Shown here piece by piece: positions 1 to 64,000 of a stretch of DNA of 64,000 nucleotides. Source of the stretch: a virus (Duplodnaviria; Caudoviricetes); the IMG/VR virus record IMGVR_UViG_3300028197_000002; one strand, written 5' to 3'. The notes beneath the pieces are model-generated. The model worked only from the letters and a program-made list of their open reading frames with translations. It was not told the origin of the DNA and did no database searches. Made by a program: the position numbers and the translations under genes. Position 1 is the first letter of the stretch. The number at the start of each line of letters is the position of its first letter.

Positions 1-176
1 GCTTTATTCTCTTCTAAAAGAATATGGATCTTTGAGCGGCTCTGAATGTCTTATAAACACCTCTTTAAATGGAAAGAACAAACCTATTTGCAGTAGCTTA
101 GAAGATGCTGTTTCTGATTTTAAAAACAAAGAAATTCAATTGATATCAATTAATGATAAATTAGATTCTTTGAAGT

Positions 177-959
177 TCATATGAAATAAATAGAATTTTT
201 AGTTTTTGTTTTCGGGTAGCATTTGTAAACGCTAGACAGACAGCGACCGGAGTCATTTTTTATATATACTGTTGATTTTATTCCAATAATTCCTGCCAAA
301 TGAGACATGCCGCTGTCGGCTCCAATGAATTCTTTGCATCTGTTCATTTTTTCTATCAAATAAGACAAGTCTCCTAAAAGATATTTTGATTCTTCTATTT
401 TGGTGTAAATTTTAATATAATATTCTTTTGATTCTTTTCCACCTATGTAAAAATAATTTTTGTATTTTAATATTTCTTTGATTTCTTTTTCTGAGTAATT
501 TTTTTTAACTCCTCTTTTGTCAAATTGAACTAAAGTTAATTCTTTTTTTCTATTTGTTTTTAGTTTTTGTTTTATTGGATTTGATTTTTTAATGTCAAAA
601 TTAAAATTTTCTATTAAGAATTTTGAAAATTGACTTATAAAAAAACAACCATTATACATTCCAATTTTACAATTACATTTATTTTTGAGCGAATAGTTGT
701 TTATTTCTTTTATTAGATCTACTGAGTTTATTGTAAATATATTTAATTTTTCGTTTATTGAAACCTTTTTAAATTCAAAGTGTTTGTTGAGTTTTTTGCA
801 TATCTCGCAAACTTTTTCGCCTTCTACTTTTAATTTAAAATTTATATTTTTTTGTTTTCCTAGATTTTCAAGGCAATACATGATAAAGATCACATCGCCA
901 ATTCCACATGTTTTTCCATTGAAGTTTTCTTCTTTTATACTAAAATATTTTGTAGGCAT
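177..959 (-). CDS. Glycosyltransferase family 9-like (heptosyltransferase-type) protein
   Basis: C-terminal FIGADSGMSHLAGIIG matches the GT9 DSGxxHLA motif; N-terminal GIGDVI. Confidence 0.65.
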   Translation of the reverse strand: MPTKYFSIKEENFNGKTCGIGDVIFIMYCLENLGKQKNINFKLKVEGEKVCEICKKLNKHFEFKKVSINEKLNIFTINSVDLIKEINNYSLKNKCNCKIGMYNGCFFISQFSKFLIENFNFDIKKSNPIKQKLKTNRKKELTLVQFDKRGVKKNYSEKEIKEILKYKNYFYIGGKESKEYYIKIYTKIEESKYLLGDLSYLIEKMNRCKEFIGADSGMSHLAGIIGIKSTVYIKNDSGRCLSSVYKCYPKTKTKNSIYFI

Positions 960-969
960 GTTGATATCT

Positions 970-1638
970 ATGATTACAAAAAAAACTCTTGTAGCACACC
1001 AACCGAGTTATTTGCCTTGGTTGGGTTATGTTGAAAAATTGAGAATTAGTGATGTCTTTGTGATAATGGATGATGTTAAATTTAGCAAGAATAGCATGTA
1101 TGCTAGAAATTACATAAAGATTAAAGATAAAAAAGTTCTTTTAACTGTCCCTACTTGTAATGAAGATAAAAATAAAAAGATAAAAGATGTGAAGATAGCA
1201 GGGGATTCTTGGAGGCAGAATCATTTAAAAAAAATAATTATGGCTTATTCTAAAAGTGATTTTTATGATTTATATTTTCCAAGAATTGAAAAAATATATT
1301 GTAAAAACTGGAAATGGATTTTCGATTTGAATTTAGAATTTTTATTTTTTATAAAAGATGTTTTTGAAATCAAATCTGATTTGAAAATTGCTAGTCATTT
1401 TGATTTTGAAGGAGATAAAAATTTAAGATTGGTAAATTATTGCAATCAATTTAATGCAAATGAGTATTTGTTTGGGGAAAATGGAAAAAACTATGTAGAT
1501 GAGAAGTTGTTTTCAGAGAATGGGGTGAGAGTAGGATTTCAGAAATTTAAATGTCCCAATGAAAGACTAAGTTTTTTAGATTATATTTTCAAATACAAAA
1601 TATATGATGGCTTTTTCGGAGTGATAGAATATGTTTAA
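970..1638 (+). CDS. WbqC-like protein (putative glycyl transferase for amino sugars)
   Basis: AHQPSYLPWLGYVEKL..SDVFVIMDDVKF..RNYI signature. Start moved from ORF-track 697 to ATG 970; ATG 958 is also possible. Confidence 0.85.
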   Translation: MITKKTLVAHQPSYLPWLGYVEKLRISDVFVIMDDVKFSKNSMYARNYIKIKDKKVLLTVPTCNEDKNKKIKDVKIAGDSWRQNHLKKIIMAYSKSDFYDLYFPRIEKIYCKNWKWIFDLNLEFLFFIKDVFEIKSDLKIASHFDFEGDKNLRLVNYCNQFNANEYLFGENGKNYVDEKLFSENGVRVGFQKFKCPNERLSFLDYIFKYKIYDGFFGVIEYV

Positions 1639-2221
1639 AAATGAAAAAGAGTATTTTGAAATTCACGAAAATAAAAAAGGAGCTTTGAAATTAGGATTTG
1701 GTTCCACATATAGTCAAAGTTATAGATATGGTGTTTTGACTAAAGACATAGATCTGAAAAACAAGAAGGCTATTCTTTTGGGATGTGGAGAGGGCGCAGG
1801 TGTTCCATTTTTACAATCTAAAGGATGTGAAGAAATTTATGGTTTTGACATATTGAAAAAAAATATAATTTCGGCTAAGAATAAATACCCTGATCTAGAG
1901 GAGAATTTTTTTGTTATCTCCAGAACAGAGGATGTGAGAAAAGTAGTTTCCACAACAGATTGGATTTTTGCTTCCGGAACTTGGAACGTAAAAACAAAAG
2001 AGAAATATTCTAAAATAGAAGGCCTTCTAGATTTAGTAGATATTGTTAGTGTTGGAATTGCCACTAATCTAACAACAAATGTTTCAGAGAGTGATGATTG
2101 TCATAATTTTTCTCAATTAAAAGTCTTGGAAATGTTTATGAATAAATTTAAAAAATGGAAATTAGATTATAGTTATTTTAAAAATGACTTTTCAATATTT
2201 GGAATTGATCCTATAAAATAA
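1631..2221 (+). CDS. Class I SAM-dependent methyltransferase
   Basis: ILLGCGEG motif I, YGFDI motif II, DWIFASGTWN; overlaps the wbqC-like stop. Confidence 0.75.
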   Translation: MFKNEKEYFEIHENKKGALKLGFGSTYSQSYRYGVLTKDIDLKNKKAILLGCGEGAGVPFLQSKGCEEIYGFDILKKNIISAKNKYPDLEENFFVISRTEDVRKVVSTTDWIFASGTWNVKTKEKYSKIEGLLDLVDIVSVGIATNLTTNVSESDDCHNFSQLKVLEMFMNKFKKWKLDYSYFKNDFSIFGIDPIK

Positions 2222-3956
2222 ATTTGTTTTTATATATTATCTTGTCGCCAATACATAGTATGTCCATACCTGAGTTTTCAAATATTGTTTTTGCCTGCGT
2301 AGTATTTCCAACTATTGGACCACCTCCTTCATTTAAAGAGGTGTTTAACAACATTGGGATTTTTGTTAATTTGTAAAATTCTTTGATCAATTCATAAAAG
2401 TCTTCATTGTCTTCTTTTTCTATTGTTTGAATTCTGCTTGTTCCATCTTCATGTGTTACTGCTGGAATTATTTTTTGTTTTTCTTTTTTTACTTTTGCTG
2501 CGAACATCATGTGTTTGCTTTTATGAATATCAAACCAATCTTTTGCAAATTCTTCTAAAACAGAAGGGGCATATGGCCTCCAATGTTCTCTGTGTTTTAC
2601 TTTTGAGTTTAATTTATCTTTTCCATCTTTGATTGATGGATTCATTAAAATAGATCTATTTCCTAAAGCTCTGGGACCTATCTCGCCATTCCCTTGATAC
2701 CACCCAATAATTTTTCCTTTTGCTAATTCTTTAGCAATTGTTTGTATTGTTTCTTTGCTTGGTCTTTCTACGGATTGATCACTTTGCATGTAAGGAAAAT
2801 TTTTAATTTCTGGAAATTTTATTTCATATTTTAGAAGTAAAAATGCCAAACAACCTAAGCTTAATCCTCCATCGTAACAATGAGGAACCACATGCAGATC
2901 GGGATATTCTTTTAAAAATTTTGCATTTGCAACTGTATTTTGAGCACATCCTCCAGAGTATACAATTTTAGATTTTTTTGGAATGAATTTTTTAAACATT
3001 AGTAAAACTATTTCTTCCCATATTTTGTGAAAAGTTGTTACTAAATTTAGAAAATTTTCATTTTTAAAGTTGCATGCATTAGAATGTTTGATTAGTTCGG
3101 GTCTTTTGTTTGGGTCAAGTATGTCGTCAGGCATACATAAAAAAACATTTAATGATTCAAACCAAAAATTTGTTATTTTAAATTTCAATATATTATTTTT
3201 TGATTTTTCTTTAAAATATCGAATGATATTTTCATCTATTTTTCCATATGCTTGCAAACCCATAATCTTCCCAGCAAAATCTTGAAGCTTCCCTTGCATG
3301 TTCATGCAAATTCCTATGTTTTCGAACAGCCCTCCCAGAGAATTCCAATTTATTTCTATGTCGTTGTTGTCATTCTTTCTTATCCATCTTGAATTAAATA
3401 AGATTTTTAAATTTTTCATATCAAAAGGATTTTTTAAAATTAACTTGTTATTAAAATCAGGTCCTCCTCCATCTATGGAAATTCCATAATCTGATTCTTT
3501 GAAGTTTTCATTCGATATCCATCCGCTTAGGATGTGGCAATAATCATGATGCACCCAACAAATTGGGACATCTGTCATTTTTGTTTTCGCCAGCAACGTG
3601 ACATAATTCTCTAAAATTTCTTTTCTTTTGCAGATTAAATGTTTGTTTTTTTTAATTACTGATTCTATTTCTTTTATATTTTTTATCCATTCTAATTCTA
3701 ATGATTTTATGTTTTTATAGTTCTGGCTAAACAAAGTAATTGATTTATCGTCTAAATCTTTTAAACTTCCAAGAGTTATTGCTACGACATCTGCTTTAAA
3801 TTTATTTTTGTTTATGAATTTTGAAATCGCAGTACAATGTTCATCGTGTTTCTTTTTTGAATGTCTTTCTTCTTTGATATAATGAAGTTCGGAAGTTTTT
3901 GAATCATAGGTAGTTACGTTAAAATCATGGCCCGAATGAACACATAGAAATTTCAT
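2211..3956 (-). CDS. Carbamoyltransferase (NodU/CmcH family)
   Basis: HDFN..EERHSKKKHD, HHDYCH, IDGGG, AGKIMGLQAYG, YSGGCAQN, WYQGNGEIGPRALGNRSIL, KHREHWRPYAPSV, LLNTSLN. Confidence 0.93.
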   Translation of the reverse strand: MKFLCVHSGHDFNVTTYDSKTSELHYIKEERHSKKKHDEHCTAISKFINKNKFKADVVAITLGSLKDLDDKSITLFSQNYKNIKSLELEWIKNIKEIESVIKKNKHLICKRKEILENYVTLLAKTKMTDVPICWVHHDYCHILSGWISNENFKESDYGISIDGGGPDFNNKLILKNPFDMKNLKILFNSRWIRKNDNNDIEINWNSLGGLFENIGICMNMQGKLQDFAGKIMGLQAYGKIDENIIRYFKEKSKNNILKFKITNFWFESLNVFLCMPDDILDPNKRPELIKHSNACNFKNENFLNLVTTFHKIWEEIVLLMFKKFIPKKSKIVYSGGCAQNTVANAKFLKEYPDLHVVPHCYDGGLSLGCLAFLLLKYEIKFPEIKNFPYMQSDQSVERPSKETIQTIAKELAKGKIIGWYQGNGEIGPRALGNRSILMNPSIKDGKDKLNSKVKHREHWRPYAPSVLEEFAKDWFDIHKSKHMMFAAKVKKEKQKIIPAVTHEDGTSRIQTIEKEDNEDFYELIKEFYKLTKIPMLLNTSLNEGGGPIVGNTTQAKTIFENSGMDILCIGDKIIYKNKFIL

Positions 3957-4050
3957 TTTTATCCTCTCTAATTTTTATGATTTACTATTATATAGTATGA
4001 TTTATTGTGTAATGCTGTTAAGAGAAAAATTTAAAGCAATTGAATAAAGT

Positions 4051-4686
4051 ATGAAATTTTTAAATTTTAAAAAAGTTTTGTGTTTGTCTCCTCATCCTGA
4101 TGATGTTGAAATAGGGATGATGGGAAGTATAATTAAATTTAAAAAAACTGATTTTGATTTGCTTTATCTTTCTAAAGGTGGAGCAAAAAAATACGATAAA
4201 ACAAATAGCAAAAATAGAATCGAAGAAGCTATTGGTATTTGGAGTTATTCTAAGCAGAAGAACGTTTCTTTTATTTCCTCTAAATTCAACTATATAGAAG
4301 ACGCAACAGAAGAAGATTGGATTAACTATTTAGATAAAGTCTTTTGCAAGAAAAAATACGATTGCTTGTTTGTTCCTTCTTTAGAAGATTCTCACTCAGA
4401 TCATCAGCTAGTAAATAAATTTGGCAAAGCTATGTTGAGAATATCCAAGACATCTCTTATAGAATATCAAACGCCTAGTTCTTTAAATGATTGGTCGTTT
4501 AATTTTTTTGTAGACATAAGAAATCAATATGAAGACAAAATTAATTATTTAAGAATGATAGAGTCGCAGAAAGAGAAAGAATATCTAAAGCAAAAAGCTT
4601 TAGATTGTTTTCATTCAAACTTCCAGTGCTCTAAAAAAGGTTTGCTAGAAGTTGAAAAATTTAAAATTATTGATCTTTATTGTTAA
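4051..4686 (+). CDS. PIG-L/LmbE family deacetylase
   Basis: LSPHPDDVEIG metal motif and DSHSDH. Confidence 0.88.
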   Translation: MKFLNFKKVLCLSPHPDDVEIGMMGSIIKFKKTDFDLLYLSKGGAKKYDKTNSKNRIEEAIGIWSYSKQKNVSFISSKFNYIEDATEEDWINYLDKVFCKKKYDCLFVPSLEDSHSDHQLVNKFGKAMLRISKTSLIEYQTPSSLNDWSFNFFVDIRNQYEDKINYLRMIESQKEKEYLKQKALDCFHSNFQCSKKGLLEVEKFKIIDLYC

Positions 4687-5467
4687 TGCGAATATTTTTG
4701 TACTTTTCCCAAGGAATGCGTTTTGTTGAATTATGTTCACAAAAATGACAGCCGTATTTCCCATGTTTATAATCTAACCAACAATTAGAAATTTCTATGT
4801 CATTTATAAAAATCGGATCTTTATTTAACAAACATTTTGCGACCAAACCTTGTTCGTCAAAATATTCCCATTTTTTCAAATTAGCTTCTTTTAAAAATTT
4901 TATTATTTCATGTTCGAATTCATAATTTGGTGGCAAACCAAAAATCCCACTATTTAAAATAAATTTTTTTGATTTTTTATTATGTGTAAAGCTTCCTTCG
5001 ACTGCTTGTGCAATTTCGCGATGTTTAATACTTGCCGGATTATAAATAGAAAAAAAACTGGAAAATGCACCATAAGGCAGACGTCTATATTTGTTGATCC
5101 GCATGTCATTGCATCCATAGCATAGAGGTTTGTTGCTTTGTAAAAACTTATCTATTTGAGGAATTCTTTTGTGAATTACAATGTCATTATCTAAAAATAT
5201 TTCATGAGAATTTATTCTTAGTCGAGGAGGAAAAAGCTTCCAAGCGTTAATAGAAAAAGGCTTGACTTGAATATTGCAACAATCGTGTGTTTGCTGGAAA
5301 TAAGAAACATTTTCTAAAGTTTCTAAATCTTCTAATTCTATTTCGTTGTAACAAACCGTATAGTCAAACTCTGGATAGATTTTTTTAAAAGATATGATAG
5401 ATTCTTTAAGTATTTCATGTCCTGTTTTGCTTACTTTTCCTATTGTCCATCTAGCTAAAGGCTTCAT
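4667..5467 (-). CDS. Putative GT-A fold glycosyltransferase (paralog family RWxxG/WKxxPPRL/HEIxLDND)
   Basis: LDND DxD motif, NSGIFGL, EQGL; shares motifs with 17118 and 18777. Confidence 0.6.
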   Translation of the reverse strand: MKPLARWTIGKVSKTGHEILKESIISFKKIYPEFDYTVCYNEIELEDLETLENVSYFQQTHDCCNIQVKPFSINAWKLFPPRLRINSHEIFLDNDIVIHKRIPQIDKFLQSNKPLCYGCNDMRINKYRRLPYGAFSSFFSIYNPASIKHREIAQAVEGSFTHNKKSKKFILNSGIFGLPPNYEFEHEIIKFLKEANLKKWEYFDEQGLVAKCLLNKDPIFINDIEISNCWLDYKHGKYGCHFCEHNSTKRIPWEKYKNIRINNKDQ

Positions 5468-5505
5468 ATTGATTTAAGTTTAGTGGTTTCTTTATATATA
5501 GTTTT

Positions 5506-6300
5506 ATGATCAATATAATAATTTCTATTTTTGATGAAGCATTCATGTTTCATGCAATGAGAATGTATAAATCTTATAGATTTTTTGATAAAGAAACAAA
5601 AATGTATGCTGGATCAATAAATCTTTCTCAAAAAAGCATTGAAAAATTAGAATCCATAGGAGTTGAAGTTTTATTTAACAAAAAAAAAGAAGTTCCAAAA
5701 CACCTTCAGCTATGCGATTTAATTATTGAAGATTATATAGAAGATGTTGAGTGGGATAGTTTAATGTGGATAGATGCAGATACTATTGTTCTTAGGCCTT
5801 TGAATCATCTTTTTTCTCAAGATTTTGATTTCATTTGTCATGGAGGCAATATAAATTTAGGTTATTTTAAGCAAGGAGCTTTTAATTGCTATCCTTACAA
5901 ATCTACTTGGATAAAAAGAGAAATAAAAAATGATGAATTAGTTGAAACATGCAAATGGGGAGATTTTTTTGCAATGGGTCTTTGGGTTGCTAAAAATAAA
6001 GAGTTGATAAAAGATTTTAATTTATTGTATAAAAAAAATAAAAGATCTTATTTTGAAGGAGACATTTGCAGCGAACTTTTGAATGCCAAATATAAATGCA
6101 AACAGCTAGACGGTTTTGAATGGTCAGTTGGAACATTGCAAAATGATTTGTTGTATTATGAGAACGATAAAGTTATTTTAAAAGTAGGCGACAAGAAGCA
6201 TTTTCCGTACCAGTTTGGTTATTCTAGAATAGGAGAGGAAAGGCCTGAATGCGAAGCTATAGAAAAGTTTTATAAGAAACGAATATTGAAATTAGGATGA
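5506..6300 (+). CDS. Putative GT8-like nucleotide-diphospho-sugar transferase
   Basis: LMWIDADTIV DxD motif. Confidence 0.6.
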   Translation: MINIIISIFDEAFMFHAMRMYKSYRFFDKETKMYAGSINLSQKSIEKLESIGVEVLFNKKKEVPKHLQLCDLIIEDYIEDVEWDSLMWIDADTIVLRPLNHLFSQDFDFICHGGNINLGYFKQGAFNCYPYKSTWIKREIKNDELVETCKWGDFFAMGLWVAKNKELIKDFNLLYKKNKRSYFEGDICSELLNAKYKCKQLDGFEWSVGTLQNDLLYYENDKVILKVGDKKHFPYQFGYSRIGEERPECEAIEKFYKKRILKLG

Positions 6301-7043
6301 AAATTAAATATTTTTTCATTATAAAACTTTAGTTGTTCGTCACAAATTATTGTTTTAAAAAAATCTTCATTTGTGGTAAGTTGTCGGTATCTTTTCGTAA
6401 CTTCCATTTGTTGAGATCTGTTTTGATAATCCATTTGATCAAAACTACTTCCACCACCGTTAGTTGCTAAGAATTCCAATCCCGCATCGGAATGTTCTAC
6501 TTCGAATTTCGCAGATATTTCTTCTCTGTATTCTTTTTTTAAAAACCAATCATTAAAATTTATTTTTATTACTTCTTTATTGAAAAATGAAGGTTCTAAG
6601 TATTCTTTTGCATATGAAATCCAAAGTTCCTTGTCATTATAGTTTGTCCAAATTTCATTCCACCAATTCATTTCCATAGTTGGATTTAATTTTTTTTGAT
6701 ATCTAGATGCGTATGTGTTGTACGCATCTCTTAATAGCAAAATGTTATTTATTTTTGGTTTTAATTTTAGTACGTGACTAAAACTACTATTGAATTTTTC
6801 ATTTAACAGAACGGGCCTGTCTTCAAAACTTAAAATGCTAATTTTAAAATCAGAATGCCGACATCCTTTTTTTGTTATTTCGTGTGGCCCATCAACATAT
6901 ATATGTTCACCTATAACAAAGCAGTTGTTATAATGAATGTAAGATTCAAAGTGATTTAACAACCAGTTAATTACAGCATGGTTTCCACTTCTTTTTAATC
7001 CAAAAAAAAAGTAATCTCTATGTTCATTTGGTATTTTCATCAT
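6270..7043 (-). CDS. Sulfotransferase-like protein
   Basis: FFGLKRSGNHAVINW 5'-PSB-like loop; LLLRDAYNTYASR 3'-PB-like motif. Confidence 0.65.
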   Translation of the reverse strand: MMKIPNEHRDYFFFGLKRSGNHAVINWLLNHFESYIHYNNCFVIGEHIYVDGPHEITKKGCRHSDFKISILSFEDRPVLLNEKFNSSFSHVLKLKPKINNILLLRDAYNTYASRYQKKLNPTMEMNWWNEIWTNYNDKELWISYAKEYLEPSFFNKEVIKINFNDWFLKKEYREEISAKFEVEHSDAGLEFLATNGGGSSFDQMDYQNRSQQMEVTKRYRQLTTNEDFFKTIICDEQLKFYNEKIFNFHPNFNIRFL

Positions 7044-7067
7044 AGCATTTTAAAATAGTTTATTGTA

Positions 7068-7868
7068 ATGAGTAATTATAAAACAATAGGAATAATATCT
7101 CTTTCTAGGAGTGGTAGTACATTTTTAAATAATCACTTTGTTAATAAAAATAATTATTCTATTGAAGAGTTTTTTAATCATTGTGATTTGGGTGATGGAC
7201 GCATAGCCGATCCCGCTATGATAAAATTATTTAGTAGAATTGAAAAACAAGTAAAAGGATTCGATGGCTCAAATGTGGATTTCAATAATAGAATTGATCA
7301 ATTTTTCTTTATAAAAAAAACAATTAAAAAAAACATAGTACTTAAGATAATTCCCAGCCATGCTTCTTGGCTGGATGAAAATAAAATTATTCCAATTATT
7401 GATAATTTAGATTTTTTAATTTTTAATTATAGAAAAAACTTATTGGATTCATTCATTAGTTTAGAAAAGGCAAAAATAACGGGCCGATGGTCTTCAATTA
7501 ATCATGAGTATATAGATTTAAAAATAAAATGGGATGAAAAAAGATGGGGTGAGTATTTGTCAGCCAGTATTGATTCACTAAATTTCATTTTAAATATTTA
7601 TAATAAATTTGAAAGAAAAAAACACATGGTTTGTTATGAAGATTTTTGTAAAAATAAATCAAGATTTGATTATTTGTCTGATATTTTTGAAGATCAAATT
7701 GTTCTTCGTGAAAATTCTATTTGTCTTAAAAAGCAAAGAAAAGAAAATATTTTAGAAGATAACTTTATTAATCCGTTAGAGTTTTTAGATTACTCTATGC
7801 ATAATGAATCGTTAACAACATTTGCAAAAGACATTTCAATTTATATTAAATCAAAACTAAAATCATGA
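7068..7868 (+). CDS. Sulfotransferase (Stf0-like)
   Basis: SLSRSGSTFL, YRKNLLDSFISLEKAKITGRW, VCYEDF. Confidence 0.75.
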   Translation: MSNYKTIGIISLSRSGSTFLNNHFVNKNNYSIEEFFNHCDLGDGRIADPAMIKLFSRIEKQVKGFDGSNVDFNNRIDQFFFIKKTIKKNIVLKIIPSHASWLDENKIIPIIDNLDFLIFNYRKNLLDSFISLEKAKITGRWSSINHEYIDLKIKWDEKRWGEYLSASIDSLNFILNIYNKFERKKHMVCYEDFCKNKSRFDYLSDIFEDQIVLRENSICLKKQRKENILEDNFINPLEFLDYSMHNESLTTFAKDISIYIKSKLKS

Positions 7869-8539
7869 GTAATTTAACATTGTTTGTTTTAGGCCATGAA
7901 AAAGAAGCTATAAAAAACACTTGTTCTTTAATAAAAGAACAGCCTAATTTGAAAGTAGTGCCTGTGAACTTAGAAGATTGCGATCTTTCAAATTACCCTG
8001 AAAATTACAACACTAAATTACTAAGTGAAAATCGGTTTTTTCTTTCTGATTGGAATGTAGAAACAGAATACGTAGGAGTAATATCATACGCTTGGCCAGA
8101 AAAGTATGACTTTAATTTAAAGTTACTTTCTAAGAAAGTTCTACAAGGTATTAGTGAAAATAAAGTAATAGCTCCGGCTACAACATCTGCTGATCATTGG
8201 CTGAAGATGACAGAAAAGTATCACGCAGGAATGATGCCTTATTTGGAAGAATTGGCTTCTTTTATGAATTATGATAAAAAATGGAAATCTGAACCAACTT
8301 TTTGGTGCAACTCTTTTTTTTGTCATAGAGATGTCTTTTTTAATTTTGTAAAAAATTGGAGGTTGATGTTTGATTTTTTAAATATTAGATACAAAATGAA
8401 TTTTAATTTTAATTGTGTAGAAAAATATTCTGACAAAGAAAGAAAACCGGCTTATCTCTTAGAAAGAGCCACTATGATGCACTTTGCAGAAAGTTCTTTT
8501 CAAGTAATTCAATACAATCAACAAAATTTCAAATTGTAA
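7865..8539 (+). CDS. Hypothetical protein, possibly glycosyltransferase-related
   Basis: ATGA coupling to upstream gene; FWCNSFFC and YLLERA resemble GT-associated motifs. Confidence 0.4.
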   Translation: MSNLTLFVLGHEKEAIKNTCSLIKEQPNLKVVPVNLEDCDLSNYPENYNTKLLSENRFFLSDWNVETEYVGVISYAWPEKYDFNLKLLSKKVLQGISENKVIAPATTSADHWLKMTEKYHAGMMPYLEELASFMNYDKKWKSEPTFWCNSFFCHRDVFFNFVKNWRLMFDFLNIRYKMNFNFNCVEKYSDKERKPAYLLERATMMHFAESSFQVIQYNQQNFKL

Positions 8540-8566
8540 AATTACTTTTTTAGGTATAATCATTAA

Positions 8567-9202
8567 ATGAATAGTTATGAAGTTGTAGAATCTTTTGAAA
8601 AGCGAGTAGCAGATTACGCAGGCAGCAAATACGCTGTTGCTGTTGATAGCTGCACAAATGCTTTGTTTCTTTCTTGTTTTTATTTGAATGCAAAGAAAGT
8701 TAAAATTCCAAAAAGAACATATGTTTCTGTTCCTTGTTCAATTATTCATGCAGGAGGCTCTGTTGAATTTACAGATGAAGATTGGATTGAAAAAGGATAT
8801 TACCAATTAGATCCTTATCCAATATATGATGCCGCTCATTTTTTTGAAAAAAACATGTATGAGGAGGTCAGAGGCGTAGGAAATTCTTATTTTTGCATAT
8901 CGTTCTCGGCCACTAAGATAATCAATATAGGCAAGGGCGGAATGATCCTCACAGATGATGGAAGTGCGGTTAGGTGGTTTAAGAAGGCTAGATATTGCGG
9001 TAGAAATTCGAAGCCTTTAATGGAAGATAATTTTGAAATGCTTGGTTGGAACATGTATATGACACCAGAACAAGCGGCTAGGGGCTTGCTTTTGATGAAC
9101 GATGCAAAATACGCTCATAGAAAAATCATGCCCGAATATCCTGATTTGTCTAATTATTCTGTTTATCGAAACCGCCAATATATACCGCCACGTAGTCGTT
9201 AA
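8567..9202 (+). CDS. Short DegT/DnrJ/EryC1/StrS-family PLP aminotransferase
   Basis: FEKRVADYAGSKYAVAVDSCTNAL, IYDAAH, SFSATK(PLP Lys)IINIGKGGMILTDD; only 211 aa. Confidence 0.88.
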   Translation: MNSYEVVESFEKRVADYAGSKYAVAVDSCTNALFLSCFYLNAKKVKIPKRTYVSVPCSIIHAGGSVEFTDEDWIEKGYYQLDPYPIYDAAHFFEKNMYEEVRGVGNSYFCISFSATKIINIGKGGMILTDDGSAVRWFKKARYCGRNSKPLMEDNFEMLGWNMYMTPEQAARGLLLMNDAKYAHRKIMPEYPDLSNYSVYRNRQYIPPRSR

Positions 9203-9262
9203 AAATGTAGTCCCAGATCTTGGACTGCCTACTATCCATATTTTTTTATTTTTTTCATGCAT
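9203..9262 (-). pseudogene. N-terminal remnant of a sulfotransferase
   Basis: MHEKNKKIWIVGSPRSGTTFL is a canonical PAPS loop; downstream the frame runs antisense into the DegT gene with no further motifs. Confidence 0.55.
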
Positions 9263-9660
9263 TCGTCATTAATCCATTTTTTTATTTTATCTGTTTCTAA
9301 ATCAGGAAAGGAATCTAATGATATTTTAGATTCCATTTTCCATTTTTTTTCTTTTAATATTTTTTGTATAATTTCTCCACAACCTGAGTAGTTTAATCCA
9401 AGGTAATTGCCTAGTTCGCACAGAAAATAATTTTTATTTTTTGTTTTTGTTTTTAGAATATAGTTTTCAATATTTTTTGGAATTTCTTCGTCTCCAATAT
9501 TTGAAGTTATTATAAAAATAAATTTAAATTTTTCTAGTTCAGCGTCAGCAGCTTCTACCAAGACAGAATTTTTGATTTGTTTTTTTATTTGTTGTGCTAT
9601 TGTTTTGCTATTTTTGTTTTTTTTACTATTATATAAAAGTGCTATATAAGGTTTGCTCAT
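9232..9660 (-). CDS. Flavodoxin-like protein (degenerate FMN loop)
   Basis: ALLYNS, IITSNIGDEEIP (cf. TSTWGDGELP), CELGNY; 142 aa. Confidence 0.6.
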   Translation of the reverse strand: MSKPYIALLYNSKKNKNSKTIAQQIKKQIKNSVLVEAADAELEKFKFIFIITSNIGDEEIPKNIENYILKTKTKNKNYFLCELGNYLGLNYSGCGEIIQKILKEKKWKMESKISLDSFPDLETDKIKKWINDECMKKIKKYG

Positions 9661-10204
9661 GAGAAAAATTTTTATTGATGGTGGTGGAAATTGGAAGAGA
9701 ATTGTAGATAGATATCTTGCTTTGGCTGAATTCGATAAGATTTACGTTTTTGAACCTAATCCTATTTTCTATAATAGTTATGAAACAAGTGATTATGATT
9801 TAATTAAAAAGGCCATTTGGACAGAAGATACAAAGAGTAATTTTTTTATTAGTAAAGATGCAAATCAAGTTGCAAGTTCTTTACTTGAGGAAAAGTTGTG
9901 TAAAGTAGATGGAGGTCTTGTTTCAAATTATTGGTTTGATCCTATTGAAGTGGAATGTATAAATTTTTCTAAATGGATTTTTGAAAATTTCAACAAAGAA
10001 AAAGACGATATTACTTTAAAGCTTGATATAGAAGGAGCAGAGTATCGTGTTCTTCCACACATGATAGAAACAGGAGCGATAAATTTTTTAAATAAATTAT
10101 TTGTTGAATTTCATTTTGATACACTTCCTGACAAAAAGGGAATGGAATTAAAAATTGTAGAAGAAATTAAAAAAATGGGAATTGAGGTTTTAGATTGGGA
10201 TTAA
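9659..10204 (+). CDS. FkbM family methyltransferase
   Basis: IFIDGGGN, YVFEPNP, KKAIW, LKLDIEGAEY, LFVEFH. Confidence 0.85.
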   Translation: MRKIFIDGGGNWKRIVDRYLALAEFDKIYVFEPNPIFYNSYETSDYDLIKKAIWTEDTKSNFFISKDANQVASSLLEEKLCKVDGGLVSNYWFDPIEVECINFSKWIFENFNKEKDDITLKLDIEGAEYRVLPHMIETGAINFLNKLFVEFHFDTLPDKKGMELKIVEEIKKMGIEVLDWD

Positions 10205-10205
10205 T

Positions 10206-11018
10206 ATGGAAAAGAAATTATCTTTGATAAAAGAAGAAATGAATGTTTTTGGATTTTCTTGTTTGGGCAAAATGTTGTCTGATGAGGAAATTGGGTTTTT
10301 TCATTCTAATTTAATTGAAAATCATCATCGTCATATATCTAAACACGGAGAAGAAAAACTAAATAAATATAGTGAGCTTGAGTTTTTAAGAAATTGCGGA
10401 TCTTTTCATGAAAATTATTTAAAACTAATAGAATCTGATTGGTTAAACTCGACAATTAACTCAGTTTTAAATGAAAAAGCAATAATACATGGCTATCATG
10501 GAATAATGACAAACGAAAAAAGCAAAGACAGGGCTTCTGAAGAGAAGTTTTCTCCAATGAGATTTCATAGAGATTCTCCTTGGTTTAAAGATACAAGAAC
10601 TTGTGTTTTAGTTCTAATGCCTTTGACGGACTTTACAGAAGATAATGGTCCGACTGAATATGTTCCTTCAACTCATTTGTTGAAAGATAAACCTAGTGAT
10701 GATTTGTTAGAGTCTAATTCTAAAAAAATGTTGGGAAAAGCAGGAACTGTTTTTTTAATGGATGGAACCACATTTCACAGGGCAGGAATCAATAGTTCTG
10801 GCAAAATAAGACCTATGCTTCAAATGAATTGGACTTTGGCATTTATGAAGCAACAAATAGACATGTGGAGAGACAATTCTTTTGAAAATTGTTCTGATCT
10901 TGTTAAATCTAGATTAGGATACAATGTTAGAACTTATAATAATCCTGATGAAATGTATTGCGAAGAAAGGCGATGGAAGTCGGGAAACTATACCATGAAG
11001 AATACGGATGTTAGATGA
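10206..11018 (+). CDS. Phytanoyl-CoA dioxygenase-like 2OG-Fe(II) oxygenase
   Basis: FHRDS HxD, PLTDFTEDNGPTEYVPSTH, TFHRAGIN..R. Confidence 0.88.
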   Translation: MEKKLSLIKEEMNVFGFSCLGKMLSDEEIGFFHSNLIENHHRHISKHGEEKLNKYSELEFLRNCGSFHENYLKLIESDWLNSTINSVLNEKAIIHGYHGIMTNEKSKDRASEEKFSPMRFHRDSPWFKDTRTCVLVLMPLTDFTEDNGPTEYVPSTHLLKDKPSDDLLESNSKKMLGKAGTVFLMDGTTFHRAGINSSGKIRPMLQMNWTLAFMKQQIDMWRDNSFENCSDLVKSRLGYNVRTYNNPDEMYCEERRWKSGNYTMKNTDVR

Positions 11019-11881
11019 GTGATTTGAAGCGTGTTGAAGAATTAAGGTCGATATGTGAATTTAATCATGAGTTAAATAAAGATGGTTTTTGCACAAAAAT
11101 ATCTTTTTATGACGAAAATCATATTTTAGAAAACACAATTAGAAATCATCCTGATAAGAAAAAGATTGTAGAAATTGTTGCTTTGTTTCCAAAACTTAGG
11201 CATGTTAATCTTAGAAAGTGTCGAGTAGGTTTTTTCCCTAAGTTTGAATCTAAAGATATTGAATATCTTGATGTGAGTTGTAACGATATAGAAAAAATTC
11301 CAAATTTAGATTTTATGAATTTGATTTTTTTTAATTGTGGGTCGAACAATATCGAGACTCTCCCAGAGTTAAGTCATATGCCCTTGTTAGTTTTTAAGGC
11401 TCACAAGAATCCTTTAAAGGAAATTCCATTGCTCCCAAATTCATTAGAAACATTGAATTTGTTTTTGTCTTATAAATTAAAAACAATTCCAAGTTTTATT
11501 TGTGATTTGAAAAAATTACGACATTTTACTTTGTCCTGTTTTGATCTTTCTCGAAATGATTTTTATTTTAGCTTTAAAAAGCTTGAGTGGTTGAGTTTGT
11601 CATATTGTAATATTCATTCGTTAAGTAATTCGATATGTAGTCTTGAAAATTTAAAAGGTTTAATATTACCTAAGAATAAGATTAAAAAACTACCTGAAGA
11701 AATAGGATCTTTGAGTAAAATGAAAGATTTGTCTTTGTATAAAAATGATTTGTTTGAGATTCCTGATTCATTTTTTGAATTAAATTTAAATAAGTTGTCT
11801 TTAGAGCATAATTGTTTGTCGAATGAGAGTAAAAATAAATTGTTTTCAAGATATAAAGAGATAGAAATTTTAAAATTATGA
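11015..11881 (+). CDS. Leucine-rich repeat protein
   Basis: Repeated LxxLxLxxN units, e.g. LKGLILPKNKIKKLPEEIGSLSKMKDLSLYKNDL. Confidence 0.88.
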   Translation: MSDLKRVEELRSICEFNHELNKDGFCTKISFYDENHILENTIRNHPDKKKIVEIVALFPKLRHVNLRKCRVGFFPKFESKDIEYLDVSCNDIEKIPNLDFMNLIFFNCGSNNIETLPELSHMPLLVFKAHKNPLKEIPLLPNSLETLNLFLSYKLKTIPSFICDLKKLRHFTLSCFDLSRNDFYFSFKKLEWLSLSYCNIHSLSNSICSLENLKGLILPKNKIKKLPEEIGSLSKMKDLSLYKNDLFEIPDSFFELNLNKLSLEHNCLSNESKNKLFSRYKEIEILKL

Positions 11882-13041
11882 AAAAAATATTGTTTATAGC
11901 GGGTGGTATTTGGCAAAAGTCTTTTGTTCAATATTTAAAAAATAAAGGCAATCACATTTCGATTGTCAATCCTGTATCTACTCCTACAACTGAGTTGTGC
12001 GATTATCACTTAGAGTGCGATGTAAACAATTCAGAAGAGATAGAAAAATTTATTTTAGATAAGAATCCGGACATAATAACATCTGACCAGTCAGATATTT
12101 CAACAGCAATAGTATCTAGCTTAAGTTATAAATTTAACTTGCCTTGCAATCCTCCTAGCGTCATACGCAAATTCACAGATAAATATGAAATTTTTAATTT
12201 TGCATCTTCAATTGGAGTTCGAGTTCCAAAAACAAAATTGGTCAAATCATTAATAGATGTTTTAGATTTTGATTGTGAGTTTCCAATTATAATTAAGCCT
12301 GTTGATTCCACTATGAGCAGGGGATTTGTCAAAATCAATTCTTCAAAAGATGTCGATGAAGATTTACTAGCTCATTCTTTAAAGTTCTCTAAGTCAAAAA
12401 CTTTAGTGGCACAAGAGTTTATAGATGGGGACATGGTGACGTTGGAAGGAGTTTGTTCTGGTTCAAAACACAGAACTTTAGCTGTTTCCCGAAAAAGAAA
12501 AGAAGAGTACTTTAAAGCCGGAATAGTATCAGATGTAAGATACCCAGCAGATTACGACTATAAGTTTTTAGATGAAATTATTTCTTTAAATGATAGGTAT
12601 GTTGAGGAATCTGGTATGATTTTTGGCCTTACTCATAGTGAGTTTATTGTTAAAGAACAAGACATTTGTCTAATAGAGTCGGGAGCAAGAGGAGGAGGAG
12701 CAGGCATAGCTAGTGAAATTGTGCCTTGGGTTTCTGGAGTGGATTCTTATGATATTTTTTATAGAAGTCTGATGGGAGAAGTAGTAGATGTTAAGTCTCT
12801 TCAATTGCAAGAAAGATCTGCTTTGTTGAGATATTATAGAAAAGAAGATGTGAACGAAGATCAGGCAAAAAGAATAGCTAAATTAGAAGGGTGTAAGCTT
12901 TTTTCTTATAATTTTACTGGCACTCAATTTCAACCTGATGTTAATGATTGTCGTTATTCTATGGCGATATATTTAACAGAAAATGATAAGGAAATGAAGT
13001 TGGTTCAAGAAAATATTAATAATATTATTAATATATTTTAA
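11878..13041 (+). CDS. ATP-grasp domain protein
   Basis: TDKYEI, FPIIIKPVDSTMSRG, QEFIDG, HSEFIV, IESGARGGG. Confidence 0.88.
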   Translation: MKKILFIAGGIWQKSFVQYLKNKGNHISIVNPVSTPTTELCDYHLECDVNNSEEIEKFILDKNPDIITSDQSDISTAIVSSLSYKFNLPCNPPSVIRKFTDKYEIFNFASSIGVRVPKTKLVKSLIDVLDFDCEFPIIIKPVDSTMSRGFVKINSSKDVDEDLLAHSLKFSKSKTLVAQEFIDGDMVTLEGVCSGSKHRTLAVSRKRKEEYFKAGIVSDVRYPADYDYKFLDEIISLNDRYVEESGMIFGLTHSEFIVKEQDICLIESGARGGGAGIASEIVPWVSGVDSYDIFYRSLMGEVVDVKSLQLQERSALLRYYRKEDVNEDQAKRIAKLEGCKLFSYNFTGTQFQPDVNDCRYSMAIYLTENDKEMKLVQENINNIINIF

Positions 13042-13151
13042 AGTAATTTTTACCGAAGACAGGCGGATCTTCAATAGAAAAGTTTTTTAACATTTATGGT
13101 CACGATAATATGAACAAAAACAATTTTATTTTCGTGAGATATTGGCATTTT

Positions 13152-13880
13152 TTATTTTCTAATTCTAGTAACTTTTATTGGAAATTGTTGTGTTTCTTTT
13201 GAATACCCCATTGTTTTGCATATTAAAGACCAAGTTCCAGTATCCCATACATGTCTTATGAAATTAGGATAATTTGGAAAGATAGAAATAATATCATTAT
13301 TGAATAAATCTGGTCTTTCTTTTGCAATGTCCCACCATTTTTCGTACATTTTCAAACTGTGTTTGCATTTTTTTATGAAGTGAGTGCTACATTGAAATTT
13401 TTTTGTGTTGAAAAAAACAGGATCATTTTCTACATTAAAGTATTTGAAAACATCTCCTTTGCAATATTCGGATTCTAAATGATTGTTTCTAGATACAAGC
13501 ACGCCTTTTTCGTCTTGTAAAAAAATAAAAGAAGAATAAAAATTTTTTCTATTCTTGCTCATTAAAGTTGAACCTGCATCTGCATAAACTAAAATATCAT
13601 TTTCTGATAGAGTGTTGAGTAGATGTTTGTAAATAATATATGGCTTCCATATGTAACATCCTCCACCTTTTATTGTTTCAAAAGCTTTTTTAAATTGAAT
13701 ATTTTTTAATGCATTTTTAAATTCTTTTTCTTTTTCAATTTCTCTAGTTTCTAAAATGCATTTAGAAAATATTTTCATATTGATGGCTTCTTTTATTATT
13801 CTTTCTCTAGATTCTTTAAATCTATCATCGCCATAAGTTAAAAAAAATACTGAATTTTTATTATTTTTAATTTTTATCAT
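13152..13880 (-). CDS. Putative glycosyltransferase (phage/giant-virus type)
   Basis: GGGCYIWKPYII..DILVYADAG DxD motif. Confidence 0.55.
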   Translation of the reverse strand: MIKIKNNKNSVFFLTYGDDRFKESRERIIKEAINMKIFSKCILETREIEKEKEFKNALKNIQFKKAFETIKGGGCYIWKPYIIYKHLLNTLSENDILVYADAGSTLMSKNRKNFYSSFIFLQDEKGVLVSRNNHLESEYCKGDVFKYFNVENDPVFFNTKKFQCSTHFIKKCKHSLKMYEKWWDIAKERPDLFNNDIISIFPNYPNFIRHVWDTGTWSLICKTMGYSKETQQFPIKVTRIRK

Positions 13881-14428
13881 TTAAACAACTTTATTATTTT
13901 TATTTTTTTATACCTATTATTTATTTTTTCTTTTTTTAAAAAATTAGATATAGATTTTTTATTGTAATTTTCTATTATGTGACTTAAAATTAATTCTAGA
14001 TTTAAATTTGGTTCTAAAATTAGTTTTTCATAATCTATTTTTAATATATTTTCATTTGAATTTTCAACCCATTTGTTGATAAATCCATTGTAATATTTCT
14101 TTTTTTCATTAAAAAAATTTAAGTAATCAATCACATCTGAATTTTTTATTAATATTGATTTGTTTGTGTTGTGTCTATAGAAAGAATTTAGTTGTTTTTC
14201 AATGTTTGATCTATAAAGCACTATGAACTTTTCGCTTTTTTTTATTTCTAAATTTAAATTCCAATCATGATTTTTTTGAAAAATACAATTATTTACGCAT
14301 GGAATTTTCATGCAATGATTATAATAATCGCAATAGCTATAATTTAAATTATTTTCTTTATGGTAAAAATTTAAAAATCTTTCGATTAAGTGTTGTCCGC
14401 TTCTTGGAAAGGATACTATTTTGATCAT
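13877..14428 (-). CDS. Sulfotransferase domain protein
   Basis: IVSFPRSGQHL, KNHD, LYRS, IDYEKL. Confidence 0.7.
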   Translation of the reverse strand: MIKIVSFPRSGQHLIERFLNFYHKENNLNYSYCDYYNHCMKIPCVNNCIFQKNHDWNLNLEIKKSEKFIVLYRSNIEKQLNSFYRHNTNKSILIKNSDVIDYLNFFNEKKKYYNGFINKWVENSNENILKIDYEKLILEPNLNLELILSHIIENYNKKSISNFLKKEKINNRYKKIKIIKLFK

Positions 14429-14466
14429 ATTTATATAAATTAGTTGTATTACTATATTTATATGAC

Positions 14467-15279
14467 ATGTTGAAGATTAAAAAAATTTTGTGTTGTTTTG
14501 CTTTTGGTGGTTTGAATGATGTGATGTGTCAAACTTTGAAAGCGTTTGATTATTGTGTAAAGCATAAAAGAAAGCTTCTTTTAGACACAAAGCAATCTAG
14601 ACTTGAGAGGGATATAGCAGACTATTTTAATTTAGAAAGCGATATATTTTTAAAAAACGTTCATCCTCCAAAAATTACTTTTCAATATAGAAGTTCTGGA
14701 ATTTGCAGCGAGGCAGGGGATTATTATAAAGTTGATTACAATAAAAAGTATGGCGATTTTTTGTTGATTAATGCAAATAATAATGAAACTTGCGATGTTG
14801 CAAATATATTTTTCAAAACGTTTAGTATGAAAAGTTTTCTTTTAGATTTGATACGTGAAAGGCTATCCTGTCTCCCAGAAGATTACATATCTGTTCACGT
14901 AAGAAATACAGATTACTCTTCTGATGTTTATGATTTTTTAAAAAATAATAAACATCATTTTGTCAGAAAGAATATTTTTTTGGCATCTGATAATACAGAA
15001 ACATTATCTTTTTTAAAAAAAGAATTTGAAATTATTGGATCTAATGTTTTTTCTTTTTCTAACATACCAAAATTTGATTCTAGTTTTAAAGGAGGAATAC
15101 ACAAGTATAAAGTTGAAGATAAAGACAGTCTCAATATAGATGCTATTTCTGATTTGGTTTTATTGTCTTTAGGAAACAGATACTATTTTGCCCCAAGTAG
15201 ATCTTGGTATTCTTTGAGTGCTAAAAAAATGCATGAAGACAAAGATTTTAAAATGAAATTTTTAGATCAACTAATTTAA
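14467..15279 (+). CDS. O-fucosyltransferase/NodZ-like GT-B protein
   Basis: GGLND, SVHVRNTDY, IFLASDN, AISDLVLLS. Confidence 0.65.
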   Translation: MLKIKKILCCFAFGGLNDVMCQTLKAFDYCVKHKRKLLLDTKQSRLERDIADYFNLESDIFLKNVHPPKITFQYRSSGICSEAGDYYKVDYNKKYGDFLLINANNNETCDVANIFFKTFSMKSFLLDLIRERLSCLPEDYISVHVRNTDYSSDVYDFLKNNKHHFVRKNIFLASDNTETLSFLKKEFEIIGSNVFSFSNIPKFDSSFKGGIHKYKVEDKDSLNIDAISDLVLLSLGNRYYFAPSRSWYSLSAKKMHEDKDFKMKFLDQLI

Positions 15280-16164
15280 TAAAATTTTATATTGTTTAAT
15301 TTTTCTTAAAGCATATCTTCCTGTTTGATTTATATTTATTTGATTTTCATATAAACCTTGTCTATTGTCCATTAAATGTAAAAAAATAGGTTCGTTTGAT
15401 GTAGAATTTTCGTATTCGAATGTGGTTTTTCCATTTTCTTTTGTTATTTTATTTATAAGTTTTTTGTTATGATGTGGCAAAAAACAATCATAACAATTAT
15501 ATTTTTGTGGATTCAATATGTTTAAAGGAATATTTAATTTTTTCATTGAATTGGCTAAGGCAACTTGCCCCGTGTAATACTTGAATTTTTTTTCTAGAGT
15601 TGGATAGCTATGAAATAGCTCGGTGCCAATGTCTATTAAATATTTGGATGGAACGACTACGAATCCAAAATTTATATAATATTTATTTAGTGTTTTTTCT
15701 GATATTCCTATTTTATTTAGTTCAGTTCTATTTACATAAGAATTATCTAATGCGATGCATCCGTGCATTTTATTTTTGTCTAAACTAAATACCTCATCTA
15801 GACTATTGCAGCATAACATATCTACATCAATCATAATGCAAATTTCTGATTTTGGTTTTATGAACCATCTACATGGCAAGCCCAATTCCCAGAAGTAAGG
15901 ACAATAAATAAATTCAACATTTTCTCTAACTATTCTTGAGTTTTTGAATTTTGTTATTTTTTCTATTTCTTCGTATTTAATTTTTTTCATGCCGAATTTA
16001 TTCGTAATCTCAGCATTATTTTCTTTTTTTTCTCCTTGAAAAATACAAGAAAAGTAAGTTTTATTTGAGCAATTTATTTTTATTGATTGAACTAGGTTTT
16101 CTAATCCTTTGAACATCCAATTGTTATTGCTCAACATCATTATAAAGTGAACTGAGTCGGGCAT
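15271..16164 (-). CDS. Putative GT8-like glycosyltransferase
   Basis: MIDVDM DxD, YINFGFVVVP, GQVAL. Confidence 0.6.
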   Translation of the reverse strand: MPDSVHFIMMLSNNNWMFKGLENLVQSIKINCSNKTYFSCIFQGEKKENNAEITNKFGMKKIKYEEIEKITKFKNSRIVRENVEFIYCPYFWELGLPCRWFIKPKSEICIMIDVDMLCCNSLDEVFSLDKNKMHGCIALDNSYVNRTELNKIGISEKTLNKYYINFGFVVVPSKYLIDIGTELFHSYPTLEKKFKYYTGQVALANSMKKLNIPLNILNPQKYNCYDCFLPHHNKKLINKITKENGKTTFEYENSTSNEPIFLHLMDNRQGLYENQININQTGRYALRKIKQYKILLN

Positions 16165-16227
16165 TTTTTTATATTTCTTTTACTATTATACTTTTGTGTC
16201 TTATATGAGTAAAAGGAATAATTTTTA

Positions 16228-17118
16228 ATGACTTACCAAGAAGAAATTAATAAAATTTTGAGTTCTGATATAGATCCTCAAGAAAAGTTAAACGCAATAG
16301 AAAATCTTAAAAAAGAAGTTCCAGAGACGGAAGACTCGGAGTTTGAAAAATTAAAAAAAATATTAAATTCAGATGAATGGCCCGAAGCTGTTTTAGAATT
16401 TCAAATAGCAGACGACACTTCTGAAGAAGATAAGATCGACAGAGCAGAAGGAATAGTTGACATACTAATTGAAGAATCATTAGAAAACAAAAAATTTCTT
16501 GATTTTGGTTGCGGAGAAGGACATGCTGCCAAATATGCTTCTGAAGATTCCGCTATTTCAGTAGGTTATGATATTGAAAAACAAGGATCTTTAGAATGGG
16601 AAAATGATGAAAAATTTCTTTTAACTACTGATTTTGAAAAAGTAAAAGCAAAAGGTCCTTTTGATGCAATTCTTATTTATGATGTTTTAGATCATGCTGA
16701 AAATCCTGTCGAAGTTTTAAATCAAGCTAGTTCCGTTTTAAAAAATAATGGAACCATATATTTAAGATGTCATCCTTGGTCGAGTAGGCATGGAGGTCAT
16801 GCGTATAGAAAAATAAATAAGGCATTTGTTCATTTGGTTTTTTCTAAAGAAGAGTTGAAAAACTTAGGAATAGATAATGGTCATAACAATAAAGTCTTAT
16901 TTCCTATTGCGACTTACAATGGTATTCTCGCAGAAGTACCGGGGTTATCTGCAAAAGATCCTGATATCGAAGAACAGGAAGTCGAACCATTTTTTAAGAA
17001 CAATGAATTAGTTAGAAAAAGAATACTACAAGTATTTGGTAGAAAAAATTGGGAAGAAGCTTGCCCTTCATTTCAAATGGGTCAATGTTTTTTAGATTAT
17101 GTCATTAAGGCCAAGTAA
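16228..17118 (+). CDS. Class I SAM-dependent methyltransferase with N-terminal helical extension
   Basis: FLDFGCGEG, VGYDI, FDAILIYDVLDH, LKNNG. Confidence 0.8.
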   Translation: MTYQEEINKILSSDIDPQEKLNAIENLKKEVPETEDSEFEKLKKILNSDEWPEAVLEFQIADDTSEEDKIDRAEGIVDILIEESLENKKFLDFGCGEGHAAKYASEDSAISVGYDIEKQGSLEWENDEKFLLTTDFEKVKAKGPFDAILIYDVLDHAENPVEVLNQASSVLKNNGTIYLRCHPWSSRHGGHAYRKINKAFVHLVFSKEELKNLGIDNGHNNKVLFPIATYNGILAEVPGLSAKDPDIEEQEVEPFFKNNELVRKRILQVFGRKNWEEACPSFQMGQCFLDYVIKAK

Positions 17119-18074
17119 TGTCTAAGCCTTTGGTTAGATGGACCATAGGTAAGTCCAAGCAAAAAAGCTCATACAAAATATTGGACGTGTCTATTAGACA
17201 GATGATTAGTTTGTATTCTGATAGGTTTGACTATTGTGTTCTTTATAATCACATAGAAGAAAAAGACATTCTTTTTTTGAAAGAAAAATACCCAAATGTA
17301 GTTTTTACAAAACAAAATTGGAAACTTTTTCCTGTCAATTTAAGTCGTCCTTCTGATGTGGGCGTGGGCGAGCACAATCAAATAATAAATGGTAGTTTCT
17401 GGAAAATTTGTCCGCCTCGACTGAACCCAGTTGGGCATGAAATCTTTCTTGACAATGATTTGGTTTTTTTAAAAAGACCAAAAGCAATAGAAGATTTTCT
17501 TTCTAGTAAAGATAAAAATTTAATTATAAGAGATTCAAATGTTTACTTAGGAAAGTATCAAGGTTTATTTGAGAATGAAAAACAAGGTTATAACTCGGGA
17601 GTAATAGGACTTCGTCCAAATTATAATTTTGAAAATCATATAGTTGAAAATTCAGGTTTTTTAGATGATGTTAATGACTATGGTGATGAACAAGGTTTGT
17701 TAATGTATGTTTTATATAAAACAAATCCAATAATAGGTTCTTCCGAGAGTTTTGTTGGAATTCACCCGGACAAATTGTTTTTAAATGGCATTTCTGATTC
17801 TAGGTATGAGCATTTAAAAAAAGAAGATTTAGATAAAAAAAAATTTTTGCAATTTTATTTAGATGAAAAGACAGGAAGTTGGAAGAATTTTAATGACTTT
17901 CAAAGTTTTGAAAGTGAAATGAATATTACCGCTCCATTTGGGAAACTCATATCGAAAGAAGAAACTCTTAGAATTTTGAGAGAAACTTTTTCAAATGCTG
18001 ACGTTGTTCATTTTTTAAAGTCGAATAGACTTTCTCATTTTCCTTGGAATTATTTTCGATTTAAATTTATATAA
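17118..18074 (+). CDS. Putative glycosyltransferase (PPRL paralog family)
   Basis: RWTIG, FWKICPPRL, HEIFLDND, YNSGVIGL, DEQGL. Confidence 0.6.
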   Translation: MSKPLVRWTIGKSKQKSSYKILDVSIRQMISLYSDRFDYCVLYNHIEEKDILFLKEKYPNVVFTKQNWKLFPVNLSRPSDVGVGEHNQIINGSFWKICPPRLNPVGHEIFLDNDLVFLKRPKAIEDFLSSKDKNLIIRDSNVYLGKYQGLFENEKQGYNSGVIGLRPNYNFENHIVENSGFLDDVNDYGDEQGLLMYVLYKTNPIIGSSESFVGIHPDKLFLNGISDSRYEHLKKEDLDKKKFLQFYLDEKTGSWKNFNDFQSFESEMNITAPFGKLISKEETLRILRETFSNADVVHFLKSNRLSHFPWNYFRFKFI

Positions 18075-18768
18075 AATTTTTATTTAATTCAAAGTCTTTT
18101 TTAAAAGCTTTTCGTATAAGTTTTTTATTTTCCGGTGTCAAATAGTCTTTGTAGTTATGGCCTCTTTTTCTATGGCTGTGATTTTCACAAACTATGTTTT
18201 TTAGGTTTATTTTATATTTTTTGTTTATTCTTTCAATTCCTTTTTCTATATGCTTTATGTTAATTAACTCGTTTATTTCTTTTGTTACAAATTGACCCGC
18301 TGAATGGCTGTAACAACTTAAACAATCGGCAGGTTTAATTCCTTTAATTCTTAATTTTAAAAAATTTTTAAAATTTTCACATTTTAATTTGCACTTATAC
18401 TTTTCATAAGTTTTTCCTGTTGATGCCGCAAGGTCTGGATTCAAGCGTGCCAATTTTGAAAAGGCTGTGTGTTGTACTTCTTTGCCATGTTTGTGGTGCA
18501 AATAACAACTAACTGCTCTTTCATATGGATTTCTATAAAATTGAATTTTTAAATATTCTTTAAATTCATCTCGATCAACAGGGATGTTAATTCGGATTTG
18601 CGAGTTAGTTATTGGTAACCGATGCGTTACTAAATGTGCTTTGAACCTTTTAGTTTTGTCATATGATTCAATGTTAGAATAATCTATAAAAATATTTTTA
18701 ACAGAAGTGCTTGCGCATTTTTGAGTTGTTATGAATATAATTTTTTTTTCGTCATTAATCAATATCAT
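18067..18768 (-). CDS. Sulfotransferase family 2 protein
   Basis: FITTQKCASTS and YRNPYERAVSCY. Confidence 0.8.
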   Translation of the reverse strand: MILINDEKKIIFITTQKCASTSVKNIFIDYSNIESYDKTKRFKAHLVTHRLPITNSQIRINIPVDRDEFKEYLKIQFYRNPYERAVSCYLHHKHGKEVQHTAFSKLARLNPDLAASTGKTYEKYKCKLKCENFKNFLKLRIKGIKPADCLSCYSHSAGQFVTKEINELINIKHIEKGIERINKKYKINLKNIVCENHSHRKRGHNYKDYLTPENKKLIRKAFKKDFELNKNFI

Positions 18769-18776
18769 TTTGAATC

Positions 18777-19751
18777 TTGCTGTTATTAACTATTATAATT
18801 TATCTATTATTGTTAAAAACAAAAAGGGTTTCGGTGGTAAACATAAAGTCTGACAAGCCAATTTTAAGATGGGTGCTAGGCCATTGTAACAAGCACAGTC
18901 TTTCTGTTTTAAATGCATCTATTAAGAGTGCTATTAACTTTTATGAATCAGAATTTAATTATTTTGTTCTTTATAACGAAGGAGTTGAAGAAGAAAAGTT
19001 AGGCCTGCTGAAGAATAAATACAAAAACGTAAATTTTTTAAAACAAGATTGGGCTAATCTGCCTTTTAATTTAAATAAGCCTTCGCATTTGGCCGCTGGT
19101 AGAGTCGATCAGGCTCCAAGCAACCAAGTGAATAATGGAAGTTTTTGGAAACTTTGTCCTCCAAGATTATCTTTAGGTGTTCATGAAATTCTTTTAGATA
19201 ATGACGTAGTATTTTTAAAAAGACCAGCTTTGATAGATGAATTTCTTAGTAGAAAGGATAAGAATTTAATAACAGAAGACACAGTATCTTATAATGGAAG
19301 TTTTGAAAAATATTTAGGTCGAGCATATAACGCTGGCATTGTAGGACTGAGGCCAGAATATGATTTCGAAAAAGATCTGTTAGAGAACTATGAACTTATT
19401 GATCAAACAAATGAATCTTATGCTGAAGAACAAGGTTTGACAATTTACACTTTATACAAAACTGATCCTTTAATTGGATCATGCAAAGATTTTGTTGGTC
19501 TTCATTGTGATAAAATCTTCTCATCTAATTTAAAAAAACATGAGAGCGAAATGAGAGAAGATTATTATTTGTTTGGGTCAAGGTTAGAGCCTTGGGATAC
19601 AAGAGTTTTATTTGAAGTTTTGTCTAATAAAAATTCTTGCAATTTGTTGAACCATGTTTTTTCAACCGCAGAGTCTATACATTTTTTAGGAGTAAATAGA
19701 AGAGAGAAGCATTTCGGATGGAATTTTTTCAAAAGTCTTAAAAAATGTTAG
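18777..19751 (+). CDS. Putative glycosyltransferase (PPRL paralog family)
   Basis: RWVLG, FWKLCPPRL, HEILLDND, YNAGIVGL, EEQGL; true start may be GTG near 18834. Confidence 0.6.
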   Translation: MLLLTIIIYLLLLKTKRVSVVNIKSDKPILRWVLGHCNKHSLSVLNASIKSAINFYESEFNYFVLYNEGVEEEKLGLLKNKYKNVNFLKQDWANLPFNLNKPSHLAAGRVDQAPSNQVNNGSFWKLCPPRLSLGVHEILLDNDVVFLKRPALIDEFLSRKDKNLITEDTVSYNGSFEKYLGRAYNAGIVGLRPEYDFEKDLLENYELIDQTNESYAEEQGLTIYTLYKTDPLIGSCKDFVGLHCDKIFSSNLKKHESEMREDYYLFGSRLEPWDTRVLFEVLSNKNSCNLLNHVFSTAESIHFLGVNRREKHFGWNFFKSLKKC

Positions 19752-20401
19752 ATTTAAGTAAAAACATATCTTTAGTGGCTATAGGTTCAACGAGAATCAA
19801 AGAAACTCATTTGGCAATTAGAAAATGTTGCTCTCTAGCTAAATTTTCTTCTGTTCTGTATTTTACAGATAAGAATAACATAGGGCATGACGACTGTGTT
19901 AAGTATATTGAAATTCCTAAAATAAAAAGCAAATTAGAATACCAGTCTTTTGTTGTTAAAGACTTTCCTAATTACGTTCTTCCTCATTTAAATAAGTCTC
20001 ATATTTTAAATATTAGTTGGGACGGTTTCATTGTTAATCCTAATGCTTGGAAAAATTATTTTTTGGAATTTGATTACATAGGAGCGCCTTGGGTAAAAGA
20101 AGCGAGTCCTATTTTAGCTGGACATTGTGGGAATGGTGGGTTTTGCTTGAAAAGCAGAAAGTTTTTAGAAGCTCAAGATTCTATAGAAGATCTTAGACAG
20201 TACACACCAGCAATAGAAAGGTATGAAGATGTTACTCTTTCTTTTCATTTCAGGAAGAAATTTGAAAGTTTAGGTTGTAGTTACGCTCCTGTTTTTGTTG
20301 GAAATGAATTTTCAACAGAGCATGGAAATTATGATAAACACAAATCTTTCGGTTTTCATAACTTAAGAATTAACAAGAAATTTGTCAATAAACTGCTTTA
20401 G
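19745..20401 (+). CDS. DUF5672-like putative glycosyltransferase
   Basis: WDGF, FDYIGAPW, GNGGFCLKS, EDV, FGFH. Confidence 0.8.
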   Translation: MLDLSKNISLVAIGSTRIKETHLAIRKCCSLAKFSSVLYFTDKNNIGHDDCVKYIEIPKIKSKLEYQSFVVKDFPNYVLPHLNKSHILNISWDGFIVNPNAWKNYFLEFDYIGAPWVKEASPILAGHCGNGGFCLKSRKFLEAQDSIEDLRQYTPAIERYEDVTLSFHFRKKFESLGCSYAPVFVGNEFSTEHGNYDKHKSFGFHNLRINKKFVNKLL

Positions 20402-20492
20402 CATATGGTAAAATTTAATTTTATTTAATTATATTTTAAGCATAAATACCTAGTGAACGATTTTGTTCTCACTTATCCATGGAGGAGTAAAT

Positions 20493-20675
20493 ATGAAATG
20501 TCGTAAACCTAATGGCGTATTGATCACATTGCCACAAAATTGCGCGTCCCTTAGCAAATGTGGTGGTTGGAAGTTTTTTTTAGCTAACTGCCCAAGGACG
20601 AACATGATGTGCTCATCACTTTCAGGCGCATGGGTTCCAGCTATTACAGTTTGTAACCAACAATTATACAGCTAA
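20493..20675 (+). CDS. 60-aa cysteine-rich peptide (6 Cys)
   Basis: GGAGGAG RBS upstream of ATG 20493 and own terminator downstream; no recognised family. Confidence 0.65.
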   Translation: MKCRKPNGVLITLPQNCASLSKCGGWKFFLANCPRTNMMCSSLSGAWVPAITVCNQQLYS

Positions 20676-20706
20676 TATTATTATTTTTTTTATAATATTT
20701 ATACTT

Positions 20707-20737
20707 AAGCCTTTGTAGCAATACAGAGGCTTTTTTT
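20707..20737 (+). terminator. Rho-independent terminator
   Basis: AAGCCTTTGTA-GCAA-TACAGAGGCTT stem (one G-U) followed by T run. Confidence 0.85.
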
Positions 20738-20979
20738 ATGTCAAATTACTTATTTAAACTTAGATGCTTGTTACAATACTCCTAATCGCGTTTGCCATTC
20801 CTAGTTATAGAGCATTATTCGCCTGTTAGAGAGCGTGTAAATTTAATTGAACTAAATCATGTCTATCATCCTAACGGCTCTACAAAGCTCCCTCAGTTCA
20901 TTTATAAGCGATTTAAAAAGACATGGAAGAGTATCTGTTGGAAATAGAGAACTTCTTTCTAAGATTATGAGGATTTCAA

Positions 20980-21804
20980 ATGAGAAAAATTAACGTCAGG
21001 GTTTCTTCTGGGCTGGGTGATAGGCTTTTGACATTGCTTTTTTATTATGTTAATTTTGGATCTGAAAATGAAATAAATATTTTTTGGGAAAAGAATAATT
21101 GTTTGAATTGTGATTATGATAAGCTTTTTAAAAATAAAGTAAAACTTTCATTTGGAAATGATAATCTATTTTCCTTACCTTCCGATGTTCCTGTTATAAG
21201 CAGAAAAAATTTAGTGATAAATTATTTAAAAAGTTTAAAAAAGCAGGATGTTCTTATAAAAGGAGAAGTGTTTGATAAAACTTCTGATTTTAAGAAGCTT
21301 GATTATAAAAAATACTTTAAAGAGATTCTTAGTCCTTCAGAGGACATTCAGTCTGCTGTCAATGAGTATATTAAAAATAATTTTAATTCAAAAATAATTG
21401 GGGTTCATTTCAGGGCGGCAGACAAACTTTGTCCCAAAACTTTATCTTTTTTTTCGCCTAAAAAATCTTTGTTCCAAATTTTAAAAGAATATGATTTGGC
21501 GATTAAGACTTTTTTGACCGATGATTGCAAAATTCTTCTAGCCACAGATGATTCAGGTCCTAGATCTCCGTGTTCATCTGATATTCAAAATTTAAAATTA
21601 AAAGATTATTTTAAAGAAAAATATGGAAATAAAGTAATCGAGTTTCCTTGTCGATCTCTTGCAAGAAACACTGAAGAGGGCATAATTGATGCTTTCCAAA
21701 CTTTGATTTTGTTGTCGAAATGTGATTGTTTTGTTGGTTCTTGTCGATCTAGTTTTTCAAAATTAATCTGCGTCAATTTTGACGATAGTTTCAAATTGGT
21801 TTAG
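20980..21804 (+). CDS. O-fucosyltransferase/NodZ-like GT-B protein
   Basis: SGLGDRL, GVHFRAAD, LLATDD, LILLSKCDCFVGS..SSFS. Confidence 0.7.
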   Translation: MRKINVRVSSGLGDRLLTLLFYYVNFGSENEINIFWEKNNCLNCDYDKLFKNKVKLSFGNDNLFSLPSDVPVISRKNLVINYLKSLKKQDVLIKGEVFDKTSDFKKLDYKKYFKEILSPSEDIQSAVNEYIKNNFNSKIIGVHFRAADKLCPKTLSFFSPKKSLFQILKEYDLAIKTFLTDDCKILLATDDSGPRSPCSSDIQNLKLKDYFKEKYGNKVIEFPCRSLARNTEEGIIDAFQTLILLSKCDCFVGSCRSSFSKLICVNFDDSFKLV

Positions 21805-21871
21805 TTTACTTGCTGTCTTTTTGTTCTATAATAAATTCGTTAAAATTAATTTCTAAATACTGGATGATTAA

Positions 21872-22507
21872 ATGAAGATACTATATCCCCCACACCCCCA
21901 CATCAGGATTTTAAAAAACAAATTAGATAATTATGAAATTGACGGAAAGTGGATTGCTCAAAGAAAATTTAATGGAACTAATGTTGTAGTAAACATTTCT
22001 AAACACGGGGAGATAGGCATTCTCACCAGACACGGAACTGCTCCTAAATTATTTTCTTTATCTCGATCTCACATTGATCAAATAAATTCTTTAAATTTTG
22101 AAAAAGGAAAAGAATATTGGTTAAACGGAGAGTTATTAGATCACAAGACTAAGAATCCAGCATATAAAAAGAAAATTGTTTTTTTTGATGTTTTATATGC
22201 TGGAAATTATTTGGTTCGTAAAATGAACCAAGATCAACGACTTCAATTATTAAGTAATATATGTAAAGATGCAAAAAATACAGAAAATGATATAGCTGCA
22301 AAATGTACTGAGGATATATGGACGGCTGAGAGTTGGAATCAAGATTTTAAATTTCACTTTGAAGAATTTATTGATAGAGATGAAATTGAAGGTTTGATTT
22401 TAAGGCGAAAAGACTCGTTCATTGATAACTTTGGATTTAAAGCACACGATGTTAATTGGATTGTAAAATGCAGAAAACCGCATTCAGGAGGAAATTATGA
22501 ATTTTAG
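21872..22507 (+). CDS. Stand-alone ATP-dependent ligase-type adenylation domain (RNA ligase/capping superfamily)
   Basis: Motif I QRKFNGTN, III NGELL, IIIa FFDVL, IV EGLILR, V VKCRK; no OB domain. Confidence 0.75.
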   Translation: MKILYPPHPHIRILKNKLDNYEIDGKWIAQRKFNGTNVVVNISKHGEIGILTRHGTAPKLFSLSRSHIDQINSLNFEKGKEYWLNGELLDHKTKNPAYKKKIVFFDVLYAGNYLVRKMNQDQRLQLLSNICKDAKNTENDIAAKCTEDIWTAESWNQDFKFHFEEFIDRDEIEGLILRRKDSFIDNFGFKAHDVNWIVKCRKPHSGGNYEF

Positions 22508-22535
22508 TTGACACACATTATAACTTCACTATAAT
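22508..22535 (+). promoter_or_regulatory. sigma70-type promoter
   Basis: TTGACA-16 bp-TATAAT upstream of 22580. Confidence 0.8.
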
Positions 22536-22579
22536 CATAACTTTTATAAAGTTAAAATTTTCTTTGCACGGAGGGTAAA

Positions 22580-23104
22580 ATGAAGAAAAAAATATCAATT
22601 AAATTAAAAAATAGTCCTAGTCCTAGTCCTAGCTCTAAGCCTCATCAGCCTCATCCCAATTCTCATCCCAATTCTCATGTTGAAGCTTTTGATCAAAATG
22701 CCTACTTGTTAAAGAAGATTAACAGGCATTTTTTGAAGCCTACTTTAAACTTGATTGAAAATGAAGGTTTAGACGAGAATGGCAACTGTCTTTTAACACT
22801 TGACGGTCTTTACATTATAAAAGAAGTTTTAAATCACATTGTTGATTTGAATTCAACTTCAAATATTGAAGGCATATTGACTTCTTTTGTTGAGGAAGAA
22901 GAAGTGGAAGAAGAAGTGGAAGTAGAAGTAGAAGAGGTTTTCGAAGAATTAGAAAACTACGAAGAAGATGATGATGAGAATGATAAAAATGAAAACAAGC
23001 AAGAAATTCGTTCAAGTAATGACTATGATGTTGAAGAATTAGATGAACTTGATGAACTTGATAATTATGTTGTAGACTCTGACGACGACTTCTATGAAGA
23101 ATGA
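22580..23104 (+). CDS. Hypothetical protein with acidic C-terminal tail
   Basis: GGAGG RBS; PSPSPS/HPNS repeats; Glu/Asp-rich tail. Confidence 0.7.
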   Translation: MKKKISIKLKNSPSPSPSSKPHQPHPNSHPNSHVEAFDQNAYLLKKINRHFLKPTLNLIENEGLDENGNCLLTLDGLYIIKEVLNHIVDLNSTSNIEGILTSFVEEEEVEEEVEVEVEEVFEELENYEEDDDENDKNENKQEIRSSNDYDVEELDELDELDNYVVDSDDDFYEE

Positions 23105-23110
23105 GAACAA

Positions 23111-24565
23111 ATGCCAAAAACAAAAACAAAGTCTGCTCACATATTAAGAGAGTTGCTGTCTAGCTCTAAATACAAAGAGGCTTTTGAATATGTTGATAAC
23201 CTTCAAGATGCTGAGTGTTACGAAATCATTGGAGATCATTTCTTTTATAGTTCAAGATCTGACCTTGCTGAAAAATTTTATTTAAAAGCTTCAGAGTTAG
23301 AACCACAAAATTCTCGTTATTTAAGTTCTTTAGGATCTTTTTATTTCAACACAAAAAAGTTTCAGTTTGCAGAATACTTTCATAAGAAATCTTTATTGTT
23401 CGATTCAGAAAATCCTAAAGCCTTATGCGACATTGGTTCTATTGAGCGTCAAAAAGGTCATTTTCAAAAAGCTAAAAGTTATTATGAAAAAATAATTTCT
23501 TTAGGGAAGGAAAATGAATTCGTTTATGCGAATATAGGAATTTTATATTTGTATTTGCATGATGTTAAAAAAGGAAAGCAATATCTTGAAAAAGCTTTGG
23601 AATTAAATCCTACAAATAAGACTATTAATTTTTATAATTCTTTTGCCTTGTTTAAATTGGGCGAGTATTCTGAAGCATTTAAATGTTACGAAGGACGCGA
23701 ATGGTTTAAAAAACCTCCCGGAGAAGAATGGGATGGTTCTGAAAATAGAAAAATAATGATCATGCCAGAGCAAGGTCTTGGAGACATGATTCAATTTTCT
23801 AGGTATGTAAAAAAAGCTAAAGAAATTTCAAAAGGCATAATTGTTCTTTGTCCTAAAGAGTTGTTTAGATTATTTGAGAATGTTGATGGAATTGATGAAA
23901 TAGTTGAGTTTAATGCGAATGACAGTTTTGATTCCTCTGATTCTGAGTCTTTTTCTTCTGATCAAGAAAATGCTTTGTATGATAATTTCACTAGGCTAAT
24001 GAGTCTTCCTAGAGTTTTAGATATTGACGTAGAGAAAGAATCTTCTTTTGATAATTTATTTAAAATAGATGAATCTAGCATTGAAAAATGGAAAAGTGTT
24101 TTAGACTCTGAAAACTCTAAGTTAAAGATTGGATTGTGCTGGAATAGCAACAGTGAAGGAGCGCAGCCAAGGTCTATAGATTTAAAAAAACTTGAGCCTA
24201 TTTTGAATTTGGATAATTGTGAGTTTTATTCTCTGCAAAAAAATGACAATGAGCAGTTGGAAGATTATCCAAATATAAAAGATTTCACGGACGAGTTTGA
24301 GGATTTTTATGACACTGCTGCTTTCATGGAAAACTTAGATTTAATTATAACTGTTGACACCTCTATTGTTCATTTAGCAGGATCATTAAGAAAAAAGACA
24401 TATTTGATTCTTAATGAATGGTGTTGTTGGCGTTGGTCTGACAAGTCAAATACTTTTTGGTATCCAGACGTGGAAATTTTTAGACAAAATGAATTAGGGG
24501 ATTGGAACGTTGTTGTTAAAGAGGTTGTTGATAAAATCAAAGGAGTTAATCAATGTGGTGTTTAG
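23111..24565 (+). CDS. TPR-repeat protein fused to GT9-like glycosyltransferase
   Basis: N-terminal TPR helices; EQGLGDMIQFSRY, FYSLQK, DFYDTAAFMENLDLIITVDTSIVHLAGSL, WYP. Confidence 0.88.
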   Translation: MPKTKTKSAHILRELLSSSKYKEAFEYVDNLQDAECYEIIGDHFFYSSRSDLAEKFYLKASELEPQNSRYLSSLGSFYFNTKKFQFAEYFHKKSLLFDSENPKALCDIGSIERQKGHFQKAKSYYEKIISLGKENEFVYANIGILYLYLHDVKKGKQYLEKALELNPTNKTINFYNSFALFKLGEYSEAFKCYEGREWFKKPPGEEWDGSENRKIMIMPEQGLGDMIQFSRYVKKAKEISKGIIVLCPKELFRLFENVDGIDEIVEFNANDSFDSSDSESFSSDQENALYDNFTRLMSLPRVLDIDVEKESSFDNLFKIDESSIEKWKSVLDSENSKLKIGLCWNSNSEGAQPRSIDLKKLEPILNLDNCEFYSLQKNDNEQLEDYPNIKDFTDEFEDFYDTAAFMENLDLIITVDTSIVHLAGSLRKKTYLILNEWCCWRWSDKSNTFWYPDVEIFRQNELGDWNVVVKEVVDKIKGVNQCGV

Positions 24566-24744
24566 AAACTATAAAAAAACTTAACGAAGCTGCCGCTAAA
24601 AGACACGAAGTAAATGAAAACGTATCTTTAGCTTTTAGAGATGTTGGAATAAATAGTAAAGTTAAAAAAAACAATTTAAAGCCCAAGTCTTTAGATGATT
24701 TAGTTTGCGTTACTAAATGCAAAAGTAGTTTTTGGAACGACTAA
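24553..24744 (+). CDS. Small hypothetical protein
   Basis: AGGAG RBS; sits between TPR-GT and tilS. Confidence 0.55.
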   Translation: MWCLETIKKLNEAAAKRHEVNENVSLAFRDVGINSKVKKNNLKPKSLDDLVCVTKCKSSFWND

Positions 24745-24751
24745 TTGAAAT

Positions 24752-25426
24752 ATGATAAAATTAAATAAAAAGATTGTTGATAAAACAACTTTCTATTATT
24801 GTGCTGTATCAATGGGAGTTGATAGTGTTGCTAGTTATTTGTATTTGAAAAACAAATCTTATAATATAGCTCCTGTTCATATAAATCATAATTTAAGACC
24901 TCAAAATGATTTGATGGAAGATAAGTATCGTGAATTATGTCTTCACACAGGGGACAAACCAAGGGTGTTTAAAGCGTCTTTTGAAACTATGAAAACGGAA
25001 TTAGATTTCAGAGGTTTTCGAATAGAAAGCTTTTCTAAACTCTCTGATCCATCTAAGGGTCTAATTAAACCTAATGTGATTACTGCTCATCATTTGAATG
25101 ATTGGGTTGAAAGCTATTTGCTTAATTGTCTTAGAGGTCATCCTAAGAATAGAGTAATGTCATTGGTTAGTGACTTCGCTGATTTTGAAATCACTCATCC
25201 TTTTCTTCTGACCAGAAAAAAAGATTTTAAAAGATATCTAGTTAGAAATAATTATTTAAAATTTGTTGTTGAAGATGAAACTAATAAAATTTTAAAAGGA
25301 AGTCGGAGAAATTGGATTAGGAATTTTTTAGTTCCAGAAATGAAAAAGCAAAAGCTTTCTTTAGAAAAACACGCAAAAAGAAGCATTACAAAATTGACAG
25401 AGGAGTTCGAATCAGTTAGGATTTAG
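24752..25426 (+). CDS. tilS: tRNA(Ile)-lysidine synthetase, minimal catalytic domain
   Basis: PP-loop AVSMGVDS, HINHNLR, TAHHLNDWVESYLLNCLRG, HPFL, DETN..RRNWIR; tRNA(CAU) starts 7 nt after the stop. Confidence 0.88.
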   Translation: MIKLNKKIVDKTTFYYCAVSMGVDSVASYLYLKNKSYNIAPVHINHNLRPQNDLMEDKYRELCLHTGDKPRVFKASFETMKTELDFRGFRIESFSKLSDPSKGLIKPNVITAHHLNDWVESYLLNCLRGHPKNRVMSLVSDFADFEITHPFLLTRKKDFKRYLVRNNYLKFVVEDETNKILKGSRRNWIRNFLVPEMKKQKLSLEKHAKRSITKLTEEFESVRI

Positions 25427-25432
25427 ATTCAT

Positions 25433-25505
25433 GGGGCGGTAGCTCAATGGTTAGAGCCGCAAACTCATAATTTGTTGGTTGGGGGTTCAAATCCCTCTCG
25501 CCCTA
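25433..25505 (+). tRNA. tRNA with CAT anticodon, probably tRNA-Ile2 (lysidine); no encoded CCA
   Basis: Full cloverleaf GGGGCGG/TCGCCCT, D arm GCTC/GAGC, loop CTCATAA (anticodon 25466-25468), T loop TTCAAAT. Ile2 rather than Met is inferred from adjacency to tilS. Confidence 0.92.
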
Positions 25506-25563
25506 CTTCTGCTTTTAGAAGAAAGTAGATATTCACCTTTTAATAGAAAGTTGGTTTTTCATA

Positions 25564-25725
25564 ATGAATAATAAAAGTTATTTTTTGATCGCGGCATTTG
25601 CTAGTTTTGGTCTTAGTGTTGGACTTTGGTTTCTAGGTAATCAAGAAGTTGCTAAAGATCAAGCCATTTTCGTTGGATTGTGGGTTCCTAGCATTTTGGC
25701 CCTAGGAGGCCTTTTACGTGAATGA
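25564..25725 (+). CDS. Small two-helix membrane protein
   Basis: MNNKSYFLIAAFASFGLSVGLWFLGNQEVAKDQAIFVGLWVPSILALGGLLRE, translated by hand (below ORF-track cutoff). Confidence 0.6.
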   Translation: MNNKSYFLIAAFASFGLSVGLWFLGNQEVAKDQAIFVGLWVPSILALGGLLRE

Positions 25726-26056
25726 TTTCACTTTGTTTCTTTGTGGCCTTGTAGTTGCTTTAGTTGCTGGATTAGGAGTAATCACAAGCGAAGTGTTTTT
25801 AGGCTACTCAAGATATCTTAAAAGCATACAAGACTATTATCGTAAAGAGCATGACAAAAAAAAGTCTAGCTTGAAAGAAAACTATGGAGATGTATGATGC
25901 AAAGTCGAAATTTATGCAATCTTATCTTGAGCTTGTAAAAAAAATTCAAATCAAGTTTGATTTGAGTGAAATAGAGGCAAAAGAAGTTTGTTTTATTGTT
26001 TCAGATTTTCTTCATAAAAATGAATCCTCATCAGATTAGGAGTTTGTTTGACAGTC

Positions 26057-27316
26057 ATGGATGTTATAAATTGGTCCTCAAATCAAATAAATGAATTAAA
26101 GAACCATAAAGGAAAAGGACTTCCAAAGATTGAAGGCAGAAGCAAGAATGCAATCTACAGAAAAATGCGTTCCCTTGGTCTTCAAGTCCAATGCAAACAA
26201 CCTAACTGGTCGGAAGAAGAGCTTGACATCATTTGTTCTTGTGATGGTTCCTACGTTCCTGAGATAAAAGGCAGGAGCGTTAGGGCCATCCGAATGAAAA
26301 TGAACAAAATGGGAATTTATGATTCTACTAGAGCTTTATATTGGACAGAGCAGGAAGTAGAAATTTTAAAAAATCATATAGAGAATAAAAACAAAGGTTT
26401 TCCTGTTATAAAAGGAAGAACCAAAGACGCTATTCGTAAAAAAGCTGAAGATCTAGAATTAAAAATAATTTCTTCTGATATCTGTGGCCGTCATCTCGCT
26501 TGGAGTAAGGATGAGCTTGCAAAGGTTCATCTTATTGCTCAAGGATTGAATGTTGAAATCAAAGGAAGATCTAAAGTTGCTATACGAAACAAAGTGAAGC
26601 AACTGAACTTAAAGAAAAATAGACTTTATGAGGTCTGGACCGAGCAAGAAATTTGTCTCTTAAAACAAAATAGGCCTATTACGGGTCGTAGTTTAAAAAG
26701 TATTAATAGAAAAAGAATAGATTTAGGGTTGCTAAAAAGAAAGCCAAGAAAGTCTTGGACTTTAAAAAATGAGAGAATTTTAAAAAGACTTGTAAGCAAA
26801 GGTTATTCTGCGGCGCAGATTCTTAAAATGGGAGTTTTGCCTAAGAAGTTTACAAGATACGCGATTCAGAAAAAAATGTGCCGATTAAATCTTTCTGAAA
26901 AAATGTCAAGTTATAAAAGGTTTTCAAAACATAGCCAATTGCTTTTCGAAAAGTTTTTGAAAAAAAATTGGGAAAACAAACTTCCTCAAGAACTTGCTAA
27001 CCAATGGAATGAATTAAATCCTAAAGAAAAAATCTCTAGCAGAAGAGTGATAAGATATCTTTCCAGATTAGAAATTAAGGTTTCTTCTTATGAGATGGGC
27101 AAAATAAGAAGGCAGAAAGAAAAAGAAGAAAAGATTATTAAATCATCATCTGATTTTAATTCAGCAAAGAAATTGAATGAAAAATTAAGATCTAATCGTG
27201 TTGAATTAATGCGAAAAAGATTTGAGCAAAATAAAAATATATGGACTGGATTGGATATGCACAATTATGAATTAGAAGCTTTTGGAGATTTTAAGCGATG
27301 TCTCAACAACGTTTGA
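26057..27316 (+). CDS. Protein with six tandem Myb/SANT-like HTH repeats
   Basis: Units W(S/T)xxExxxL...GR(S/T)xxAIRxK..LGL. Confidence 0.75.
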   Translation: MDVINWSSNQINELKNHKGKGLPKIEGRSKNAIYRKMRSLGLQVQCKQPNWSEEELDIICSCDGSYVPEIKGRSVRAIRMKMNKMGIYDSTRALYWTEQEVEILKNHIENKNKGFPVIKGRTKDAIRKKAEDLELKIISSDICGRHLAWSKDELAKVHLIAQGLNVEIKGRSKVAIRNKVKQLNLKKNRLYEVWTEQEICLLKQNRPITGRSLKSINRKRIDLGLLKRKPRKSWTLKNERILKRLVSKGYSAAQILKMGVLPKKFTRYAIQKKMCRLNLSEKMSSYKRFSKHSQLLFEKFLKKNWENKLPQELANQWNELNPKEKISSRRVIRYLSRLEIKVSSYEMGKIRRQKEKEEKIIKSSSDFNSAKKLNEKLRSNRVELMRKRFEQNKNIWTGLDMHNYELEAFGDFKRCLNNV

Positions 27317-27459
27317 ACCCAAGACCACCTCCTCAACTTGCCTTTGCAGGGGCTTTATTTGTCGGGTTTTGTATGTTTTTTCTTGGTTCTTTATTTGGTT
27401 TTATTTTAGGTCTTTTATTTTGATTTTTAGAAAAGTTAAAAAGTTATCATCATAATCAA

Positions 27460-27840
27460 ATGAAACTATATGAATACCAAGTATCTGAGAAATCAATACT
27501 CAAGAGAGGCACTCCCTTTCGGTGTTTCGCTGACTCTGGTCCTGTCTATCAAACTGAATCTGGTGAGATGCTGAACATGGCAGATAAAGGCCCCTTTGTT
27601 TTCTTATGGGCTGAACAAACCAATGAAATCACACTGATTCATGCCTTAGATCGTGGCGGTTTTCACTCAGTCCTTCACGTTGCTGGTACTAGAAAGCCCT
27701 CCATCGAAGGACTAATCCCTCGGCCCTATGTCATTAAGAACAGGGTAACTAAGCACTTGCATAAAGTGAAGGGACTTCGCAAGAAGTTGCCCAAAATAAA
27801 GAAAGGCAGGAAAAAGAAAGGTAGGAAGACCACTGAATAA
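27460..27840 (+). CDS. Hypothetical protein with basic C-terminus
   Basis: Clean ORF, visibly higher GC than its neighbours. Confidence 0.6.
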   Translation: MKLYEYQVSEKSILKRGTPFRCFADSGPVYQTESGEMLNMADKGPFVFLWAEQTNEITLIHALDRGGFHSVLHVAGTRKPSIEGLIPRPYVIKNRVTKHLHKVKGLRKKLPKIKKGRKKKGRKTTE

Positions 27841-27935
27841 GGTTCAAAAAAACAGCATCGCAGGACAAATACCTGCTCTCAATAATAATAAATTTTAAAT
27901 ATCTTTAATTTGTTTAAGTTTGTTATTATTATACA

Positions 27936-28268
27936 ATGAGTTTTATGAATGAAATAAACAATGGCGAGTTATGCAACGCTTTTGTTGTTAACAGCAGCAG
28001 AAATTCTTCTTATTCATCTTTTAAAATCATCACAATGAGAGAATTAGAGGATTTTGACGGAGGCACAGAAATAAGACATATTAAATCTAAAGAAGAGTTC
28101 CACTTGACAGAAGGCATATCTTTAGACAAGCCATTTTATAGAGTAACTGCTCGTTACAGAGAAGAATCTAGAGGCTCACGAACTATTGTAGATTTTTTTG
28201 ATGCAAAACAAGCAGTCTTATTTTTAGAAGAATTAACCGGCGTTCCAGTATATATTTATTCTTATTAG
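27936..28268 (+). CDS. Hypothetical protein
   Basis: ORF track. Confidence 0.6.
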   Translation: MSFMNEINNGELCNAFVVNSSRNSSYSSFKIITMRELEDFDGGTEIRHIKSKEEFHLTEGISLDKPFYRVTARYREESRGSRTIVDFFDAKQAVLFLEELTGVPVYIYSY

Positions 28269-28283
28269 TTAAAGAGAGGTTTT

Positions 28284-28493
28284 TTGGTGGCAAGTAATCC
28301 TAAGACGACTGTTCTTTTTTTTATTGGCATTTTAGTTTTTGCAATTGCGTTTTGTGTTCCTTTGATTTTAATATGGTCGTTAAACACTTTATTTTCCTTA
28401 AATATAGATTACACTTGGCAAACTTGGATTGCAGCAGCAATGCTAATAGTTTTTTTTGGACCCAAGTATTCTTCAAATACTAAGTCTTCGTGA
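28284..28493 (+). CDS. Small membrane protein
   Basis: Two hydrophobic segments; GAGG RBS before GTG. Confidence 0.55.
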   Translation: MVASNPKTTVLFFIGILVFAIAFCVPLILIWSLNTLFSLNIDYTWQTWIAAAMLIVFFGPKYSSNTKSS

Positions 28494-28541
28494 TATGCCC
28501 TGATTTCCATCCGATGCGTTGTTGAAAAGTTTTACACGGTA

Positions 28542-29312
28542 TTAAATTTTTTTGCTTTTCCATATTTCATTATCTTCTAGCATATGTTGGCTTCTTGCTT
28601 CTTTTTTAAATCCAGCATAATGCACAAAGTAAGATGTGTCTAAATAATTGTATTTAAAAGTCGAAACCATTTGGTTGAAGCAATTTGGCAATGAATACAT
28701 TTCAATTTTTTCTTTTATTAATAAATAATTAAAATAAGCTTGTTCTGGGCCATAAACAGAGCATGTTCTTAATTTGTTTTTGATTTCTTCATTTGTATGA
28801 AAAAGACTCAAATGCTTTTTGTTTATTACTTGTACTCCAAAATTAAAATATTTGAAGCAATCTTTTTTAAAACCACATGTAGGGATGTTTAATTCGGGGA
28901 TTGGGAAAAGTTTGCAATTTTTAATTAATTGCTGAATATTTGCGAGTCTGTATTGAATTTCTTCTTTTCTATTTTCTGGGTTATGAAGAGAAAGAAATGA
29001 AGATCCTTCATTAAAAGCACAAAGTTTGTCTTTTGATAATTCAAAGATGTCAGGGCTATCTTCTCTAATTAACACATCTGTATCTATTATTAGTGCTTTG
29101 TCAAAGTTTTCTTTTTCAAGTTCTTTTATTTTAAAATATTTTTCTATACTGTATTTTTGAGCATGAGAAAAATTTTCATTCAGTTTGTTGTTTAAGTCTA
29201 TTTTTATAAATTTTGCATTGCATTTTTTTGCATATTTTTCGAATCTTTCAAAAGCTATTTTTTCGTAATCAAATTCTTGATTAGCATGATACGTTACTAG
29301 AATTTTTTTCAT
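28542..29312 (-). CDS. GT8-like glycosyltransferase
   Basis: IIDTDVLI DxD, YFNFGV, EQAYFN, FVHYAG. Confidence 0.75.
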   Translation of the reverse strand: MKKILVTYHANQEFDYEKIAFERFEKYAKKCNAKFIKIDLNNKLNENFSHAQKYSIEKYFKIKELEKENFDKALIIDTDVLIREDSPDIFELSKDKLCAFNEGSSFLSLHNPENRKEEIQYRLANIQQLIKNCKLFPIPELNIPTCGFKKDCFKYFNFGVQVINKKHLSLFHTNEEIKNKLRTCSVYGPEQAYFNYLLIKEKIEMYSLPNCFNQMVSTFKYNYLDTSYFVHYAGFKKEARSQHMLEDNEIWKSKKI

Positions 29313-29320
29313 TACAAAAC

Positions 29321-29349
29321 TTGATTTAATTTAGGAGAAACATTATACT
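29321..29349 (+). promoter_or_regulatory. sigma70-type promoter for prs
   Basis: TTGATT-17 bp-TATACT. Confidence 0.5.
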
Positions 29350-29399
29350 TATAATAGTTATTTTAACAAATTCTATTATTATTTTAGAAAAAACAAGGC

Positions 29400-30476
29400 A
29401 TGAAAAATTTAAGATTGTTTGGCTTAGATGGATTTGATAATTATGCCAGACAGATAGCGAAATGCCTAGGGGTTCGTTTAACTCCTAGGCAAGAAAAAAT
29501 ATTCTGTGACGGAGAACCGTACATTAAGAGTATTGTTGGGTCAGAAGGAAATGTTAGAGCAAAAGACTGTTATATAATAAATTCTTTATTTTCAGATGAA
29601 AAACAGTCGGTTAATGATAAATTTATAAAAATGCTTTATTTTGCTGGCTCTCTTAAGGATGCCGGAGCAGAAAGAATAACTTTGATAGTTCCCTTTTTGG
29701 CGTATCAAAGACAAGATAGAAAAACAGAGTCTAGAGCAGGGATATACACTACCTATAGTGCTAAATTATTAGAAACAATGTGTGTTGATCGTTTGATTAC
29801 GATGGATGTGCATAATCTTGCAGCGACACAATCTGCAATGTCCATGAGAGTTTTATTTGATAATTTAGAATCTAAGAATTCTTTGGCTGATTTTATTTGC
29901 GGGGGTTATGATAAAGATGGATCTCTAATAGAGCATAAATTGCCAAATTGTTTGTATAAAGAATATGTTCTTGAAAAAAAGATTCCTGATATAGTAATAC
30001 TATCGCCAGATAGCGGGGGAGTTAGTAGAGCTAAAAGATTTAGAAATGAACTTGAGTTAAGATTAGATCTTCAAAATTCTATACCTGTTGTTCATTTAGA
30101 TAAAGAAAGAAAATCAACTGGAGAATTAGATTCTACAAAAGGAATCATTAATGCGGACATCAAAGATAAAAAAATAATAATTTACGATGATATAATTGCT
30201 TCTGGCGGTACAATAAAATTATGTCAGGAGTCTGTTGAAAAATATGGAGGTGAGGTCCACGCAGTTTGCGCCTCTCATGGTATTTTTACTGAAAAATCTA
30301 ATTTCAATTTATCTAAAATAGAAAGACTTGTAATTACTGATTCAATTCCGCCAGTAAAATTAGATTTAGATCAGTGGAAAAAAAAGTTGTTTATATGTAA
30401 GACCAGTCCTCTTTTTGCAGAAGCAATAAGAAGAACGCATTATGAAGGTGGTTCAATCAGTGAGCTTTTAGAGTAA
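29400..30476 (+). CDS. prs: Ribose-phosphate pyrophosphokinase (PRPP synthetase)
   Basis: FCDGE, PFLAYQRQDRK, MDVHN, SPDSGG, DKER, IIYDDIIASGGT, ASHGIF. Confidence 0.93.
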   Translation: MKNLRLFGLDGFDNYARQIAKCLGVRLTPRQEKIFCDGEPYIKSIVGSEGNVRAKDCYIINSLFSDEKQSVNDKFIKMLYFAGSLKDAGAERITLIVPFLAYQRQDRKTESRAGIYTTYSAKLLETMCVDRLITMDVHNLAATQSAMSMRVLFDNLESKNSLADFICGGYDKDGSLIEHKLPNCLYKEYVLEKKIPDIVILSPDSGGVSRAKRFRNELELRLDLQNSIPVVHLDKERKSTGELDSTKGIINADIKDKKIIIYDDIIASGGTIKLCQESVEKYGGEVHAVCASHGIFTEKSNFNLSKIERLVITDSIPPVKLDLDQWKKKLFICKTSPLFAEAIRRTHYEGGSISELLE

Positions 30477-30704
30477 TTATTTTTTTGATTTTTGTTCACA
30501 GAGCAACAATTCTTCTTGATGTTTCTTTTCTGTTTTAATTTTCTGATCTAACTCAGCTCTAAGAATGACAATTTCTTTATCGGCTTCAACTCCGACTCGC
30601 ACTTTATTCAAATTGTCTATTTTTACGATTGTCAGCTTGATGTCTTCCCGTCCCGGAATTTTAACAATAATTGTTTCATCTTTCTTCCTGCTTAAAACTA
30701 GCAT
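30477..30704 (-). CDS. csrA: Carbon storage regulator CsrA/RsmA homolog
   Basis: MLVLSRKKDETI..KVRVGVEADKEIVILRAEL; GGAG RBS. Confidence 0.92.
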   Translation of the reverse strand: MLVLSRKKDETIIVKIPGREDIKLTIVKIDNLNKVRVGVEADKEIVILRAELDQKIKTEKKHQEELLLCEQKSKK

Positions 30705-30975
30705 TTTTTCGCTTCTCCTTTGCTTTTTCCATTTCCTAGTCTAATTCTCTCTATCTAATTCAGGGGGAAATTATTAAATTTCCCATGTAGATATAGTATC
30801 ATTATGAATAAAAATTTTTTCCAAAAAAAAATTAATATAAATTAAATTACACAAGCAAAGTGTTTTTTTACTTTTTTTTGAACTGTTAGCAATTTACCTC
30901 CGTACAGTTTAGAAGACATAACGTAAAATCAATGACGAAATTTAATTTGAATGTAAAAAAAAACAAAAAAATTAT

Positions 30976-31003
30976 TTGACGTTTTAAGATTTTCACGTAT
31001 AGT
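30976..31003 (+). promoter_or_regulatory. sigma70-type promoter
   Basis: TTGACG-16 bp-TATAGT with upstream A-tracts. Confidence 0.7.
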
Positions 31004-31143
31004 TGAATGTAAGCGATTGAGATAAGGCCTTAAAGGTTCGTCCCGCTTGACAAGTTATTGCACTTTTGTGTTGAGACAGGTCAAATGGCTCTTATTGATC
31101 TGCCTTGGTCAAATTAAGAGTCGAACTTATAAAGGGTTTTTTC

Positions 31144-31788
31144 ATGACCACAATTAAAAGCATTTCCGGTAAGATTGAGAAAATTCAAATTTCTCTTAAA
31201 GAACTTAATGCTTCATTAAGCTCATTGAATTCAGTCACGCCTCAAAAGCCTTCGAAGAGAATTGTTTTGAGGACAAAAGACACAACCAGAAAACCAGTTA
31301 AGGCTGGGAACAAAGGTGGGCCGAATAAGTCCCATGAGATTAGGTGTTATTTTGAAAAACATGGCATGGACTCTCGTCCTCGTGATGTTATCAAAAGTTT
31401 ATCGGCTCGTGGAATTGAGGTTTCTCCTCCTTTAGTTTCTATTACTAAGGGCAATATGCTCAAGGAACTAGGCGAAGTATCTCCTAGGAAGGAAGTTAGA
31501 AAAACAGTCAAAAGTGGAAGGCCTCTTCCTTCTATTGTGACTGAAATTCTTGCAAGTCATGAAGATGGTCTTGGACTTAGTGATTTGAGAGACAAGGTTA
31601 TAGCTGCTGGTTATAACTATGAAGGAGCAAAAGAAGAATGCTTGGGAGTGTATAACAACTGTTATCAGATTCTACATAGCTTGAAGTCTGAGAAGCATCA
31701 TAAAGGCTTTGTAGATACGACTCCAGTTGTTCTTCTTGAAGATCACAAGTATCGGATTAATCCTTCTGCAAAACGAAAAACTGCTTAA
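31144..31788 (+). CDS. Putative DNA-binding/nucleoid-type protein (NKS..IR.Y domain plus C-terminal HTH-like part)
   Basis: NKSHEIRCYFEKH..RPRDVIKSLSARGIEVSPPLVS resembles 49707; family recalled from Planctomycetes. Confidence 0.55.
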   Translation: MTTIKSISGKIEKIQISLKELNASLSSLNSVTPQKPSKRIVLRTKDTTRKPVKAGNKGGPNKSHEIRCYFEKHGMDSRPRDVIKSLSARGIEVSPPLVSITKGNMLKELGEVSPRKEVRKTVKSGRPLPSIVTEILASHEDGLGLSDLRDKVIAAGYNYEGAKEECLGVYNNCYQILHSLKSEKHHKGFVDTTPVVLLEDHKYRINPSAKRKTA

Positions 31789-31815
31789 CTTCTTAATTAT
31801 TAGTAGTTTAAAGTC

Positions 31816-31858
31816 AAAAAAGCCCATTTTTTTATTGTTGAAAAAATGGGCTTTTTTT
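31816..31858. terminator. Bidirectional-type terminator hairpin
   Basis: 17-bp perfect inverted repeat AAAAAAGCCCATTTTTT / AAAAAATGGGCTTTTTT. Confidence 0.8.
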
Positions 31859-31865
31859 CTATAAT
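31838..31865 (+). promoter_or_regulatory. sigma70-type promoter overlapping the terminator
   Basis: TTGAAA-16 bp-TATAAT, 6 nt before ATG 31872. Confidence 0.6.
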
Positions 31866-31871
31866 AATAAC

Positions 31872-32765
31872 ATGACATTAAGTGACTCTATAAAACGAAA
31901 TCAAAAGCAAAAGCTCATTCAACCAGAGCAAAAAGAAAATAATTTAGAATGTGTTTGTTTGCTTGTAACTGGAAATGAATTGAATGATGGACTTTTTGAT
32001 CGTTTCTTAAATGAATTTGAAAAAACTTCTGCATCATCAGATCCAGAGATTATAGATAATATAAATTTTATTATATTTCATAAAAATATTAAAGAAATTG
32101 AAAAAAAAGATTTCTCTGTAATTAAGAGTAAATTTAAAAATTTTTCTCTTGTTGAGATGAAAATTCCAAGTGAATATGATTTTTATTTAAGAGAAAATAG
32201 TATATCTAAAGTTGAAAATATTAATTTGTATAATATAAAGTATGGCCTTAAATCTGGCGCTAATTATTCTTTTTTCAAAGCTATAGATTTTTTTAAAAAT
32301 TTTAATACAACTCTTTTTCTAGAATGCGATTGTTTTTTTGGAGAAAATTGGCTAGAGAAGATTTATAATTTCACAAAACATTCTGGTGGTTTTTGGATAG
32401 CAGGAAGCGTCTATGATAATGAAAAAACAAGTCTAAGTAGTCAGGTGGCGAATACTCATTTGAATGGCGGAGTAGCTTTATATGCTACTTCGAATGGCGA
32501 TTTTCTAAATTTCATGGAAGAGTCTTTAAGAAATTTTTTTCGATATGTATTAGCAAAGCCTAACATTCCTTATGATTATTTTATTAAGCTTCATATAGAT
32601 GATTGTTTCGATACTGATATCGGAAATAGATACTATTGGAACTTTGTGAAAAGACAATATGTAAAATGTAATTTAATATTCAATTACAGTCCAAATAGAG
32701 ATCAACATTTAGATGTGGATTACTTAAGAAAAAGACATAATTTTTCTATTTTGCATAAAAAATAA
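31872..32765 (+). CDS. Hypothetical, possibly glycosyltransferase-related
   Basis: FLECDC DxD-like, FWIAGS, HLNGGVALY. Confidence 0.45.
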   Translation: MTLSDSIKRNQKQKLIQPEQKENNLECVCLLVTGNELNDGLFDRFLNEFEKTSASSDPEIIDNINFIIFHKNIKEIEKKDFSVIKSKFKNFSLVEMKIPSEYDFYLRENSISKVENINLYNIKYGLKSGANYSFFKAIDFFKNFNTTLFLECDCFFGENWLEKIYNFTKHSGGFWIAGSVYDNEKTSLSSQVANTHLNGGVALYATSNGDFLNFMEESLRNFFRYVLAKPNIPYDYFIKLHIDDCFDTDIGNRYYWNFVKRQYVKCNLIFNYSPNRDQHLDVDYLRKRHNFSILHKK

Positions 32766-32829
32766 TCAATATTGATTTTATTGATTGAATGTTATAGACT
32801 CTAGCGACTAGATTGTTCTTATCCTAGAA

Positions 32830-33219
32830 TTGGTCTGCAATATGGAATCAGATGTTATTTTTTTAGACGACAATACTCCTTGTGAGAATAAAATTGAGCC
32901 AGAAGTTAAACTCAGTAGCATAAAATTTCTTACAAAAAGTTTTACTAAAAAAGGATTCTCTTATTCTATTAAAAATGGAATTCTTTATAAAGAAAATGAA
33001 CTTTTTGACTTCACTGGCTTGGTAGATTTTGAAGGAACTTTTCAATTCAGTGAAATTCGCTATCAGCTATTTTATTCTGCTCAATTTTTAGAGGGGAAGC
33101 TTCGTGATCAAATAGAGTTGATGAATTTTTTAATTGTTTTTAATAAAGAATCTTCCATGCAAAATTTCTTTAATTTGTTAATATTGAAAATTAAAAAATG
33201 GATGATTTGGAAAAAGTAA
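32830..33219 (+). CDS. Hypothetical protein
   Basis: ORF track; overlaps the GT2 start. Confidence 0.5.
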   Translation: MVCNMESDVIFLDDNTPCENKIEPEVKLSSIKFLTKSFTKKGFSYSIKNGILYKENELFDFTGLVDFEGTFQFSEIRYQLFYSAQFLEGKLRDQIELMNFLIVFNKESSMQNFFNLLILKIKKWMIWKK

Positions 33220-33950
33220 AAGAAGAATTTGAAAATATTGATCTGGCGAACAATGTGCAAAAAGACATATTGGTTGTTGTTCATAATCAGTTCAATTATG
33301 TTAAAAATTGCTTGAAATCAATATTCGAAAACACAAAAAATTTTAATTTACATATTTGGGACAATGCTTCCGATAAAAAAACAAAAAATTATTTAAATAA
33401 AATTTATCAAAAAAAAGAAAATGTTTTTTTATATAGATCTGAAGAAAATCTAGGTTTTATTGTTCCAAATAACCGAATGGCTCAAGGGTGCAATTCCGAG
33501 TACATTATTCTTCTGAATTCAGATACTCAAGTTCTTAATCACTGGGATAAAGTTTTAATTGGTTTTTTAAAAAAAAATGAAGATGTTTCTTTAGTTGGTT
33601 ATGAAGGGGGAATGCTAAATGCAAAGGGAAAAGGAGTTGATGTTTGTTCTGGGTATTCCGCTGATTACATATGTGGATACTGCATGTGTTTTTCTAAAAA
33701 AACGTACGAGGAATTTGGTCTTTTTGATGACAAGAATCTTAGATTTGCTTACTGTGAGGACTCGGATTTTTCATTAAGAATAAAAGATAAAAATAAAAAA
33801 ATATACGCCTGCTATGCAAAGGATCTTGTTTTTCATTTTGGAGGAAAAACTTCCAATTCGATTATTGATGAAAAAATGGCAAAAGTTATTGAAGCTAATA
33901 TGGAGCACATGCAGAAAAAATGGGCTACTTATTTAAAAGAAAAAGAATAG
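33198..33950 (+). CDS. Glycosyltransferase family 2
   Basis: VVVHN, IWDNAS, NLGF..NN, LLNSD, ICGYCM, FDD, YCEDSDFSLR. Confidence 0.9.
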   Translation: MDDLEKVKEEFENIDLANNVQKDILVVVHNQFNYVKNCLKSIFENTKNFNLHIWDNASDKKTKNYLNKIYQKKENVFLYRSEENLGFIVPNNRMAQGCNSEYIILLNSDTQVLNHWDKVLIGFLKKNEDVSLVGYEGGMLNAKGKGVDVCSGYSADYICGYCMCFSKKTYEEFGLFDDKNLRFAYCEDSDFSLRIKDKNKKIYACYAKDLVFHFGGKTSNSIIDEKMAKVIEANMEHMQKKWATYLKEKE

Positions 33951-34046
33951 GAATTACGATAACGCTAGCACTTTGAAACTCTTCTTTTACTTTCGCAGAT
34001 TTTCAGCTATAATATTTTCTTCTTGTTTGAAAATTTGTGGAGGAAA

Positions 34047-35291
34047 ATGATGTCTAAGTGTAACTTTTGCGACATGCCAGCCGAAGATTGTGGGCCTTTA
34101 ATTGAAGGTGGTTCAGAAGAGAATAAAGCGTATATTTGTTTTAATTGTATTGAACAAGGACGAAAAATGCGTCCTGAAAAGTTTGTTCGAAGCAAAAGAA
34201 AACGCAAGGATGTTAATTTACCTAATCCTAAAGAAATTGTTAGTAAATTAGATCAATATATTTGTGGTCAAGAAGTGGCAAAAAGAGATTTGGCAGTTAG
34301 TGTTTACAATCACTATGTTCGTTTATTTGATTATGATTTAAAAGACACTATAAAAGGCAGTGAACTAGAAGACACTGTAATTGATAAAAACAATGTGTTG
34401 ATGGTAGGGCCAACAGGCTCAGGAAAAACTCTGTTAGCTTCCACATTGGCATCTATCATTGATGTTCCTTTTGCAATCGGAGATGCCACAACAGTCACCG
34501 AAGCCGGATACGTAGGTGAAGACGTTGAGAATTTACTATTAAAATTGATAAGAGCAGCAGATATGGATATTGAGTCTGCTGAACATGGAATACTTTATAT
34601 TGATGAAATAGACAAAATAGGAAGAACTTCTGGGAACAGATCAATTACGAGAGATGTTTCAGGTGAAGGAGTTCAACAGTCTTTACTAAAGCTATTGGAA
34701 GGAACTGTTGCAAATGTGCCTCCCGCAGGAGGACGAAAACATCCTGAACAAGAGTTTTTACAGGTTGATACTTCTAATATTCTTTTTATTTGCGGAGGAA
34801 CTTTCACAGGTCTGGGGGATATAGTTAAGAAAAGAATTTGTTCTGAAAAAAATAAAATTGGTTTTGGAAGTTCTGTAGGGTCTGTTGATGACAAAGATTA
34901 TTCAATAGATTATCAAGCTGAAGATTTGTTTGAATATGGCTTAATACCAGAGTTTGTTGGTAGATTGCCTAGTCAAACATTTTTAGAGGAATTATCGGAA
35001 GAAAAGTTAATTCATGTTTTAACTGAACCTAAAAATTCACTTTTAAAACAATATCAAAAACAATTTTTATACAGTGGAATAAATTTAAAGTTCACTAAAA
35101 AAGCAGTAGCAGAAATTGCCAAGATTGCACATGAGCAAAAAACTGGAGCTAGGGCTTTAAGAACTATTGTCTCAGGTATTATGAATCCTATTGTTTATGA
35201 CATTTTTGATATTAAAAGAAAAGAATTGACAATTGATGATAAAATTGTAAGGGGTGAAAAGAAAGTCGTTACAAAAGTTAAAGCTGCTTGA
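34047..35291 (+). CDS. clpX: ATP-dependent Clp protease ATP-binding subunit ClpX
   Basis: C4 zinc domain, GPTGSGKT, AGYVGEDVE, IDEIDK, RDVSGEGVQQ, RKHP, IGF ClpP-docking loop, TGARAL. Confidence 0.96.
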   Translation: MMSKCNFCDMPAEDCGPLIEGGSEENKAYICFNCIEQGRKMRPEKFVRSKRKRKDVNLPNPKEIVSKLDQYICGQEVAKRDLAVSVYNHYVRLFDYDLKDTIKGSELEDTVIDKNNVLMVGPTGSGKTLLASTLASIIDVPFAIGDATTVTEAGYVGEDVENLLLKLIRAADMDIESAEHGILYIDEIDKIGRTSGNRSITRDVSGEGVQQSLLKLLEGTVANVPPAGGRKHPEQEFLQVDTSNILFICGGTFTGLGDIVKKRICSEKNKIGFGSSVGSVDDKDYSIDYQAEDLFEYGLIPEFVGRLPSQTFLEELSEEKLIHVLTEPKNSLLKQYQKQFLYSGINLKFTKKAVAEIAKIAHEQKTGARALRTIVSGIMNPIVYDIFDIKRKELTIDDKIVRGEKKVVTKVKAA

Positions 35292-35328
35292 TTAAATTAC
35301 ATTTTTTGTTAAAGTGTAAGATGAATGG

Positions 35329-35400
35329 TCTTCGGTAGCACAATGGTAGTGCGGCAAACTGTTAATTTGTAGGTTGTAGGTTCGAGTCCTACCCGAAGAG
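35329..35400 (+). tRNA. tRNA-Asn(GTT); no encoded CCA
   Basis: Cloverleaf TCTTCGG/CCGAAGA, G discriminator, loop CTGTTAA, T loop TTCGAGT. Confidence 0.93.
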
Positions 35401-35431
35401 CTTGATAAATTTGCAAAAAAGGAGTCTTGTA

Positions 35432-35686
35432 ATGTTGCCGAGCATATCAGAAAAATCTCTAGACGCTTTGAGAATTGGAGTAAGTGAACATCATCACATT
35501 TCTCATTTGAGTGAATTAGGCGTTAGTCAAAAAGTAATTAACATATTGGATTCTGAAGGAGTTTTTAGCTTGGAAAGTCTTTTGAAGAAAACAAAAGAAG
35601 AACTGCTTTCTATTCCAAATTTTGGAGAAAAACAACTTTCCGTTTTATTTAAAGCTTTGGGTAATTACGAAAATTTAGGGCAATAA
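35432..35686 (+). CDS. Stand-alone RNA polymerase alpha-subunit C-terminal-domain protein
   Basis: LSELGVSQKVINILDSEGVFSLESLLKKTKEELLSIPNFGEK matches the alpha-CTD HhH pattern; GGAG RBS. Confidence 0.85.
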   Translation: MLPSISEKSLDALRIGVSEHHHISHLSELGVSQKVINILDSEGVFSLESLLKKTKEELLSIPNFGEKQLSVLFKALGNYENLGQ

Positions 35687-35701
35687 TCATAAATATAAAC
35701 T

Positions 35702-36433
35702 ATGATTGTTTCACATAGTAAAAAATTTATTTTTATACATATTCCAAAATGTGCAGGAACATCAATTAGAAGATCAATAGAGGATTATTTCTGCGAAAAT
35801 AACATGGAAAGAGACTTGATTTCTTTTAGGGATCACCACTGGGGCAAAAATAATGATCGCAATGTAGACTTAGCATGGAAGATAAAGCACAAAAAACTTA
35901 CAGAAAAGCAGATTGTTTTTTATAAAAAATTTAATCAACATTCGCCCTACAAGCGCATTGAGTCTGCATTTAAAAAAGAAAACATTAATTTAGATGATTA
36001 TTTTAAGTTTTCATTTTTTAGGAATCCTTGGGAAAGAAGGGTATCTCAATATTTTTTTGGAAAACAACAAGCTAAAAAAAATCGTTCTTTCTTTTTAAGA
36101 AATAAATACTACCAAGAGAGTTTTAAAAATTTTGCACTTTCACCACCGCCGTCACATCAATACGAATTTATTGTAAACTCTAGAGGCAAAATCGGCGTAG
36201 ATTTTATTGGTAGATTTGACAATCTGCAAGAAGACTTTGATTACGTTTGCGAAAGAATTGAAATTCCAAAAATGGAACTTTCTCATCGAAACAAAACAGA
36301 TCATGAACATTACATGGAATATTATGATGATGAACTTATGAATTCTTTTGCTTTAGAGTACGCAGATGATATCGAAGTGTTTAACAGGTTGCCAATCAAA
36401 CGGAGAGAAAATCCGGCGTGTGGAAGTCAATGA
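35702..36433 (+). CDS. Sulfotransferase family 2 protein
   Basis: FIHIPKCAGTSI, FSFFRNPWERRVSQY, DFIGRFDNLQED; C-terminal tail looks atypical. Confidence 0.88.
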   Translation: MIVSHSKKFIFIHIPKCAGTSIRRSIEDYFCENNMERDLISFRDHHWGKNNDRNVDLAWKIKHKKLTEKQIVFYKKFNQHSPYKRIESAFKKENINLDDYFKFSFFRNPWERRVSQYFFGKQQAKKNRSFFLRNKYYQESFKNFALSPPPSHQYEFIVNSRGKIGVDFIGRFDNLQEDFDYVCERIEIPKMELSHRNKTDHEHYMEYYDDELMNSFALEYADDIEVFNRLPIKRRENPACGSQ

Positions 36434-36587
36434 TAACGTCACACCTAGATTCCGTTAGCAGAAAGTGTGAAAAGACTAACATCAAAACCTTATTGCAACC
36501 GTCATCAACCTGACACACTTCATCTTCGGTTGACTTCCTAAATTATCTATGATACTTTAATTTTGTTTTTTTAAAAAAAAGATTGGG

Positions 36588-36616
36588 TTTACATTTTGCT
36601 GAGTAAAAGATATAAT
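36588..36616 (+). promoter_or_regulatory. sigma70-type promoter
   Basis: TTTACA-17 bp-TATAAT upstream of 36688. Confidence 0.65.
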
Positions 36617-36687
36617 GGTTAAGGTGCAAGGTTAAAAAGTTCAGAAAGTCAAAAGCACCAATTTGATTTTCACCGAAGGAGCGACTT

Positions 36688-37107
36688 ATGAGATTTGTTT
36701 TCCTTTCTGCCTTAGCTGTGTTCTTTCTGATCCCTCAGACAGACGCAGAGGCTCGAAGATGGAGAAGAAGCAGCAGTAATAATTATTATTATAATACATC
36801 TAGCAACACATCTAGTGTTGACAATGTTACTGCTCAAGGTGTGGCAAACACTATGGCATCACGGAATCGTGTTGCTCATTTTGGAGGACATGCTGGACTT
36901 TATGAAGGTTGCGGAAGCGGCTGGAGTCAAGACCAAGCCTATAGGAACTGTTGCTACTCCTCATCAGGAATGCCTACAGTAGACGTAGGATATGCACAGT
37001 CTCCAAGTGGAATGTGGTATTGTTGTAGAAGGTATAGCAAATACGGCAATTCTATGGCAAATTCTTCAACTGTAGTACACACTCCGGTAGTCATTATTGA
37101 AGAATAA
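36688..37107 (+). CDS. Secreted Cys-containing protein of Planctomycete-like type
   Basis: Signal peptide (AEA); TAQGVA..HFGG..YEGCG..AYRNCC..VDVGYAQ..WYCCRRY. Confidence 0.65.
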   Translation: MRFVFLSALAVFFLIPQTDAEARRWRRSSSNNYYYNTSSNTSSVDNVTAQGVANTMASRNRVAHFGGHAGLYEGCGSGWSQDQAYRNCCYSSSGMPTVDVGYAQSPSGMWYCCRRYSKYGNSMANSSTVVHTPVVIIEE

Positions 37108-37120
37108 TAATTAAATTTAT

Positions 37121-37171
37121 AATTAAGCGACCAATGGTTTGTGGGTCTGCCATTGGTCGCTTAATTTTTTT
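37121..37171 (+). terminator. Rho-independent terminator directly before the sigma RBS
   Basis: 17-bp perfect stem AATTAAGCGACCAATGG / CCATTGGTCGCTTAATT plus T run. Confidence 0.85.
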
Positions 37172-37183
37172 GGAGCTTATGTT

Positions 37184-38077
37184 ATGGAAAACATTAATTT
37201 TAAAGATTTCTTTGTAGATGACTCTTTTTATACAAAAAAAGGTCAAGCAGAGATACTTAAAAACAATTTGGATTTAGAAGTTCAAAAAAAAATTCTTTCT
37301 AGTAATAACGATCTTTACCGTTGTAATTGTGGCGTTCTTCTAACAAGAGAACAAGAGTTTAGTTTATTTAGAAGGTTTAATTATTTTAAATATAGAATTT
37401 CTGAAATTGAAAAATGGAAAACATCTAATTCTAATAAAGAAAGAGAACGAAATAAAAAAATTAAATCTATTTTAGACATTAGAGAAATAATTATAAAATG
37501 CAATACAAGATTAATGATAAACCCAGCTAAAAAATTCTCTAATTCTCAAGACTTGGATTCTGTTGAGTGTTCTGAATATATTTCAAATGGATATGTGCAT
37601 TTGTTTAAAGCTATAGATAAATTTGATTACAATAGAGGCTTTAAATTTTCTACTTATTTTTGTAATGTATTGTTTAGAAATTTATCAAGAGACAAACAAG
37701 TTCAAATAAATAAAACTATGAATCACCATGAGCTTGATGAAAAAACTATTTCGGTTGCTGCGGAAGATGAGACTCATCAAGAGCGAATTGCAAGTTATAA
37801 TGAAGTGTTCTTGAAGAATTTGATTGCCAAATTAGAAATAGAAGATAATGCTAATAGATTAAAAAAAAGATTTAGACGATGCGACAGTCGCCACATTTCG
37901 AGATCTGTTGTTTTGAAAAGAACTTATGGAATTTGTGGTGAAAGAAAGCATACTTTGAGAGAAGTGAGTAAAGATTTAGGGGTTTCTCATGAAAGAATAA
38001 GGCAAATAAGAATACAAGCAGAAGAATTTATAAAAAGTAATTTTAATACTTTCGAACTTTACGACCCAATGTTTTAA
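37184..38077 (+). CDS. sigma70-family RNA polymerase sigma factor
   Basis: Region 2 KAIDKFDYNRGFKFSTY, region 4 TLREVSKDLGVSHERIRQI; LLTREQEFSLFRRFNYFKY recalled as Planctomycete-type. Confidence 0.9.
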   Translation: MENINFKDFFVDDSFYTKKGQAEILKNNLDLEVQKKILSSNNDLYRCNCGVLLTREQEFSLFRRFNYFKYRISEIEKWKTSNSNKERERNKKIKSILDIREIIIKCNTRLMINPAKKFSNSQDLDSVECSEYISNGYVHLFKAIDKFDYNRGFKFSTYFCNVLFRNLSRDKQVQINKTMNHHELDEKTISVAAEDETHQERIASYNEVFLKNLIAKLEIEDNANRLKKRFRRCDSRHISRSVVLKRTYGICGERKHTLREVSKDLGVSHERIRQIRIQAEEFIKSNFNTFELYDPMF

Positions 38078-38089
38078 AGAGATATTTAA

Positions 38090-38752
38090 ATGAATATTAA
38101 CATCCCACCTTTTTATGCTTATATTCGTAGAGAGCATATGTTTGCCTACGAGAGTAATTTTGGAGAGTTTGAATATTGTTATGTTTTTGGAGCTAGAAGC
38201 CCTGCTGGAAGGGCTACGATGTTTCATTGCATGACAGAAGGAGGCGCACAAAGAGCAAACGTTCCTATTTCCGCCTTAGTCCACAATACAGATGATGAGG
38301 GTGGCTGGCAAGATCCTGAAGATTTAAGTTTAGAAGAGTTGCAACTTTGGGATTCATTTGGCAATAACATGAATGTTGTAGTTTTTGATTATTTGGCCTT
38401 TAAAAGGTGTCGAGTTGTATTTAGAGATAAAAGAGAAATTTGGGGAACTTATTTGATGACGTTTGATTGGGAAGACAACCCATATACAGATGCTCCTCAA
38501 GACTATAAGAATGCTCATCTTATAAAGTTAGATAATGGTTGCTTTGCTCTTCAACCCAATAATAGAATACTTTGGAGAGATAGTAATTTCATTACAAATC
38601 CATTAGATATTGATAATCTACCTAAATATAAAGTAGATAAAAAAGAGTTTGTTTGTGAAGTCTCAGATAGATGGACAGCGGAAGATACTGATTGTTTTTA
38701 TTATGATATTATAAATCATAATGACAAGGAAAATAGTGAAATCGACTCATGA
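38090..38752 (+). CDS. Conserved phage hypothetical protein
   Basis: NINIPPFYAYIRREH..LQLWDSF..LDNGCFALQPNNRI, recalled from aquatic phages; function unknown. Confidence 0.7.
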   Translation: MNINIPPFYAYIRREHMFAYESNFGEFEYCYVFGARSPAGRATMFHCMTEGGAQRANVPISALVHNTDDEGGWQDPEDLSLEELQLWDSFGNNMNVVVFDYLAFKRCRVVFRDKREIWGTYLMTFDWEDNPYTDAPQDYKNAHLIKLDNGCFALQPNNRILWRDSNFITNPLDIDNLPKYKVDKKEFVCEVSDRWTAEDTDCFYYDIINHNDKENSEIDS

Positions 38753-38942
38753 TTATGTAGTGGGACTCATAAGACCCACTACTAATTCTATTATTAAAGA
38801 TGTAAGAATTCCACGAAAAGTTTTTAAAGGCGTTGATTGTGGTGATTTTCTTACCATGAGTCAGGTGATTGATGAATGGCTTTTAAAGGATGGATTTGAA
38901 GGCTTTGCTGTTTGGAGCATGAAAATGGTTCCGAGAAATTAG
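38721..38942 (+). CDS. Small hypothetical protein
   Basis: ORF track. Confidence 0.45.
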   Translation: MTRKIVKSTHDYVVGLIRPTTNSIIKDVRIPRKVFKGVDCGDFLTMSQVIDEWLLKDGFEGFAVWSMKMVPRN

Positions 38943-38995
38943 CTTTACTTCTTTTTTTTTTAAGATAGAATATGTTGGAATAAAATATCATTATT

Positions 38996-39355
38996 TTGAG
39001 GGAATTTGCCATGAGTAAGTTAATTGATGGCGGATTTCCAATTTACATTCTTGATGACGACTCTATAGAATATTTGCAAGAAGATTGCGATCACTCAAGA
39101 TTTTGGAGTGAAACGGTCAGTAAAAAAGTTTCTCAAAACACAGGCATACCCTTGAGAATTTTAATTGATATGCCGTATTGTCAAAGAAGAGCTAGAGTTG
39201 TTGGAAGTAGGCTTTATTACGGCGAAAAGATGTCTGCTTCTCTTTTTAATAAAATAAAGAATATTTTAGAAATGGATTTGGTTTTGGTTCATGATGAACA
39301 TGAATCAAGATGTAAAATTAGCTTGATGCAATTCAATGGAATGAAAAGAATTTAA
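38996..39355 (+). CDS. Hypothetical protein
   Basis: ORF track; probable ATG start at 39011. Confidence 0.6.
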   Translation: MREFAMSKLIDGGFPIYILDDDSIEYLQEDCDHSRFWSETVSKKVSQNTGIPLRILIDMPYCQRRARVVGSRLYYGEKMSASLFNKIKNILEMDLVLVHDEHESRCKISLMQFNGMKRI

Positions 39356-39356
39356 A

Positions 39357-40655
39357 ATGAAAAAAACAAAGGAGCAAAAAAGAAGAACTAAAAATAAAAA
39401 TAAATTAAAAAGAAAAGCAAATAAGAAGAAACTTTTAAATGCTGCTTTTTTCAGAGCCATAGATTTTCTTGATGTCAAGAAATATTTCATGTCTTTGCCT
39501 AATGAAGTACGCAGGACTTTTTTAAAAGAAAGTTCTTGGCCTAGCTACAAAATTATTTTTCATTCTGGATGTAGAATGAAACAGTATAAACTTCACAGTC
39601 AACTTAAAGAAAGTCTTTTATTGACGATTGATAAAACACTTGAAAAAGTAGAATTAGAAGTTCAAAATAGAAAAATAAAATTTAATGACGTTCCTTTTCT
39701 TTTGACCGTTTATGGACTTTTTAATTTTTCATCTAAATTAGAAATAAAAAATGATAGTCATGAATTGAAAAAGATAAAATCTGTGTCCTTAAAAGCTATT
39801 GAAAAAATTCGTCCTCTTTTGCAAGATGCTAGGAAGTCTTATTTGGATGAATTTGTTAATTGTGCAATGCCTGTTGCTTTGATGCTTTTTGATTATGAAG
39901 GAGGGCATTATCCTGATTTTAAGATTCATAAAGACTCAAAAAATCGTGCATTTCCTGTAATATGCATTACTCCTTTGATTTTGAAAAAAGAAAAACTAAC
40001 CACTAAAGATGGTGGCGATAGGTTTGGGTTTCCTTGTGTTAATTTTGAAACGGATGGACTAAAAGTAAACCCTGTATTCTTCCCTTCAGGGACAATTGAA
40101 AACGAAGATATATTACACGTATACATTCAAGAACATGCAATAAGTAGACTAAAAGAAAGACTTGATCTTCCTATTGGGAAAAAACACTTGATGGAATTTT
40201 TAGGTAGGTCATTAGCAAACCCTGTTGTTGTGGGAAAAGATGGAGATTCTTTTTTAATTGAATATAAATTAGTTGGATATAAATTAGGCTATCTGATTGT
40301 TTCAAACGAAGGAAAGTACGCTTTAGTTAGAAGTTTCAAATTTATAACAATGACTGGAACTCCTGAGTTTAAGATGATAACGAAAAAACTTCGAGCATCT
40401 AAACATGACATGACCCATCTGAAACTTGATCAATTAGATTCGATGTTGTCTTCTGATTTATTCGAAGACCAGTTTATAAAAGATGTCCTTGTTGATTGTG
40501 ATTTGGGGCATCTTAATGAATTAGCGGAGTTAATGAAATCTCAAAGTGATTCTGATTTTGATTTTGATTTTAGCGAGCCATTAAAAATAGCAGATGATGT
40601 TAAAAAGTTACTTAAATTGGATGATTATCAAAATCCCAAATCAACAATAACATAA
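39357..40655 (+). CDS. Hypothetical protein (432 aa, basic N-terminus)
   Basis: Long ORF; YIQEHAISRLKERL motif; no confident family. Confidence 0.7.
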   Translation: MKKTKEQKRRTKNKNKLKRKANKKKLLNAAFFRAIDFLDVKKYFMSLPNEVRRTFLKESSWPSYKIIFHSGCRMKQYKLHSQLKESLLLTIDKTLEKVELEVQNRKIKFNDVPFLLTVYGLFNFSSKLEIKNDSHELKKIKSVSLKAIEKIRPLLQDARKSYLDEFVNCAMPVALMLFDYEGGHYPDFKIHKDSKNRAFPVICITPLILKKEKLTTKDGGDRFGFPCVNFETDGLKVNPVFFPSGTIENEDILHVYIQEHAISRLKERLDLPIGKKHLMEFLGRSLANPVVVGKDGDSFLIEYKLVGYKLGYLIVSNEGKYALVRSFKFITMTGTPEFKMITKKLRASKHDMTHLKLDQLDSMLSSDLFEDQFIKDVLVDCDLGHLNELAELMKSQSDSDFDFDFSEPLKIADDVKKLLKLDDYQNPKSTIT

Positions 40656-41248
40656 TGATTTCCGTTGTCTATAATATTATCTTCAAAATCCATTAGGTCA
40701 ATTCCGTATTTGTCTAGCTCGTTTATAGTTCTGAATAGTTCGCTTAATCTTTCATGCTCTTCAGGAGTATTTATGTTGTACATGTCTAGAACCTTTGCTT
40801 GCTTTTCTGTTGGTTCGTAGTCAAGCCAATCCGCCGCCTTGTCGAAATCTCCCATTAAAGCTAGCTCTAAAAAGTGGTCGCTTCTGTATTTCATTGAGTT
40901 TCCAGCGAGTTTTTCAACTATTATCGCAGAGGAATTTAATTCAGGAACTCTTTTTATTTTTTTCCCCTTTACCCAATCGAAAACCTTAACTATATTCTTA
41001 CTGTTAAGTCTTTGTGCTTTGACAACATTATCTACGTCTTCTTGATGAGATGTTATTTTTATTAATTTATTGGAGCTTTTGGGGTGTTGGTATAAAGTGG
41101 CAAACGAGCCTTCAGCTACCTTTTTCAGTGTCTTGCTGAAGCCTAGAATTTTTGATACATTTGATTTCTGGGTCTTTTCTTTTTGTAGAAATGGCGCGTC
41201 CCATAGTTGATCAAGTTTATTTTCGTTTAGCCAATCTTTAAATTCCAT
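40628..41248 (-). CDS. Protein-kinase-like fold enzyme with T4-type leader
   Basis: AEGSFA Gly-loop, LIKIT Lys, IVEKL, DFEDNI catalytic-like loop, VIVDLG; N-terminus MEFKDWLNE. Confidence 0.65.
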   Translation of the reverse strand: MEFKDWLNENKLDQLWDAPFLQKEKTQKSNVSKILGFSKTLKKVAEGSFATLYQHPKSSNKLIKITSHQEDVDNVVKAQRLNSKNIVKVFDWVKGKKIKRVPELNSSAIIVEKLAGNSMKYRSDHFLELALMGDFDKAADWLDYEPTEKQAKVLDMYNINTPEEHERLSELFRTINELDKYGIDLMDFEDNIIDNGNHYVIVDLGF

Positions 41249-41254
41249 GTAGGT

Positions 41255-41260
41255 TATTTA
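41255..41260 (-). promoter_or_regulatory. T4-like late promoter core (TAAATA)
   Basis: CATAAATA on the minus strand, 6 nt before the kinase ATG. Confidence 0.4.
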
Positions 41261-41565
41261 TGCAGCATGAAATTAAATACAAATATAAAAAAATAGTAAG
41301 TTATTATTTCACTGCTGAATATAGTGACTATTCAATACCGTATTTGATTGACAAGGTTAAGGTTTTAGTGCCTGATGATGAGGACGTTTTTGAAACTAGA
41401 ATAGAAGAGTTGCAGGATTCTGAACTTTTAAAGATGCGAATGAAGTGGAGAAAAAAAATAAATAAAATTTGCGAATCTTACAGGAAAGCAGATAAGCCTC
41501 CATCAGATGCGGCCAGAAAAATATCTAGTGTGTTGAAGTCTTTTACAGGAGTTGATTTCATATAA
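41260..41565 (+). CDS. Hypothetical protein
   Basis: ORF track. Confidence 0.55.
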   Translation: MQHEIKYKYKKIVSYYFTAEYSDYSIPYLIDKVKVLVPDDEDVFETRIEELQDSELLKMRMKWRKKINKICESYRKADKPPSDAARKISSVLKSFTGVDFI

Positions 41566-41582
41566 AGAAAGCGAGAGCTGAC

Positions 41583-41903
41583 ATGTCGAAAGATTTAGAT
41601 TCAATTTTTGCAGATTGGTTTGCAAAGAAATCTGAGAAAAAAGTCAATAAAATTGAAAAAAAATGGATTAAGGGCAATGAGCCTAATGATCCCGATGAAG
41701 ATTGCGGTGGCGATCATTGGCATGTTAATGAAATGATGCATTGTGGAGAGGCGTATGATATGACTTGGGACAATGCTAAAGAAGCATTTTTAGCTGGGGC
41801 TAATGGAGAAGAATGGGAGATGAGTATGAGCAACTCTCTGTTTTGTGATTTAGATGAAGTTATTTCAGATGCTTATGAACAAGGTAAAAAGGAGAATGAA
41901 TAA
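41583..41903 (+). CDS. Hypothetical acidic protein
   Basis: ORF track; TAATG coupling to next gene. Confidence 0.6.
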   Translation: MSKDLDSIFADWFAKKSEKKVNKIEKKWIKGNEPNDPDEDCGGDHWHVNEMMHCGEAYDMTWDNAKEAFLAGANGEEWEMSMSNSLFCDLDEVISDAYEQGKKENE

Positions 41904-42406
41904 TGGGTTGGGAAGTTAAAAATAATCAGTTTTTTTGTAACACAAGCGATACTTTTTTCGGCCCTTATTTAGATGAGTCAATTTGGCCCGACATGGATTG
42001 GGGATGGGATCAACCTAAGACTAGACTTTTTTATGATTGTTTTTGTGATTTTCTTGAAACGAAACCCGTAAAAGGTTTAACAGGAGATGATCCGAGGAGC
42101 TTTTCCAAAAAACAGTTGGAAAAAGTAGTTGGTCTATGGGAAGAACTTTGGATGCGACTAGAAATTGCAGTTGCAGATTTGCCATCTACTGCAAAAGAAA
42201 TGGGACTAAACCTTTCGGATAACATTAGTTCTTCTGAGAATTTATTTCGTTATATTTACGATTCTCATCAAAAAGCCTTGAAGAAAGTTGCTAAAAAGAA
42301 AGTTGCTAAAAAGAAAGTTGCTAAAAAGAAAGTTGCTAAAAAGAAAGTTGTTAAAAAGAAAGTTGTTAAAAAGAAAGTAAAGAAAAAGACTGTTAGGAAA
42401 GGTTAG
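41903..42406 (+). CDS. Hypothetical protein with histone H1-like (KKVAK)n tail
   Basis: C-terminal KKVAK x4 plus KKVVK x2. Confidence 0.7.
   Translation: MGWEVKNNQFFCNTSDTFFGPYLDESIWPDMDWGWDQPKTRLFYDCFCDFLETKPVKGLTGDDPRSFSKKQLEKVVGLWEELWMRLEIAVADLPSTAKEMGLNLSDNISSSENLFRYIYDSHQKALKKVAKKKVAKKKVAKKKVAKKKVVKKKVVKKKVKKKTVRKG
42281..42378 (+). repeat. 15-bp coding tandem repeat
   Basis: AAGAAAGTTGCTAAA x4, AAGAAAGTTGTTAAA x2, plus a partial copy. Confidence 0.95.
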
Positions 42407-42409
42407 ATA

Positions 42410-42733
42410 ATGTATAGTTTTTTAAATTTTGTAAATCGAAAATGGAATCAAATTGTTTTTTGGTTTCATGATTTTAGCGTTAGACTTGATGTTAGTTGGA
42501 TGGTCCGAGCTTCAGTGTGGGCGTATGATAAAATGTATTGGGAGTTACCAGAGAAATATCAGACTATAAATGGTGTCTCTCTAAGAGAATGTAAGTTGGA
42601 ACGAGAACTTGAGGTTGCAAGGCATCAAATGCAATATTATGCCAATTATGCAAATGATCTTCAGTGGCAGCTTATAAATATGATGCCAGAGGTGGTAGAA
42701 GAAAAAGAAGAAAAAGAATTGATAGAAATGTAG
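42410..42733 (+). CDS. Hypothetical protein
   Basis: ORF track. Confidence 0.55.
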   Translation: MYSFLNFVNRKWNQIVFWFHDFSVRLDVSWMVRASVWAYDKMYWELPEKYQTINGVSLRECKLERELEVARHQMQYYANYANDLQWQLINMMPEVVEEKEEKELIEM

Positions 42734-42738
42734 ATTTA

Positions 42739-44466
42739 TTAAAAAAATGACAGATAGTCTATTGTTTTATTTGTTGTTATGTGAGGATTAACAAAATTTT
42801 CTTCAAAATACTTCTTGTTCTTATTAGTTTTTTGAAGACTTGTGTTCAAATCAAATTCTTTGAATTGTCTAATTATTTCTTGGCTGTTGTTTTTATGGTT
42901 TTTTATAACTAAAAAGTTTTCTAGACTATAGGCAGGATGCTCATATCTTATGTTTTTTTCACATACTATAACTTTGTGATTCATGTATAGGCTCTCTAGA
43001 ACCACAATTGGACAAGGGTCATATTTACTAGTTAAAAATAAATAGTCACATTCTTCTAGAATTGAGTGTGGATTTTTTAAAACATCTATAAACTTGAGGT
43101 TTGGTGCATTTGTTTCTATTTGACCACCAATCCATACAAAGTCATACTCTGGACAGGCTTTAGCTGTTTCAATAAATAGTTTGAAATTTTTTCTAGGAAT
43201 GGGAGTTCCACACATCCCAATTTTTACACGTTCGTTTTGTTTTTTTCTATTTTCATTTTCATCAATTTTCATAAGTCTATTTTTATGAATAAATTCTGGC
43301 ACAACAAAAGTTTTTCTTTTTATTTCTGAAGAAAAATTAAAATGATTTTGTATCTTATTTCTGATTATTTGTGCTACAAAAAATGTTGCTTTAGAGTTGG
43401 TGATTAAACTAAACAATCCTTGATCTGGTTCTTGCCAAAATTTCCTAAAATCTTTCATTATGCTTTCATAGGTTTCATGAAAATGATATATTGTCTTGTT
43501 TGCAAGATGTGAAAATGCACTGTCTCGAATCATAGGGCTGAGAGAATTGCTGTAGATGAGTTTAGGTTTATTTTTATTTAAAATATCTAATAAGTTGTTG
43601 GCATTGTAATAGAATGCATGTGTAATTTTTTTATTTAGGACAAAGCAATCACTGGGGTTAGGATTTAAGAACACTACATTTTCATGACCTTGATCCACCA
43701 GATAGTTGGCTAAGTCTTGAGCGAAGAATGGTGCTCCTGTCACTGTAGAAGAATGGTTCACAATGACTATAGCTTCTTTTGGCAACTTTATTATATTAGG
43801 TTTTTTTAACTCTTTAATTCTGAACCCAGCATCTCGGATAATTTGCCCCAATAACCTTTCTGCTAAATGTGTAAAAGAACCACCACTCACATACCCGTTT
43901 GGCATTTTATCATACCATTCATCTATAATTTCATTTGTTAAGATTTTTATTATAACTTTAAAATCAACCATGAACATTGTGCAAGATACAAATTCTAGGC
44001 TTTGAAGTTTGTTTTCATACCAACGTTTTTGCTTCAAAACCTGATATCCACACATTTTGTAATCACTTTGAATAAGTGTAGAGATATTTTTCTTTATAGT
44101 ATCATCTGATGAAATTAGAGAGTCTACTAATAAATTTCTTCTTTTAAAAAGCTGTTCTTCACTTTTTTTTCGATGGACGTTTTTAGTGTGTAATTTTATT
44201 AAATAACCATAATTTTTTTTTCGAATCTTTTTTAATGTTTTTAAGAATGGTCCAATGTCCATGCCTTTATTTGGATATTTGTCAATTTTTGCGTTTGGAA
44301 ATGATTTTAATATTTCATTAGAAATATCTTTATTTTCATCACATAAAGTGATGTAAAGATCAAATTTTGCTTTTAGCTTTTTGAGTTTTTCTTCAAAGTA
44401 CCACCAGTGGTCTGTGTAGTAGACATGTAGAACTATTGCTATTTTTGTGTTGGCATATTTTATCAT
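42739..44466 (-). CDS. Rhamnan synthesis F (RgpF)-like domain fused to a GT-B (GT4-like) domain
   Basis: IVLHVYY, NKGMDIGPF, KLHTK, HLAERL; C-terminal RKNF..F, LFLTSKYDPCPIVVLESL. Confidence 0.8.
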   Translation of the reverse strand: MIKYANTKIAIVLHVYYTDHWWYFEEKLKKLKAKFDLYITLCDENKDISNEILKSFPNAKIDKYPNKGMDIGPFLKTLKKIRKKNYGYLIKLHTKNVHRKKSEEQLFKRRNLLVDSLISSDDTIKKNISTLIQSDYKMCGYQVLKQKRWYENKLQSLEFVSCTMFMVDFKVIIKILTNEIIDEWYDKMPNGYVSGGSFTHLAERLLGQIIRDAGFRIKELKKPNIIKLPKEAIVIVNHSSTVTGAPFFAQDLANYLVDQGHENVVFLNPNPSDCFVLNKKITHAFYYNANNLLDILNKNKPKLIYSNSLSPMIRDSAFSHLANKTIYHFHETYESIMKDFRKFWQEPDQGLFSLITNSKATFFVAQIIRNKIQNHFNFSSEIKRKTFVVPEFIHKNRLMKIDENENRKKQNERVKIGMCGTPIPRKNFKLFIETAKACPEYDFVWIGGQIETNAPNLKFIDVLKNPHSILEECDYLFLTSKYDPCPIVVLESLYMNHKVIVCEKNIRYEHPAYSLENFLVIKNHKNNSQEIIRQFKEFDLNTSLQKTNKNKKYFEENFVNPHITTNKTIDYLSFF

Positions 44467-44485
44467 TTATTTCTATATATCTTTT

Positions 44486-45214
44486 ATGGAAAGTTTTAAC
44501 AATTGGCTTATAAGAGAGCAAAGTAGCAAAAAAACAGTTTTATCTGTATTTGACTTCGATGGAACAATAGCAAATGTCCCAGAAAAACCTAGTTCAGATG
44601 ATAAGAAGCATCATTGGGATGGAAAAGATTGGTGGGGTTCGTCTGCTTCTTTAGAGCCTCCTTTCTATGATGGTTGGGTCAATGATGAAGTTGTGAGTGC
44701 TTTTAAAAAAGCCAAATCTGATCCTGAAACACATGCTATTCTTCTCACTGGAAGAAGAGGTGTTAATTCTCATGCTGTAAGGACTGTTCTTCGCAATCAA
44801 GGTCTTCATGGCAGAAGGATTATTCCTGATTCTAATCAAAAAGAAAAAAATAAGTACAAAGATCTTATAGATCAAAAAAAAGATATTCCTCATAAAATGA
44901 ATCATGATTCTCATGATGAGTATTTTAGTGGAGATCATAGAACCGAGCCTAAGTATCCTATTGATCCTAATAGTAAAAAAGGCAAACCAGCAGGTGATAC
45001 AATGAGTCACAAGACTTATGTAGTTAAAAATTTAATGCATGATGGGATCAGAGAAGTTCACTTTTGGGATGATAGAGATGATCATGTTGACAATTGGATC
45101 AAGTTGGCAAAAGAACTAAAAGAAAAATATTCTAATTTAAAAATAATTTTACATAAAGTAAATCCTCCTAGTTCTTCAAAACAGAAAGCCAAGATTGATC
45201 ATATTAATATTTAA
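44486..45214 (+). CDS. HAD-family phosphatase (Swiss-Army-knife RNA-repair type) with T4-type leader
   Basis: VFDFDGT, WW, LLTGRR, FWDDR; N-terminus MESFNNWLIRE. Confidence 0.75.
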   Translation: MESFNNWLIREQSSKKTVLSVFDFDGTIANVPEKPSSDDKKHHWDGKDWWGSSASLEPPFYDGWVNDEVVSAFKKAKSDPETHAILLTGRRGVNSHAVRTVLRNQGLHGRRIIPDSNQKEKNKYKDLIDQKKDIPHKMNHDSHDEYFSGDHRTEPKYPIDPNSKKGKPAGDTMSHKTYVVKNLMHDGIREVHFWDDRDDHVDNWIKLAKELKEKYSNLKIILHKVNPPSSSKQKAKIDHINI

Positions 45215-45225
45215 AGGATATAACA

Positions 45226-45597
45226 ATGAGTTACACAGCACTTGTTTTAGACAAAGATTCTAGAGATAAGTTGATTTCTAGATTCAAAGATGACATCCCA
45301 GAAGGATGGAAAGTTATTGCACATCACATGACAATAAATATGGGAGATGCAGAAGGCGGTCCTGCTGAAAATATGGTTGGGGATGAAGCGCCTTTAACTG
45401 TAAAGACATTTGCTAAAGATGATTTAGTTATGGCGGTTGGAGTTGTTTCGCCTGTTCCAAGTAAAAATGATATAAAACACATCACTTTAGCCGTCAATAG
45501 AAAAGAAGGAGGGAAGCCTTTTTTTAGCAACAAGTTGAAAGATTGGAATTCAGTTGCCCCTCTGGTTTTAAAAGGTCTTGTCAAGGTTGTTAATTAG
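45226..45597 (+). CDS. 2H phosphoesterase (tRNA-ligase cyclic phosphodiesterase-like)
   Basis: Two HxT motifs: HHMTINMG and KHITLAVN. Confidence 0.8.
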   Translation: MSYTALVLDKDSRDKLISRFKDDIPEGWKVIAHHMTINMGDAEGGPAENMVGDEAPLTVKTFAKDDLVMAVGVVSPVPSKNDIKHITLAVNRKEGGKPFFSNKLKDWNSVAPLVLKGLVKVVN

Positions 45598-45651
45598 CCA
45601 ACTAATCTTTTATGAAATTTGCATTTGACAATGATGCCAATTGAAATTTGT

Positions 45652-46536
45652 TTAAGTATCGCATTGCCCAAGGATTTTTTTATCGGCGTGAGTTGAGTTT
45701 TGTTGGTTATATTTAAAATTGTTTAAAATCATTAAAGTTTCTTTTATCCAATCTTGTTTCGAATTTGTTTTTTTCATAACTAATGAACGAAATCCTTCTG
45801 GAGGATGTTCATCATTATCAGAAAACCACAACAACTCTGGATTTACCAACAAATTAACAAGATTATTTTTTTTATAATAATCATAAAATTCTGGAACTTT
45901 AAAAGGATGATTTTCTTCGTAAGCAACACCAAGAAGCATAGGCCAAGCTATTTCTAAAGTCATAGAAAATTGATAATAATTATCGTTATAAGAAAGAACG
46001 TTGAAAATATGTTGCCAAAAACTTTTTGGGAATCTTTTAATAGTCTCGCTTTTCACTATGCATTGTGAAGATGGAGGAAAACAAACAAATGATGGTGGTG
46101 TCATTACTATATTTAAATTCATGTAATTCCACATTTCTTTAAACTGATATAGGTAGTTGTTTCTTTTTTCAAAATTATAAATGGCAGTAGTTTTTGAATT
46201 CCAATGATTCTCTATATCTCCATTCAAATTATAAAAATGATCCTTCAATTTAATTTTTTTTAATTTTTCAAAATTATGTGACATTGAAAATTGTTGATGG
46301 AATGAATTTTCGTGACCATGTATAAATCCTACATATTCAGGCATTTCATTCCAACGAGTCAAAATATAATGAATATAAGATCTAAATTCCTCCGCCCCCA
46401 CATTTTCAATTTTTTCAAAATTCTTTATTGGCAAGTTCTTTTTAGATTTGGAAACTACCAAATAATCAATCCCAGATTTTTCTATCCAAGAGATTTCTTC
46501 ATTATAATGAGATGAAACTATTATCAAGTCGTTCAT
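45652..46536 (-). CDS. DUF3431-like protein
   Basis: IVSSHYNEEISW, NVGAEE..YIHYI, FIHGHENSFHQ. Confidence 0.8.
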   Translation of the reverse strand: MNDLIIVSSHYNEEISWIEKSGIDYLVVSKSKKNLPIKNFEKIENVGAEEFRSYIHYILTRWNEMPEYVGFIHGHENSFHQQFSMSHNFEKLKKIKLKDHFYNLNGDIENHWNSKTTAIYNFEKRNNYLYQFKEMWNYMNLNIVMTPPSFVCFPPSSQCIVKSETIKRFPKSFWQHIFNVLSYNDNYYQFSMTLEIAWPMLLGVAYEENHPFKVPEFYDYYKKNNLVNLLVNPELLWFSDNDEHPPEGFRSLVMKKTNSKQDWIKETLMILNNFKYNQQNSTHADKKILGQCDT

Positions 46537-46590
46537 AAATTTATTATAGTATAAAAATCTTTTTGTTTACTTGTGGGATGAAAAAAGGTC

Positions 46591-46649
46591 TTAATATTAA
46601 AAACAAAAGTGATTTAAGTTTTTGACTTTAGAAGTATTAATTATTATTT
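46591..46649 (+). repeat. Direct repeat copy 1
   Basis: 46599-46649 is identical over 51 bp to 47874-47924; includes the ferredoxin last codon and stop. Confidence 0.92.
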
Positions 46650-47021
46650 GGCGGCTTTGAGTTCTGCCAAATTCTGCGCCGTTTCGACGAGGCGATCCCA
46701 ATTTTCCTCTATGTACGCCGGAGGCCCACCCATATCGGCCTGTGCCACTGCTATCTCTTCAGTAGGAACCATCTCGATAGCATCCCAAGGACAAACTTTA
46801 ACATCATACATTTTACCCTTATTACCGGGAACATGAATGCATTGTTCACAACCTATACAAGTAGATAGATCAATCTCGCACCATTGAGTTACTCCCTGTT
46901 TTATCTGGAATATACAATCGACAGGGCATACTTCTAAACAAGCCTCACAACCGGTGCAATTATCTGCCTGAATGATTGCTAATTCTTTTGGAATCTTTTT
47001 TCTCACTGCTTTTTTTGCCAT
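46644..47021 (-). CDS. 2[4Fe-4S] dicluster ferredoxin
   Basis: CTGCEACLEVCP and CIGCEQC...VCPWD; visibly GC-richer than flanks. Confidence 0.92.
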   Translation of the reverse strand: MAKKAVRKKIPKELAIIQADNCTGCEACLEVCPVDCIFQIKQGVTQWCEIDLSTCIGCEQCIHVPGNKGKMYDVKVCPWDAIEMVPTEEIAVAQADMGGPPAYIEENWDRLVETAQNLAELKAAK

Positions 47022-47061
47022 AAATCAACCCCGTCTGCACAAATCTATCTGTAATTAGATA

Positions 47062-47101
47062 TTAATATTAAAAATAAAAGTGATTTAAGTTTTTGACTTT
47101 A
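47062..47101 (+). repeat. Direct repeat copy 2 (partial)
   Basis: TTAATATTAAAAAtAAAAGTGATTTAAGTTTTTGACTTTA, 39/40 identical to 46591-46630. Confidence 0.9.
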
Positions 47102-47161
47102 TAATGAAAAAATTTTTTTTAATGGTACAATAGAATCTTAACTTTGGGATAATTTCAATCA

Positions 47162-47833
47162 ATGTATGACGCAATTGTGATTAGTGACATTCATTTAGGA
47201 AGTAGCGTTTGTGAAGTCAAACAGCTTTATGCTTTTTTGAACAGTGTGGCATGTGATACTAAAAAAATTATTATTAATGGTGACTTTTTTGACAATTTAA
47301 ACTTTAGTCGTTTGAAAAAAAGTCATTGGGATGTTTTGTCATCTCTCAGAAGGATGAGTAAAGATGTTGATATTATTTGGATTAGAGGAAATCATGATGG
47401 AGAGGCCGAAATAATTTCGCATTTAATAGGTTTGGATTTTAAAGACGAGTATTCATTTTTTAGCGGCAGAAAAAATATTCTTTGTCTCCATGGTGATAAA
47501 TTTGATGATTTTATTTTCAAATATCCAAAAACTACTAAAGTCGCAGATTTTATTTACAGAACTATTCAAAGATTTGATAAAAATTTTCTTCCCAGATTAA
47601 TTAAACACAGATCAAAAATGTACCTTAGATGCAATGAAAACATGATTTTGAATTCTGTGAGATATGCGAAACAAAAAGGAGCAGATATAGTTTGTCTTGG
47701 CCATACCCATCATGCTGTTATTGACAAAAAAGATAAGGATGTGTGGTATTACAATTCTGGATGTTGGACTGAAAAACAATGCTCTTATCTGTCTATTAAA
47801 GATGGTGTAGTTGAGTTGAATTATTTTTCGTAA
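47162..47833 (+). CDS. Metallophosphoesterase (LpxH/UDP-2,3-diacylglucosamine hydrolase-like)
   Basis: ISDIHLG, INGDFFD, RGNHD, LHGD, LGHTH, YNSGCW. Confidence 0.88.
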   Translation: MYDAIVISDIHLGSSVCEVKQLYAFLNSVACDTKKIIINGDFFDNLNFSRLKKSHWDVLSSLRRMSKDVDIIWIRGNHDGEAEIISHLIGLDFKDEYSFFSGRKNILCLHGDKFDDFIFKYPKTTKVADFIYRTIQRFDKNFLPRLIKHRSKMYLRCNENMILNSVRYAKQKGADIVCLGHTHHAVIDKKDKDVWYYNSGCWTEKQCSYLSIKDGVVELNYFS

Positions 47834-47873
47834 TTATGTTGCACAAATATTTTTTATTTCTTTTTGATTGTGA

Positions 47874-47924
47874 AAAAACAAAAGTGATTTAAGTTTTTGA
47901 CTTTAGAAGTATTAATTATTATTT
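47874..47924 (+). repeat. Direct repeat copy 3
   Basis: AAAAACAAAAGTGATTTAAGTTTTTGACTTTAGAAGTATTAATTATTATTT. Confidence 0.92.
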
Positions 47925-48012
47925 AATCCTGTTTTTTTGGTATTTTGGGCAATTTGAAAAATATTGATAGCAAGATTATGTCGATTGTCATTCATTTGAA
48001 TGGCATTTTTGC

Positions 48013-48040
48013 TTGACCAAATTGTGAAAATCGGTACAAT
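48013..48040 (+). promoter_or_regulatory. sigma70-type promoter
   Basis: TTGACC-16 bp-TACAAT. Confidence 0.7.
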
Positions 48041-48112
48041 GGTCACTTCGCAACGGAGTGCGAATTTTCTAAAATTCGGAACTCTTTTCCTATTTGCCTA
48101 ACGGAGTGCAAA

Positions 48113-48334
48113 ATGCTTTTCTATGTTTCTTGTTCTAAAAAACAAACAATGATTCAATCAAAAACCCATAAAGATGCTGCTTTAAAATATATTTCTGACA
48201 ATAAAGATTATGGGAACATTATTTGCGTTTCACATCAAGAGATAAACCGTGACAATAGCGATTCTCAAGTTTTTTTCCTAGCAGATGCTTTAAAACCTGA
48301 AAAGAGCATTGAAAATTTTAGAGTTGTTTACTAA
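48113..48334 (+). CDS. Small hypothetical protein
   Basis: GGAG RBS inside the repeated AACGGAGTGC. Confidence 0.6.
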   Translation: MLFYVSCSKKQTMIQSKTHKDAALKYISDNKDYGNIICVSHQEINRDNSDSQVFFLADALKPEKSIENFRVVY

Positions 48335-48451
48335 ACAAATAGGTTGCAATTAAATAAAAAAAATATTTGTTTACTTTACTTTTAATAAAAATTTAACTAA
48401 AATATTATTACTTTCGCCAACTGACTATAAACTCAACAAAAAAAATACATC

Positions 48452-48462
48452 TAGTTTATGGT
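48452..48462 (+). promoter_or_regulatory. TAGTTTRYGGT motif 1
   Basis: TAGTTTATGGT after an A-tract. Confidence 0.65.
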
Positions 48463-48594
48463 TTAGTTGCTAAAGAGAGATATGGCACGATCAAATAAAA
48501 GTGCTGTGTCTTTTTTTGCCTTAAAACATCTACTTTACTTTTTGAAAATTTTAACCTAAAATATTTTTGATTTGACAATTAAAAAAAATCTAGC

Positions 48595-48605
48595 TAGTTT
48601 ATGGT
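48595..48605 (+). promoter_or_regulatory. TAGTTTRYGGT motif 2
   Basis: TAGTTTATGGT after an A-tract; TTGACA at 48572. Confidence 0.65.
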
Positions 48606-48650
48606 TTAGTTGTTAGGTCAAATTACTTGTTGTTCTTGAAAGGAACTCTA

Positions 48651-49646
48651 ATGCCTGCTACTAAGAAGAAGTCTGAGTCTGCTAAAGAAGTTAGTGTGCC
48701 TATGGCAGAAAGAAAGCCAAGGTCTAAGCTGATTGGTGTATTTGCAGGAAAAATGAAACCTGCTCCAAAATCCATCAAGAAAAATGAACGTCCTGTAATT
48801 GATTTGCCTAGAGAAATTCAAGAACAATTTGTTCGTTTTGCTGCAACTAAAAATCTGTTTGATGTTTTTGAAGATAGAAAGAAAGAGCAAACTGGTCTTC
48901 TTTATTCATCTATTTTTGAAAAGTTTGTTGACCAATTATGGGCAACGAAGAAACAGCCTCAGAATCCATCTATTGTGGTAGAAACTAATGGCAAAGTTGA
49001 TGCCAAGGGTCAATTTATTGTTCAGGTGGGCAGTAAAGTTAAGATCAACATGCCTCCTGTTGATGAAGATGATGATTCCCCTGATGAAGTGATGATTGCC
49101 GCATTGGAAAACATGGGCGTTAAAAGAGAGAATGCTGAATCTTTGATTGAAAAAGAAGTTTCTTTTGTTCCTCAATGGTCGTTGAATTTTACCGAAATGC
49201 TTCATGGTGCTACTGTTGCAGGCAAGTTCCGAGAAGCTACTGATGGTCAAATCTCTGCTAGTGAAGCATTGTTTTCTTCTATTAAAGGCATGGATGAAAA
49301 TGGGGAAAGTCTTGATGCAAAAGGAAGACTTGCTTTGCTTAAAAAGTTTTCTGTAGAAGATTGGCAACTGCTTGCTAAGAATATTGATAGTCATACCTCC
49401 TACTATCCTCAATTACTTTCGGGTGGAGATTTTCTTGATCGAGTTTGCGATTATGCAGATTTCCGAGAAGAATTAGATGCTATTTTGACTATGTTCCGAC
49501 CTGTTCATTTTTGCCAGCGGGTAAAGTTCGCTGTAGACGCAACAGGTGAGGATCGTCAAAATAAATTGGTTGCCGAAGCAATTTCTGCAATCACTGGCGA
49601 AGAAAACAATCATGATATTCAATTATCATACATGGGTCGTTCATAA
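48651..49646 (+). CDS. Hypothetical protein
   Basis: Long ORF, GAAAGGA RBS before ATG 48651. Confidence 0.75.
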   Translation: MPATKKKSESAKEVSVPMAERKPRSKLIGVFAGKMKPAPKSIKKNERPVIDLPREIQEQFVRFAATKNLFDVFEDRKKEQTGLLYSSIFEKFVDQLWATKKQPQNPSIVVETNGKVDAKGQFIVQVGSKVKINMPPVDEDDDSPDEVMIAALENMGVKRENAESLIEKEVSFVPQWSLNFTEMLHGATVAGKFREATDGQISASEALFSSIKGMDENGESLDAKGRLALLKKFSVEDWQLLAKNIDSHTSYYPQLLSGGDFLDRVCDYADFREELDAILTMFRPVHFCQRVKFAVDATGEDRQNKLVAEAISAITGEENNHDIQLSYMGRS

Positions 49647-49706
49647 AATTTAGAAGTGGTTTCTAAGTTTTGTTGTTTGTGTGTTTTTCCTTGAAAGGGA
49701 ATGTAA

Positions 49707-50063
49707 ATGTCGAAGACTGCTGAAAAGATTAACAAGAGTAAGATGGTTCGTGATTATCTTGCCGCCAATAATGATGCTGATACAAATAGTGTTGTAGAGC
49801 ATTTTAAGAGTGAAGGGATTGAGATTAACAAGCAATTTGTTTATCAAACCCGAACTCATATCAAGAACCCAAAGAAGCGTTCTTCTACCAATCCGAAAGC
49901 GAAGTCTTTCGCTAAGGCTAAGGCTAAAGCTAAAACTTCTTCTAAGCCAAAGATGGATCATTATGATTCTTTGGTTGCTGCCAAGAGGTTGCTTGAGTCT
50001 GTTGGGGGTGATTTGGGTCAAGCAAAAAAGAGTCTAGACACTCTTACCAAACTCATTTCGTAA
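49707..50063 (+). CDS. Small basic nucleoid-type protein (Planctomycete-like family)
   Basis: NKSKMVRDYL..GIEINKQFVY..AKAKAKAK..DSLVAAKRLLESVGGDLGQAKKSL. Confidence 0.65.
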   Translation: MSKTAEKINKSKMVRDYLAANNDADTNSVVEHFKSEGIEINKQFVYQTRTHIKNPKKRSSTNPKAKSFAKAKAKAKTSSKPKMDHYDSLVAAKRLLESVGGDLGQAKKSLDTLTKLIS

Positions 50064-50150
50064 GATGGTCTGGAACACTCAAAACACTCATTTCGTTGCT
50101 GAGAGGGGAAATAAGCCTCCAACTCAAAGCAACGAAATGAGTTTGTTTTG

Positions 50151-50840
50151 TTATATGTATTTTGAACTTCTGGAAATTTTACATGTATCATCAAACATAA
50201 TTAAACTGTCTATTGCTGAGATTAAGGCATCAGAAGTTAGGTTTAACATTTGTTTGTCTGATCTTAATTCGTGAACTATTTCTAATTGCAAAGAATTTAC
50301 GAATTGGTTTGGATACCACTTTTTGAAAAGTTGATTTAAATTATTTTTTGCCCTTCCTGCATATCTTTTTTTACCTTCATAAACACCAAATCCTTCATCT
50401 TCTAAAAAACTTACAAAGGCACTTTTTATTTTTGGAGAGCAAGTGTGGGAATATGAACTTGGGCCATGTCCGTACCCAACAATTATGTCAAGTTCTGGAT
50501 CATCTACATATTTTCTTACGCTGTCTCCACATCCATGAATATTTATTATAAAAACTCTTTCATCTAATGTTCTTTGTATTCTTGCAACATTTCTCAATAT
50601 TGGCTCTAAAAATTCTTCTCTTACAACGTCTTCTTGAATGTGAGATATGTTATTGCAGTCTGCCCTGTCATTTAGATGATCGACAGAATATCCTTTTTTC
50701 CACCCTCTATTAATAACAGAAAAAAGATTCATTTCTGATGCAACTAACTCTACAAGATAATCTGTATTTAAGTCATCTGGCCCATGTGGTGCAACTAATA
50801 CTACTGGCAAATCGCCTTTTGATACGCTAACTCTTTCCAT
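50151..50840 (-). CDS. N-formylglutamate amidohydrolase-like Zn hydrolase
   Basis: LVAPHG, INIHG, SLQLEI. Confidence 0.55.
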   Translation of the reverse strand: MERVSVSKGDLPVVLVAPHGPDDLNTDYLVELVASEMNLFSVINRGWKKGYSVDHLNDRADCNNISHIQEDVVREEFLEPILRNVARIQRTLDERVFIINIHGCGDSVRKYVDDPELDIIVGYGHGPSSYSHTCSPKIKSAFVSFLEDEGFGVYEGKKRYAGRAKNNLNQLFKKWYPNQFVNSLQLEIVHELRSDKQMLNLTSDALISAIDSLIMFDDTCKISRSSKYI

Positions 50841-50889
50841 TTTGACCTTTAAAATTAATATTATTTGTATCGAACATAAAAAAATAAAG

Positions 50890-50900
50890 TAGTTTACGGT
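50890..50900 (+). promoter_or_regulatory. TAGTTTRYGGT motif 3
   Basis: TAGTTTACGGT upstream of the sigma-like gene. Confidence 0.65.
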
Positions 50901-50913
50901 ACTAATTCGCAGA

Positions 50914-51930
50914 ATGATTATTTCTTTCGAAAGGAAACCTATGAATAATTTAGTTATTTCCCATAATAAATTATCAAAATCTGATGTTTTTGAAATCTCT
51001 CAAGAATTATCTGCTGTAAATTTAATTCTTAAAAAATATCATCAGAAGATGGCGACCAGAAAAGGCAGAAAAGGTTATCGAGACAGTGAGGGGAATAGTT
51101 TTACCGTTATTGATCTATTAAACTTAATTTATAAAAATAGAAAAGAAGATTGTATTAAAGTAAAAGGAATTTTAATTGATTGTGAAGATGTAGAGAAACT
51201 ATGCAATATTAAAGAAAAAGAATATTTACTTTTAAGCAACTATTCTCGTATGTTTTACGCTTTGTCTAAAAAACATTTTCTTTCTACTTCCATGTATGAC
51301 ATGGAAGATTTACAGAACGAATGTATAACTGCTTGTTTAAAGGCAATGTATGGATATGATGCTGAAACAGCAGGCAGGCAGCAAGTCGCTTCTCTTTTCA
51401 CATTTCTCTATAGGTCTGTGAATAATCATTTAATTAAGCTGAGTCGGACTATGCTTTCATCTCTAGACCGCAAAGCAGTAAAAATCAAATGTAAATTTAT
51501 GGACTTGAAAAATGAAAATCCCAATCTTACTTTTGATGATTTGGTTTCTAAATTAAGTTTATCTCCAAAAGAATTGAAAATATTAACCTGTGCTTTATCT
51601 TCAACCGTTTATCGAGAATCAGATTGCAATGGGGAAGATAAATCCTTGATTATTAATCAAGTTGTTGCAGAAAAAGAAAAAGAGTTGGAATTAGTAGAAT
51701 CTACTGTTATGAAAAACATGGGAGAAATTATTTTTACTTTATCTGAATTGGAGAAAGAAGTTTTACGGGGGTATTTGAATGAGAAATACCCTAGTGGAAA
51801 AAAGTCAAATCGAGGAATTGGCAAATTTGCAAAAAATTTAATTAATCCAAAAACTAAAAAACCATACAGTAGAATGGCTATAAGTTATGCTTGGAAGCGG
51901 GTTCAGGAAAAAATTAAAAAGGCTGCGTAA
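50914..51930 (+). CDS. Divergent sigma70-like factor
   Basis: Region-2-like DMEDLQNECITACLKAMYGYD..FTFLYRSVNNHL; region-4-like LSELEKEVL..YSRMAISYAWKRVQEKI; ends KKAA; start may be 50941. Confidence 0.65.
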   Translation: MIISFERKPMNNLVISHNKLSKSDVFEISQELSAVNLILKKYHQKMATRKGRKGYRDSEGNSFTVIDLLNLIYKNRKEDCIKVKGILIDCEDVEKLCNIKEKEYLLLSNYSRMFYALSKKHFLSTSMYDMEDLQNECITACLKAMYGYDAETAGRQQVASLFTFLYRSVNNHLIKLSRTMLSSLDRKAVKIKCKFMDLKNENPNLTFDDLVSKLSLSPKELKILTCALSSTVYRESDCNGEDKSLIINQVVAEKEKELELVESTVMKNMGEIIFTLSELEKEVLRGYLNEKYPSGKKSNRGIGKFAKNLINPKTKKPYSRMAISYAWKRVQEKIKKAA

Positions 51931-51943
51931 AAAAAAATAAAAG

Positions 51944-51954
51944 TAGTTTGCGGT
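51944..51954 (+). promoter_or_regulatory. TAGTTTRYGGT motif 4
   Basis: TAGTTTGCGGT upstream of the RuvB-like gene. Confidence 0.65.
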
Positions 51955-51980
51955 ATTTTTACCCTGAAGGAGAAAAACTA

Positions 51981-53120
51981 ATGCTTGAAAATTCATCCCA
52001 AGTCCAAAATGAGTTACTATTTAGAAAATTGACTGTTGAAGAAAGAAAATGGAAAATCTCCAGAAAGAATCCCGAATGCCCATTAAATAAATTCATTGGC
52101 AATCCCAAGGCTATCAGAAGGCTCGCTAGGGCTGCTTTTTCTGCTATGGGCAATAGGAATAGAGATTGTTCTGATTACTCTCTAGCTGTTTGTGGGCCTC
52201 CATCAACGGGTAAGACTTATTTGACGAAATTATTTGCTAAAACTATAGGTTTGCCATTAGTTGTAATCGAGCCTCAAACAGTAAAAAGAGTACAAAATAT
52301 TTTTGATGAAATTGCTTTGACTTGTCGTGAATTTTCTTGTGATGACATAGTTCAAGCTGGAGAATTGACGCTTAAGGCGGATGATAAAGGAAAGTTCTCG
52401 TTACCTCCAGTAATTGTTTTTATAGATGAAGTTCATAATCTTAAGTCAAATGTGGTTCAAGGTCTTTTGAAAGCAACAGAACCTAATGATAGGATTATGA
52501 TTACGGAAGAAGGTCAGCAAATTGCTACAAATAAAGTTTGTTGGATGATTGCTACAACAGATCGTGGAGATTTGTTTGATGCTTTCGACACTAGGTTTCA
52601 AAAAGTTAATCTTAGACTATATTCTAAAGACGAAATGGCTAAGATTGTCCAAATGAATAATTCTGATTGGGATATGGATGTTTGTAGGTTAGTTGCGACA
52701 TATAACCCTATTGTCCCAAGAGAAGCGATTGCTTTTGCTAAAGACATGCGCGTTGAACATGAAATGAATCCATCTGAGTGGCTGAATGTTGCCAAAAGAA
52801 CAGCGGAGGATCATGGAATAGATGAATTTGGAATGACCTATGCCAGATTGAATGTTCTTAAAGCATTAGGGCGATCAACGATGTCAGCATCACAGATGCC
52901 ATTTGTTGTTCATGTTAAAGAAGATGAATTGAAAAAGTATATTATGCCTCCTCTACTTGCAAGGACTCCTGACCAACAAGTTCCTTTTGTAACTGTTTGT
53001 AGCAGAGGATATTCTATAACAAAGGCTGGACTTGCAGAGTTAGACAAGAGAGGGATTTCTCATAGGGGACTTAAAGCAATGCCGGAGTCGGTCGCAGAAA
53101 TGTTTACGGATGCTGCATAA
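51981..53120 (+). CDS. RuvB-like AAA+ ATPase (Holliday junction helicase family)
   Basis: GPPSTGKT, FIDEVH, IATTDRG..FDTRF, RLYSKDE, GIDEFG, SRGYSIT winged-helix tail; ends DAA. Confidence 0.8.
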   Translation: MLENSSQVQNELLFRKLTVEERKWKISRKNPECPLNKFIGNPKAIRRLARAAFSAMGNRNRDCSDYSLAVCGPPSTGKTYLTKLFAKTIGLPLVVIEPQTVKRVQNIFDEIALTCREFSCDDIVQAGELTLKADDKGKFSLPPVIVFIDEVHNLKSNVVQGLLKATEPNDRIMITEEGQQIATNKVCWMIATTDRGDLFDAFDTRFQKVNLRLYSKDEMAKIVQMNNSDWDMDVCRLVATYNPIVPREAIAFAKDMRVEHEMNPSEWLNVAKRTAEDHGIDEFGMTYARLNVLKALGRSTMSASQMPFVVHVKEDELKKYIMPPLLARTPDQQVPFVTVCSRGYSITKAGLAELDKRGISHRGLKAMPESVAEMFTDAA

Positions 53121-53131
53121 AAAAACAATAT

Positions 53132-53142
53132 TAGTTTGTGGT
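53132..53142 (+). promoter_or_regulatory. TAGTTTRYGGT motif 5
   Basis: TAGTTTGTGGT after an A-tract. Confidence 0.65.
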
Positions 53143-53181
53143 AACTGAAGAAAGAAACACTTACTTAAAAAGGAGATTATT

Positions 53182-53346
53182 ATGCCCAATTGGTTGAAAG
53201 CTACGCTTGCATGTGGATTGGTTTGCTTGTTCATTCCACCTTTAATTGGTCTTTTTCTTGGCGGTGGTATTGTATTCATCGCATTTATAGTAGTGTGTCA
53301 TTTGGCGAGTGCAGCGGGAATACCCACTAAGTTTCTTGATGATTAA
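53182..53346 (+). CDS. Small membrane protein (54 aa)
   Basis: AAGGAG RBS; MPNWLKATLACGLVCLFIPPLIGLFLGGGIVFIAFIVVCH..., translated by hand. Confidence 0.65.
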   Translation: MPNWLKATLACGLVCLFIPPLIGLFLGGGIVFIAFIVVCHLASAAGIPTKFLDD

Positions 53347-53357
53347 GGATTGTAAGG

Positions 53358-53555
53358 ATGCAAGAAAAATATAAAGAAGCATTTAATATTTTAGAAGATT
53401 TAAAATTAATTCCAGAAGTAAATGATGAAGATTTAAATAAAATAAGTCATGTTCTTCGCTTCCAAAGAGAACTTATGTCTGTCTATTCAAGTGCTGTTAA
53501 TACTTTAGTTTCTGAAAAAATTAAACTTCAAGAGGAATTAGATGCAAATAATTAA
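53358..53555 (+). CDS. Small hypothetical protein
   Basis: ORF track, overlapping gene chain. Confidence 0.55.
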   Translation: MQEKYKEAFNILEDLKLIPEVNDEDLNKISHVLRFQRELMSVYSSAVNTLVSEKIKLQEELDANN

Positions 53556-53781
53556 AACAAAATCACTTGTTGATTACATGAAAAAAAGATCAACCCTAGA
53601 GGGTAGAAATTGGAACATTCCTGATTCTTATCTGGAAGAAATGTTTGTTCAAAAAGGGACTAGAATTTTTTTTGGTGTGGTTTTAGATGATTTAGGAAAT
53701 ATGTTAGAAGATAAAAAGAATAAAGATTTTTTCTTGTGTTGGCAACGAATGGAAGCAGAGCGTACTTTTGATGCAAGGTAA
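53542..53781 (+). CDS. Small hypothetical protein
   Basis: ORF track, overlapping gene chain. Confidence 0.55.
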   Translation: MQIIKTKSLVDYMKKRSTLEGRNWNIPDSYLEEMFVQKGTRIFFGVVLDDLGNMLEDKKNKDFFLCWQRMEAERTFDAR

Positions 53782-53965
53782 AAAAGTATATTTTAATACG
53801 AAGTCTCAATATGGAGTGGAAACCGTAGATGAATTAAGCAAGAAAGATTTTATTGATTTCGCAGCGTTTAATGCCGAAGTCAAAAGATTGTCTAAAGAAT
53901 ATACTCTTGCTGGTATGTCGGTTTATGTTAGTCAAAGATCATGTAAAGAATGGGGTCGGCAATGA
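53768..53965 (+). CDS. Small hypothetical protein
   Basis: ORF track; ATGA coupling to the ligase. Confidence 0.55.
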   Translation: MMQGKKVYFNTKSQYGVETVDELSKKDFIDFAAFNAEVKRLSKEYTLAGMSVYVSQRSCKEWGRQ

Positions 53966-55245
53966 GTTTTAAAGAATTAGAGAAATTTGTAGAAAAACTT
54001 AAATCCACAACAAGTACGCTTGATAAAGTAGAAATAATTAAAAATTGCAATTCTGATTTTATAAAAAATATTATTTTATATACATACCATCCTTTCAAGC
54101 AGTATCATGTTACTAGCAAAAATTTAAAGAAACGAAATGATTTGTTGGGTGTGCAAATGTGCCATTCTGATTTTTTTTCTTTACTAGATGGTCTTTCAAG
54201 TAGAGAAATTACTGGTCACGATGCAATTAAATCTGTAAATGCTTTTGTTTCAAACAATTCTGAGTATGAAGAACTTATTCATTGCGTAATTGATAAAGAT
54301 TTAAAAACTAGAACTGCTGCGAAGTTGATTAACAAGGCTTTGCCTAATTTCATTCCTGAATTTAGTGTTGCTCTTGCTGATGTCTATGCACCTAAATTAG
54401 TAAGCTGGAAAGATGAATGGTATGTCTCTAGAAAGCTAGATGGAGTTAGGTGTATCGCTGTTATAGACGATTTAGGAAACCCTACGCTCTATTCCAGAAC
54501 AGGAAAAGAATTTCATACCCTTGATGTTGTTGCTTCTGATGTTCGCAAACTAAAACTTAGAAATCAAGTTTTAGATGGAGAACTATGTCTGGTGGATGAA
54601 GATGGGAATGAAGACTTTCAAGGAATAATGAAACAGTTAAAGAAAAAAGATCATACGATTGCCAATCCATCCTATAAGGTATTTGATTTTTTAAATTTAG
54701 ATGAATTTAATTCAAAGGTTGGAGAGAGAAATCTTTCTCAAAGATTGAAATGTTTGTCAGAGACATTCCCAGAGGATTCAAATTCAACATTGTCTGTCTT
54801 GGAGCAAGAGATTGTTCAAGATGATGGTCATTTTGAAAATTGGATTTCAAAATCAAAGGAAAATGGTTGGGAAGGTTGTATGCTTAGAAAAAATACGGCA
54901 TACAAAGGAAAACGAAGCAAGGATTTGCTCAAATGCAAGTCGTTTTATGATAACGAATATGAAGTTCTGTCAACAGAGACAGGCCAATTTAGATATGTAA
55001 AAGATGGTTCTGAAACTGAAGAAGAAATGCTTTCTGCTGTCATTATTAAGCATAAAGGCCATGAAGTTCGTGTAGGGAGTGGTTGGAGTGTTGAGCAAAG
55101 ACAAGAGTATTTTAAGAACCCAGAAGGAATTATTGGAAAATTAATCTGTGTTCAATACTTTGAAGAAACTAAAAATCAATCTGGCGGGATTAGTTTGAGA
55201 TTTCCTACTATTAAGCATGTTTACGGAAATTCAAGAGATTTATAA
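53962..55245 (+). CDS. ATP-dependent DNA ligase
   Basis: SRKLDGVRC, LDGEL, VFDFL, EGCMLR, LKCK, OB-fold C-terminus with SLRFP. Confidence 0.95.
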   Translation: MSFKELEKFVEKLKSTTSTLDKVEIIKNCNSDFIKNIILYTYHPFKQYHVTSKNLKKRNDLLGVQMCHSDFFSLLDGLSSREITGHDAIKSVNAFVSNNSEYEELIHCVIDKDLKTRTAAKLINKALPNFIPEFSVALADVYAPKLVSWKDEWYVSRKLDGVRCIAVIDDLGNPTLYSRTGKEFHTLDVVASDVRKLKLRNQVLDGELCLVDEDGNEDFQGIMKQLKKKDHTIANPSYKVFDFLNLDEFNSKVGERNLSQRLKCLSETFPEDSNSTLSVLEQEIVQDDGHFENWISKSKENGWEGCMLRKNTAYKGKRSKDLLKCKSFYDNEYEVLSTETGQFRYVKDGSETEEEMLSAVIIKHKGHEVRVGSGWSVEQRQEYFKNPEGIIGKLICVQYFEETKNQSGGISLRFPTIKHVYGNSRDL

Positions 55246-55289
55246 TAAAAATAGCAAAAAGATGCTCTTTTCTCATCTACATAACTTAC

Positions 55290-55697
55290 ATGAAGATGCC
55301 AGAGGTGTTATTATCTAATCTTAGGGATATGGTTTTTGAAAGAAATATAGAAAAAGTAAAATCTATATTAGAACTTTCCCCTGACGAAAAATTAATTCCA
55401 GAGGAATTTGTTACTTTGGATGAAGTTAATTTAATTGTTTTGGAAAGTTTGGAAGAAGAAGATGTCAAACATATTGAAGAAAGTGAAAATATTTTATATT
55501 CAATATCTCTTTCTGCAAGCACTTTAAAAAGCATTTTTTACAAGATTAAAACTAGAATTTTCACTAATTATATGTCAAAATTAGTTTCACGGGGCTTTTT
55601 TGAATGTGCTTTTTCAGAAGAAGATAATGATTTCATTTTTTCTGTATCTGAAAAAGGCAAGAAACACGGAATTGAAAAAATTCCTGAATGGTTATAA
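55290..55697 (+). CDS. Hypothetical acidic protein
   Basis: ORF track. Confidence 0.6.
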   Translation: MKMPEVLLSNLRDMVFERNIEKVKSILELSPDEKLIPEEFVTLDEVNLIVLESLEEEDVKHIEESENILYSISLSASTLKSIFYKIKTRIFTNYMSKLVSRGFFECAFSEEDNDFIFSVSEKGKKHGIEKIPEWL

Positions 55698-55707
55698 AGG
55701 ATTCTAA

Positions 55708-55902
55708 ATGCAAAACGAAACTCATTCTGAGTATTGTTCTCTTTCAAATTTTGATTGGCAAAGATTTAATAAAAAAGTCGAAAATTTGTTGAGTAAAATA
55801 AAATCAAAAAAAGAAGCAGAGAATACTATTTTAATTTTGAATTTAATTAAAACAAAAGACGCTCAACTAATTAATTTGGAGAGCGAAAATGAAGAATGTT
55901 AG
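55708..55902 (+). CDS. Small hypothetical protein
   Basis: ORF track. Confidence 0.5.
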   Translation: MQNETHSEYCSLSNFDWQRFNKKVENLLSKIKSKKEAENTILILNLIKTKDAQLINLESENEEC

Positions 55903-56078
55903 CAACTTTACTTACAGCCATTATTATACTAGGATTATATTATTTATTTTGGGGCGACTCAAATGATGATAATAATAATAATGATGATGATAATGAACTG
56001 AAAGAAATAGACGATGACGTAATCGCCTATGCAATAGTTAATGATATGTTTGATAATGATGGAGTTGAAATTGATTAA
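55896..56078 (+). CDS. Small single-pass membrane protein with Asp/Asn tail
   Basis: N-terminal hydrophobic helix. Confidence 0.55.
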   Translation: MLATLLTAIIILGLYYLFWGDSNDDNNNNDDDNELKEIDDDVIAYAIVNDMFDNDGVEID

Positions 56079-56433
56079 AAAAGTTTTTCTCGTATTGGGA
56101 TTGTTTGTTTGTGGCTGTAGTTCTATTTCTTTTAGAGCAAATGCGGATGAGTTTTTCATTCAGCCTCATATAGCACCTGCGGTTAAAGTAGAACAGTATC
56201 CGAGTTATTGGTATCAGGAATATCCAAGATACTTTGTTCCTCCAAGAGTTTATCCAACAAATCCTTATCACCTTCCTCCAACTTATATCATCCCTTCTTC
56301 TCCAACTCCTTATTACTATCTCCCAGCCCCAATATATCCATCTTATCCATCTTATGTAAATGTTCCTGTTTTAGTTGAAAGAGGATTTTTTTGCAAAAGA
56401 TATCATTGGACATATCAGCGACGATATTGGTGA
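56071..56433 (+). CDS. Pro/Tyr-rich putative lipoprotein
   Basis: TTG start, KKVFLVLGLFVCGC lipobox-like signal. Confidence 0.5.
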   Translation: MIKKVFLVLGLFVCGCSSISFRANADEFFIQPHIAPAVKVEQYPSYWYQEYPRYFVPPRVYPTNPYHLPPTYIIPSSPTPYYYLPAPIYPSYPSYVNVPVLVERGFFCKRYHWTYQRRYW

Positions 56434-56674
56434 TTTTCCAGATAAGATGATGGAGATGTCAAATCAAAATTCTTTATGGACTCTCGGAGTTCAGACTTTT
56501 TAAATTTTTTAACTAAGATGACAAATAATTTTTCTCCTGCATCTTTAAATAAGCAGGGGATTATGCCGTTGATAATTAATTGAAAGCCATGTTTTAATAT
56601 TATAAATCCATATTTGGACGCAAATAAGAAATGAGCTAGATATTCCATTTCTTTTTCTTTTGAATGTTTGCTCA

Positions 56675-56896
56675 TTATTCTTTTGTTTTATCGAAATTTT
56701 TGTATTTAAATTTCTTTACATCAATATTTTTTTCGTCTGCTTTTGGCCCAAGTTTTTGTATTGCATCTGCCGCGATTGAAGTGAAATAAAGAGCCGGATT
56801 TTCGCCTCTAATGTATCCGTCAGGATACGCCCAATGAGCAAGCCCTGTTCGACTTTGCTTTTCGTTCAATAATACAAATTCTTTAAAACTAATCAT
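56675..56896 (-). CDS. Small protein with T4-type leader
   Basis: MISFKEFVLLNE; CTAAATA 9 nt upstream (56906-56911). Confidence 0.65.
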   Translation of the reverse strand: MISFKEFVLLNEKQSRTGLAHWAYPDGYIRGENPALYFTSIAADAIQKLGPKADEKNIDVKKFKYKNFDKTKE

Positions 56897-56948
56897 AATA
56901 AATAATATTTAGTTGCTGGGAAGCCAAAATGTGAAAAATATTTGAGAT

Positions 56949-56959
56949 TAGTTTGCGGT
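56949..56959 (+). promoter_or_regulatory. TAGTTTRYGGT motif 6
   Basis: TAGTTTGCGGT(ATAAG) upstream of 56993. Confidence 0.65.
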
Positions 56960-56992
56960 ATAAGCATACACATTTATAGAGGATGAGCTTAT

Positions 56993-57346
56993 ATGATAGA
57001 CGAACCGGAAGAATATTGTTTTGATAGTCTTTCTTCAACTTTGAATATTTTAAATTCAAAGAATTTAGTTGAAATAGCCAAAGAAAAAGGCAGATTGTCT
57101 CAAGAACAAGAAAAAAGATTATTAAATTATGCAATTAAATCAGATAAATGCTCTGTTTTGATTGAATATGCCTACGCAATGCACTCAAAACTACCAGAAG
57201 AAATGCACAATTTTGTTGTTATGAACTCTGGGAGAGTTTCATTAAGTTACTTTAAATTACTGAATACTTTGAAGTCTAGCCTTAAAAGTATGGCATCAGT
57301 TGTTGGTGATAATTCAACTTTGAAACAAGTTATTGAAGAAATGTAA
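56993..57346 (+). CDS. Hypothetical protein
   Basis: ORF track, AGGA RBS. Confidence 0.6.
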   Translation: MIDEPEEYCFDSLSSTLNILNSKNLVEIAKEKGRLSQEQEKRLLNYAIKSDKCSVLIEYAYAMHSKLPEEMHNFVVMNSGRVSLSYFKLLNTLKSSLKSMASVVGDNSTLKQVIEEM

Positions 57347-58109
57347 AATGAATAAATCTGTTAAGAGTAGAATTATAGAACAATTTCAAAATGTGATTCT
57401 GTCAGAATCAAAAGTTACATTTTACAAAGACTATGACCGAAACAATGTTTTTATTGAAAAAGGTTCTACTGGTTACATAAAGAATTTCAAAGAACTTTGT
57501 GGAACTATAAGTCTTTTGAAATTTGAATTTTTTGAAACAAACGATGGCAGAGAATTTCCATATCGTGAAGTTAAACTTTTTCTTTTTGAAGCAGAAAAAC
57601 TTTTATGTGATTCCAGTTTGTTTCCATTTTTTTTCATACAAGGCAGTCAATTAGAAAACGGCATTCGAATTTCTAACTATGAATATTTAGAATACGTTTT
57701 TAATCATTCTTCCCATAGAGGAATATCAGATAGTAAAAAATTTGCTATGATCGCTGTAAAACATAAAACAAGACTTCCCAAAAAGATTGAGGAAGTAATT
57801 CTTGGCAACTATAAATTATCTAATCATTACTCAAGTGCTTTTGACATTAACTTGACTGAATTTCAACAAAAAGAATTTTTAAAAGATAAAACAGGAAGTT
57901 TTGCTGCAAAATATTCGATGGACTTGATAGATCGTCGAATAGAGGTTCCTGATTTCTTGCATAATTACTTGCTTTCTTTGAAGGCATTTGGGAATTTGTC
58001 TTCAATTGTAGAAATAAAGGGAAATGGCGAATTTGTTCCATCTTTAAATTATTTTGTTGAAATGTATATTAAAAAATCTGAAAATGAACATAAAAAAAAT
58101 TCAGAGTAG
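57333..58109 (+). CDS. Hypothetical protein
   Basis: ORF track. Confidence 0.65.
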   Translation: MKKCKMNKSVKSRIIEQFQNVILSESKVTFYKDYDRNNVFIEKGSTGYIKNFKELCGTISLLKFEFFETNDGREFPYREVKLFLFEAEKLLCDSSLFPFFFIQGSQLENGIRISNYEYLEYVFNHSSHRGISDSKKFAMIAVKHKTRLPKKIEEVILGNYKLSNHYSSAFDINLTEFQQKEFLKDKTGSFAAKYSMDLIDRRIEVPDFLHNYLLSLKAFGNLSSIVEIKGNGEFVPSLNYFVEMYIKKSENEHKKNSE

Positions 58110-58117
58110 TTTGCGGT
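58107..58117 (+). promoter_or_regulatory. TAGTTTRYGGT motif 7
   Basis: TAGTTTGCGGT overlapping the stop of 57333-58109. Confidence 0.65.
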
Positions 58118-58132
58118 AGAGTTATAGAATGA

Positions 58133-58348
58133 ATGATACTTGTAACTAAGGAGAATCAAATGAGAATACCTGAACCCGGACATGACAAAGGTTGGGGCGT
58201 GACTTTCGTAGCGTCACTAGCTTGGGCTTTTATTGGTATAGTTGCTCTTATGCTTTTGGGATTAAGTGTTCCAATTCTTATTCCAATCGCAATTTTTGGA
58301 CTTGGTACTTATACTTACGGACTGTTTTGTAAAAACATTGATGACTGA
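58133..58348 (+). CDS. Small membrane protein
   Basis: Two hydrophobic helices; AAGGAG RBS favours ATG near 58160. Confidence 0.6.
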   Translation: MILVTKENQMRIPEPGHDKGWGVTFVASLAWAFIGIVALMLLGLSVPILIPIAIFGLGTYTYGLFCKNIDD

Positions 58349-58398
58349 AATCATTTGTTGGGTGCAAGAATTGCAGAAAGAATGGAAAGGTTGATAAT

Positions 58399-59493
58399 AT
58401 GTCTGTTGTAGAATCTAAAGTTGTTGAGTCTATTAGTCTTTATTTCAATGCTGGTAGTAGCGATAAAGTTTACAATGCTTCTATTGAAGAATTTGATGGC
58501 AAGTATGTCGTCAACTTTGAATACGGACGCAGAGGTAGTGCTTTGAAATCAGGAAGTAAGACTTCTAGCCCTGTTTTGTTACAGGATGCTAAGATTGCTT
58601 ATGAAAAATTGATTAAAGAAAAGACTAAAAAAGGTTATCAAAAATTAGAAGGTGCGTATGATAAGCAGATTCTAGTTTCTGATTTGCCTGAAACTCAAGT
58701 TGTTGATTCTAAATGCGTATTGTTAAACCCAATTACAGGAGATGAAGTTAATGTTTATTGTGACAATCCTGATTGGATTGTTCAAGAAAAAATGGATGGA
58801 GTTAGATTTATGCTCCATAGGCAAGGTGGAAAGGTAACGTCTTATAATAGACGAGGGGTTTACGCTAACATTCCGGTAGACATTTACAATTTGACAAAAG
58901 ACTTGAAAGAAGATTTTTTCATTGATGGAGAACTTGTTGGAGAAGTCATGTATGTTTTTGACATGCTAGAATATAAAGGTAAAGACTATAGGGAAAGTTC
59001 GTTTTCCGAAAGGTTTAAGCAACTAAGAAGTTTTGTGAAAAGTTTGCCTAATCAAGATTGTATTGTTTTGACCAAGACCGCAAATAAAAACAAAATTAAA
59101 TTTGTAAATGAACTTGAGGAAAACAATAAAGAAGGAGCCGTATTCAAGAATAAAAACGCATCTTATTATGTAGGACGACCTGCTAGTGGAGGTGATTACG
59201 TCAAATTTAAGTTTTACAGCACTTGTAGTTGCGTTGTAAAAGAACTCAATGGAACTAAAAGAAGTGTTTTTCTTGAATTATTCAAAAACAAGAAAGCTGT
59301 AAAAGCAGGAAAGGTTACTATCCCTGCAAACTTTGATATTCCAGAAGTAGGACAAGTAGTAGAAGTTCGATACTTATATGCTTATAAGCAGTCAGGTGCA
59401 TTGTATCAGCCTGTTTACTTGGGCGTGAGAGATGATATTGTTCCAAGTGAATGCCAGCAGGCTCAATTAAAATATAAGTCGGAAGAAGATTAA
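58399..59493 (+). CDS. WGR domain plus ATP-dependent DNA ligase
   Basis: SDKVY..YGRRG..KEKTKKGY (WGR); QEKMDGVR, IDGEL, VFDML, EGAVFK, VKFK; EVRYLY. Confidence 0.88.
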   Translation: MSVVESKVVESISLYFNAGSSDKVYNASIEEFDGKYVVNFEYGRRGSALKSGSKTSSPVLLQDAKIAYEKLIKEKTKKGYQKLEGAYDKQILVSDLPETQVVDSKCVLLNPITGDEVNVYCDNPDWIVQEKMDGVRFMLHRQGGKVTSYNRRGVYANIPVDIYNLTKDLKEDFFIDGELVGEVMYVFDMLEYKGKDYRESSFSERFKQLRSFVKSLPNQDCIVLTKTANKNKIKFVNELEENNKEGAVFKNKNASYYVGRPASGGDYVKFKFYSTCSCVVKELNGTKRSVFLELFKNKKAVKAGKVTIPANFDIPEVGQVVEVRYLYAYKQSGALYQPVYLGVRDDIVPSECQQAQLKYKSEED

Positions 59494-59618
59494 TTTTAAT
59501 TGCTTCATTCATTGCGTTGTTAATTGGTTGTAAAGGTTTGTTTATTTTTACTTTTTTTGTAGTTTAATGATTGTTCTTTCTAAATATTATTTTATAATTT
59601 GAAAGCGTAAGGAACTTT

Positions 59619-59855
59619 ATGAGCAAATCTTGGTTAGGTGATTTTAATGTCATTGATAAAACTAAAGATCATCATAAAAGTGAATTACAAAAAAATAAAG
59701 AGAGGCAGTGTCGTCTAGAGATTAAAATCGTTTGTAATTCACTTCAAAGTGTTTTTAATTTAATAGATAATAAAATAGGAATTGATTTATTGGGGATTAT
59801 TGCTGTCCTTACAGGCTACGCAATATTCAACATATATTGTTCTTATTATTCTTAA
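59619..59855 (+). CDS. Small hypothetical membrane protein
   Basis: AAGGA RBS, C-terminal hydrophobic helix. Confidence 0.5.
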   Translation: MSKSWLGDFNVIDKTKDHHKSELQKNKERQCRLEIKIVCNSLQSVFNLIDNKIGIDLLGIIAVLTGYAIFNIYCSYYS

Positions 59856-59872
59856 TCAGTTAGTGGCGTTTA

Positions 59873-60148
59873 GTGGAGTACCTGCGGATGAAGATTCAAG
59901 AGACAGAAAAGAAATTTGGACAAAAACTCATAGTAGTCCAAAAATCAATTGAGTTAGCGTATATTTCTGGTAGCTTTCCTTCTTACCAGTTGGCATGTAA
60001 GAGGGTTGGATATGCTAGAGTAAATAGAAATAAGTTTCATGTAGGCGTGATTTATGATGAAACAGATTCTCTGGAAATTGGCGATGTAGAAGCTCTTGCC
60101 AAAGAAAGTGGATTAAAAATTATTTTAAATGAGAAGTGGAAGTCATAA
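59873..60148 (+). CDS. Hypothetical protein
   Basis: ORF track. Confidence 0.5.
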   Translation: MEYLRMKIQETEKKFGQKLIVVQKSIELAYISGSFPSYQLACKRVGYARVNRNKFHVGVIYDETDSLEIGDVEALAKESGLKIILNEKWKS

Positions 60149-60615
60149 TGACTGATGTGCTTTCTGATCGCCCGATGAAAATAAGATACCATTTACAGAA
60201 TGGTATTCATAAAAATCATTGGCAAATTAAAAATATTTTTAATAATTCTATAATTTATCTTGATCCCAAAGATCAGGTTATTCGGCTAACTGATAGTGTT
60301 CTCAAGAACAAACGATCAACAGCCGATAAGATTTATTGTGGAAAAACTAAAACTGTATGTAGTTGGGTACAGTTTAGGGATAGCAAACAGTTAAAAAAAG
60401 ATTATCGACCAAAGAAGCAACTTGTTAAAATAAATTACAACCCTAAAAAAACACCATACTGGAACGCTCAAGATGACCTGAAACGCCGTTACGATCTAGA
60501 CGAGTGTTGGTTTAGCTATTTGTATCTAGGTGCGTTACAAGGCCAGCTAGGAGTTTATGCTTGTAAGGATGAACTATTATCAAAATTCAACACGTTGAAT
60601 TTTGTTTGTTTCTAA
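60136..60615 (+). CDS. Phage-type hypothetical protein
   Basis: RYHLQNG..HWQIK..YNP motif pattern; function unknown. Confidence 0.55.
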   Translation: MEVIMTDVLSDRPMKIRYHLQNGIHKNHWQIKNIFNNSIIYLDPKDQVIRLTDSVLKNKRSTADKIYCGKTKTVCSWVQFRDSKQLKKDYRPKKQLVKINYNPKKTPYWNAQDDLKRRYDLDECWFSYLYLGALQGQLGVYACKDELLSKFNTLNFVCF

Positions 60616-60650
60616 GGGCTATTTAAAAATGTATATATTAATATTTAATA

Positions 60651-60658
60651 TATAAATA
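60651..60658 (+). promoter_or_regulatory. T4-like late promoter consensus
   Basis: TATAAATA 5 nt before ATG 60664. Confidence 0.45.
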
Positions 60659-60663
60659 ATTGC

Positions 60664-61464
60664 ATGATAATTAAAGATAAAAAATTTCTTTGGACTCATC
60701 CGCTAAAAATGGGTGGAACAAGTTTCAGAACAGTTTTAGTAACTCTGTTTAGTGATGGCAACACTCATGCAAGTCAAGGTGGTGGCAAGATAACTCTTAA
60801 TGATGGTCATAGATCATTAAAAAGTCTGTTGAGCATAGACCCCAAATACAAAAAATTTTACAAGGTTAGTTTATGTAGAAATCCGTGGGACAGAGTAGTT
60901 AGTTTCTGGTATCACAATAAGCGTCATATGGTATTGAATCGTGATACTTCTAAAGACTTAATAAATTCAAAATGCCAAGGATTTGCTCCGAGAAATATAG
61001 ATCAAATATTTTGGCAAAGTTGCACTTTTGAAGAATATTTGCAAAGCAAATACATAAATGATCTTTGTCCAAAAAAGTTTTATGTTTTTAATAACATTGA
61101 AGTAGATGAATATATTCGATACGAGCATTTTGAACTTGACATAGCGAATGTATTAAAAAAATTAGGTGTAAAAAGTAGCGAATATAAGCTACAGAACTTT
61201 AGTCACGATACTGCTCGAAAATGGGGAGTAGATGATTATCGAACGTACTACAATGACGACCAAGCTGAATTTATAGGCGAAAAATTTAAATATGAAATTA
61301 AAAAATTTAATTATTTGTTTGACAATGGCTGTAGAAAAAACTCTGAATCATATAAAAATGAATTAAAATCACGCATACGCCAAAACAAAGAAAAAATACA
61401 AAAACTGCAAAAACAAGTAGCTGTTGATGAATCTAAATTAAACAAGGAATACAAAGCAATATGA
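60664..61464 (+). CDS. Sulfotransferase family 2 protein with C-terminal coiled coil
   Basis: WTHPLKMGGTS, CRNPWDRVVSFW, IRYEHF. Confidence 0.82.
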   Translation: MIIKDKKFLWTHPLKMGGTSFRTVLVTLFSDGNTHASQGGGKITLNDGHRSLKSLLSIDPKYKKFYKVSLCRNPWDRVVSFWYHNKRHMVLNRDTSKDLINSKCQGFAPRNIDQIFWQSCTFEEYLQSKYINDLCPKKFYVFNNIEVDEYIRYEHFELDIANVLKKLGVKSSEYKLQNFSHDTARKWGVDDYRTYYNDDQAEFIGEKFKYEIKKFNYLFDNGCRKNSESYKNELKSRIRQNKEKIQKLQKQVAVDESKLNKEYKAI

Positions 61465-61558
61465 AAAAGTACGAAAAGAAAATTTTATTTTTTTGGTTGT
61501 TTTTTCATTTGTTATTTAATGGGTTGTTTCTTTTTAACGTAACCTTTAAAATAAACCC

Positions 61559-61987
61559 ATGAATCCTTTATTAGAAAAAAAATTAAATCGAAACTTTCCT
61601 GATTTGATACGTAATGATTTGTTTATTGAGTGTCTTGATGGTTGGTATCAAATAATACATGATATGTGTTATTTAATTGAGCAACAAGAGCCACACACTG
61701 TTCCAGTAGGTTATTATTCAACCAATCTTGATTCATCTAATGATATTGAAGTAGAAATAAATCAAATAAAAGAAAAGTTTGGTGGATTAAGAGTTTATTA
61801 TCATGGTGGTAATGATATTGTTGCTGGAATCGTAAAAATGGCAGAAAAACATAGTTTCTCAACATGCGAAAATTGTGGGAATCCAGCAAAGTGTAAAACA
61901 GTAGGTCATTTAACAAAAACAATTTGCAATAATTGTCGAAAATTTATGCAAGCTAAAAGCCTCAATAAGAAAAAATTGAAGCAATGA
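61559..61987 (+). CDS. Conserved phage protein with C-terminal Zn ribbon
   Basis: GWY, QIKEKFGGLRVY, CENCG..C..C. Confidence 0.7.
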   Translation: MNPLLEKKLNRNFPDLIRNDLFIECLDGWYQIIHDMCYLIEQQEPHTVPVGYYSTNLDSSNDIEVEINQIKEKFGGLRVYYHGGNDIVAGIVKMAEKHSFSTCENCGNPAKCKTVGHLTKTICNNCRKFMQAKSLNKKKLKQ

Positions 61988-62199
61988 GCCAACAGCAATT
62001 TGAAGAACGAACAAAGTGGGTCTATGACGAACAGAAATTTCCAGTCTGGAATAAGTCTTTTGATAAAGATGAGCGTGACGAAATGATCCGAGAAGATATA
62101 TGGGTTGGTCGTAGCATCTCATTTTTATTAGCCGCTTTGGTCGGAATTGGTCTGATTCTGGCAAGTCTTACCATTAATTTTATAACCAAATGGCAATAG
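61984..62199 (+). CDS. Small membrane protein
   Basis: ATGA coupling; C-terminal hydrophobic helix. Confidence 0.55.
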   Translation: MSQQQFEERTKWVYDEQKFPVWNKSFDKDERDEMIREDIWVGRSISFLLAALVGIGLILASLTINFITKWQ

Positions 62200-62299
62200 C
62201 GATGACTATTTCATAATCCGTCTTAACATTAAACTAATATTAATCTGACATTTGAAATTTCTTAATAGAGAAACACTCTTTATTAAGGAATTTTTCATT

Positions 62300-62695
62300 A
62301 TGAGAACAGCATTTATTTTATTATTTTTAGCATTGTTTCTTGGTTGTGGCAAAAGTTTGCCAGAAATTGAAAGCGTTTCAAATGTTGATGGCAAAATTTT
62401 AATGCCAAATGGTCGAGTTTTAAAACATGGAAGGTTGTTGTTTATTCCAACAGAGCATTATGATGTTGCTAGAAGTTTATCAGTAGACATAAAAGATGAT
62501 GGAAGTTTTAAATCAGAAGATAATTTATATGAAATAAATTATAAAATTATGGTTCTTACTGGAAGTGGAAAAGAACGCAGGTATATTAAAAAGTATGTTC
62601 CTGAAAAATATTATGATCGAGAAGAAGAAGACTCTGATTTATTTATAAATCCTGAAGTTCAAGCAGATAATTTGGTTTTAAAAATGACCAAATAA
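62300..62695 (+). CDS. Lipoprotein, carboxypeptidase-regulatory-like (Planctomycete-type)
   Basis: LFLGC lipobox; DGKI..G..L..GRLLFIP..DGSF pattern. Confidence 0.65.
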   Translation: MRTAFILLFLALFLGCGKSLPEIESVSNVDGKILMPNGRVLKHGRLLFIPTEHYDVARSLSVDIKDDGSFKSEDNLYEINYKIMVLTGSGKERRYIKKYVPEKYYDREEEDSDLFINPEVQADNLVLKMTK

Positions 62696-62764
62696 AATGA
62701 TTTTACTTATTAGAAAGATTATGCTAAAATCATTCTTAGATTTTTTAAAAATGGAGGTTTAAGA

Positions 62765-62989
62765 ATGCCAAGGGGGAAGAAAAGCAGTTGGACTCATGCA
62801 ATTTATTGCGATTATGGGAAGGCAGATGCAAGAATAATTAGACTTAGCTACAGTTCTGTTTCTGCTAAAAATGCTTGGGAAAAAATTTATAAATCTTATA
62901 GTCATAATAACTGGCGATGTTGGCAAGTAACAAAGCGTGGCAAAGTTATAAGAGATAGCAATAAGATTAAAGAAAAGGTACTAAATTAA
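62765..62989 (+). CDS. Small basic hypothetical protein
   Basis: GGAGG RBS. Confidence 0.6.
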   Translation: MPRGKKSSWTHAIYCDYGKADARIIRLSYSSVSAKNAWEKIYKSYSHNNWRCWQVTKRGKVIRDSNKIKEKVLN

Positions 62990-63346
62990 ATGATGCCAGT
63001 TCCCTACACCGAATGTATTACTTATCCTGATGAATATTACGGACATGATAAAATATTAAGGATAGAGCAATCGTATTATTTAACAGAATACATAGAGGAA
63101 AAAGCTCATAAATTAATAAATTTAGGTGGTAGATTTTTAATTAAGCGTGAAGAAGTTGCAAAGAACAAGTCTGCGAAGAAAACTCCACCGACTTATGGTT
63201 TAAATACTCTTATTTTTTCTACAGATTTAAGTGAGATGTTGTTGCCAGATCATACTAAAATCATATTGAGTAGCGAGAAAGAAACTCGCAAGAATTTTAT
63301 AGTTTTAATTAATTCTTCTTACCACAATATTTTTAAAAATGTATAA
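62990..63346 (+). CDS. Hypothetical protein
   Basis: ORF track. Confidence 0.5.
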   Translation: MMPVPYTECITYPDEYYGHDKILRIEQSYYLTEYIEEKAHKLINLGGRFLIKREEVAKNKSAKKTPPTYGLNTLIFSTDLSEMLLPDHTKIILSSEKETRKNFIVLINSSYHNIFKNV

Positions 63347-63545
63347 ATGGACAGAAATTAAAAAGTGGGCTAAAGAAAACAACCTTAGTATTTCTAAGAC
63401 TCCCAAAATAGATGAATTTATCTGGGGAGACAAGAAATATAGCAATTTAAATAAATTAGTCGCTGACTTGTATAATGAACTAACTAATAATGTTCATTTA
63501 GAGCATCAAAAAAACTATAAAAAAAACAATAGTAGTTCATGGTAG
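63339..63545 (+). CDS. Small hypothetical protein
   Basis: ORF track, overlap coupling. Confidence 0.5.
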   Translation: MYKWTEIKKWAKENNLSISKTPKIDEFIWGDKKYSNLNKLVADLYNELTNNVHLEHQKNYKKNNSSSW

Positions 63546-63583
63546 GTTTATAGAAACAACTATTTTCGCTATCGGAGTTTTTG

Positions 63584-64000
63584 ATGAGATATGGTCTTTG
63601 TTGTATTGCTTTAGGTTTAGAGCCAAAGAAATTCAGAAAAATGACATACAAGCGATTTAGTAGTTTAGATCGTGATGAGGCGTTATCTATTTTAGGAGAA
63701 CGCATTCTCAACAATATGGAGGTGACAAATGCTAGTATTAGCTACTGTTCAAAACATGATTACTGTTACCGTATTAGTAGTGACCTATTTCCTCTTGTTA
63801 CCTATCGTGCTGCTAATCTCAGTCTTTCTGATCTACCTCAACATGAGCGAATACTACAAGAAATAGAAAGCATAGGCGACAACATAGAGGAAACAAGAGT
63901 CAGAGTTAGTTGTCATCCAAGTGAGTTTAACGTATTGGCTTCTACAAATGAAGATGCTGTAAATCGTACCATTAGAGAGTTAAATTTCTACAGTGATTTT
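63584..64000 (+). CDS. uvsE: UV DNA damage endonuclease (UvsE/UvdE), truncated by the window edge
   Basis: Hand translation MRYGLCCI..YRISSDLFP..RVSCHPSEFNVLAS; absent from the ORF track because no stop occurs in the window. Confidence 0.9.
   Translation, partial: MRYGLCCIALGLEPKKFRKMTYKRFSSLDRDEALSILGERILNNMEVTNASISYCSKHDYCYRISSDLFPLVTYRAANLSLSDLPQHERILQEIESIGDNIEETRVRVSCHPSEFNVLASTNEDAVNRTIRELNFYSDF

Follow-up and report, generated by a model that had tools for sequence, protein, structure and literature searches.

The window analysed here (the whole stretch of DNA, 64,000 nucleotides) derives from a marine T4-like huge phage of roughly 370 kb, and it encodes a ClpX unfoldase that ends in Ala-Ala (AA), together with a sigma-like protein and a RuvB-like ATPase with the same ending. 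The question raised by this locus is whether such endings are degradation signals that the virus writes into its own proteins and reads with its own ClpX. In the preliminary description they were taken as parts of a proteolytic timer, in which the phage ClpX borrows the host ClpP to remove an early sigma factor and an early ATPase, and finally itself. The four C-termini on which that proposal was built (KVKAA, KIKKAA, FTDAA and, for the ORF 31105-31788, KRKTA) are read from the sequence as they had been described. The proposal as a whole survives in part: the AA ends are non-random and the ClpX is complete, whereas the early gene class and the host ClpP as the only partner are not supported. 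The conserved Ala-Ala feature is real, and a degron function of the encoded AA ends is plausible, judging from sequence. The features of the locus are collected in Table 1.

Table 1. Features of the AA-tailed locus and related elements (window positions unless another sequence is named)
Feature	Position	Strand	Details
Protein without family assignment	31105..31788	+	C-terminus AKRKTA (basic tail plus TA)
Sigma70-type promoter-like site, clpX	33986..34013	+	TTTACT, 16 nt, TATAAT; consensus match only
Phage ClpX	34047..35291	+	414 aa from ATG 34047; C-terminus KVKAA
ClpX Zn finger	34059-34148	+	CxxC...CxxC, residues 5-34
ClpX pore-1 GYVG	34506-34517	+	Aligned to E. coli ClpX
ClpX pore-2 TRDVSGEG	34647-34670	+	Aligned to E. 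coli ClpX
ClpX RKH	34734-34742	+	Aligned to E. coli ClpX
ClpX IGF loop	34857-34865	+	Residues 271-273 from ATG 34047
ClpX Ala-Ala codons and stop	35283..35291	+	GCT GCT TGA
tRNA-Asn (GTT)	35329..35401	+	ARAGORN; 38 nt 3' of clpX
Phage-specific promoter-like motif, A-tract + TAGTTTACGGTA	50878..50901	+	Upstream of sigma-like gene
Putative divergent sigma-70-family protein	50941..51930	+	C-terminus KIKKAA; family profile, Pfam, Foldseek
Same phage-specific motif (A-tract + TAGTTTACGGTA type)	51928..51955	+	Begins at sigma-like stop codon; upstream of RuvB-like gene
RuvB-like AAA+ ATPase	51981..53120	+	C-terminus FTDAA; Foldseek, AF2 model
Same phage-specific motif (A-tract + TAGTTTACGGTA type)	53118..53143	+	Immediately 3' of RuvB-like stop codon
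Divergent ClpP-like gene	L163 3485-4102		33.5 kb upstream, in same genome lineage; Pfam CLP_protease

The phage ClpX and its tail

To judge by its sequence, the phage protein is a full ClpX, with all the elements expected for reading an Ala-Ala carboxylate and for docking to ClpP. It reaches 519.9 bits with NF003745 (cut-off 359) and 492.3 bits with TIGR00382 (cut-off 370.75), both NCBIfam ClpX equivalogs, and its ATPase motifs are intact; the start, which has been corrected, is most likely ATG 34047, preceded by GGAGG. Six residues of E. coli ClpX (Y153, V154, T199, V202, R228 and H230, E. coli numbering) have a role in reading the Ala-Ala carboxylate of ssrA (PMC7652416), and in the alignment all six are identical in the phage protein. 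Among 118 members of the ClpX clade, GYVG, the pore-2 loop and the [IVLM]GF ClpP-docking loop are conserved in every one, RKH in 117 and the zinc-finger motif in 116; in the phage ClpX itself Pfam zf-C4_ClpX gives 26.5 bits, marginally below its cut-off of 27. The IGF loop claimed previously is indeed in place, and a complete ClpX unfoldase is a core gene of this phage clade.

The AA C-terminus is present in 117 of the 120 closest ClpX homologs. The entropy of the tail is about 0 bits at positions -1 and -2 and 2.2-3.4 bits at positions -3 to -12, the last two positions being invariant across sequences that are 60-96% identical while the neighbouring ones vary. Terminal Ala is also common in cellular ClpX (51 of 80, of which 30 end in SA), and for this reason the ClpX tail may have an older role other than that of a degron. 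Related to this, the tree places the phage ClpX with the xSA-ending ClpX of Planctomycetota type, in a group which is A-terminated throughout. As to whether AA was inherited unchanged from host homologs, a point raised in the preliminary description, the last Ala is shared with cellular ClpX but the penultimate one is found in the phage clade only, and the sequences compared indicate that this penultimate residue is the only clade-specific part of the tail.

The other tailed proteins

The sigma-like protein (start corrected, most likely ATG 50941; terminal codons GCT GCG TAA) is probably a divergent member of the sigma-70 family. Its family profile matches sigma-H in the PDB (E 1.7e-5), Pfam Sigma70_r2 is matched by 4 of 10 homologs, and the best 35 Foldseek matches are all sigma factors; on the other hand, the Pfam search of the window's own protein gave no sigma match, TIGR02937 gave 26.3 bits, below the cut-off of 42.9, and region 4 was not found by sequence. 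In a model of modest confidence a helix extends to residue 337 of 338. The homologs (n=12) end in AA (6), VA (5) or TG (1).

The ATPase encoded next to it (start corrected, most likely ATG 51981; terminal codons GCT GCA TAA) is RuvB-like by architecture, according to its predicted structure, and not a RuvB ortholog. The top 44 Foldseek matches are RuvB, with TM by target of about 0.70-0.79; the AF2 model has a pLDDT of 90, the final five residues being coil and the last block having a pLDDT of 74. Identity as a RuvB ortholog was rejected on the NCBIfam RuvB equivalogs, with which it scored 56.2 bits (cut-off 282) and 54.5 bits (cut-off 299), both far too low. Among 120 homologs the C-termini include AA (21), VA (10), VV (10), AV (4) and IA (3), with A or V terminal in 64, and AA recurs behind unrelated tail sequences as well as in more distant IMG/VR relatives. 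Many homologs end in FSEN or AEGE, on contigs that, going by equal lengths of the longest contig in the two hit tables, apparently also carry an AA-tailed ClpX.

The conservation in homologs which the preliminary description had called for was thus found, with AA on ClpX, AA or VA on 11 of 12 sigma-like proteins and A or V on RuvB-like ones at the frequencies given, and these comparisons support the view that the AA ends are non-random and under purifying selection. The ORF 31105-31788, whose last codons are ACT GCT TAA, had no match in Pfam, and its ortholog in the relative G001 (42% identity) ends in AKRTA.

Frequency of AA ends

Ala makes up 3.8% of the residues in the window. Composition predicts 0.13 AA ends among its 91 ORFs of at least 60 aa, and 3 are seen (Poisson P 3.6e-4). 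A hypergeometric test on the marginals (4 ORFs A-terminated and 7 with A at position -2) gives P 1.1e-3, and no other terminal dipeptide of the window is as strongly enriched. AA is also the top terminal dipeptide in G001 (10 ends against 0.75 expected, P 8e-9) and in LR756511 (15 against 4.0, P 2e-5). When six ClpX-carrying phage sequences are pooled, 44 AA ends are counted against 12.35 expected (P 2e-12), a ratio that is 3.8 for ORFs of at least 100 aa and 4.5 for those of at least 150 aa. With the window left out, and ClpX and RuvB-like genes likewise, 34 ends remain against 12.2 expected (P 2e-7). Most genomes of the group that carry ClpX show a 3-13 fold excess; in G004 and G007 the ratios are 1.3 and 2.8 fold, both non-significant. 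The 56 kb beside the window, from a near-identical strain, hold 83 ORFs, none of which ends in AA, so the known tails of this lineage are just the three. The genome-wide count proposed in the preliminary description agrees with it in the window and in the enriched relatives but not in the flanking 56 kb, and the enrichment is uneven between genomes.

The controls lie near expectation: counts at shifted positions are close to it, bacterial flanks have 5 AA ends (4.5 expected) and distant phage loci have 2 (1.6 expected). Three ClpX-lacking contigs, two of them incomplete (CheckV 64% and 75%), have 4 against 3.4.

Of 148 families present in at least three genomes, only 2 include more than one AA-ended member, which means that most AA-tailed proteins are lineage-specific, with function unassigned. 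Among the 44 AA-ended proteins the residues at position -3 include E (8), K (7) and L (6), and in the three tails of the window they are K, K and D, with no Leu as in the LAA of ssrA. A charged residue at this position weakens the reading of the tails as C-motif 1 signals without excluding it, since in E. coli the terminal dipeptide weighs most in ssrA recognition (PMC7652416).

Peptidase partner and tmRNA

As had been claimed, clpP was not found in the window (tblastn, two ClpP queries, E > 0.9). The hijack of host ClpP is nevertheless not supported in the form proposed, because the same lineage has a divergent ClpP-family gene of its own, kept also by the complete relatives that carry ClpX. 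Its product exceeds the cut-off of Pfam CLP_protease (92 bits) and fails the NCBIfam ClpP models (85 bits, cut-off 249, and 71 bits, cut-off 309). Aligned with S. aureus ClpP, Ser and His correspond, Glu stands at the Asp position and the first 46 residues are unaligned. In the ClpX-carrying phage genomes searched, no canonical ClpP was found and this divergent protein was the only ClpP-like one.

Several relatives encode a tmRNA, the tag being GTNSYAMAA in G001, GTVNYAMAA in G005 and G008, and ANPEFAMAA in LR756511; SmpB is encoded by one relative, and the adaptor SspB was looked for and not found. With their AA-ending tags, these tmRNAs would supply a second, simpler class of substrates for ClpX.

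Proposed explanation and alternatives

We propose, with a probability of about one half, that the encoded AA and VA tails are ssrA-like (C-motif 1) degrons, read by the phage ClpX with a ClpP-like peptidase of host or phage. The phage ClpX, paired with host ClpP or with the divergent ClpP-like protein, would engage these tails, unfold the proteins and degrade them, so that a small and lineage-variable set of phage proteins would be short-lived. The invariant AA tail would let ClpX be degraded by its own kind, which would make it self-limiting, as with the C-terminal tag of ClpA in ClpAP, and the same machine would clear the products tagged by the phage tmRNA. More tentatively, and with some doubt on our side, the parts could form a virus-encoded proteolysis code, in which a self-limiting ClpX selectively destroys a variable set of phage proteins with encoded ssrA-like tails, the sigma-like and RuvB-like ones among them, as well as the tmRNA-tagged products; if so, the virus would set protein lifetimes in infection independently of the host ClpX.

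It is also conceivable, although unlikely, that the phage ClpX serves mainly in quality control, disposing of trans-translation products of phage or host tmRNA in the course of a lengthy infection with intense translation, the AA tails being side effects or minor clients. The MAA-ending tags of G001, G005, G008 and LR756511 and the intact ssrA-reading residues of ClpX are in keeping with this, and huge phages with tmRNA and SmpB (PMC7162821), as well as phage G with ClpX, a ClpP-like protein and tmRNA (PMC12484599), are already known. However, disposal of this kind leaves unexplained both the invariant AA of ClpX and the several-fold excess of AA ends. ARAGORN found no tmRNA in the ClpX-carrying G002, G004 and G007, and G005 and G008 have tmRNAs where the search found no ClpX. 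Quality control and encoded degrons are mutually compatible.

ClpX remodels the MuA transpososome without ClpP, and a role of this type, in which the tails would give it a grip on RuvB-like hexamers or sigma-RNA polymerase complexes, or else an inherited structural or auto-inhibitory ClpX tail, is quite unlikely here. The widespread terminal Ala of cellular ClpX, the A-ended group in which the tree places the phage protein and the search of the ClpX-carrying phage genomes, which found no canonical ClpP, would all fit. The [IVLM]GF loop, kept in all clade members, argues instead for the use of a ClpP partner, and a structural ClpX tail does not account for AA enrichment on unrelated proteins.

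We regard it as improbable that host proteases only (ClpXP, ClpAP, FtsH or Lon) read the tails, the phage exploiting the host ssrA pathway and its ClpX being unrelated to them. MuA and lambda O are degraded by host ClpXP via terminal signals (PMC8138137), and VA- or IA-ended RuvB-like proteins also occur on contigs where the ClpX search found none, but the enrichment of AA is seen in ClpX-carrying and not in ClpX-lacking sequences, and selection on the AA tail of the phage ClpX would have no explanation. Chance with shared ancestry, that is, a few AA ends inherited once and an excess due to composition or ORF calling, is already disfavoured and very improbable: the first observation was post hoc and the enrichment is uneven, with none in the flanking 56 kb, but the last two ClpX positions are fixed where their neighbours vary, AA recurs behind unrelated RuvB-like tails, and the composition-matched, marginal-matched, shifted-position and other-genome controls are all near expectation.

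Comparison with known systems

The encoded-degron reading places the phage tails beside the ssrA/C-motif 1 degrons (E. coli ssrA LAA, cleaved RseA VAA and Caulobacter CtrA AA), with which they share AA or VA and a free carboxylate, and the phage ClpX has every residue through which E. coli ClpX contacts the dipeptide in its recognition complex. They differ in that here the virus encodes the reader as well as the tagged proteins, and in that the ssrA tag has Leu at position -3, where the phage tails are usually charged.

In work attributed to Maglica et al. 2008, ClpAP reportedly degrades its own ClpA unfoldase by way of a tag at the ClpA C-terminus. The likeness lies in an AAA+ unfoldase that bears its own recognised C-terminal signal; that case concerns ClpA, whereas for the phage ClpX the argument is one of conservation only (117/120). 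To our knowledge, no role of autodegradation has been described for ClpX. Autodegradation of unfoldases is mentioned in PMC8138137, whose degron table also lists terminal signals for phage substrates of host ClpXP, namely MuA (RRKKAI), lambda O and P1 Phd. These phages use the host ClpX, whereas here the phage supplies it and the signal is of the ssrA-like class. Among the tails described here, only the AKRKTA end of the ORF 31105-31788 is similar to the MuA-type signal (C-motif 2) in its basic tail, a resemblance only.

Bacillus megaphage G is likewise a huge phage with ClpX and tmRNA (PMC12484599). Its clpX adjoins a ClpP-like gene, unlike in the window, its ClpX ends in PEKAE instead of AA, its tmRNA tag ends in QVA, and no pattern of AA tails has been reported for it. 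Genes for tmRNA and SmpB in huge phages were described by Al-Shayeb et al. 2020 (PMC7162821), where Clp proteins are not mentioned; the relatives studied here have tmRNA as well, and one of them SmpB. The link between the tag ending, the ClpX tail and the encoded AA tails is not described in that paper. The conserved AA end of ClpX and the several-fold excess of this end on other phage proteins suggest that this clade of huge marine phages may run its own tag-directed programme of protein destruction.

Promoter-like sites and gene timing

The sigma-like and RuvB-like genes had been regarded as early, and this was not borne out: both are preceded by the phage-specific promoter-like motif, as opposed to the sigma70-type site at clpX. 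The order of the timer and the self-removal of ClpX are pure inference. The phage-specific motif has 7 copies in the window, and the one at 51928 overlaps the sigma-like stop codon without dictating the two Ala codons before it.

C-terminal Ala-Ala in ClpX-carrying huge phages

Conserved, selected and proteome-enriched C-terminal Ala-Ala (AA) ends are a real feature of a clade of ClpX-carrying huge phages. In the window they are found on ClpX, a sigma-like protein and a RuvB-like ATPase, and the four C-termini named in the preliminary description (these three and the basic tail of a further ORF) are correct as listed in the table of features. With a probability of about one half, such ends would be ssrA-like degrons (as in the tmRNA-encoded tag read by ClpXP) recognised by the phage ClpX, which would also limit itself through its own tail.

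ClpXP-regulated proteolysis through terminal tags is a central control mechanism in bacteria, and to our knowledge the phages described up to now either supply ClpXP clients (MuA, lambda O) or inhibit host proteases. If the degron reading is true, this would be the first virus to bring along the reader, the tmRNA that writes the tags and the substrates that bear them, and C-terminal AA would be a simple rule flagging short-lived proteins in the genomes of uncultured huge phages. Phage tmRNAs have been described (PMC7162821), as has the ClpX and ClpP-like pair of phage G (PMC12484599); the AA-tail pattern is described in neither of these papers.

Coordinates of the features discussed in the text
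Feature	Sequence	Coordinates	Strand	C-terminus
clpX	window	34047-35291	+	KVKAA
Sigma-like gene	window	50941-51930	+	KIKKAA
RuvB-like ATPase gene	window	51981-53120	+	FTDAA
ORF with basic tail	window	31105-31788		AKRKTA
Second sigma factor	window	37139-38077		DPMF
tRNA-Met (CAT)	window	25433-25506		
tRNA-Asn (GTT)	window	35329-35401		
A-tract, 4-6 nt, TAGTTT[A/G][C/T]GGT[A/T]; all before genes	window	48452, 48595, 50890, 51944, 53132, 56949, 58107	+	
CLP_protease-family gene (205 aa)	L163, flanking DNA of a near-identical strain	3485-4102		
Canonical ClpP	G009, a relative	~83025-83603		
Downstream protein	L002, locus of LR756511.1	6405-7322		

Identity of the AA-tailed proteins

The phage protein is a true ClpX, with 520 and 492 bits in the two NCBIfam equivalog models, whose cut-offs are 359 and 371. 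Its alignment to E. coli ClpX displays the zinc finger, the Walker motifs and the pore-1 GYVG, pore-2, RKH and IGF loops, the last of which had already been noticed as retained. Tyr153, Val154, Thr199, Val202, Arg228 and His230 contact the Ala-Ala carboxylate of ssrA (Fei et al., PMC7652416), and all six residues are conserved in the same alignment.

The sigma-like protein is probably a divergent sigma-70-family member: Pfam Sigma70_r2 is matched by four of ten homologs, a PDB search with the family profile gives sigma-H (E 1.7e-5), and Foldseek with the AF2 model (pLDDT 71) returns a sigma factor in each of its 35 best matches. A tblastn search of the phage collection with this protein gave no match. 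The ATPase has a RuvB-like fold (model pLDDT 90), its top 44 PDB matches being RuvB with TM by target of about 0.70-0.79; its 56 bits, far below the cut-off of 282, show that it is not a RuvB ortholog. When viral contigs were scanned, a single RuvB-like sequence returned no matches and the alignment-based scan did return them.

Conservation and ancestry of the tails

AA is present at the end of 117 of the 120 closest ClpX homologs, which are 60-96% identical, metagenomic and often located on contigs of 100-360 kb. Once two atypical rows are excluded (a 731-aa fusion and a 393-aa protein truncated at its C-terminus), positions -1 and -2 have an entropy of about 0 bits against 2.2-3.4 bits at -3 to -12, which points to strong purifying selection confined to the two terminal residues. 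Among 12 sigma-like homologs six end in AA, five in VA and one in TG, so that AA or VA is kept in 11 of 12. RuvB-like homologs are more varied (n=120: AA 21, VA 10, VV 10, AV 4, IA 3 and a few other xA); many unrelated sequences precede AA, and other subclades end in FSEN or AEGE. In more distant IMG/VR relatives AA or VA is again present on the RuvB-like protein, on the sigma-like protein upstream and on a protein of 290-320 aa downstream.

A protein of roughly 290-320 aa, encoded just downstream of the RuvB-like gene in several relatives, also tends to end in AA, VA or AV. Copies are present in LR756511.1, where by eye it looks ArdC-like with an HExxH motif, and in the relative G002; genes of 295-322 aa in loci L095, L096 and L100 match by position. 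No clear counterpart was seen in the window.

A cause at the DNA level was rejected, as the A-tract plus TAGTTTRYGGTA motif starts only at the stop codons or beyond them, the Ala pairs use different codons (GCT GCT, GCT GCG, GCT GCA) and the amino-acid pattern persists in distant homologs. Nor is AA general to phage ClpX, since that of phage G ends in PEKAE.

The preliminary description had considered that AA might be inherited from host homologs; of the two residues, the last Ala is shared with cellular ClpX and the penultimate one is specific to the phage clade. The 80 closest cellular ClpX proteins (loci L003-L082), at most 56% identical, end in A in 51 cases (SA 30, TA 9, DA 4, IA 3, AA 2), as do 29 of 70 full-length ClpX sequences that represent clusters at 50% identity. 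When the tree is built with the last 12 residues removed, the window ClpX falls within a well-supported phage clade where AA is found in 35 of 35 phage rows; these rows split from the rest, with weak support, together with a Planctomycetota-type clade in which each of 19 rows ends in xSA, xTA or xPA. Since all ends in both groups carry A, the last Ala is an old ClpX trait and the penultimate Ala the mark of the phage clade, and the ClpX tail therefore weighs less as independent evidence of phage invention.

Many cellular ClpX proteins have a conserved C-terminal [K/E]-[S/T]-Ala, for which we know of no described function. These cellular Ala ends raise a wider question on ClpX tails in general. 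The abundance of ClpA is set by a C-terminal signal, and the invariant AA of phage ClpX together with the cellular xSA raises the question of whether ClpX abundance is set in a ClpA-like manner, which was not found addressed in the literature searched.

tmRNA, adaptors and candidate peptidase partners

ARAGORN predicts tmRNAs with the tags GTNSYAMAA in G001 (the relative whose ClpX is 67% identical), GTVNYAMAA in G005 and G008, and ANPEFAMAA in LR756511.1. The group thus encodes tmRNAs for AA-ended tags and a ClpX that would read them, and some of its proteins carry the same ends by direct encoding. No SspB was detected in five relatives, and the only SmpB was that of G004. The clearing of tmRNA-tagged products as the main job of the module is a rival, less likely than the degron reading; it would account for the tags and for a ClpX able to read them, and the AA ends encoded on the phages' own proteins lie outside it.

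The absence of clpP, as previously claimed, holds within the window, where tblastn found none with a ClpP from Pseudomonas or a ClpP-like phage protein as query, but not for the genome: a 37-kb upstream walk in the near-identical strain reached a CLP_protease-family gene 33.5 kb upstream, adjoining genes for a caspase-like peptidase (Peptidase_C14) and PhoH. Its product passes Pfam (92 bits) and is far under every NCBIfam ClpP cut-off and also under the ClpP-related head-protease model; it is not a canonical member of either type, ClpP or ClpP-type head protease. It retains the catalytic Ser and His, Glu occupies the Asp position and the first 46 residues do not align to ClpP. Orthologs (40% identical) are present in G002, G004 and LR756511.1, and the ClpX-carrying genomes examined yielded no canonical ClpP.

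The peptidase partner of the phage ClpX may be host ClpP or this ClpP-like protein. A less likely rival is that ClpX works as a remodelling motor by itself or that its tail is structural, which would suit the lack of a canonical phage ClpP or the last Ala shared with cellular ClpX, respectively; AA ends on other proteins are not covered by a structural role of the ClpX tail. An improbable further rival is that host proteases alone would read the tails.

The complete 297,725-bp IMG/VR contig of the huge phage G009 encodes a canonical ClpP (52% identical to that of Pseudomonas), and no ClpX was found in it.

Proteome-wide counts of AA ends

The window (G+C about 31%, about 90% coding with table 11, all three stop codons in use) comes from an uncultured marine T4-like huge phage of roughly 370 kb, according to the walk into flanking DNA of the near-identical strain. 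Ala accounts for 3.8% of its residues, and AA ends 3 of its 91 ORFs (P 3.6e-4); A is the last residue of only four ORFs, and no terminal dipeptide is more enriched than AA. As this observation is post hoc, the decisive test must come from elsewhere. No further AA end occurs in the 83 ORFs of the 56 kb of flanks. ORFs were called mechanically, in one and the same way, in nine phage sequences, the genome-wide counts being taken from relatives.

AA ends observed and expected in the window and in huge-phage relatives
Sequence	Size or completeness	ClpX	AA observed	AA expected	P
Window		yes	3	0.13	
G001	204 kb	yes	10	0.75	8e-9
G002	373 kb	yes	8	2.5	
LR756511.1	595 kb	yes	15	4.0	2e-5
G004	533 kb	yes	5	3.8	
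G007	195 kb	yes	3	1.05	
G005	64% complete	not found	0	0.9	
G008	75% complete	not found	1	0.65	
G009	100% complete	not found	3	1.8	

Pooled ClpX-carrying sequences have 44 AA ends against 12.35 expected (P 2e-12), and contigs without ClpX have 4 against 3.4, two of these three contigs being incomplete. The excess is 3.8 fold for ORFs of at least 100 aa and 4.5 fold for at least 150 aa; it persists without the window, ClpX and RuvB-like genes (34 against 12.2, P 2e-7) and is still significant when conditioned on the marginal A frequencies at -1 and -2. AA is near expectation at inward-shifted positions, and is not in excess in bacterial clpX flanks (5 against 4.5) or unrelated phage loci (2 against 1.6). 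The suspicion that these ends are not random is thus supported by the pooled counts of ClpX-carrying sequences, with no such excess in controls, and chance is a very improbable explanation of the pattern.

Enrichment is uneven among genomes. Of 148 families common to at least three genomes, only ClpX and the RuvB-like ATPase have two or more AA members, and the remaining excess sits in lineage-specific proteins. Pfam and PHROGs assign almost no function to the other AA-tailed proteins of G001, apart from one helicase-like protein and one DUF6011. In G005 (323,267 bp) terminal Ala is depleted, with 7 ORFs ending in A against 19.7 expected, and no AA end occurs despite its own tmRNA.

Promoters and timing

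Upstream of clpX, TTTACT-16-TATAAT is followed by a GGAGG ribosome-binding site, a promoter-like arrangement consistent with host RNA polymerase transcribing the gene. Seven copies of the A-tract plus TAGTTTRYGGTA motif are present in the window, among them one upstream of the sigma-like gene and one upstream of the RuvB-like gene. The stop codons of these two genes each mark the start of a copy; the motif is probably a phage-specific promoter. In this region a sigma70 scan found sites no more numerous than in shuffled sequence. The proposal that the sigma-like and RuvB-like proteins form an early class, removed by a proteolytic timer before ClpX itself, is not borne out as regards their early expression, the phage-specific motif being there and the sigma70-type site at clpX; if anything, the promoter sequences suggest that ClpX would be made before them.

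A second sigma factor, which matches Pfam Sigma70_r2 and r4, is encoded downstream of clpX at a distance of 2 kb and lacks an Ala tail. The product of the basic-tailed ORF has no Pfam match; its ortholog in G001 keeps AKRTA and is likewise located about 3 kb upstream of clpX. Two tRNA genes are present in the window, and that of tRNA-Asn begins 38 nt past the clpX stop codon.

Follow-up and report, generated by a model that had tools for sequence, protein, structure and literature searches.

[quoted passage not shown] The propeptides of giant phages of the phiKZ/SPN3US type are long, are not known to share a short N-terminal tag and are reported to be cleaved at an S/A/G-x-E motif, unlike the proteins described here, which have a single short T4-type tag in common. 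T4 Pnkp, an RNA-repair enzyme, is made early and stays in the cytoplasm, unpackaged. We know of no protein-kinase-like (PKL) kinase, HAD 3'-phosphatase, 2H enzyme or CCA-adding enzyme among the T4 head proteins, and to our knowledge the delivery of pre-made RNA-repair or kinase enzymes as a counter-defence has not been described for T4. The T4 leaders, read from NC_000866, begin with MKTFKEF in IPI and are MKTYQEFIAE in IPII and IPIII; within the IPIII CTS, targeting depends on residues 4 and 7 and processing on residues 8 and 10 (PMC9026906). In the phiKZ/SPN3US-type phages, a prohead protease related to gp21 processes ejection (E) proteins and propeptides, and the present phage would resemble them in bringing many proteins into a large head and trimming them after Glu with an S77-family protease (PMC5694885, PMC10052503). 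A literature search found no paper tying capsid-targeting sequences to huge or jumbo phages, and the 'moraphage' paper (PMC12619734) has no bearing on the tag.

The window (the whole 64-kb stretch of viral DNA that was analysed) is best explained as belonging to a marine huge phage that is uncultured and falls in a deep-branching clade, its relatives there having a T4-type head. No exact match to it was found in IMG/VR or among JGI metagenome contigs, and megablast returned no GenBank phage. DNA of this phage is present in marine metagenomes from at least 13 studies, so the phenomenon would bear on an abundant ocean virus. Two marine runs contain 98-99% of the stretch, and RNA runs covered only small portions of it. 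The original prediction placed T4-like N-termini at positions 41248 (minus strand), 44486 (plus strand) and 56896 (minus strand), each ending in (L/I)-x-E, and all three open reading frames, start codons and leaders were confirmed, with L-N-E, I-R-E and L-N-E read from the respective translations. The first belongs to a 206-aa mini protein-kinase-like enzyme (40628..41248, minus strand) with the leader MEFKDWLNE (codons 41222-41248); the second to a 242-aa HAD_SAK_1 phosphatase, a predicted polynucleotide 3'-phosphatase (44486..45214, plus strand), with the leader MESFNNWLIRE (44486-44518); and the third to a 73-aa protein (56675..56896, minus strand) with the leader MISFKEFVLLNE (56861-56896). 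All three tags begin at Met1 and the homologues begin at the equivalent place; for the HAD gene, an in-frame GTG at 44447 would run into a divergent gene, and the homologues start with MESFNNW. The three proteins have nothing in common outside the leader (E > 0.2 in blastp comparisons among them), and no relatives of any of them were found in cultured phages. The three N-termini are best explained as instances of one portable tag, some 8-12 residues long, with the consensus M-x(1-2)-F-x-x-[W/F]-[L/I/V]-x(0-2)-E.

The likeness to the T4 CTS extends to position, length and composition. Both lie directly after the Met, span 9-12 residues and place aromatics at i and i+3 (Y4/F7 in T4; F3/W6, F4/W7 and F4/F7 in the kinase-like protein, the HAD protein and the 73-aa protein, respectively); an aliphatic residue and a Glu come next and make up an (L/I)-x-E site. 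The MKTFKEF of T4 IPI and the MISFKEF of the window are almost identical strings. The conserved tag positions (F, W/F at +3, L/I/V at +4, and then Glu) coincide with IPIII residues 4, 7, 8 and 10, which have been mapped as functional; the spacing of the Glu is exact in the kinase-like protein and one to two residues longer in the other two. Like the T4 CTS, the tag is carried by unrelated proteins, in phages whose relatives own gp21/gp22/gp23-type head genes, and the tagged cargo of one relative includes an ADP-ribosyltransferase, as is T4 Alt. Unlike in the T4 CTS, the second aromatic is preferably Trp; dozens of genes are tagged per genome in the relatives versus a handful in T4; and many tags of the 572-kb relative G004 end in W-L-E, which puts Trp at P3 instead of the L/I of T4 sites. 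The T4 tags scored low (2.3 and -0.5) on a position-specific scoring matrix (PSSM) trained on G004, a model that requires Glu directly after Leu, and were therefore compared position by position, without use of these scores. Since the tag is almost that of IPI and IPIII, it would suit the existing T4 system of expression, packaging and processing.

Short N-terminal motifs rich in Lys, Phe, Asn, Glu and Ile might arise by chance or through composition in an AT-rich genome, and the window has a GC content of 30%. The regular expression proposed with the original prediction was moreover written after the fact for a short motif; when it was run on the window, only these three proteins matched among all starts of open reading frames of at least 40 aa in six frames. 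Its core occurred once in 19,277 internal positions, and from this about 0.01 N-terminal matches would be expected. The PSSM, trained only on G004 and thus independent of the window, gave the three window tags scores of 11.1-13.7, and three window genes reached a score of 10 or more versus 0.06 expected; its strongest columns in G004 were F and W/F. The tag was enriched at N-termini over internal positions 9-52-fold in G004 and at least 12-18-fold in the relative G001, whereas G010, an equally AT-rich phage (318 kb, 30% GC), was not enriched. Together with the conservation of the tag in homologues at 45-60% identity, these results make an origin by chance or composition barely credible; the PSSM counts and G010 effectively refute it.

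The tag behaves as a module separate from the proteins that carry it. In IMG/VR huge-phage relatives of 320 and 572 kb, roughly 20 to 40 proteins that are unrelated to one another carry it. Homologues of the same protein may lack it (about 10 of 51 for the HAD protein, most of which have the leader, and one or two of 12 for the kinase-like protein), which indicates a portable module, and in hhalign comparisons of the kinase family with two tagged G001 proteins the tag was the sole aligned part. Within the tag, Phe is encoded by TTT (19) and TTC (14), Leu by all six codons and Glu by GAA or GAG, and this free synonymous variation around fixed residues points to selection at the protein level; the position that varies least is Trp, for which there is just one codon, a GC-containing one. 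The tag is real, non-random, portable, under selection as protein and specific to the clade, and it goes together with a late-type promoter box.

This box had also been reported in the original prediction, as two TAAATA motifs 6-9 nt upstream and one CTATATA, and all three were found in the sequence: TAAATA at 41255..41260 (minus strand), ending 6 nt before the kinase ATG; CTATATA at 44473..44479 (plus strand), ending 6 nt before the HAD ATG; and TAAATA at 56906..56911 (minus strand), ending 9 nt upstream of the start codon of the 73-aa gene. The motif TA[AGT]ATA occurs 3-9 nt upstream of the start codon in 16 of 28 tagged versus 54 of 976 other genes in G004, nine of 19 versus 27 of 460 in G001, and three of four versus six of 98 in the window, an 8- to 10-fold enrichment on tagged genes. 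It also precedes the major capsid protein (MCP), scaffold and large tail-like genes. The late promoters of T4 and S-PM2 are TATAAATA and NATAAATA, respectively (PMC2984593), and the box resembles that of T4; at 4-9 nt from the ATG it leaves too little room for a T4-style late promoter together with a Shine-Dalgarno sequence, and its role as a promoter is therefore one that we infer. The same proximity would imply late mRNAs that are leaderless or nearly so, and the conserved N-terminus could then be a by-product of expression, its first codons being constrained for initiation. The sharp peak of the box 4-5 nt before ATGs in G004 and the scarcity of Shine-Dalgarno-like motifs there (five of 33 tagged versus 312 of 970 other genes) agree with such a constraint. 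It is nevertheless quite improbable as the origin of the tag, because residues are fixed while synonymous sites vary freely, the most conserved residue is Trp, whose one codon contains GC, the 54 G004 genes with the box but no tag include MCP and scaffold, and 12 of the 28 tagged genes have no box.

No head genes were found within the 64-kb window, and the evidence for a T4-type head comes from relatives that use the tag. Among phages whose head genes are known, G004 is the nearest, and the window has only 16 of its 102 genes in common with it, at 25-52% identity. Relatives were found in IMG/VR only by an alignment-based scan; single-protein scans with the HAD and RuvB-like proteins returned nothing. 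G001, G002 and G004, all distantly related to the window, have a gp21/gp22/gp23-type head module in the order portal-protease-scaffold-MCP, with Pfam matches to PF07068 (Gp23, E 1e-85 to 1e-89) and PF03420 (Peptidase_S77, the gp21-type prohead protease, E ~1e-27), so that the search for a gp21-like protease suggested in the original prediction was successful in these three; no S77 protease was detected in the tag-using G003, an 85%-complete record. The NCLDV capsid family PF04451 was not found in the relatives, a result of little weight, given that a control search was equally silent. The N-termini of the relatives' MCPs read ..FLNE-A and their proteases contain [FV]LNE; LNE is the tripeptide that closes two of the three window tags, and this was counted in favour of a capsid tag. 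G010 has a T4-type head and lacks the tag enrichment, which shows that such a head need not imply the tag.

A portable helix detached from the folds that bear it could dock onto a partner outside the capsid, serving as a degron or unfolding tag for phage ClpX, as a chaperone handle or as part of a non-capsid late complex. A ClpX homologue is encoded in the window (34023-35291) and in G004, with 52% identity between them, and G003 is tagged while its S77 protease went undetected. Such a partner would, however, leave unexplained the near-identity to IPI and IPIII at experimentally mapped positions, the terminal [LI]-x-E common to the N-termini of MCPs and proteases, and the co-occurrence of the tag with the box of the head genes, and we consider it unlikely. 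No tag-like unit was found in the G004 scaffold (best PSSM score -0.2), and a complex predicted from two copies of this scaffold and a tagged G004 protein of 56 aa had a score of 0.00 and a partner pLDDT of about 33, which speaks neither for nor against docking.

The tag is thus likely to be a T4-type capsid-targeting sequence with new cargo, a reading towards which the computational checks that were run all pointed. Since the leader closely matches the T4 head-loading tag, the kinase-like protein, the phosphatase and the 73-aa protein are probably packaged in the head and injected with the DNA. Through the two aromatics, a freshly synthesized late protein would attach to the prohead's scaffolding core, and a gp21-type prohead protease would cut after the Glu of the tag (LNE, IRE, LNE). 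The mature enzyme would remain in the head and be ejected together with the DNA, so that at time zero the cell would receive a kinase-like enzyme, a small protein and a HAD 3'-phosphatase. Docking, cleavage, packaging and injection, and an anti-defence role of the payload, are what we infer from these comparisons. Tagged proteins of G004 include an ART-PolyVal, comparable to Alt, which T4 packages, an AAA_33 P-loop kinase, a 2H/Acb1-like enzyme, a PolyA_pol/CCA-adding enzyme and a HAD_SAK_1 protein. Rather more tentatively, a widespread marine clade of huge phages with T4-type heads may tag dozens of enzymes per genome and inject an RNA-repair and host-takeover kit (PKL kinase, HAD 3'-phosphatase, 2H/Acb1-like esterase, CCA-adding enzyme, P-loop kinase and ADP-ribosyltransferase) that would counter tRNA-cleaving and nucleotide-signalling defences before phage gene expression. 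Should the tag indeed act as a capsid address, a simple search for N-terminal motifs would reveal from sequence alone which proteins uncultured huge phages inject, and RNA-repair enzymes and a protein-kinase-like enzyme would be deliverable pre-made.

The kinase identity claimed for the 206-aa protein is borne out by its predicted fold and catalytic residues. Its AF2 model (mean pLDDT 85.6) has the features of a bilobal PKL kinase, with an ATP-binding Lys, a catalytic D-x4-N loop and a metal-binding Asp (the DFG equivalent), and 13 homologues all retain K64, D187, N191 and D203. The best Foldseek matches were APH(2'') and Ser/Thr kinases, with a probability of 0.99-1.0 at TM scores of only 0.33-0.44, and Pfam gave a weak kinase-clan match (PF10707, 19 bits) under the cut-off. 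The chain stops directly after DLG, which makes it a truncated, atypical member of the PKL group. Residues 1-27 mostly have a pLDDT below 50 (about 22 residues, in segments 1-3, 9-17 and 19-27), and this suggests that leader and linker are detached and not packed against the domain.

The assignment of the 242-aa protein as an RNA-repair phosphatase likewise held, with PF10307 (HAD_SAK_1) at 43.4 bits versus a gathering cut-off of 25.6, and a match to phrog_415 ('polynucleotide kinase', E 5e-7). HAD motifs I-IV are intact, and their D23, D25, T27, T88, K176, D196 and D199 are the same in all of 45 homologues. A gene without a leader begins 12 nt 3' of the HAD gene (45226..45597, plus strand) and encodes a candidate 2H-type phosphoesterase of 123 aa, with two HxT motifs (HMT and HIT), a match to phrog_36523 and a sub-threshold match to PF08302 (tRNA_lig_CPD, E 2.7e-4, 20.9 bits versus a cut-off of 23). 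The two are predicted to form an RNA end-healing pair. The G004 orthologue of the 2H-type protein (38% identity) starts with MRFREFAL, with ATAAATA 5 nt upstream. RNA-ligase-type genes lie at 21872-22507 and 58399-59493; no P-loop polynucleotide kinase was found in the window, and G004 has a tagged one of the AAA_33 family. The HAD DxDGT phosphatase, the adjoining candidate 2H phosphoesterase and the ligase-type genes recall T4 Pnkp (PseT)/Rnl and the 'Swiss Army Knife' HAD_SAK_1 proteins. Unlike in T4 Pnkp, the activities are divided among separate small proteins, and in contrast to that early enzyme the window phosphatase combines a late-type box with a tag of the kind used for head loading.

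The 73-aa protein matched no family in Pfam or PHROG. Its homologues (13, and two more in G004) all have the leader, a variable linker, [LI]-x-E-K and the sequence AHWAYPDGYIR..YF.PIAADA.

The three leader-bearing ORFs of the original prediction were recovered by translation: a 206-aa protein beginning MEFKDWLNE (40628–41248, minus strand), a 242-aa protein beginning MESFNNWLIRE (44486–45214, plus strand) and a 73-aa protein beginning MISFKEFVLLNE (56675–56896, minus strand). As had been claimed, each leader ends in (L/I)-x-E (L-N-E, I-R-E and L-N-E, respectively), and the ATG is preceded by TAAATA in the 206-aa and 73-aa genes (41255–41260 and 56906–56911, both minus strand; box ending 6 and 9 nt upstream) and by CTATATA in the 242-aa gene (44473–44479, plus strand; 6 nt upstream). 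The regular expression proposed for this leader, hereafter the tag, was run at every start codon of ORFs of at least 40 aa in six frames of the window and matched these three N-termini only. Because this expression was composed post hoc, a separate position matrix (PSSM) was trained on another genome, the huge-phage relative G004; it scored the three N-termini at 11.1–13.7, and three window genes reached a score of at least 10 versus 0.06 expected from internal positions. Beyond the tag the three proteins are mutually unrelated, and the pattern is not a product of chance. Degenerate tag-like N-termini were also seen in two small plus-strand ORFs adjoining the 206-aa gene: MYSFLNFVNRK at 42410–42733 (F4, F7 and V8, no Glu) and MSKDLDSIFADWFAKKSE at 41583–41903, with F-x-x-W-F eight residues in.

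PF10307 (43.4 bits; cut-off 25.6) identifies the 242-aa protein as a HAD_SAK_1 phosphatase, which also matches phrog_415, 'polynucleotide kinase'; every HAD catalytic position is invariant across 45 homologues, which upholds the predicted phosphatase identity. A 2H-type phosphoesterase gene with two HxT motifs and a sub-threshold PF08302 match (45226–45597, plus strand) begins 12 nt downstream. The kinase assignment of the 206-aa protein likewise held: its AF2 model contains a predicted protein-kinase-like domain (pLDDT 85.6), Foldseek returned APH(2'') and Ser/Thr kinases (probability 0.99–1.0, modest TM scores), and Lys64, Asp187, Asn191 and Asp203 are invariant among homologues. Since the chain ends directly past the DLG motif, it is best described as a putative atypical mini-kinase. 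The 73-aa protein had no family match in Pfam and PHROG searches; its 15 relatives have in common the tag, a variable linker, an [LI]-x-E-K junction and an AHWAYPDGYIR..YF.PIAADA core.

Comparison of homologues shows the tag to be a portable module. Most of the 51 close HAD homologues begin M..F[KR].W[LI]E.., about 10 of them lack the tag and start just before the DFDGT motif, and kinase homologues carry it in full, in part or not at all. Alignment of the kinase family with two tagged proteins of another phage by hhalign covered the first 8–28 residues only. In the kinase model, residues 1–27 are mostly of low confidence (segments 1–3, 9–17 and 19–27 below pLDDT 50), with a short helix at 3–9 followed by a low-confidence linker, and the tag is not packed onto the domain.

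No head genes lie within the 64-kb window. An alignment-based scan of IMG/VR for HAD relatives yielded contigs of 130–572 kb, of which G001 (320 kb), G002 (225 kb) and G004 (572 kb, complete, with terminal repeats) contain head genes in the order portal, protease, scaffold, major capsid protein (MCP). All three encode a capsid protein of the T4 Gp23 family (E 1e-85 to 1e-89) together with a gp21-type Peptidase_S77 protease (E about 1e-27); no S77 protease was detected in the 85%-complete record of another tag-using relative, G003. G004 is a distant relative and a different phage, because 16 of the 102 window genes are in common, at 25–52% identity and with partial synteny. The G004 MCP shares 70% identity with the MCP of LR756511.1, an uncultured phage of 595 kb, and about 30% with cyanophage gp23. 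Near the G004 head module, a 154-aa ORF (476469–476933, minus strand) is similar to the N-terminal portion of the MCP (..WEQTGLLEAAGDK..LLQSQ..) and may represent a shortened paralogue of it or a fragment of a vertex protein.

Tagged genes number 27 in G004 by strict criteria (about 33–45 by looser ones; for example MDFRVWLE, MEFRQWLVE, MKTFKEWIKE and MMNFKEFLLKE) and 16–21 in G001, with N-terminal over internal enrichments of 9–52-fold and 12–18-fold or more, respectively. An artefact of AT bias was ruled out by two control genomes without enrichment, G010 (318 kb, 30% GC, T4-type head present) and G007 (no T4-type head), and the tag is therefore specific to a sub-clade. Synonymous codons of the conserved tag residues vary freely, which shows that selection operates at the peptide level.

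In T4 (NC_000866), the internal proteins IPII and IPIII begin MKTYQEFIAE and IPI begins MKTFKEFTSTTTPVSTITE. T4 internal proteins co-purify with gp22; the first 10 residues of IPIII, its capsid targeting sequence, are enough to load foreign proteins, and an amber-suppressor scan mapped targeting to residues 4 and 7 and processing to residues 8 and 10, Asp at position 10 allowing targeting and blocking processing (reviewed in PMC9026906). The conserved positions of the tag, an aromatic residue, an aromatic at +3, an aliphatic at +4 and then Glu, are exactly those mapped in IPIII, although many G004 tags finish in W-L-E and not in L-x-E. The MCPs of G001, G002 and G004 all have ..F-L-N-E-A at the N-terminus and their proteases [FV]-L-N-E near it, the place where T4 gp24, gp23 and gp21 are trimmed. 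No sign that the tag copies a repeat unit of the scaffold protein was seen in G004. We consider it fairly probable that a T4-type capsid-targeting and propeptide tag directs the kinase, the RNA end-healing phosphatase and the small protein into the head of this marine huge phage. The mechanism would be a variant of a known one, on a larger scale in relatives and with a cargo and a lineage that are new. Weighing against this reading are a window free of head genes, the evolutionary distance of the relatives whose head genes are known, the missing S77 match in G003 and the W-L-E endings in G004.

The upstream box bears on timing. TA[AGT]ATA peaks sharply 4–5 nt before start codons in G004 (47 genes) and precedes 16 of 28 tagged versus 54 of 976 other genes there, 9 of 19 versus 27 of 460 in G001, and 3 of 4 versus 6 of 98 in the window. 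Among the untagged G004 genes with the box are those encoding MCP and scaffold, along with several tail-like ORFs of very large size. Genes marked by the box, whether for head, tail-like or tagged proteins, mostly have no Shine-Dalgarno motif. Late promoters read TATAAATA in T4 and KVP40 and NATAAATA in S-PM2 (PMC2984593), and we read the box as a putative late-promoter element; if so, tagged proteins would be in the cell during prohead assembly. Shine-Dalgarno motifs precede only 5 of 33 tagged G004 genes versus 312 of 970 others, and this scarcity, together with the very short distance from box to ATG, suggests near-leaderless mRNAs.

Most tagged proteins fall outside any Pfam family. The exceptions in G004 comprise an ART-PolyVal ADP-ribosyltransferase (T4 Alt, a packaged protein, is comparable), a P-loop kinase of the AAA_33 family, a 2H/Acb1-like esterase, a PolyA_pol/CCA-adding enzyme and the HAD_SAK_1 phosphatase. 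The last two belong to a set of three consecutive tagged G004 genes (528356–531083), which encode a 162-aa protein without assigned function (MKFKEWYLNE), the CCA-adding/poly(A) polymerase-type enzyme of 499 aa (MKSFSDFISIRE) and the HAD_SAK_1 phosphatase (MKIKGFKEW), and look like a tagged RNA-repair operon. This cargo would fit a putative injected kit for RNA repair and host modification. A point against packaging is that T4 Pnkp is not known to be packaged, whereas the RNA end-healing phosphatase here bears a putative head-loading tag. The window also encodes three untagged plus-strand ligases of ATP-dependent or RNA-ligase type: a 211-aa RNA_ligase-type protein (21872–22507), a WGR-domain ligase (58399–59493) and a standard ATP DNA ligase (53950–55245). 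Together with the HAD and 2H genes, these three nucleotidyltransferases might make up a complete pathway for RNA repair.

The window is gene-dense, with 30% GC, and contains two tRNAs, ClpX, PRPP synthase and a sigma-70-like factor. Its DNA is present in marine and seawater metagenomes from at least 13 studies, with no match among GenBank phages, IMG/VR and JGI contigs. The sigma-70-like gene (PF04542/PF04545; 37184–38077, plus strand; probable start ATG 37184, MENINFKDFFVDD) has an N-terminus that resembles the tag less strongly (PSSM 8.5) and closes with Asp-Asp; GGAG lies upstream, with no TAAATA box. Positions 1–20400 form a sugar-modification (decoration) island of about 20 kb, made up of genes resembling those for glycosyl-, sulfo-, methyl- and carbamoyltransferases. 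A phage-encoded 4Fe-4S ferredoxin lies at 46644–47021 (minus strand), and an N-formylglutamate-amidohydrolase-like gene (50151–50840, minus strand) adjoins a pair of sigma-like and RuvB-like AAA genes, an arrangement kept in both the window and G004.

Follow-up and report, generated by a model that had tools for sequence, protein, structure and literature searches.

A putative phage-own promoter repeated at least 25 times in a giant T4-like marine phage, with a divergent phage sigma as its probable reader

Sigma gene and motif copies at the locus

The window analysed here, a stretch of 64,000 nucleotides, carries on its plus strand a divergent sigma-70-family gene, an AAA+ ATPase gene directly after it (an order kept in every relative seen), a second, RpoD-like sigma gene and a repeated A-tract plus TAGTTTRYGGT motif. 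The features are listed below with the transcription starts predicted in the next section.

37184..38077, plus strand: second phage sigma, RpoD-like, 4.2 helix SHERIRQI; rival candidate reader of the motif
48375..48403 and again 48534-48562, plus strand: canonical-type promoter TTTACT-N17-TAAAAT, forming tandem pairs with the downstream copies 1 and 2
48438..48463, plus strand: putative promoter copy 1; A-tract 48438-48445, motif 48452-48463 (GGTT end), predicted start 48469
48469..48519, plus strand: putative short hairpin RNA of copy 1; 19-bp stem from the predicted start, U-run end; -21.5 kcal/mol, z -5.15
48572..48606, plus strand: putative promoter copy 2; TTGACA 48572-48577, A-tract 48581-48588, motif 48595-48606, predicted start 48612
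50878..50901, plus strand: putative promoter copy 3 (TAGTTTACGGTA), before the sigma gene; predicted start 50907
50941..51930, plus strand: divergent, full-length sigma-70-family factor, 329 aa; candidate motif reader
51929..51955, plus strand: putative promoter copy 4; A-tract from the sigma stop codon, predicted start 51961
51981..53120, plus strand: AAA+ ATPase, 379 aa, clamp-loader-like by PHROG
53119..53143, plus strand: putative promoter copy 5; predicted start 53149
56934..56960, plus strand: putative promoter copy 6, weak A-tract; predicted start 56966, predicted targets 56993-57346 and 57348-58109
58092..58118, plus strand: putative promoter copy 7, its TAG being the stop codon of the upstream gene; predicted start 58124
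60900..60911, plus strand: ninth copy (TAGTTTCTGGTA), intragenic and without A-tract; doubtful promoter
63519..63544, plus strand: eighth copy (TAGTTCATGGTA), motif from 63533 with one mismatch and a full A-tract; predicted start 63550, predicted target uvdE from 63584

A search for TAGTTTRYGGT recovers exactly the seven copies of the initial annotation (48452, 48595, 50890, 51944, 53132, 56949 and 58107), all on the plus strand and none on the minus strand, and its estimate of about 0.1 chance hits agrees with dinucleotide-preserving shuffles (mean 0.09, maximum 1). Each of the seven sits in an intergenic gap or on a stop codon, in line with its description, and the motif continues as GGTA in five and as GGTT in the other two. 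An A-tract was said to precede every copy; six have one of 7-9 A ending 5-7 nt upstream, and that at 56949 has only AAAAA, 10 nt upstream. The copy at 48452 has no ORF after it, and each of the other six is followed, 37-56 nt further on, by the start codon of a plus-strand gene. Copy 2 precedes a 331-aa gene (48651-49646), its predicted target; copy 5 heads nine co-oriented genes (53182-56433), among them an ATP DNA ligase (53962-55245); and the predicted targets of copy 7 are 58160-58348, the WGR-ligase 58399-59493 and genes downstream.

One copy (50890) does precede the sigma gene. The earlier gene starts, 50914 for the sigma and 51948 for the ATPase, are too early and are corrected here to 50941 and 51981. 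Profile, Pfam and fold agree that the product is a real sigma-70-family protein. Its family profile matches region 2 of the sigma-H structure 3mzy (PDB, E 6.7e-5), and 6 of 12 homologues match Pfam Sigma70_r2 (best 1e-5); the window protein alone gives no Pfam match. With the AlphaFold model (pLDDT 75.6), the top 50 Foldseek matches in the PDB are nearly all sigma chains of RNA polymerase initiation complexes, mostly primary sigma A, aligned over about 330-350 columns, nearly the whole protein, at probability 1.00. The TM values are only 0.3-0.4 because the relative domain positions differ, and the overall architecture of the model fits sigma domains 2, 3 and 4. The equivalents of E585 and R588 are absent from the 4.2 helix, and both are retained in the 37184 sigma. 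The family is large, with 133 clusters (50% identity) under E 1e-30, and uncharacterised.

The conserved unit and its predicted transcription start

To follow the motif further, the window was extended by three loci of the same genome (L027, L034 and L047, stitched). A slightly looser pattern finds 25 copies between 48.4 and 88 kb; over 48-91 kb the count is 25 on the plus strand against 0 on the minus strand, with about 2 expected on both strands together, and 24 of these copies are intergenic or at the end of a gene. The proposed seven-copy set around the sigma gene does not survive, since those copies form the upstream part of a longer array, of 25 copies or more, that reaches 88 kb. What stands of the original interpretation is a plus strand-specific, non-canonical, promoter-like element before genes; a seven-gene regulon and a -10 hexamer starting at the terminal TA do not.

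The conserved unit is about 26 bp long, an A-tract followed by cAAAG and then TAGTTTRYGGTA, and is placed shortly before a plus-strand gene or small RNA. Its spacing is rigid from index -14 to +11 in the logo, counted from the first T of the motif. No conserved hexamer appears upstream of the A-tract, in line with the early remark that there is usually no -35, and the motif itself is not a -35 box. Only 48595 departs from this, with a TTGACA at exactly 17 bp before TAGTTT; this TTGACA-N17 is kept in two relatives (L036 and L031), and copy 2 may also serve as a sigma-70-type promoter. Canonical TTGACA/TTTACT-N16-17-TATAAT promoters occupy intergenic positions at 21805, 22508, 31838, 33986, 36588, 48013, 48375 and 48534, and the array is arranged in tandem with canonical promoters and with terminators. 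The presence of such ordinary promoters in the same phage, some of them in tandem with the motif, implies two distinct promoter classes.

We place the transcription start, from the sequence pattern, at the purine 6 nt after GGTA (index 17). Index 16 is a pyrimidine in 27 of 34 copies (p 2e-4) and index 17 a purine in 31 of 34 (p 1e-6), and conservation ends 5 nt before this pyrimidine-purine pair, as at promoters. Functional Shine-Dalgarno sites all begin at index 17 or later, five or more of them at 17-18. Two called genes without such a site have their ATG at index 17, and some transcripts would then be leaderless. One gene without a Shine-Dalgarno site, of 86 aa, has a terminator, an A-tract and the motif before it and, after a further 5 nt, its ATG at index 17; three lineages share this order, at 81% and 61-70% protein identity, and the hairpin RNA after copy 1 begins flush at the same index. 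With this start the motif would span -17 to -6, with T at -12, a variable -11, GG at -9/-8, T at -7 and A at -6, and the A-tract would occupy about -31 to -25, the place of a -35 or MotA box. Within the block, conservation is lowest at -11 of this frame (A 16, G 9, C 5).

Two other frames were considered. The initial annotation had the terminal TA often begin a -10-like hexamer, but only 14 of 34 copies have T as its sixth base, and the start site of such a hexamer would land within or past Shine-Dalgarno sites and start codons whose first base is 6 nt beyond the motif. Alternatively, TAGTTT could itself be a TAnnnT -10 hexamer with a start at index 11-13. The consensus fits and the conserved TTGACA-N17-TAGTTT at 48595 favors this frame, whereas the ATG and Shine-Dalgarno positions disfavor it.

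Candidate readers of the element

The distribution of the unit among relatives bears on its reader. In L031, L046 and L036-38 the block is retained at orthologous intergenic sites where the sigma is just 54-58% identical, and the flanks have diverged; the sigma gene's own copy (50890) is degenerate in L031 and L046. Of the two clades compared, only the one whose sigma orthologue is at least 54% identical carries the motif. In the freshwater relatives, where the sigma is 33-35% identical, the orthologous site reads TGGTTTnnGCCA, a variant found again just one to three times in each 21 kb.

Our leading, still tentative reading, to which we give slightly less than an even chance, is that the element would be a phage-specific prereplicative (middle-type) promoter, recognised by host core RNA polymerase carrying the divergent 50941-51930 sigma. 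Domains 3 and 2 of this sigma would read the 12-mer in the manner of a long extended -10 element, so that a -35 hexamer would not be needed. The motif copy before the sigma gene would provide positive feedback, and the first sigma could be made by read-through from the canonical promoters at 48375 and 48534, in parallel with T4 middle genes, which are first reached by extended early transcripts. That this sigma reads the motif seems plausible from the clade co-occurrence, the non-canonical recognition helices and the RpoD-like character of the second sigma, although the variable -11 is unlike sigma-70-type recognition. A precedent is phiEco32 gp36, a phage sigma that uses a single -10-region element with G at -11 (PMC12276001).

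The position of copy 3 can be read in two ways. The sigma genes of the SPO1 and T4 cascades are transcribed by the preceding holoenzyme, and the motif before 50941 therefore argues equally for another reader. A less likely reading than the leading one is that an earlier factor reads the motif and that the 50941 sigma is a regulon product directing a later class. Candidates for such a factor would be the 37184-38077 sigma, a virion-delivered sigma, or host sigma-70 with an A-tract-binding activator in the manner of MotA/AsiA. A position behind such a motif is the usual one for the next sigma gene, e.g. in SPO1 and T4, and the centre of the A-tract near -28 is close to the MotA box at -30 (PMC2988021); TAGTTT fits TAnnnT, with the conserved TTGACA exactly 17 bp upstream at 48595. 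Moreover, the 37184 sigma operon lies behind the canonical promoter at 36588, so that this sigma would be made first. However, the TTGACA-reading residues are intact in the 37184 sigma, yet 24 of the 25 copies lack a -35 hexamer, and the invariant G, T, T and YGGTA are more than region 2 of sigma-70 requires at T4 middle promoters. Nor was a second conserved motif class readable by the 50941 sigma found in 91 kb, or a MotA or AsiA homologue among the window proteins scanned.

Considerably less probable is that the block is a 'super' early promoter, a conserved version of what the host housekeeping holoenzyme prefers, with no phage factor involved. In T4 early promoters, too, additional positions are conserved and A-rich elements lie upstream (PMC2988021), the array runs in one orientation over small ORFans like the early hyperplastic regions with PeSL cassettes (PMC2839356), and terminator-plus-promoter spacers are present; but the ordinary canonical promoters of this phage form a separate class, and the motif lacks a -35 hexamer and varies at -11. 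We regard as very improbable that the repeats are not promoters, but RNA processing or protein-binding sites, or merely DNA recombination sites that shuffle gene cassettes: strand specificity and intergenic position would also suit an RNA signal, and repeated spacers could allow modular shuffling (PMC2839356), but the element follows intrinsic terminators, stands directly before a gene without a Shine-Dalgarno site or other promoter and before a stand-alone hairpin RNA, has no secondary structure and loses conservation where a promoter would, and a recombination role would add to a promoter role rather than replace it.

Relation to known promoter classes and phage systems

A phage-own promoter with its own sigma is a known viral strategy, here in new form. 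The element does not match most of the promoter classes compared. Apart from 48595, there is no TTGACA-like hexamer 16-18 bp upstream as in a canonical sigma-70 promoter; of the TAnnnT hexamer of that class, which has an invariant A-11 and T-7 and lies about 7 nt from the start, the index-17 frame hexamer, T-R-Y-G-G-T, keeps T-12 and T-7, with A at -11 in only 16 of 30 copies. Positions -15 and -14 in this frame are G and T, not the T-15 G-14 of an extended -10 (TGn), and the likeness to that class would be functional only, as a long -10-region element without a -35 hexamer. The A-tract holds no TGCTT of the T4 MotA box, (a/t)(a/t)(a/t)TGCTTtA (-30), and the T4 late promoter (gp55), TATAAATA at -13 to -6, shares only T-7 and A-6 with the motif. 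As to Bacteroidota sigma-A (-7 TAnnTTTG), the motif has one base between TA and TTT, with G next in about a third of copies, and mRNAs of that type usually lack Shine-Dalgarno sites, whereas genes here have strong AAGGAG sites. In the Bacillus phage SPO1, gp28 and gp33/34 are successive phage sigmas that redirect the host core polymerase, each promoter class having its own consensus with a distinct -35 and -10; SPO1 shares neither homology nor the A-tract architecture with the present system.

A close comparison is phiEco32, whose gp36 is a divergent phage sigma that binds host core polymerase and recognises one conserved -10-region element, AATGTA (centre at -11.5; T at -12, G at -11), while early genes use host-type promoters (PMC12276001). 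A divergent phage-encoded sigma, one -10-region element, T-12 and a non-A at -11 would be common to both, the latter points being predicted here. However, gp36 is small and two-domain and the 50941 protein is full-length with a sigma-3-like domain; the motif here comprises 12 bp plus the A-tract, and no gp79-like cofactor was identified. A tblastn search against 50,697 phage records was empty, and sequence relation to gp36 is not detectable.

T4 middle promoters resemble the array in a T4-type phage background and in the prereplicative genes served, i.e. ligases, repair genes and ORFans (PMC2988021, PMC6755090). They also share a phage-specific upstream box near -30 instead of a -35 hexamer, and positions directly between co-oriented genes, in many cases paired in tandem with early promoters whose read-through reaches the middle genes. 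In contrast to T4, the array has no MotA-box sequence, its -10 is not a plain sigma-70 TAnnnT in the predicted frame, and the window encodes full-length sigmas instead of remodelling host sigma-70.

The early to middle switch in T4-like phages without MotA and AsiA is poorly understood, and to our knowledge most marine T4-like phages lack both. We speculate, with some doubt, that an undescribed full-length phage sigma family, always followed by the AAA+ ATPase gene, might replace the MotA/AsiA middle mode in giant aquatic T4-like phages, reading an extended -10-type element of 12 bp in which -11 is free and a -35 hexamer is absent, with some starts at AUG and a motif that co-evolves with it (TAGTTTRYGGTA marine, TGGTTTnnGCCA freshwater). 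The phage offers a clean testable case, with a dense, high-information promoter class, a candidate sigma from a large family, a second RpoD-like sigma paired with canonical promoters and a predicted start of leaderless messages. The motif is also useful for annotating transcription units and small RNAs in an uncultured lineage, and the sigma-motif pair, if true, would be an orthogonal promoter-sigma pair for engineering.

Finally, the array resembles PeSL cassettes in its repeated promoter spacers, some with a terminator hairpin, which separate small accessory genes in one orientation and may supply homology for gene shuffling (PMC2839356). PeSL promoters are strong and sigma-70-like, whereas those here are non-canonical and mostly without a stem-loop in the window, where most copies abut the upstream stop codon with no hairpin. 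A terminator together with the motif precedes the 86-aa gene in three lineages, and a hairpin also follows copy 1.

Extent and anatomy of the motif array

The initial annotation reported seven copies of TAGTTTRYGGT in the 64-kb window, at 48452, 48595, 50890, 51944, 53132, 56949 and 58107, and our pattern count recovers all of them, on the + strand only. Its estimate of about 0.1 chance hits agrees with dinucleotide-preserving shuffles, which give a mean of 0.09 and a maximum of 1. Five copies end in GGTA, as noted before, and the other two in GGTT. The A-tract, which had been assigned to every copy, is present at six of the seven as a run of 7-9 A ending 5-7 nt upstream; 56949 has five A, located further away. 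A relaxed pattern yields an eighth copy at 63533, upstream of the UvdE gene, in which the A-tract is complete and a single position mismatches. It also yields a copy that could reflect chance or an internal promoter:

60900-60911, intragenic motif copy inside a 266-aa gene, without an A-tract, kept in locus L028

The sigma-like ORF had been given a start at 50914, which lies too far upstream; from homologue lengths and from the gene calls on identical contigs, the gene is at 50941-51930 (+, hereafter the 50941 sigma). The AAA+ and 331-aa genes had likewise been started too early and, by the same evidence, span 51981-53120 and 48651-49646, respectively. An alternative genetic code is ruled out because table 11 yields normal ORFs.

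The window was joined with L027, L034 and L047, loci of the same genome that overlap the window or one another with 0-1 mismatches, to give a stitched stretch of 90.8 kb. On this stretch, the looser pattern TAGT[TC][TC]NNG[GT]T[AT] occurs 25 times on the + strand, between 48,452 and 88,031, versus 0 times on the minus strand; a Markov null predicts about 2 for both strands combined. The 48 kb upstream contain three partial + strand matches, which lack the A-tract, and a single minus-strand match. The seven copies are therefore the first of a long array, and the small sigma-centred regulon that had been proposed is not borne out. A pattern scan of IMG/VR for the motif returned single chance matches only, and a DNA search gave one match of 137 bp, to a 595-kb uncultured phage. 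The longest contig bearing the 50941 sigma protein is 372,493 bp, and three marine metatranscriptome runs contain 6-26% of the sampled words.

For the logo alignment, 30 copies were taken from the window genome and two diverged relatives, with the first T of the motif set as index 0. The alignment contains an A-tract at index -14 to -8, cAAAG at -5 to -1 and the invariant core TAGTTT-R-Y-GGTA at 0-11, followed by four positions that are not conserved, then a weak T (index 16) and an A (index 17). The usual absence of a -35 element, remarked on earlier, holds in this alignment, in which no conserved hexamer lies upstream of the A-tract. A start codon with a good Shine-Dalgarno site is located 37-56 nt downstream of six of the seven window copies. 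We consider it very likely that the motif constitutes a promoter class. Copy 48452 is followed by no ORF and by the following hairpin:

48469-48519, + strand, perfect 19-bp stem starting at index 17, with a terminal U-run; folding energy -21.5 kcal/mol, z -5.15

Given the hairpin, the U-run and the lack of an ORF, this copy probably gives rise to a short phage RNA that carries its own terminator. The equivalent position in L036, a diverged relative, carries a different, longer hairpin RNA.

Placement of the predicted start site

Two frames are left for the start site. Frame A takes TAGTTT as a TAnnnT hexamer and puts the start at index 11-13; frame B puts it at index 17. Frame B seems to be the probable one, and the start-site assignment overall can be given with fairly good confidence for a sequence-based prediction. 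Index 16 is a pyrimidine in 27 of 34 copies (binomial p 2e-4) and index 17 a purine in 31 of 34 (p 1e-6), which favours frame B. The Shine-Dalgarno sites of the downstream genes favour it as well: none of them starts upstream of index 17, and at least five start at 17-18. So do two called genes of 80 and 86 aa, which have no Shine-Dalgarno site and carry their ATG exactly at index 17. Full-length homologues exist for the 86-aa gene, and contigs in which the protein is 81% and 61-70% identical retain its terminator hairpin, then the A-tract and motif, and, past 5 variable nt, the ATG at index 17:

L047 10780-10880 (stitched ~87.95-88.05 kb), also in L049 and L051-L053, three lineages: putative leaderless arrangement of the 86-aa gene, with an intrinsic terminator, the A-tract and motif, and an ATG 6 nt past the motif

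Because the terminator is located just upstream, this gene would hardly be expressed by read-through. Since the arrangement is kept in three lineages, the simplest reading is that the mRNA is probably leaderless, beginning at the A of AUG. Frame B would place the 12-mer at -17 to -6, with T at -12, a variable -11, a pyrimidine at -10, GG at -9/-8, T at -7 and A at -6, and the A-tract at about -31 to -25.

Frame A, in which TAGTTT would be the -10 hexamer itself, appears less likely and keeps some support. In its favour, the TAGTTT of copy 48595 is preceded by TTGACA at a distance of exactly 17 bp, in the window genome and in the diverged relatives L036 and L031; we read 48595 as a predicted dual promoter. 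The terminal TA had initially been taken as -12/-11 of a -10 hexamer; this frame fails, as the sixth position is T in only 14 of 34 copies and the start would fall within or past several Shine-Dalgarno sites and two start codons. The motif is not a -35 box, because ribosome-binding sites start 6-12 nt past it, and a Bacteroidota-type -7 box (TAnnTTTG) was rejected on the single base between the motif TA and TTT, on the G that follows in only about a third of copies, and on the strong AAGGAG sites of the genes here.

Conservation in relatives

The A-tract and 12-mer are retained at orthologous intergenic sites in the diverged relatives L036-38, L031 and L046, with sigma orthologues 85%, 58% and 54% identical, respectively. 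These are the sites in front of the 331-aa, AAA+ and 117-aa genes, of the small ORF that follows the AAA+ gene, and of the ORF that precedes the WGR-ligase. The sequence just past GGTA has diverged completely in these relatives. The copy before the sigma gene, pointed out in the initial annotation, is full in the window genome and in L036-38, and degenerate in L031 and L046.

The freshwater loci L033 and L039 (sigma 33-35% identical) have the gene order in common and lack the motif, instead of which they have obvious TTGACA-N17-TATAAT promoters. Between their sigma and AAA+ genes, at the site orthologous to copy 51944, we found TGGTTTnnGCCA (L033 11009-11020; L039 11027-11038), which MAFFT places against the motif with invariant positions at 7 of 12. 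This sequence may represent a diverged version of the promoter; with no more than one to three occurrences per 21 kb, the variant is a lead rather than a result.

The sigma factors and candidate readers

The sequence of the 50941 sigma alone gave no Pfam or PHROG match. That it is a sigma factor, as first proposed, is nevertheless confirmed by a profile of 12 homologues matching region 2 of a solved sigma-H structure (E 6.7e-5), by Pfam Sigma70_r2 matches in six of the 12, and by its AlphaFold model (pLDDT 75.6). The top 50 PDB matches of the model are nearly all sigma chains of initiation complexes, mostly primary sigma A aligned across nearly the full length; helices are predicted at the expected domains 2, 3 and 4, and residues 221-251 form a disordered linker. 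In an exhaustive profile search, 375 metagenomic clusters (50% identity) scored below 1e-10 and 133 below 1e-30, almost all of them 300-360 aa long; therefore, the protein belongs to a large, uncharacterised sigma family. No homologue was found among cultured phages (INPHARED), and no relative by profile in IMG/VR. The C-terminus is Ala-Ala or Val-Ala in 11 of 12 aligned members and Thr-Gly in one, which is relevant to a possible ClpX degron. Its gene belongs to a trio:

50151-53120, ~230-aa gene (minus strand), sigma gene (+) and AAA+ ATPase gene, also in L031, L033 and L046

An AAA+ gene follows the sigma gene in all six relatives with a gene table, the form in which the distant P0143 and P0146 were compared. 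The divergent ~230-aa gene on the minus strand precedes it in five, distant freshwater ones included; the short P0143 contig has the sigma-AAA+ pair only, preceded by a + strand dehydrogenase gene. The 229-aa protein of the trio has only a sub-threshold FGase match. The AAA+ protein may work with the 50941 sigma.

As candidate reader of the motif, the 50941 sigma has about even chances. The motif is limited to the clade with close 50941-sigma orthologues, and one site in the distant clade may co-vary, which favours this sigma. We also aligned it to E. coli sigma-70, taking residue roles from established knowledge. Its positions in regions 2.4 and 4.2 are unlike the residues that read TATAAT and TTGACA, again in its favour. 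A further point for it is phiEco32 gp36, a phage sigma able to recognise a single -10-region element that has G at -11 (PMC12276001). Counted against the 50941 sigma is a cascade in which an earlier, different factor reads the motif, in which case a copy before a sigma gene is expected. A different reader is also suggested by the A-tract, located at the position of T4's MotA box (PMC2988021). For a feedback loop of the 50941 sigma, read-through from canonical promoters 48375 and 48534 could supply the first sigma, since no terminator turned up on the + strand from 48064 to 52120. Both promoters belong to a repeated module:

48375-48403 and 48534-48562, CTACTTTACTTT...TTAACCTAAAAT, canonical-type TTTACT-N17-TAAAAT, kept in L036, L031 and L046

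The modules stand in tandem, ~60-75 nt upstream of copies 48452 and 48595. Canonical promoters occur at eight intergenic sites of the phage. The second, RpoD-like phage sigma (37184-38077, +) would naturally pair with them, given that it retains KFSTY and SHERIRQI, is akin to cellular primary sigmas and lies downstream of canonical promoter 36588. This pairing also counts in favour of the 50941 sigma as candidate reader of the motif.

In function, the motif would be comparable to the phage-specific promoters of T4, SPO1 and phiEco32, and its spacers are partly similar to those of PeSL cassettes (PMC2839356); its sequence fits the definition of none of these in full. As to PeSL, a terminator accompanies the motif at the 86-aa gene and at copy 48452, and most window copies directly follow the upstream stop codon with no hairpin. 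A k-mer search of 1-47 kb and the freshwater relatives gave no second motif class, its sole find being a coding KKVAKK tandem repeat:

42287-42400 (ORF 41903-42406), 15-nt coding tandem repeat encoding a (KKVAK)n lysine-rich tail

This tail recalls histone H1/Hc1-like proteins; a histone H1-like protein, sought after the moraphage paper (PMC12619734), gave no Pfam match. We also observed TTGACA-N17-TAGGAT directly upstream of an apparent tRNA gene (GGGGCGGTAGCTCAATGG...), in window 25394-25470.
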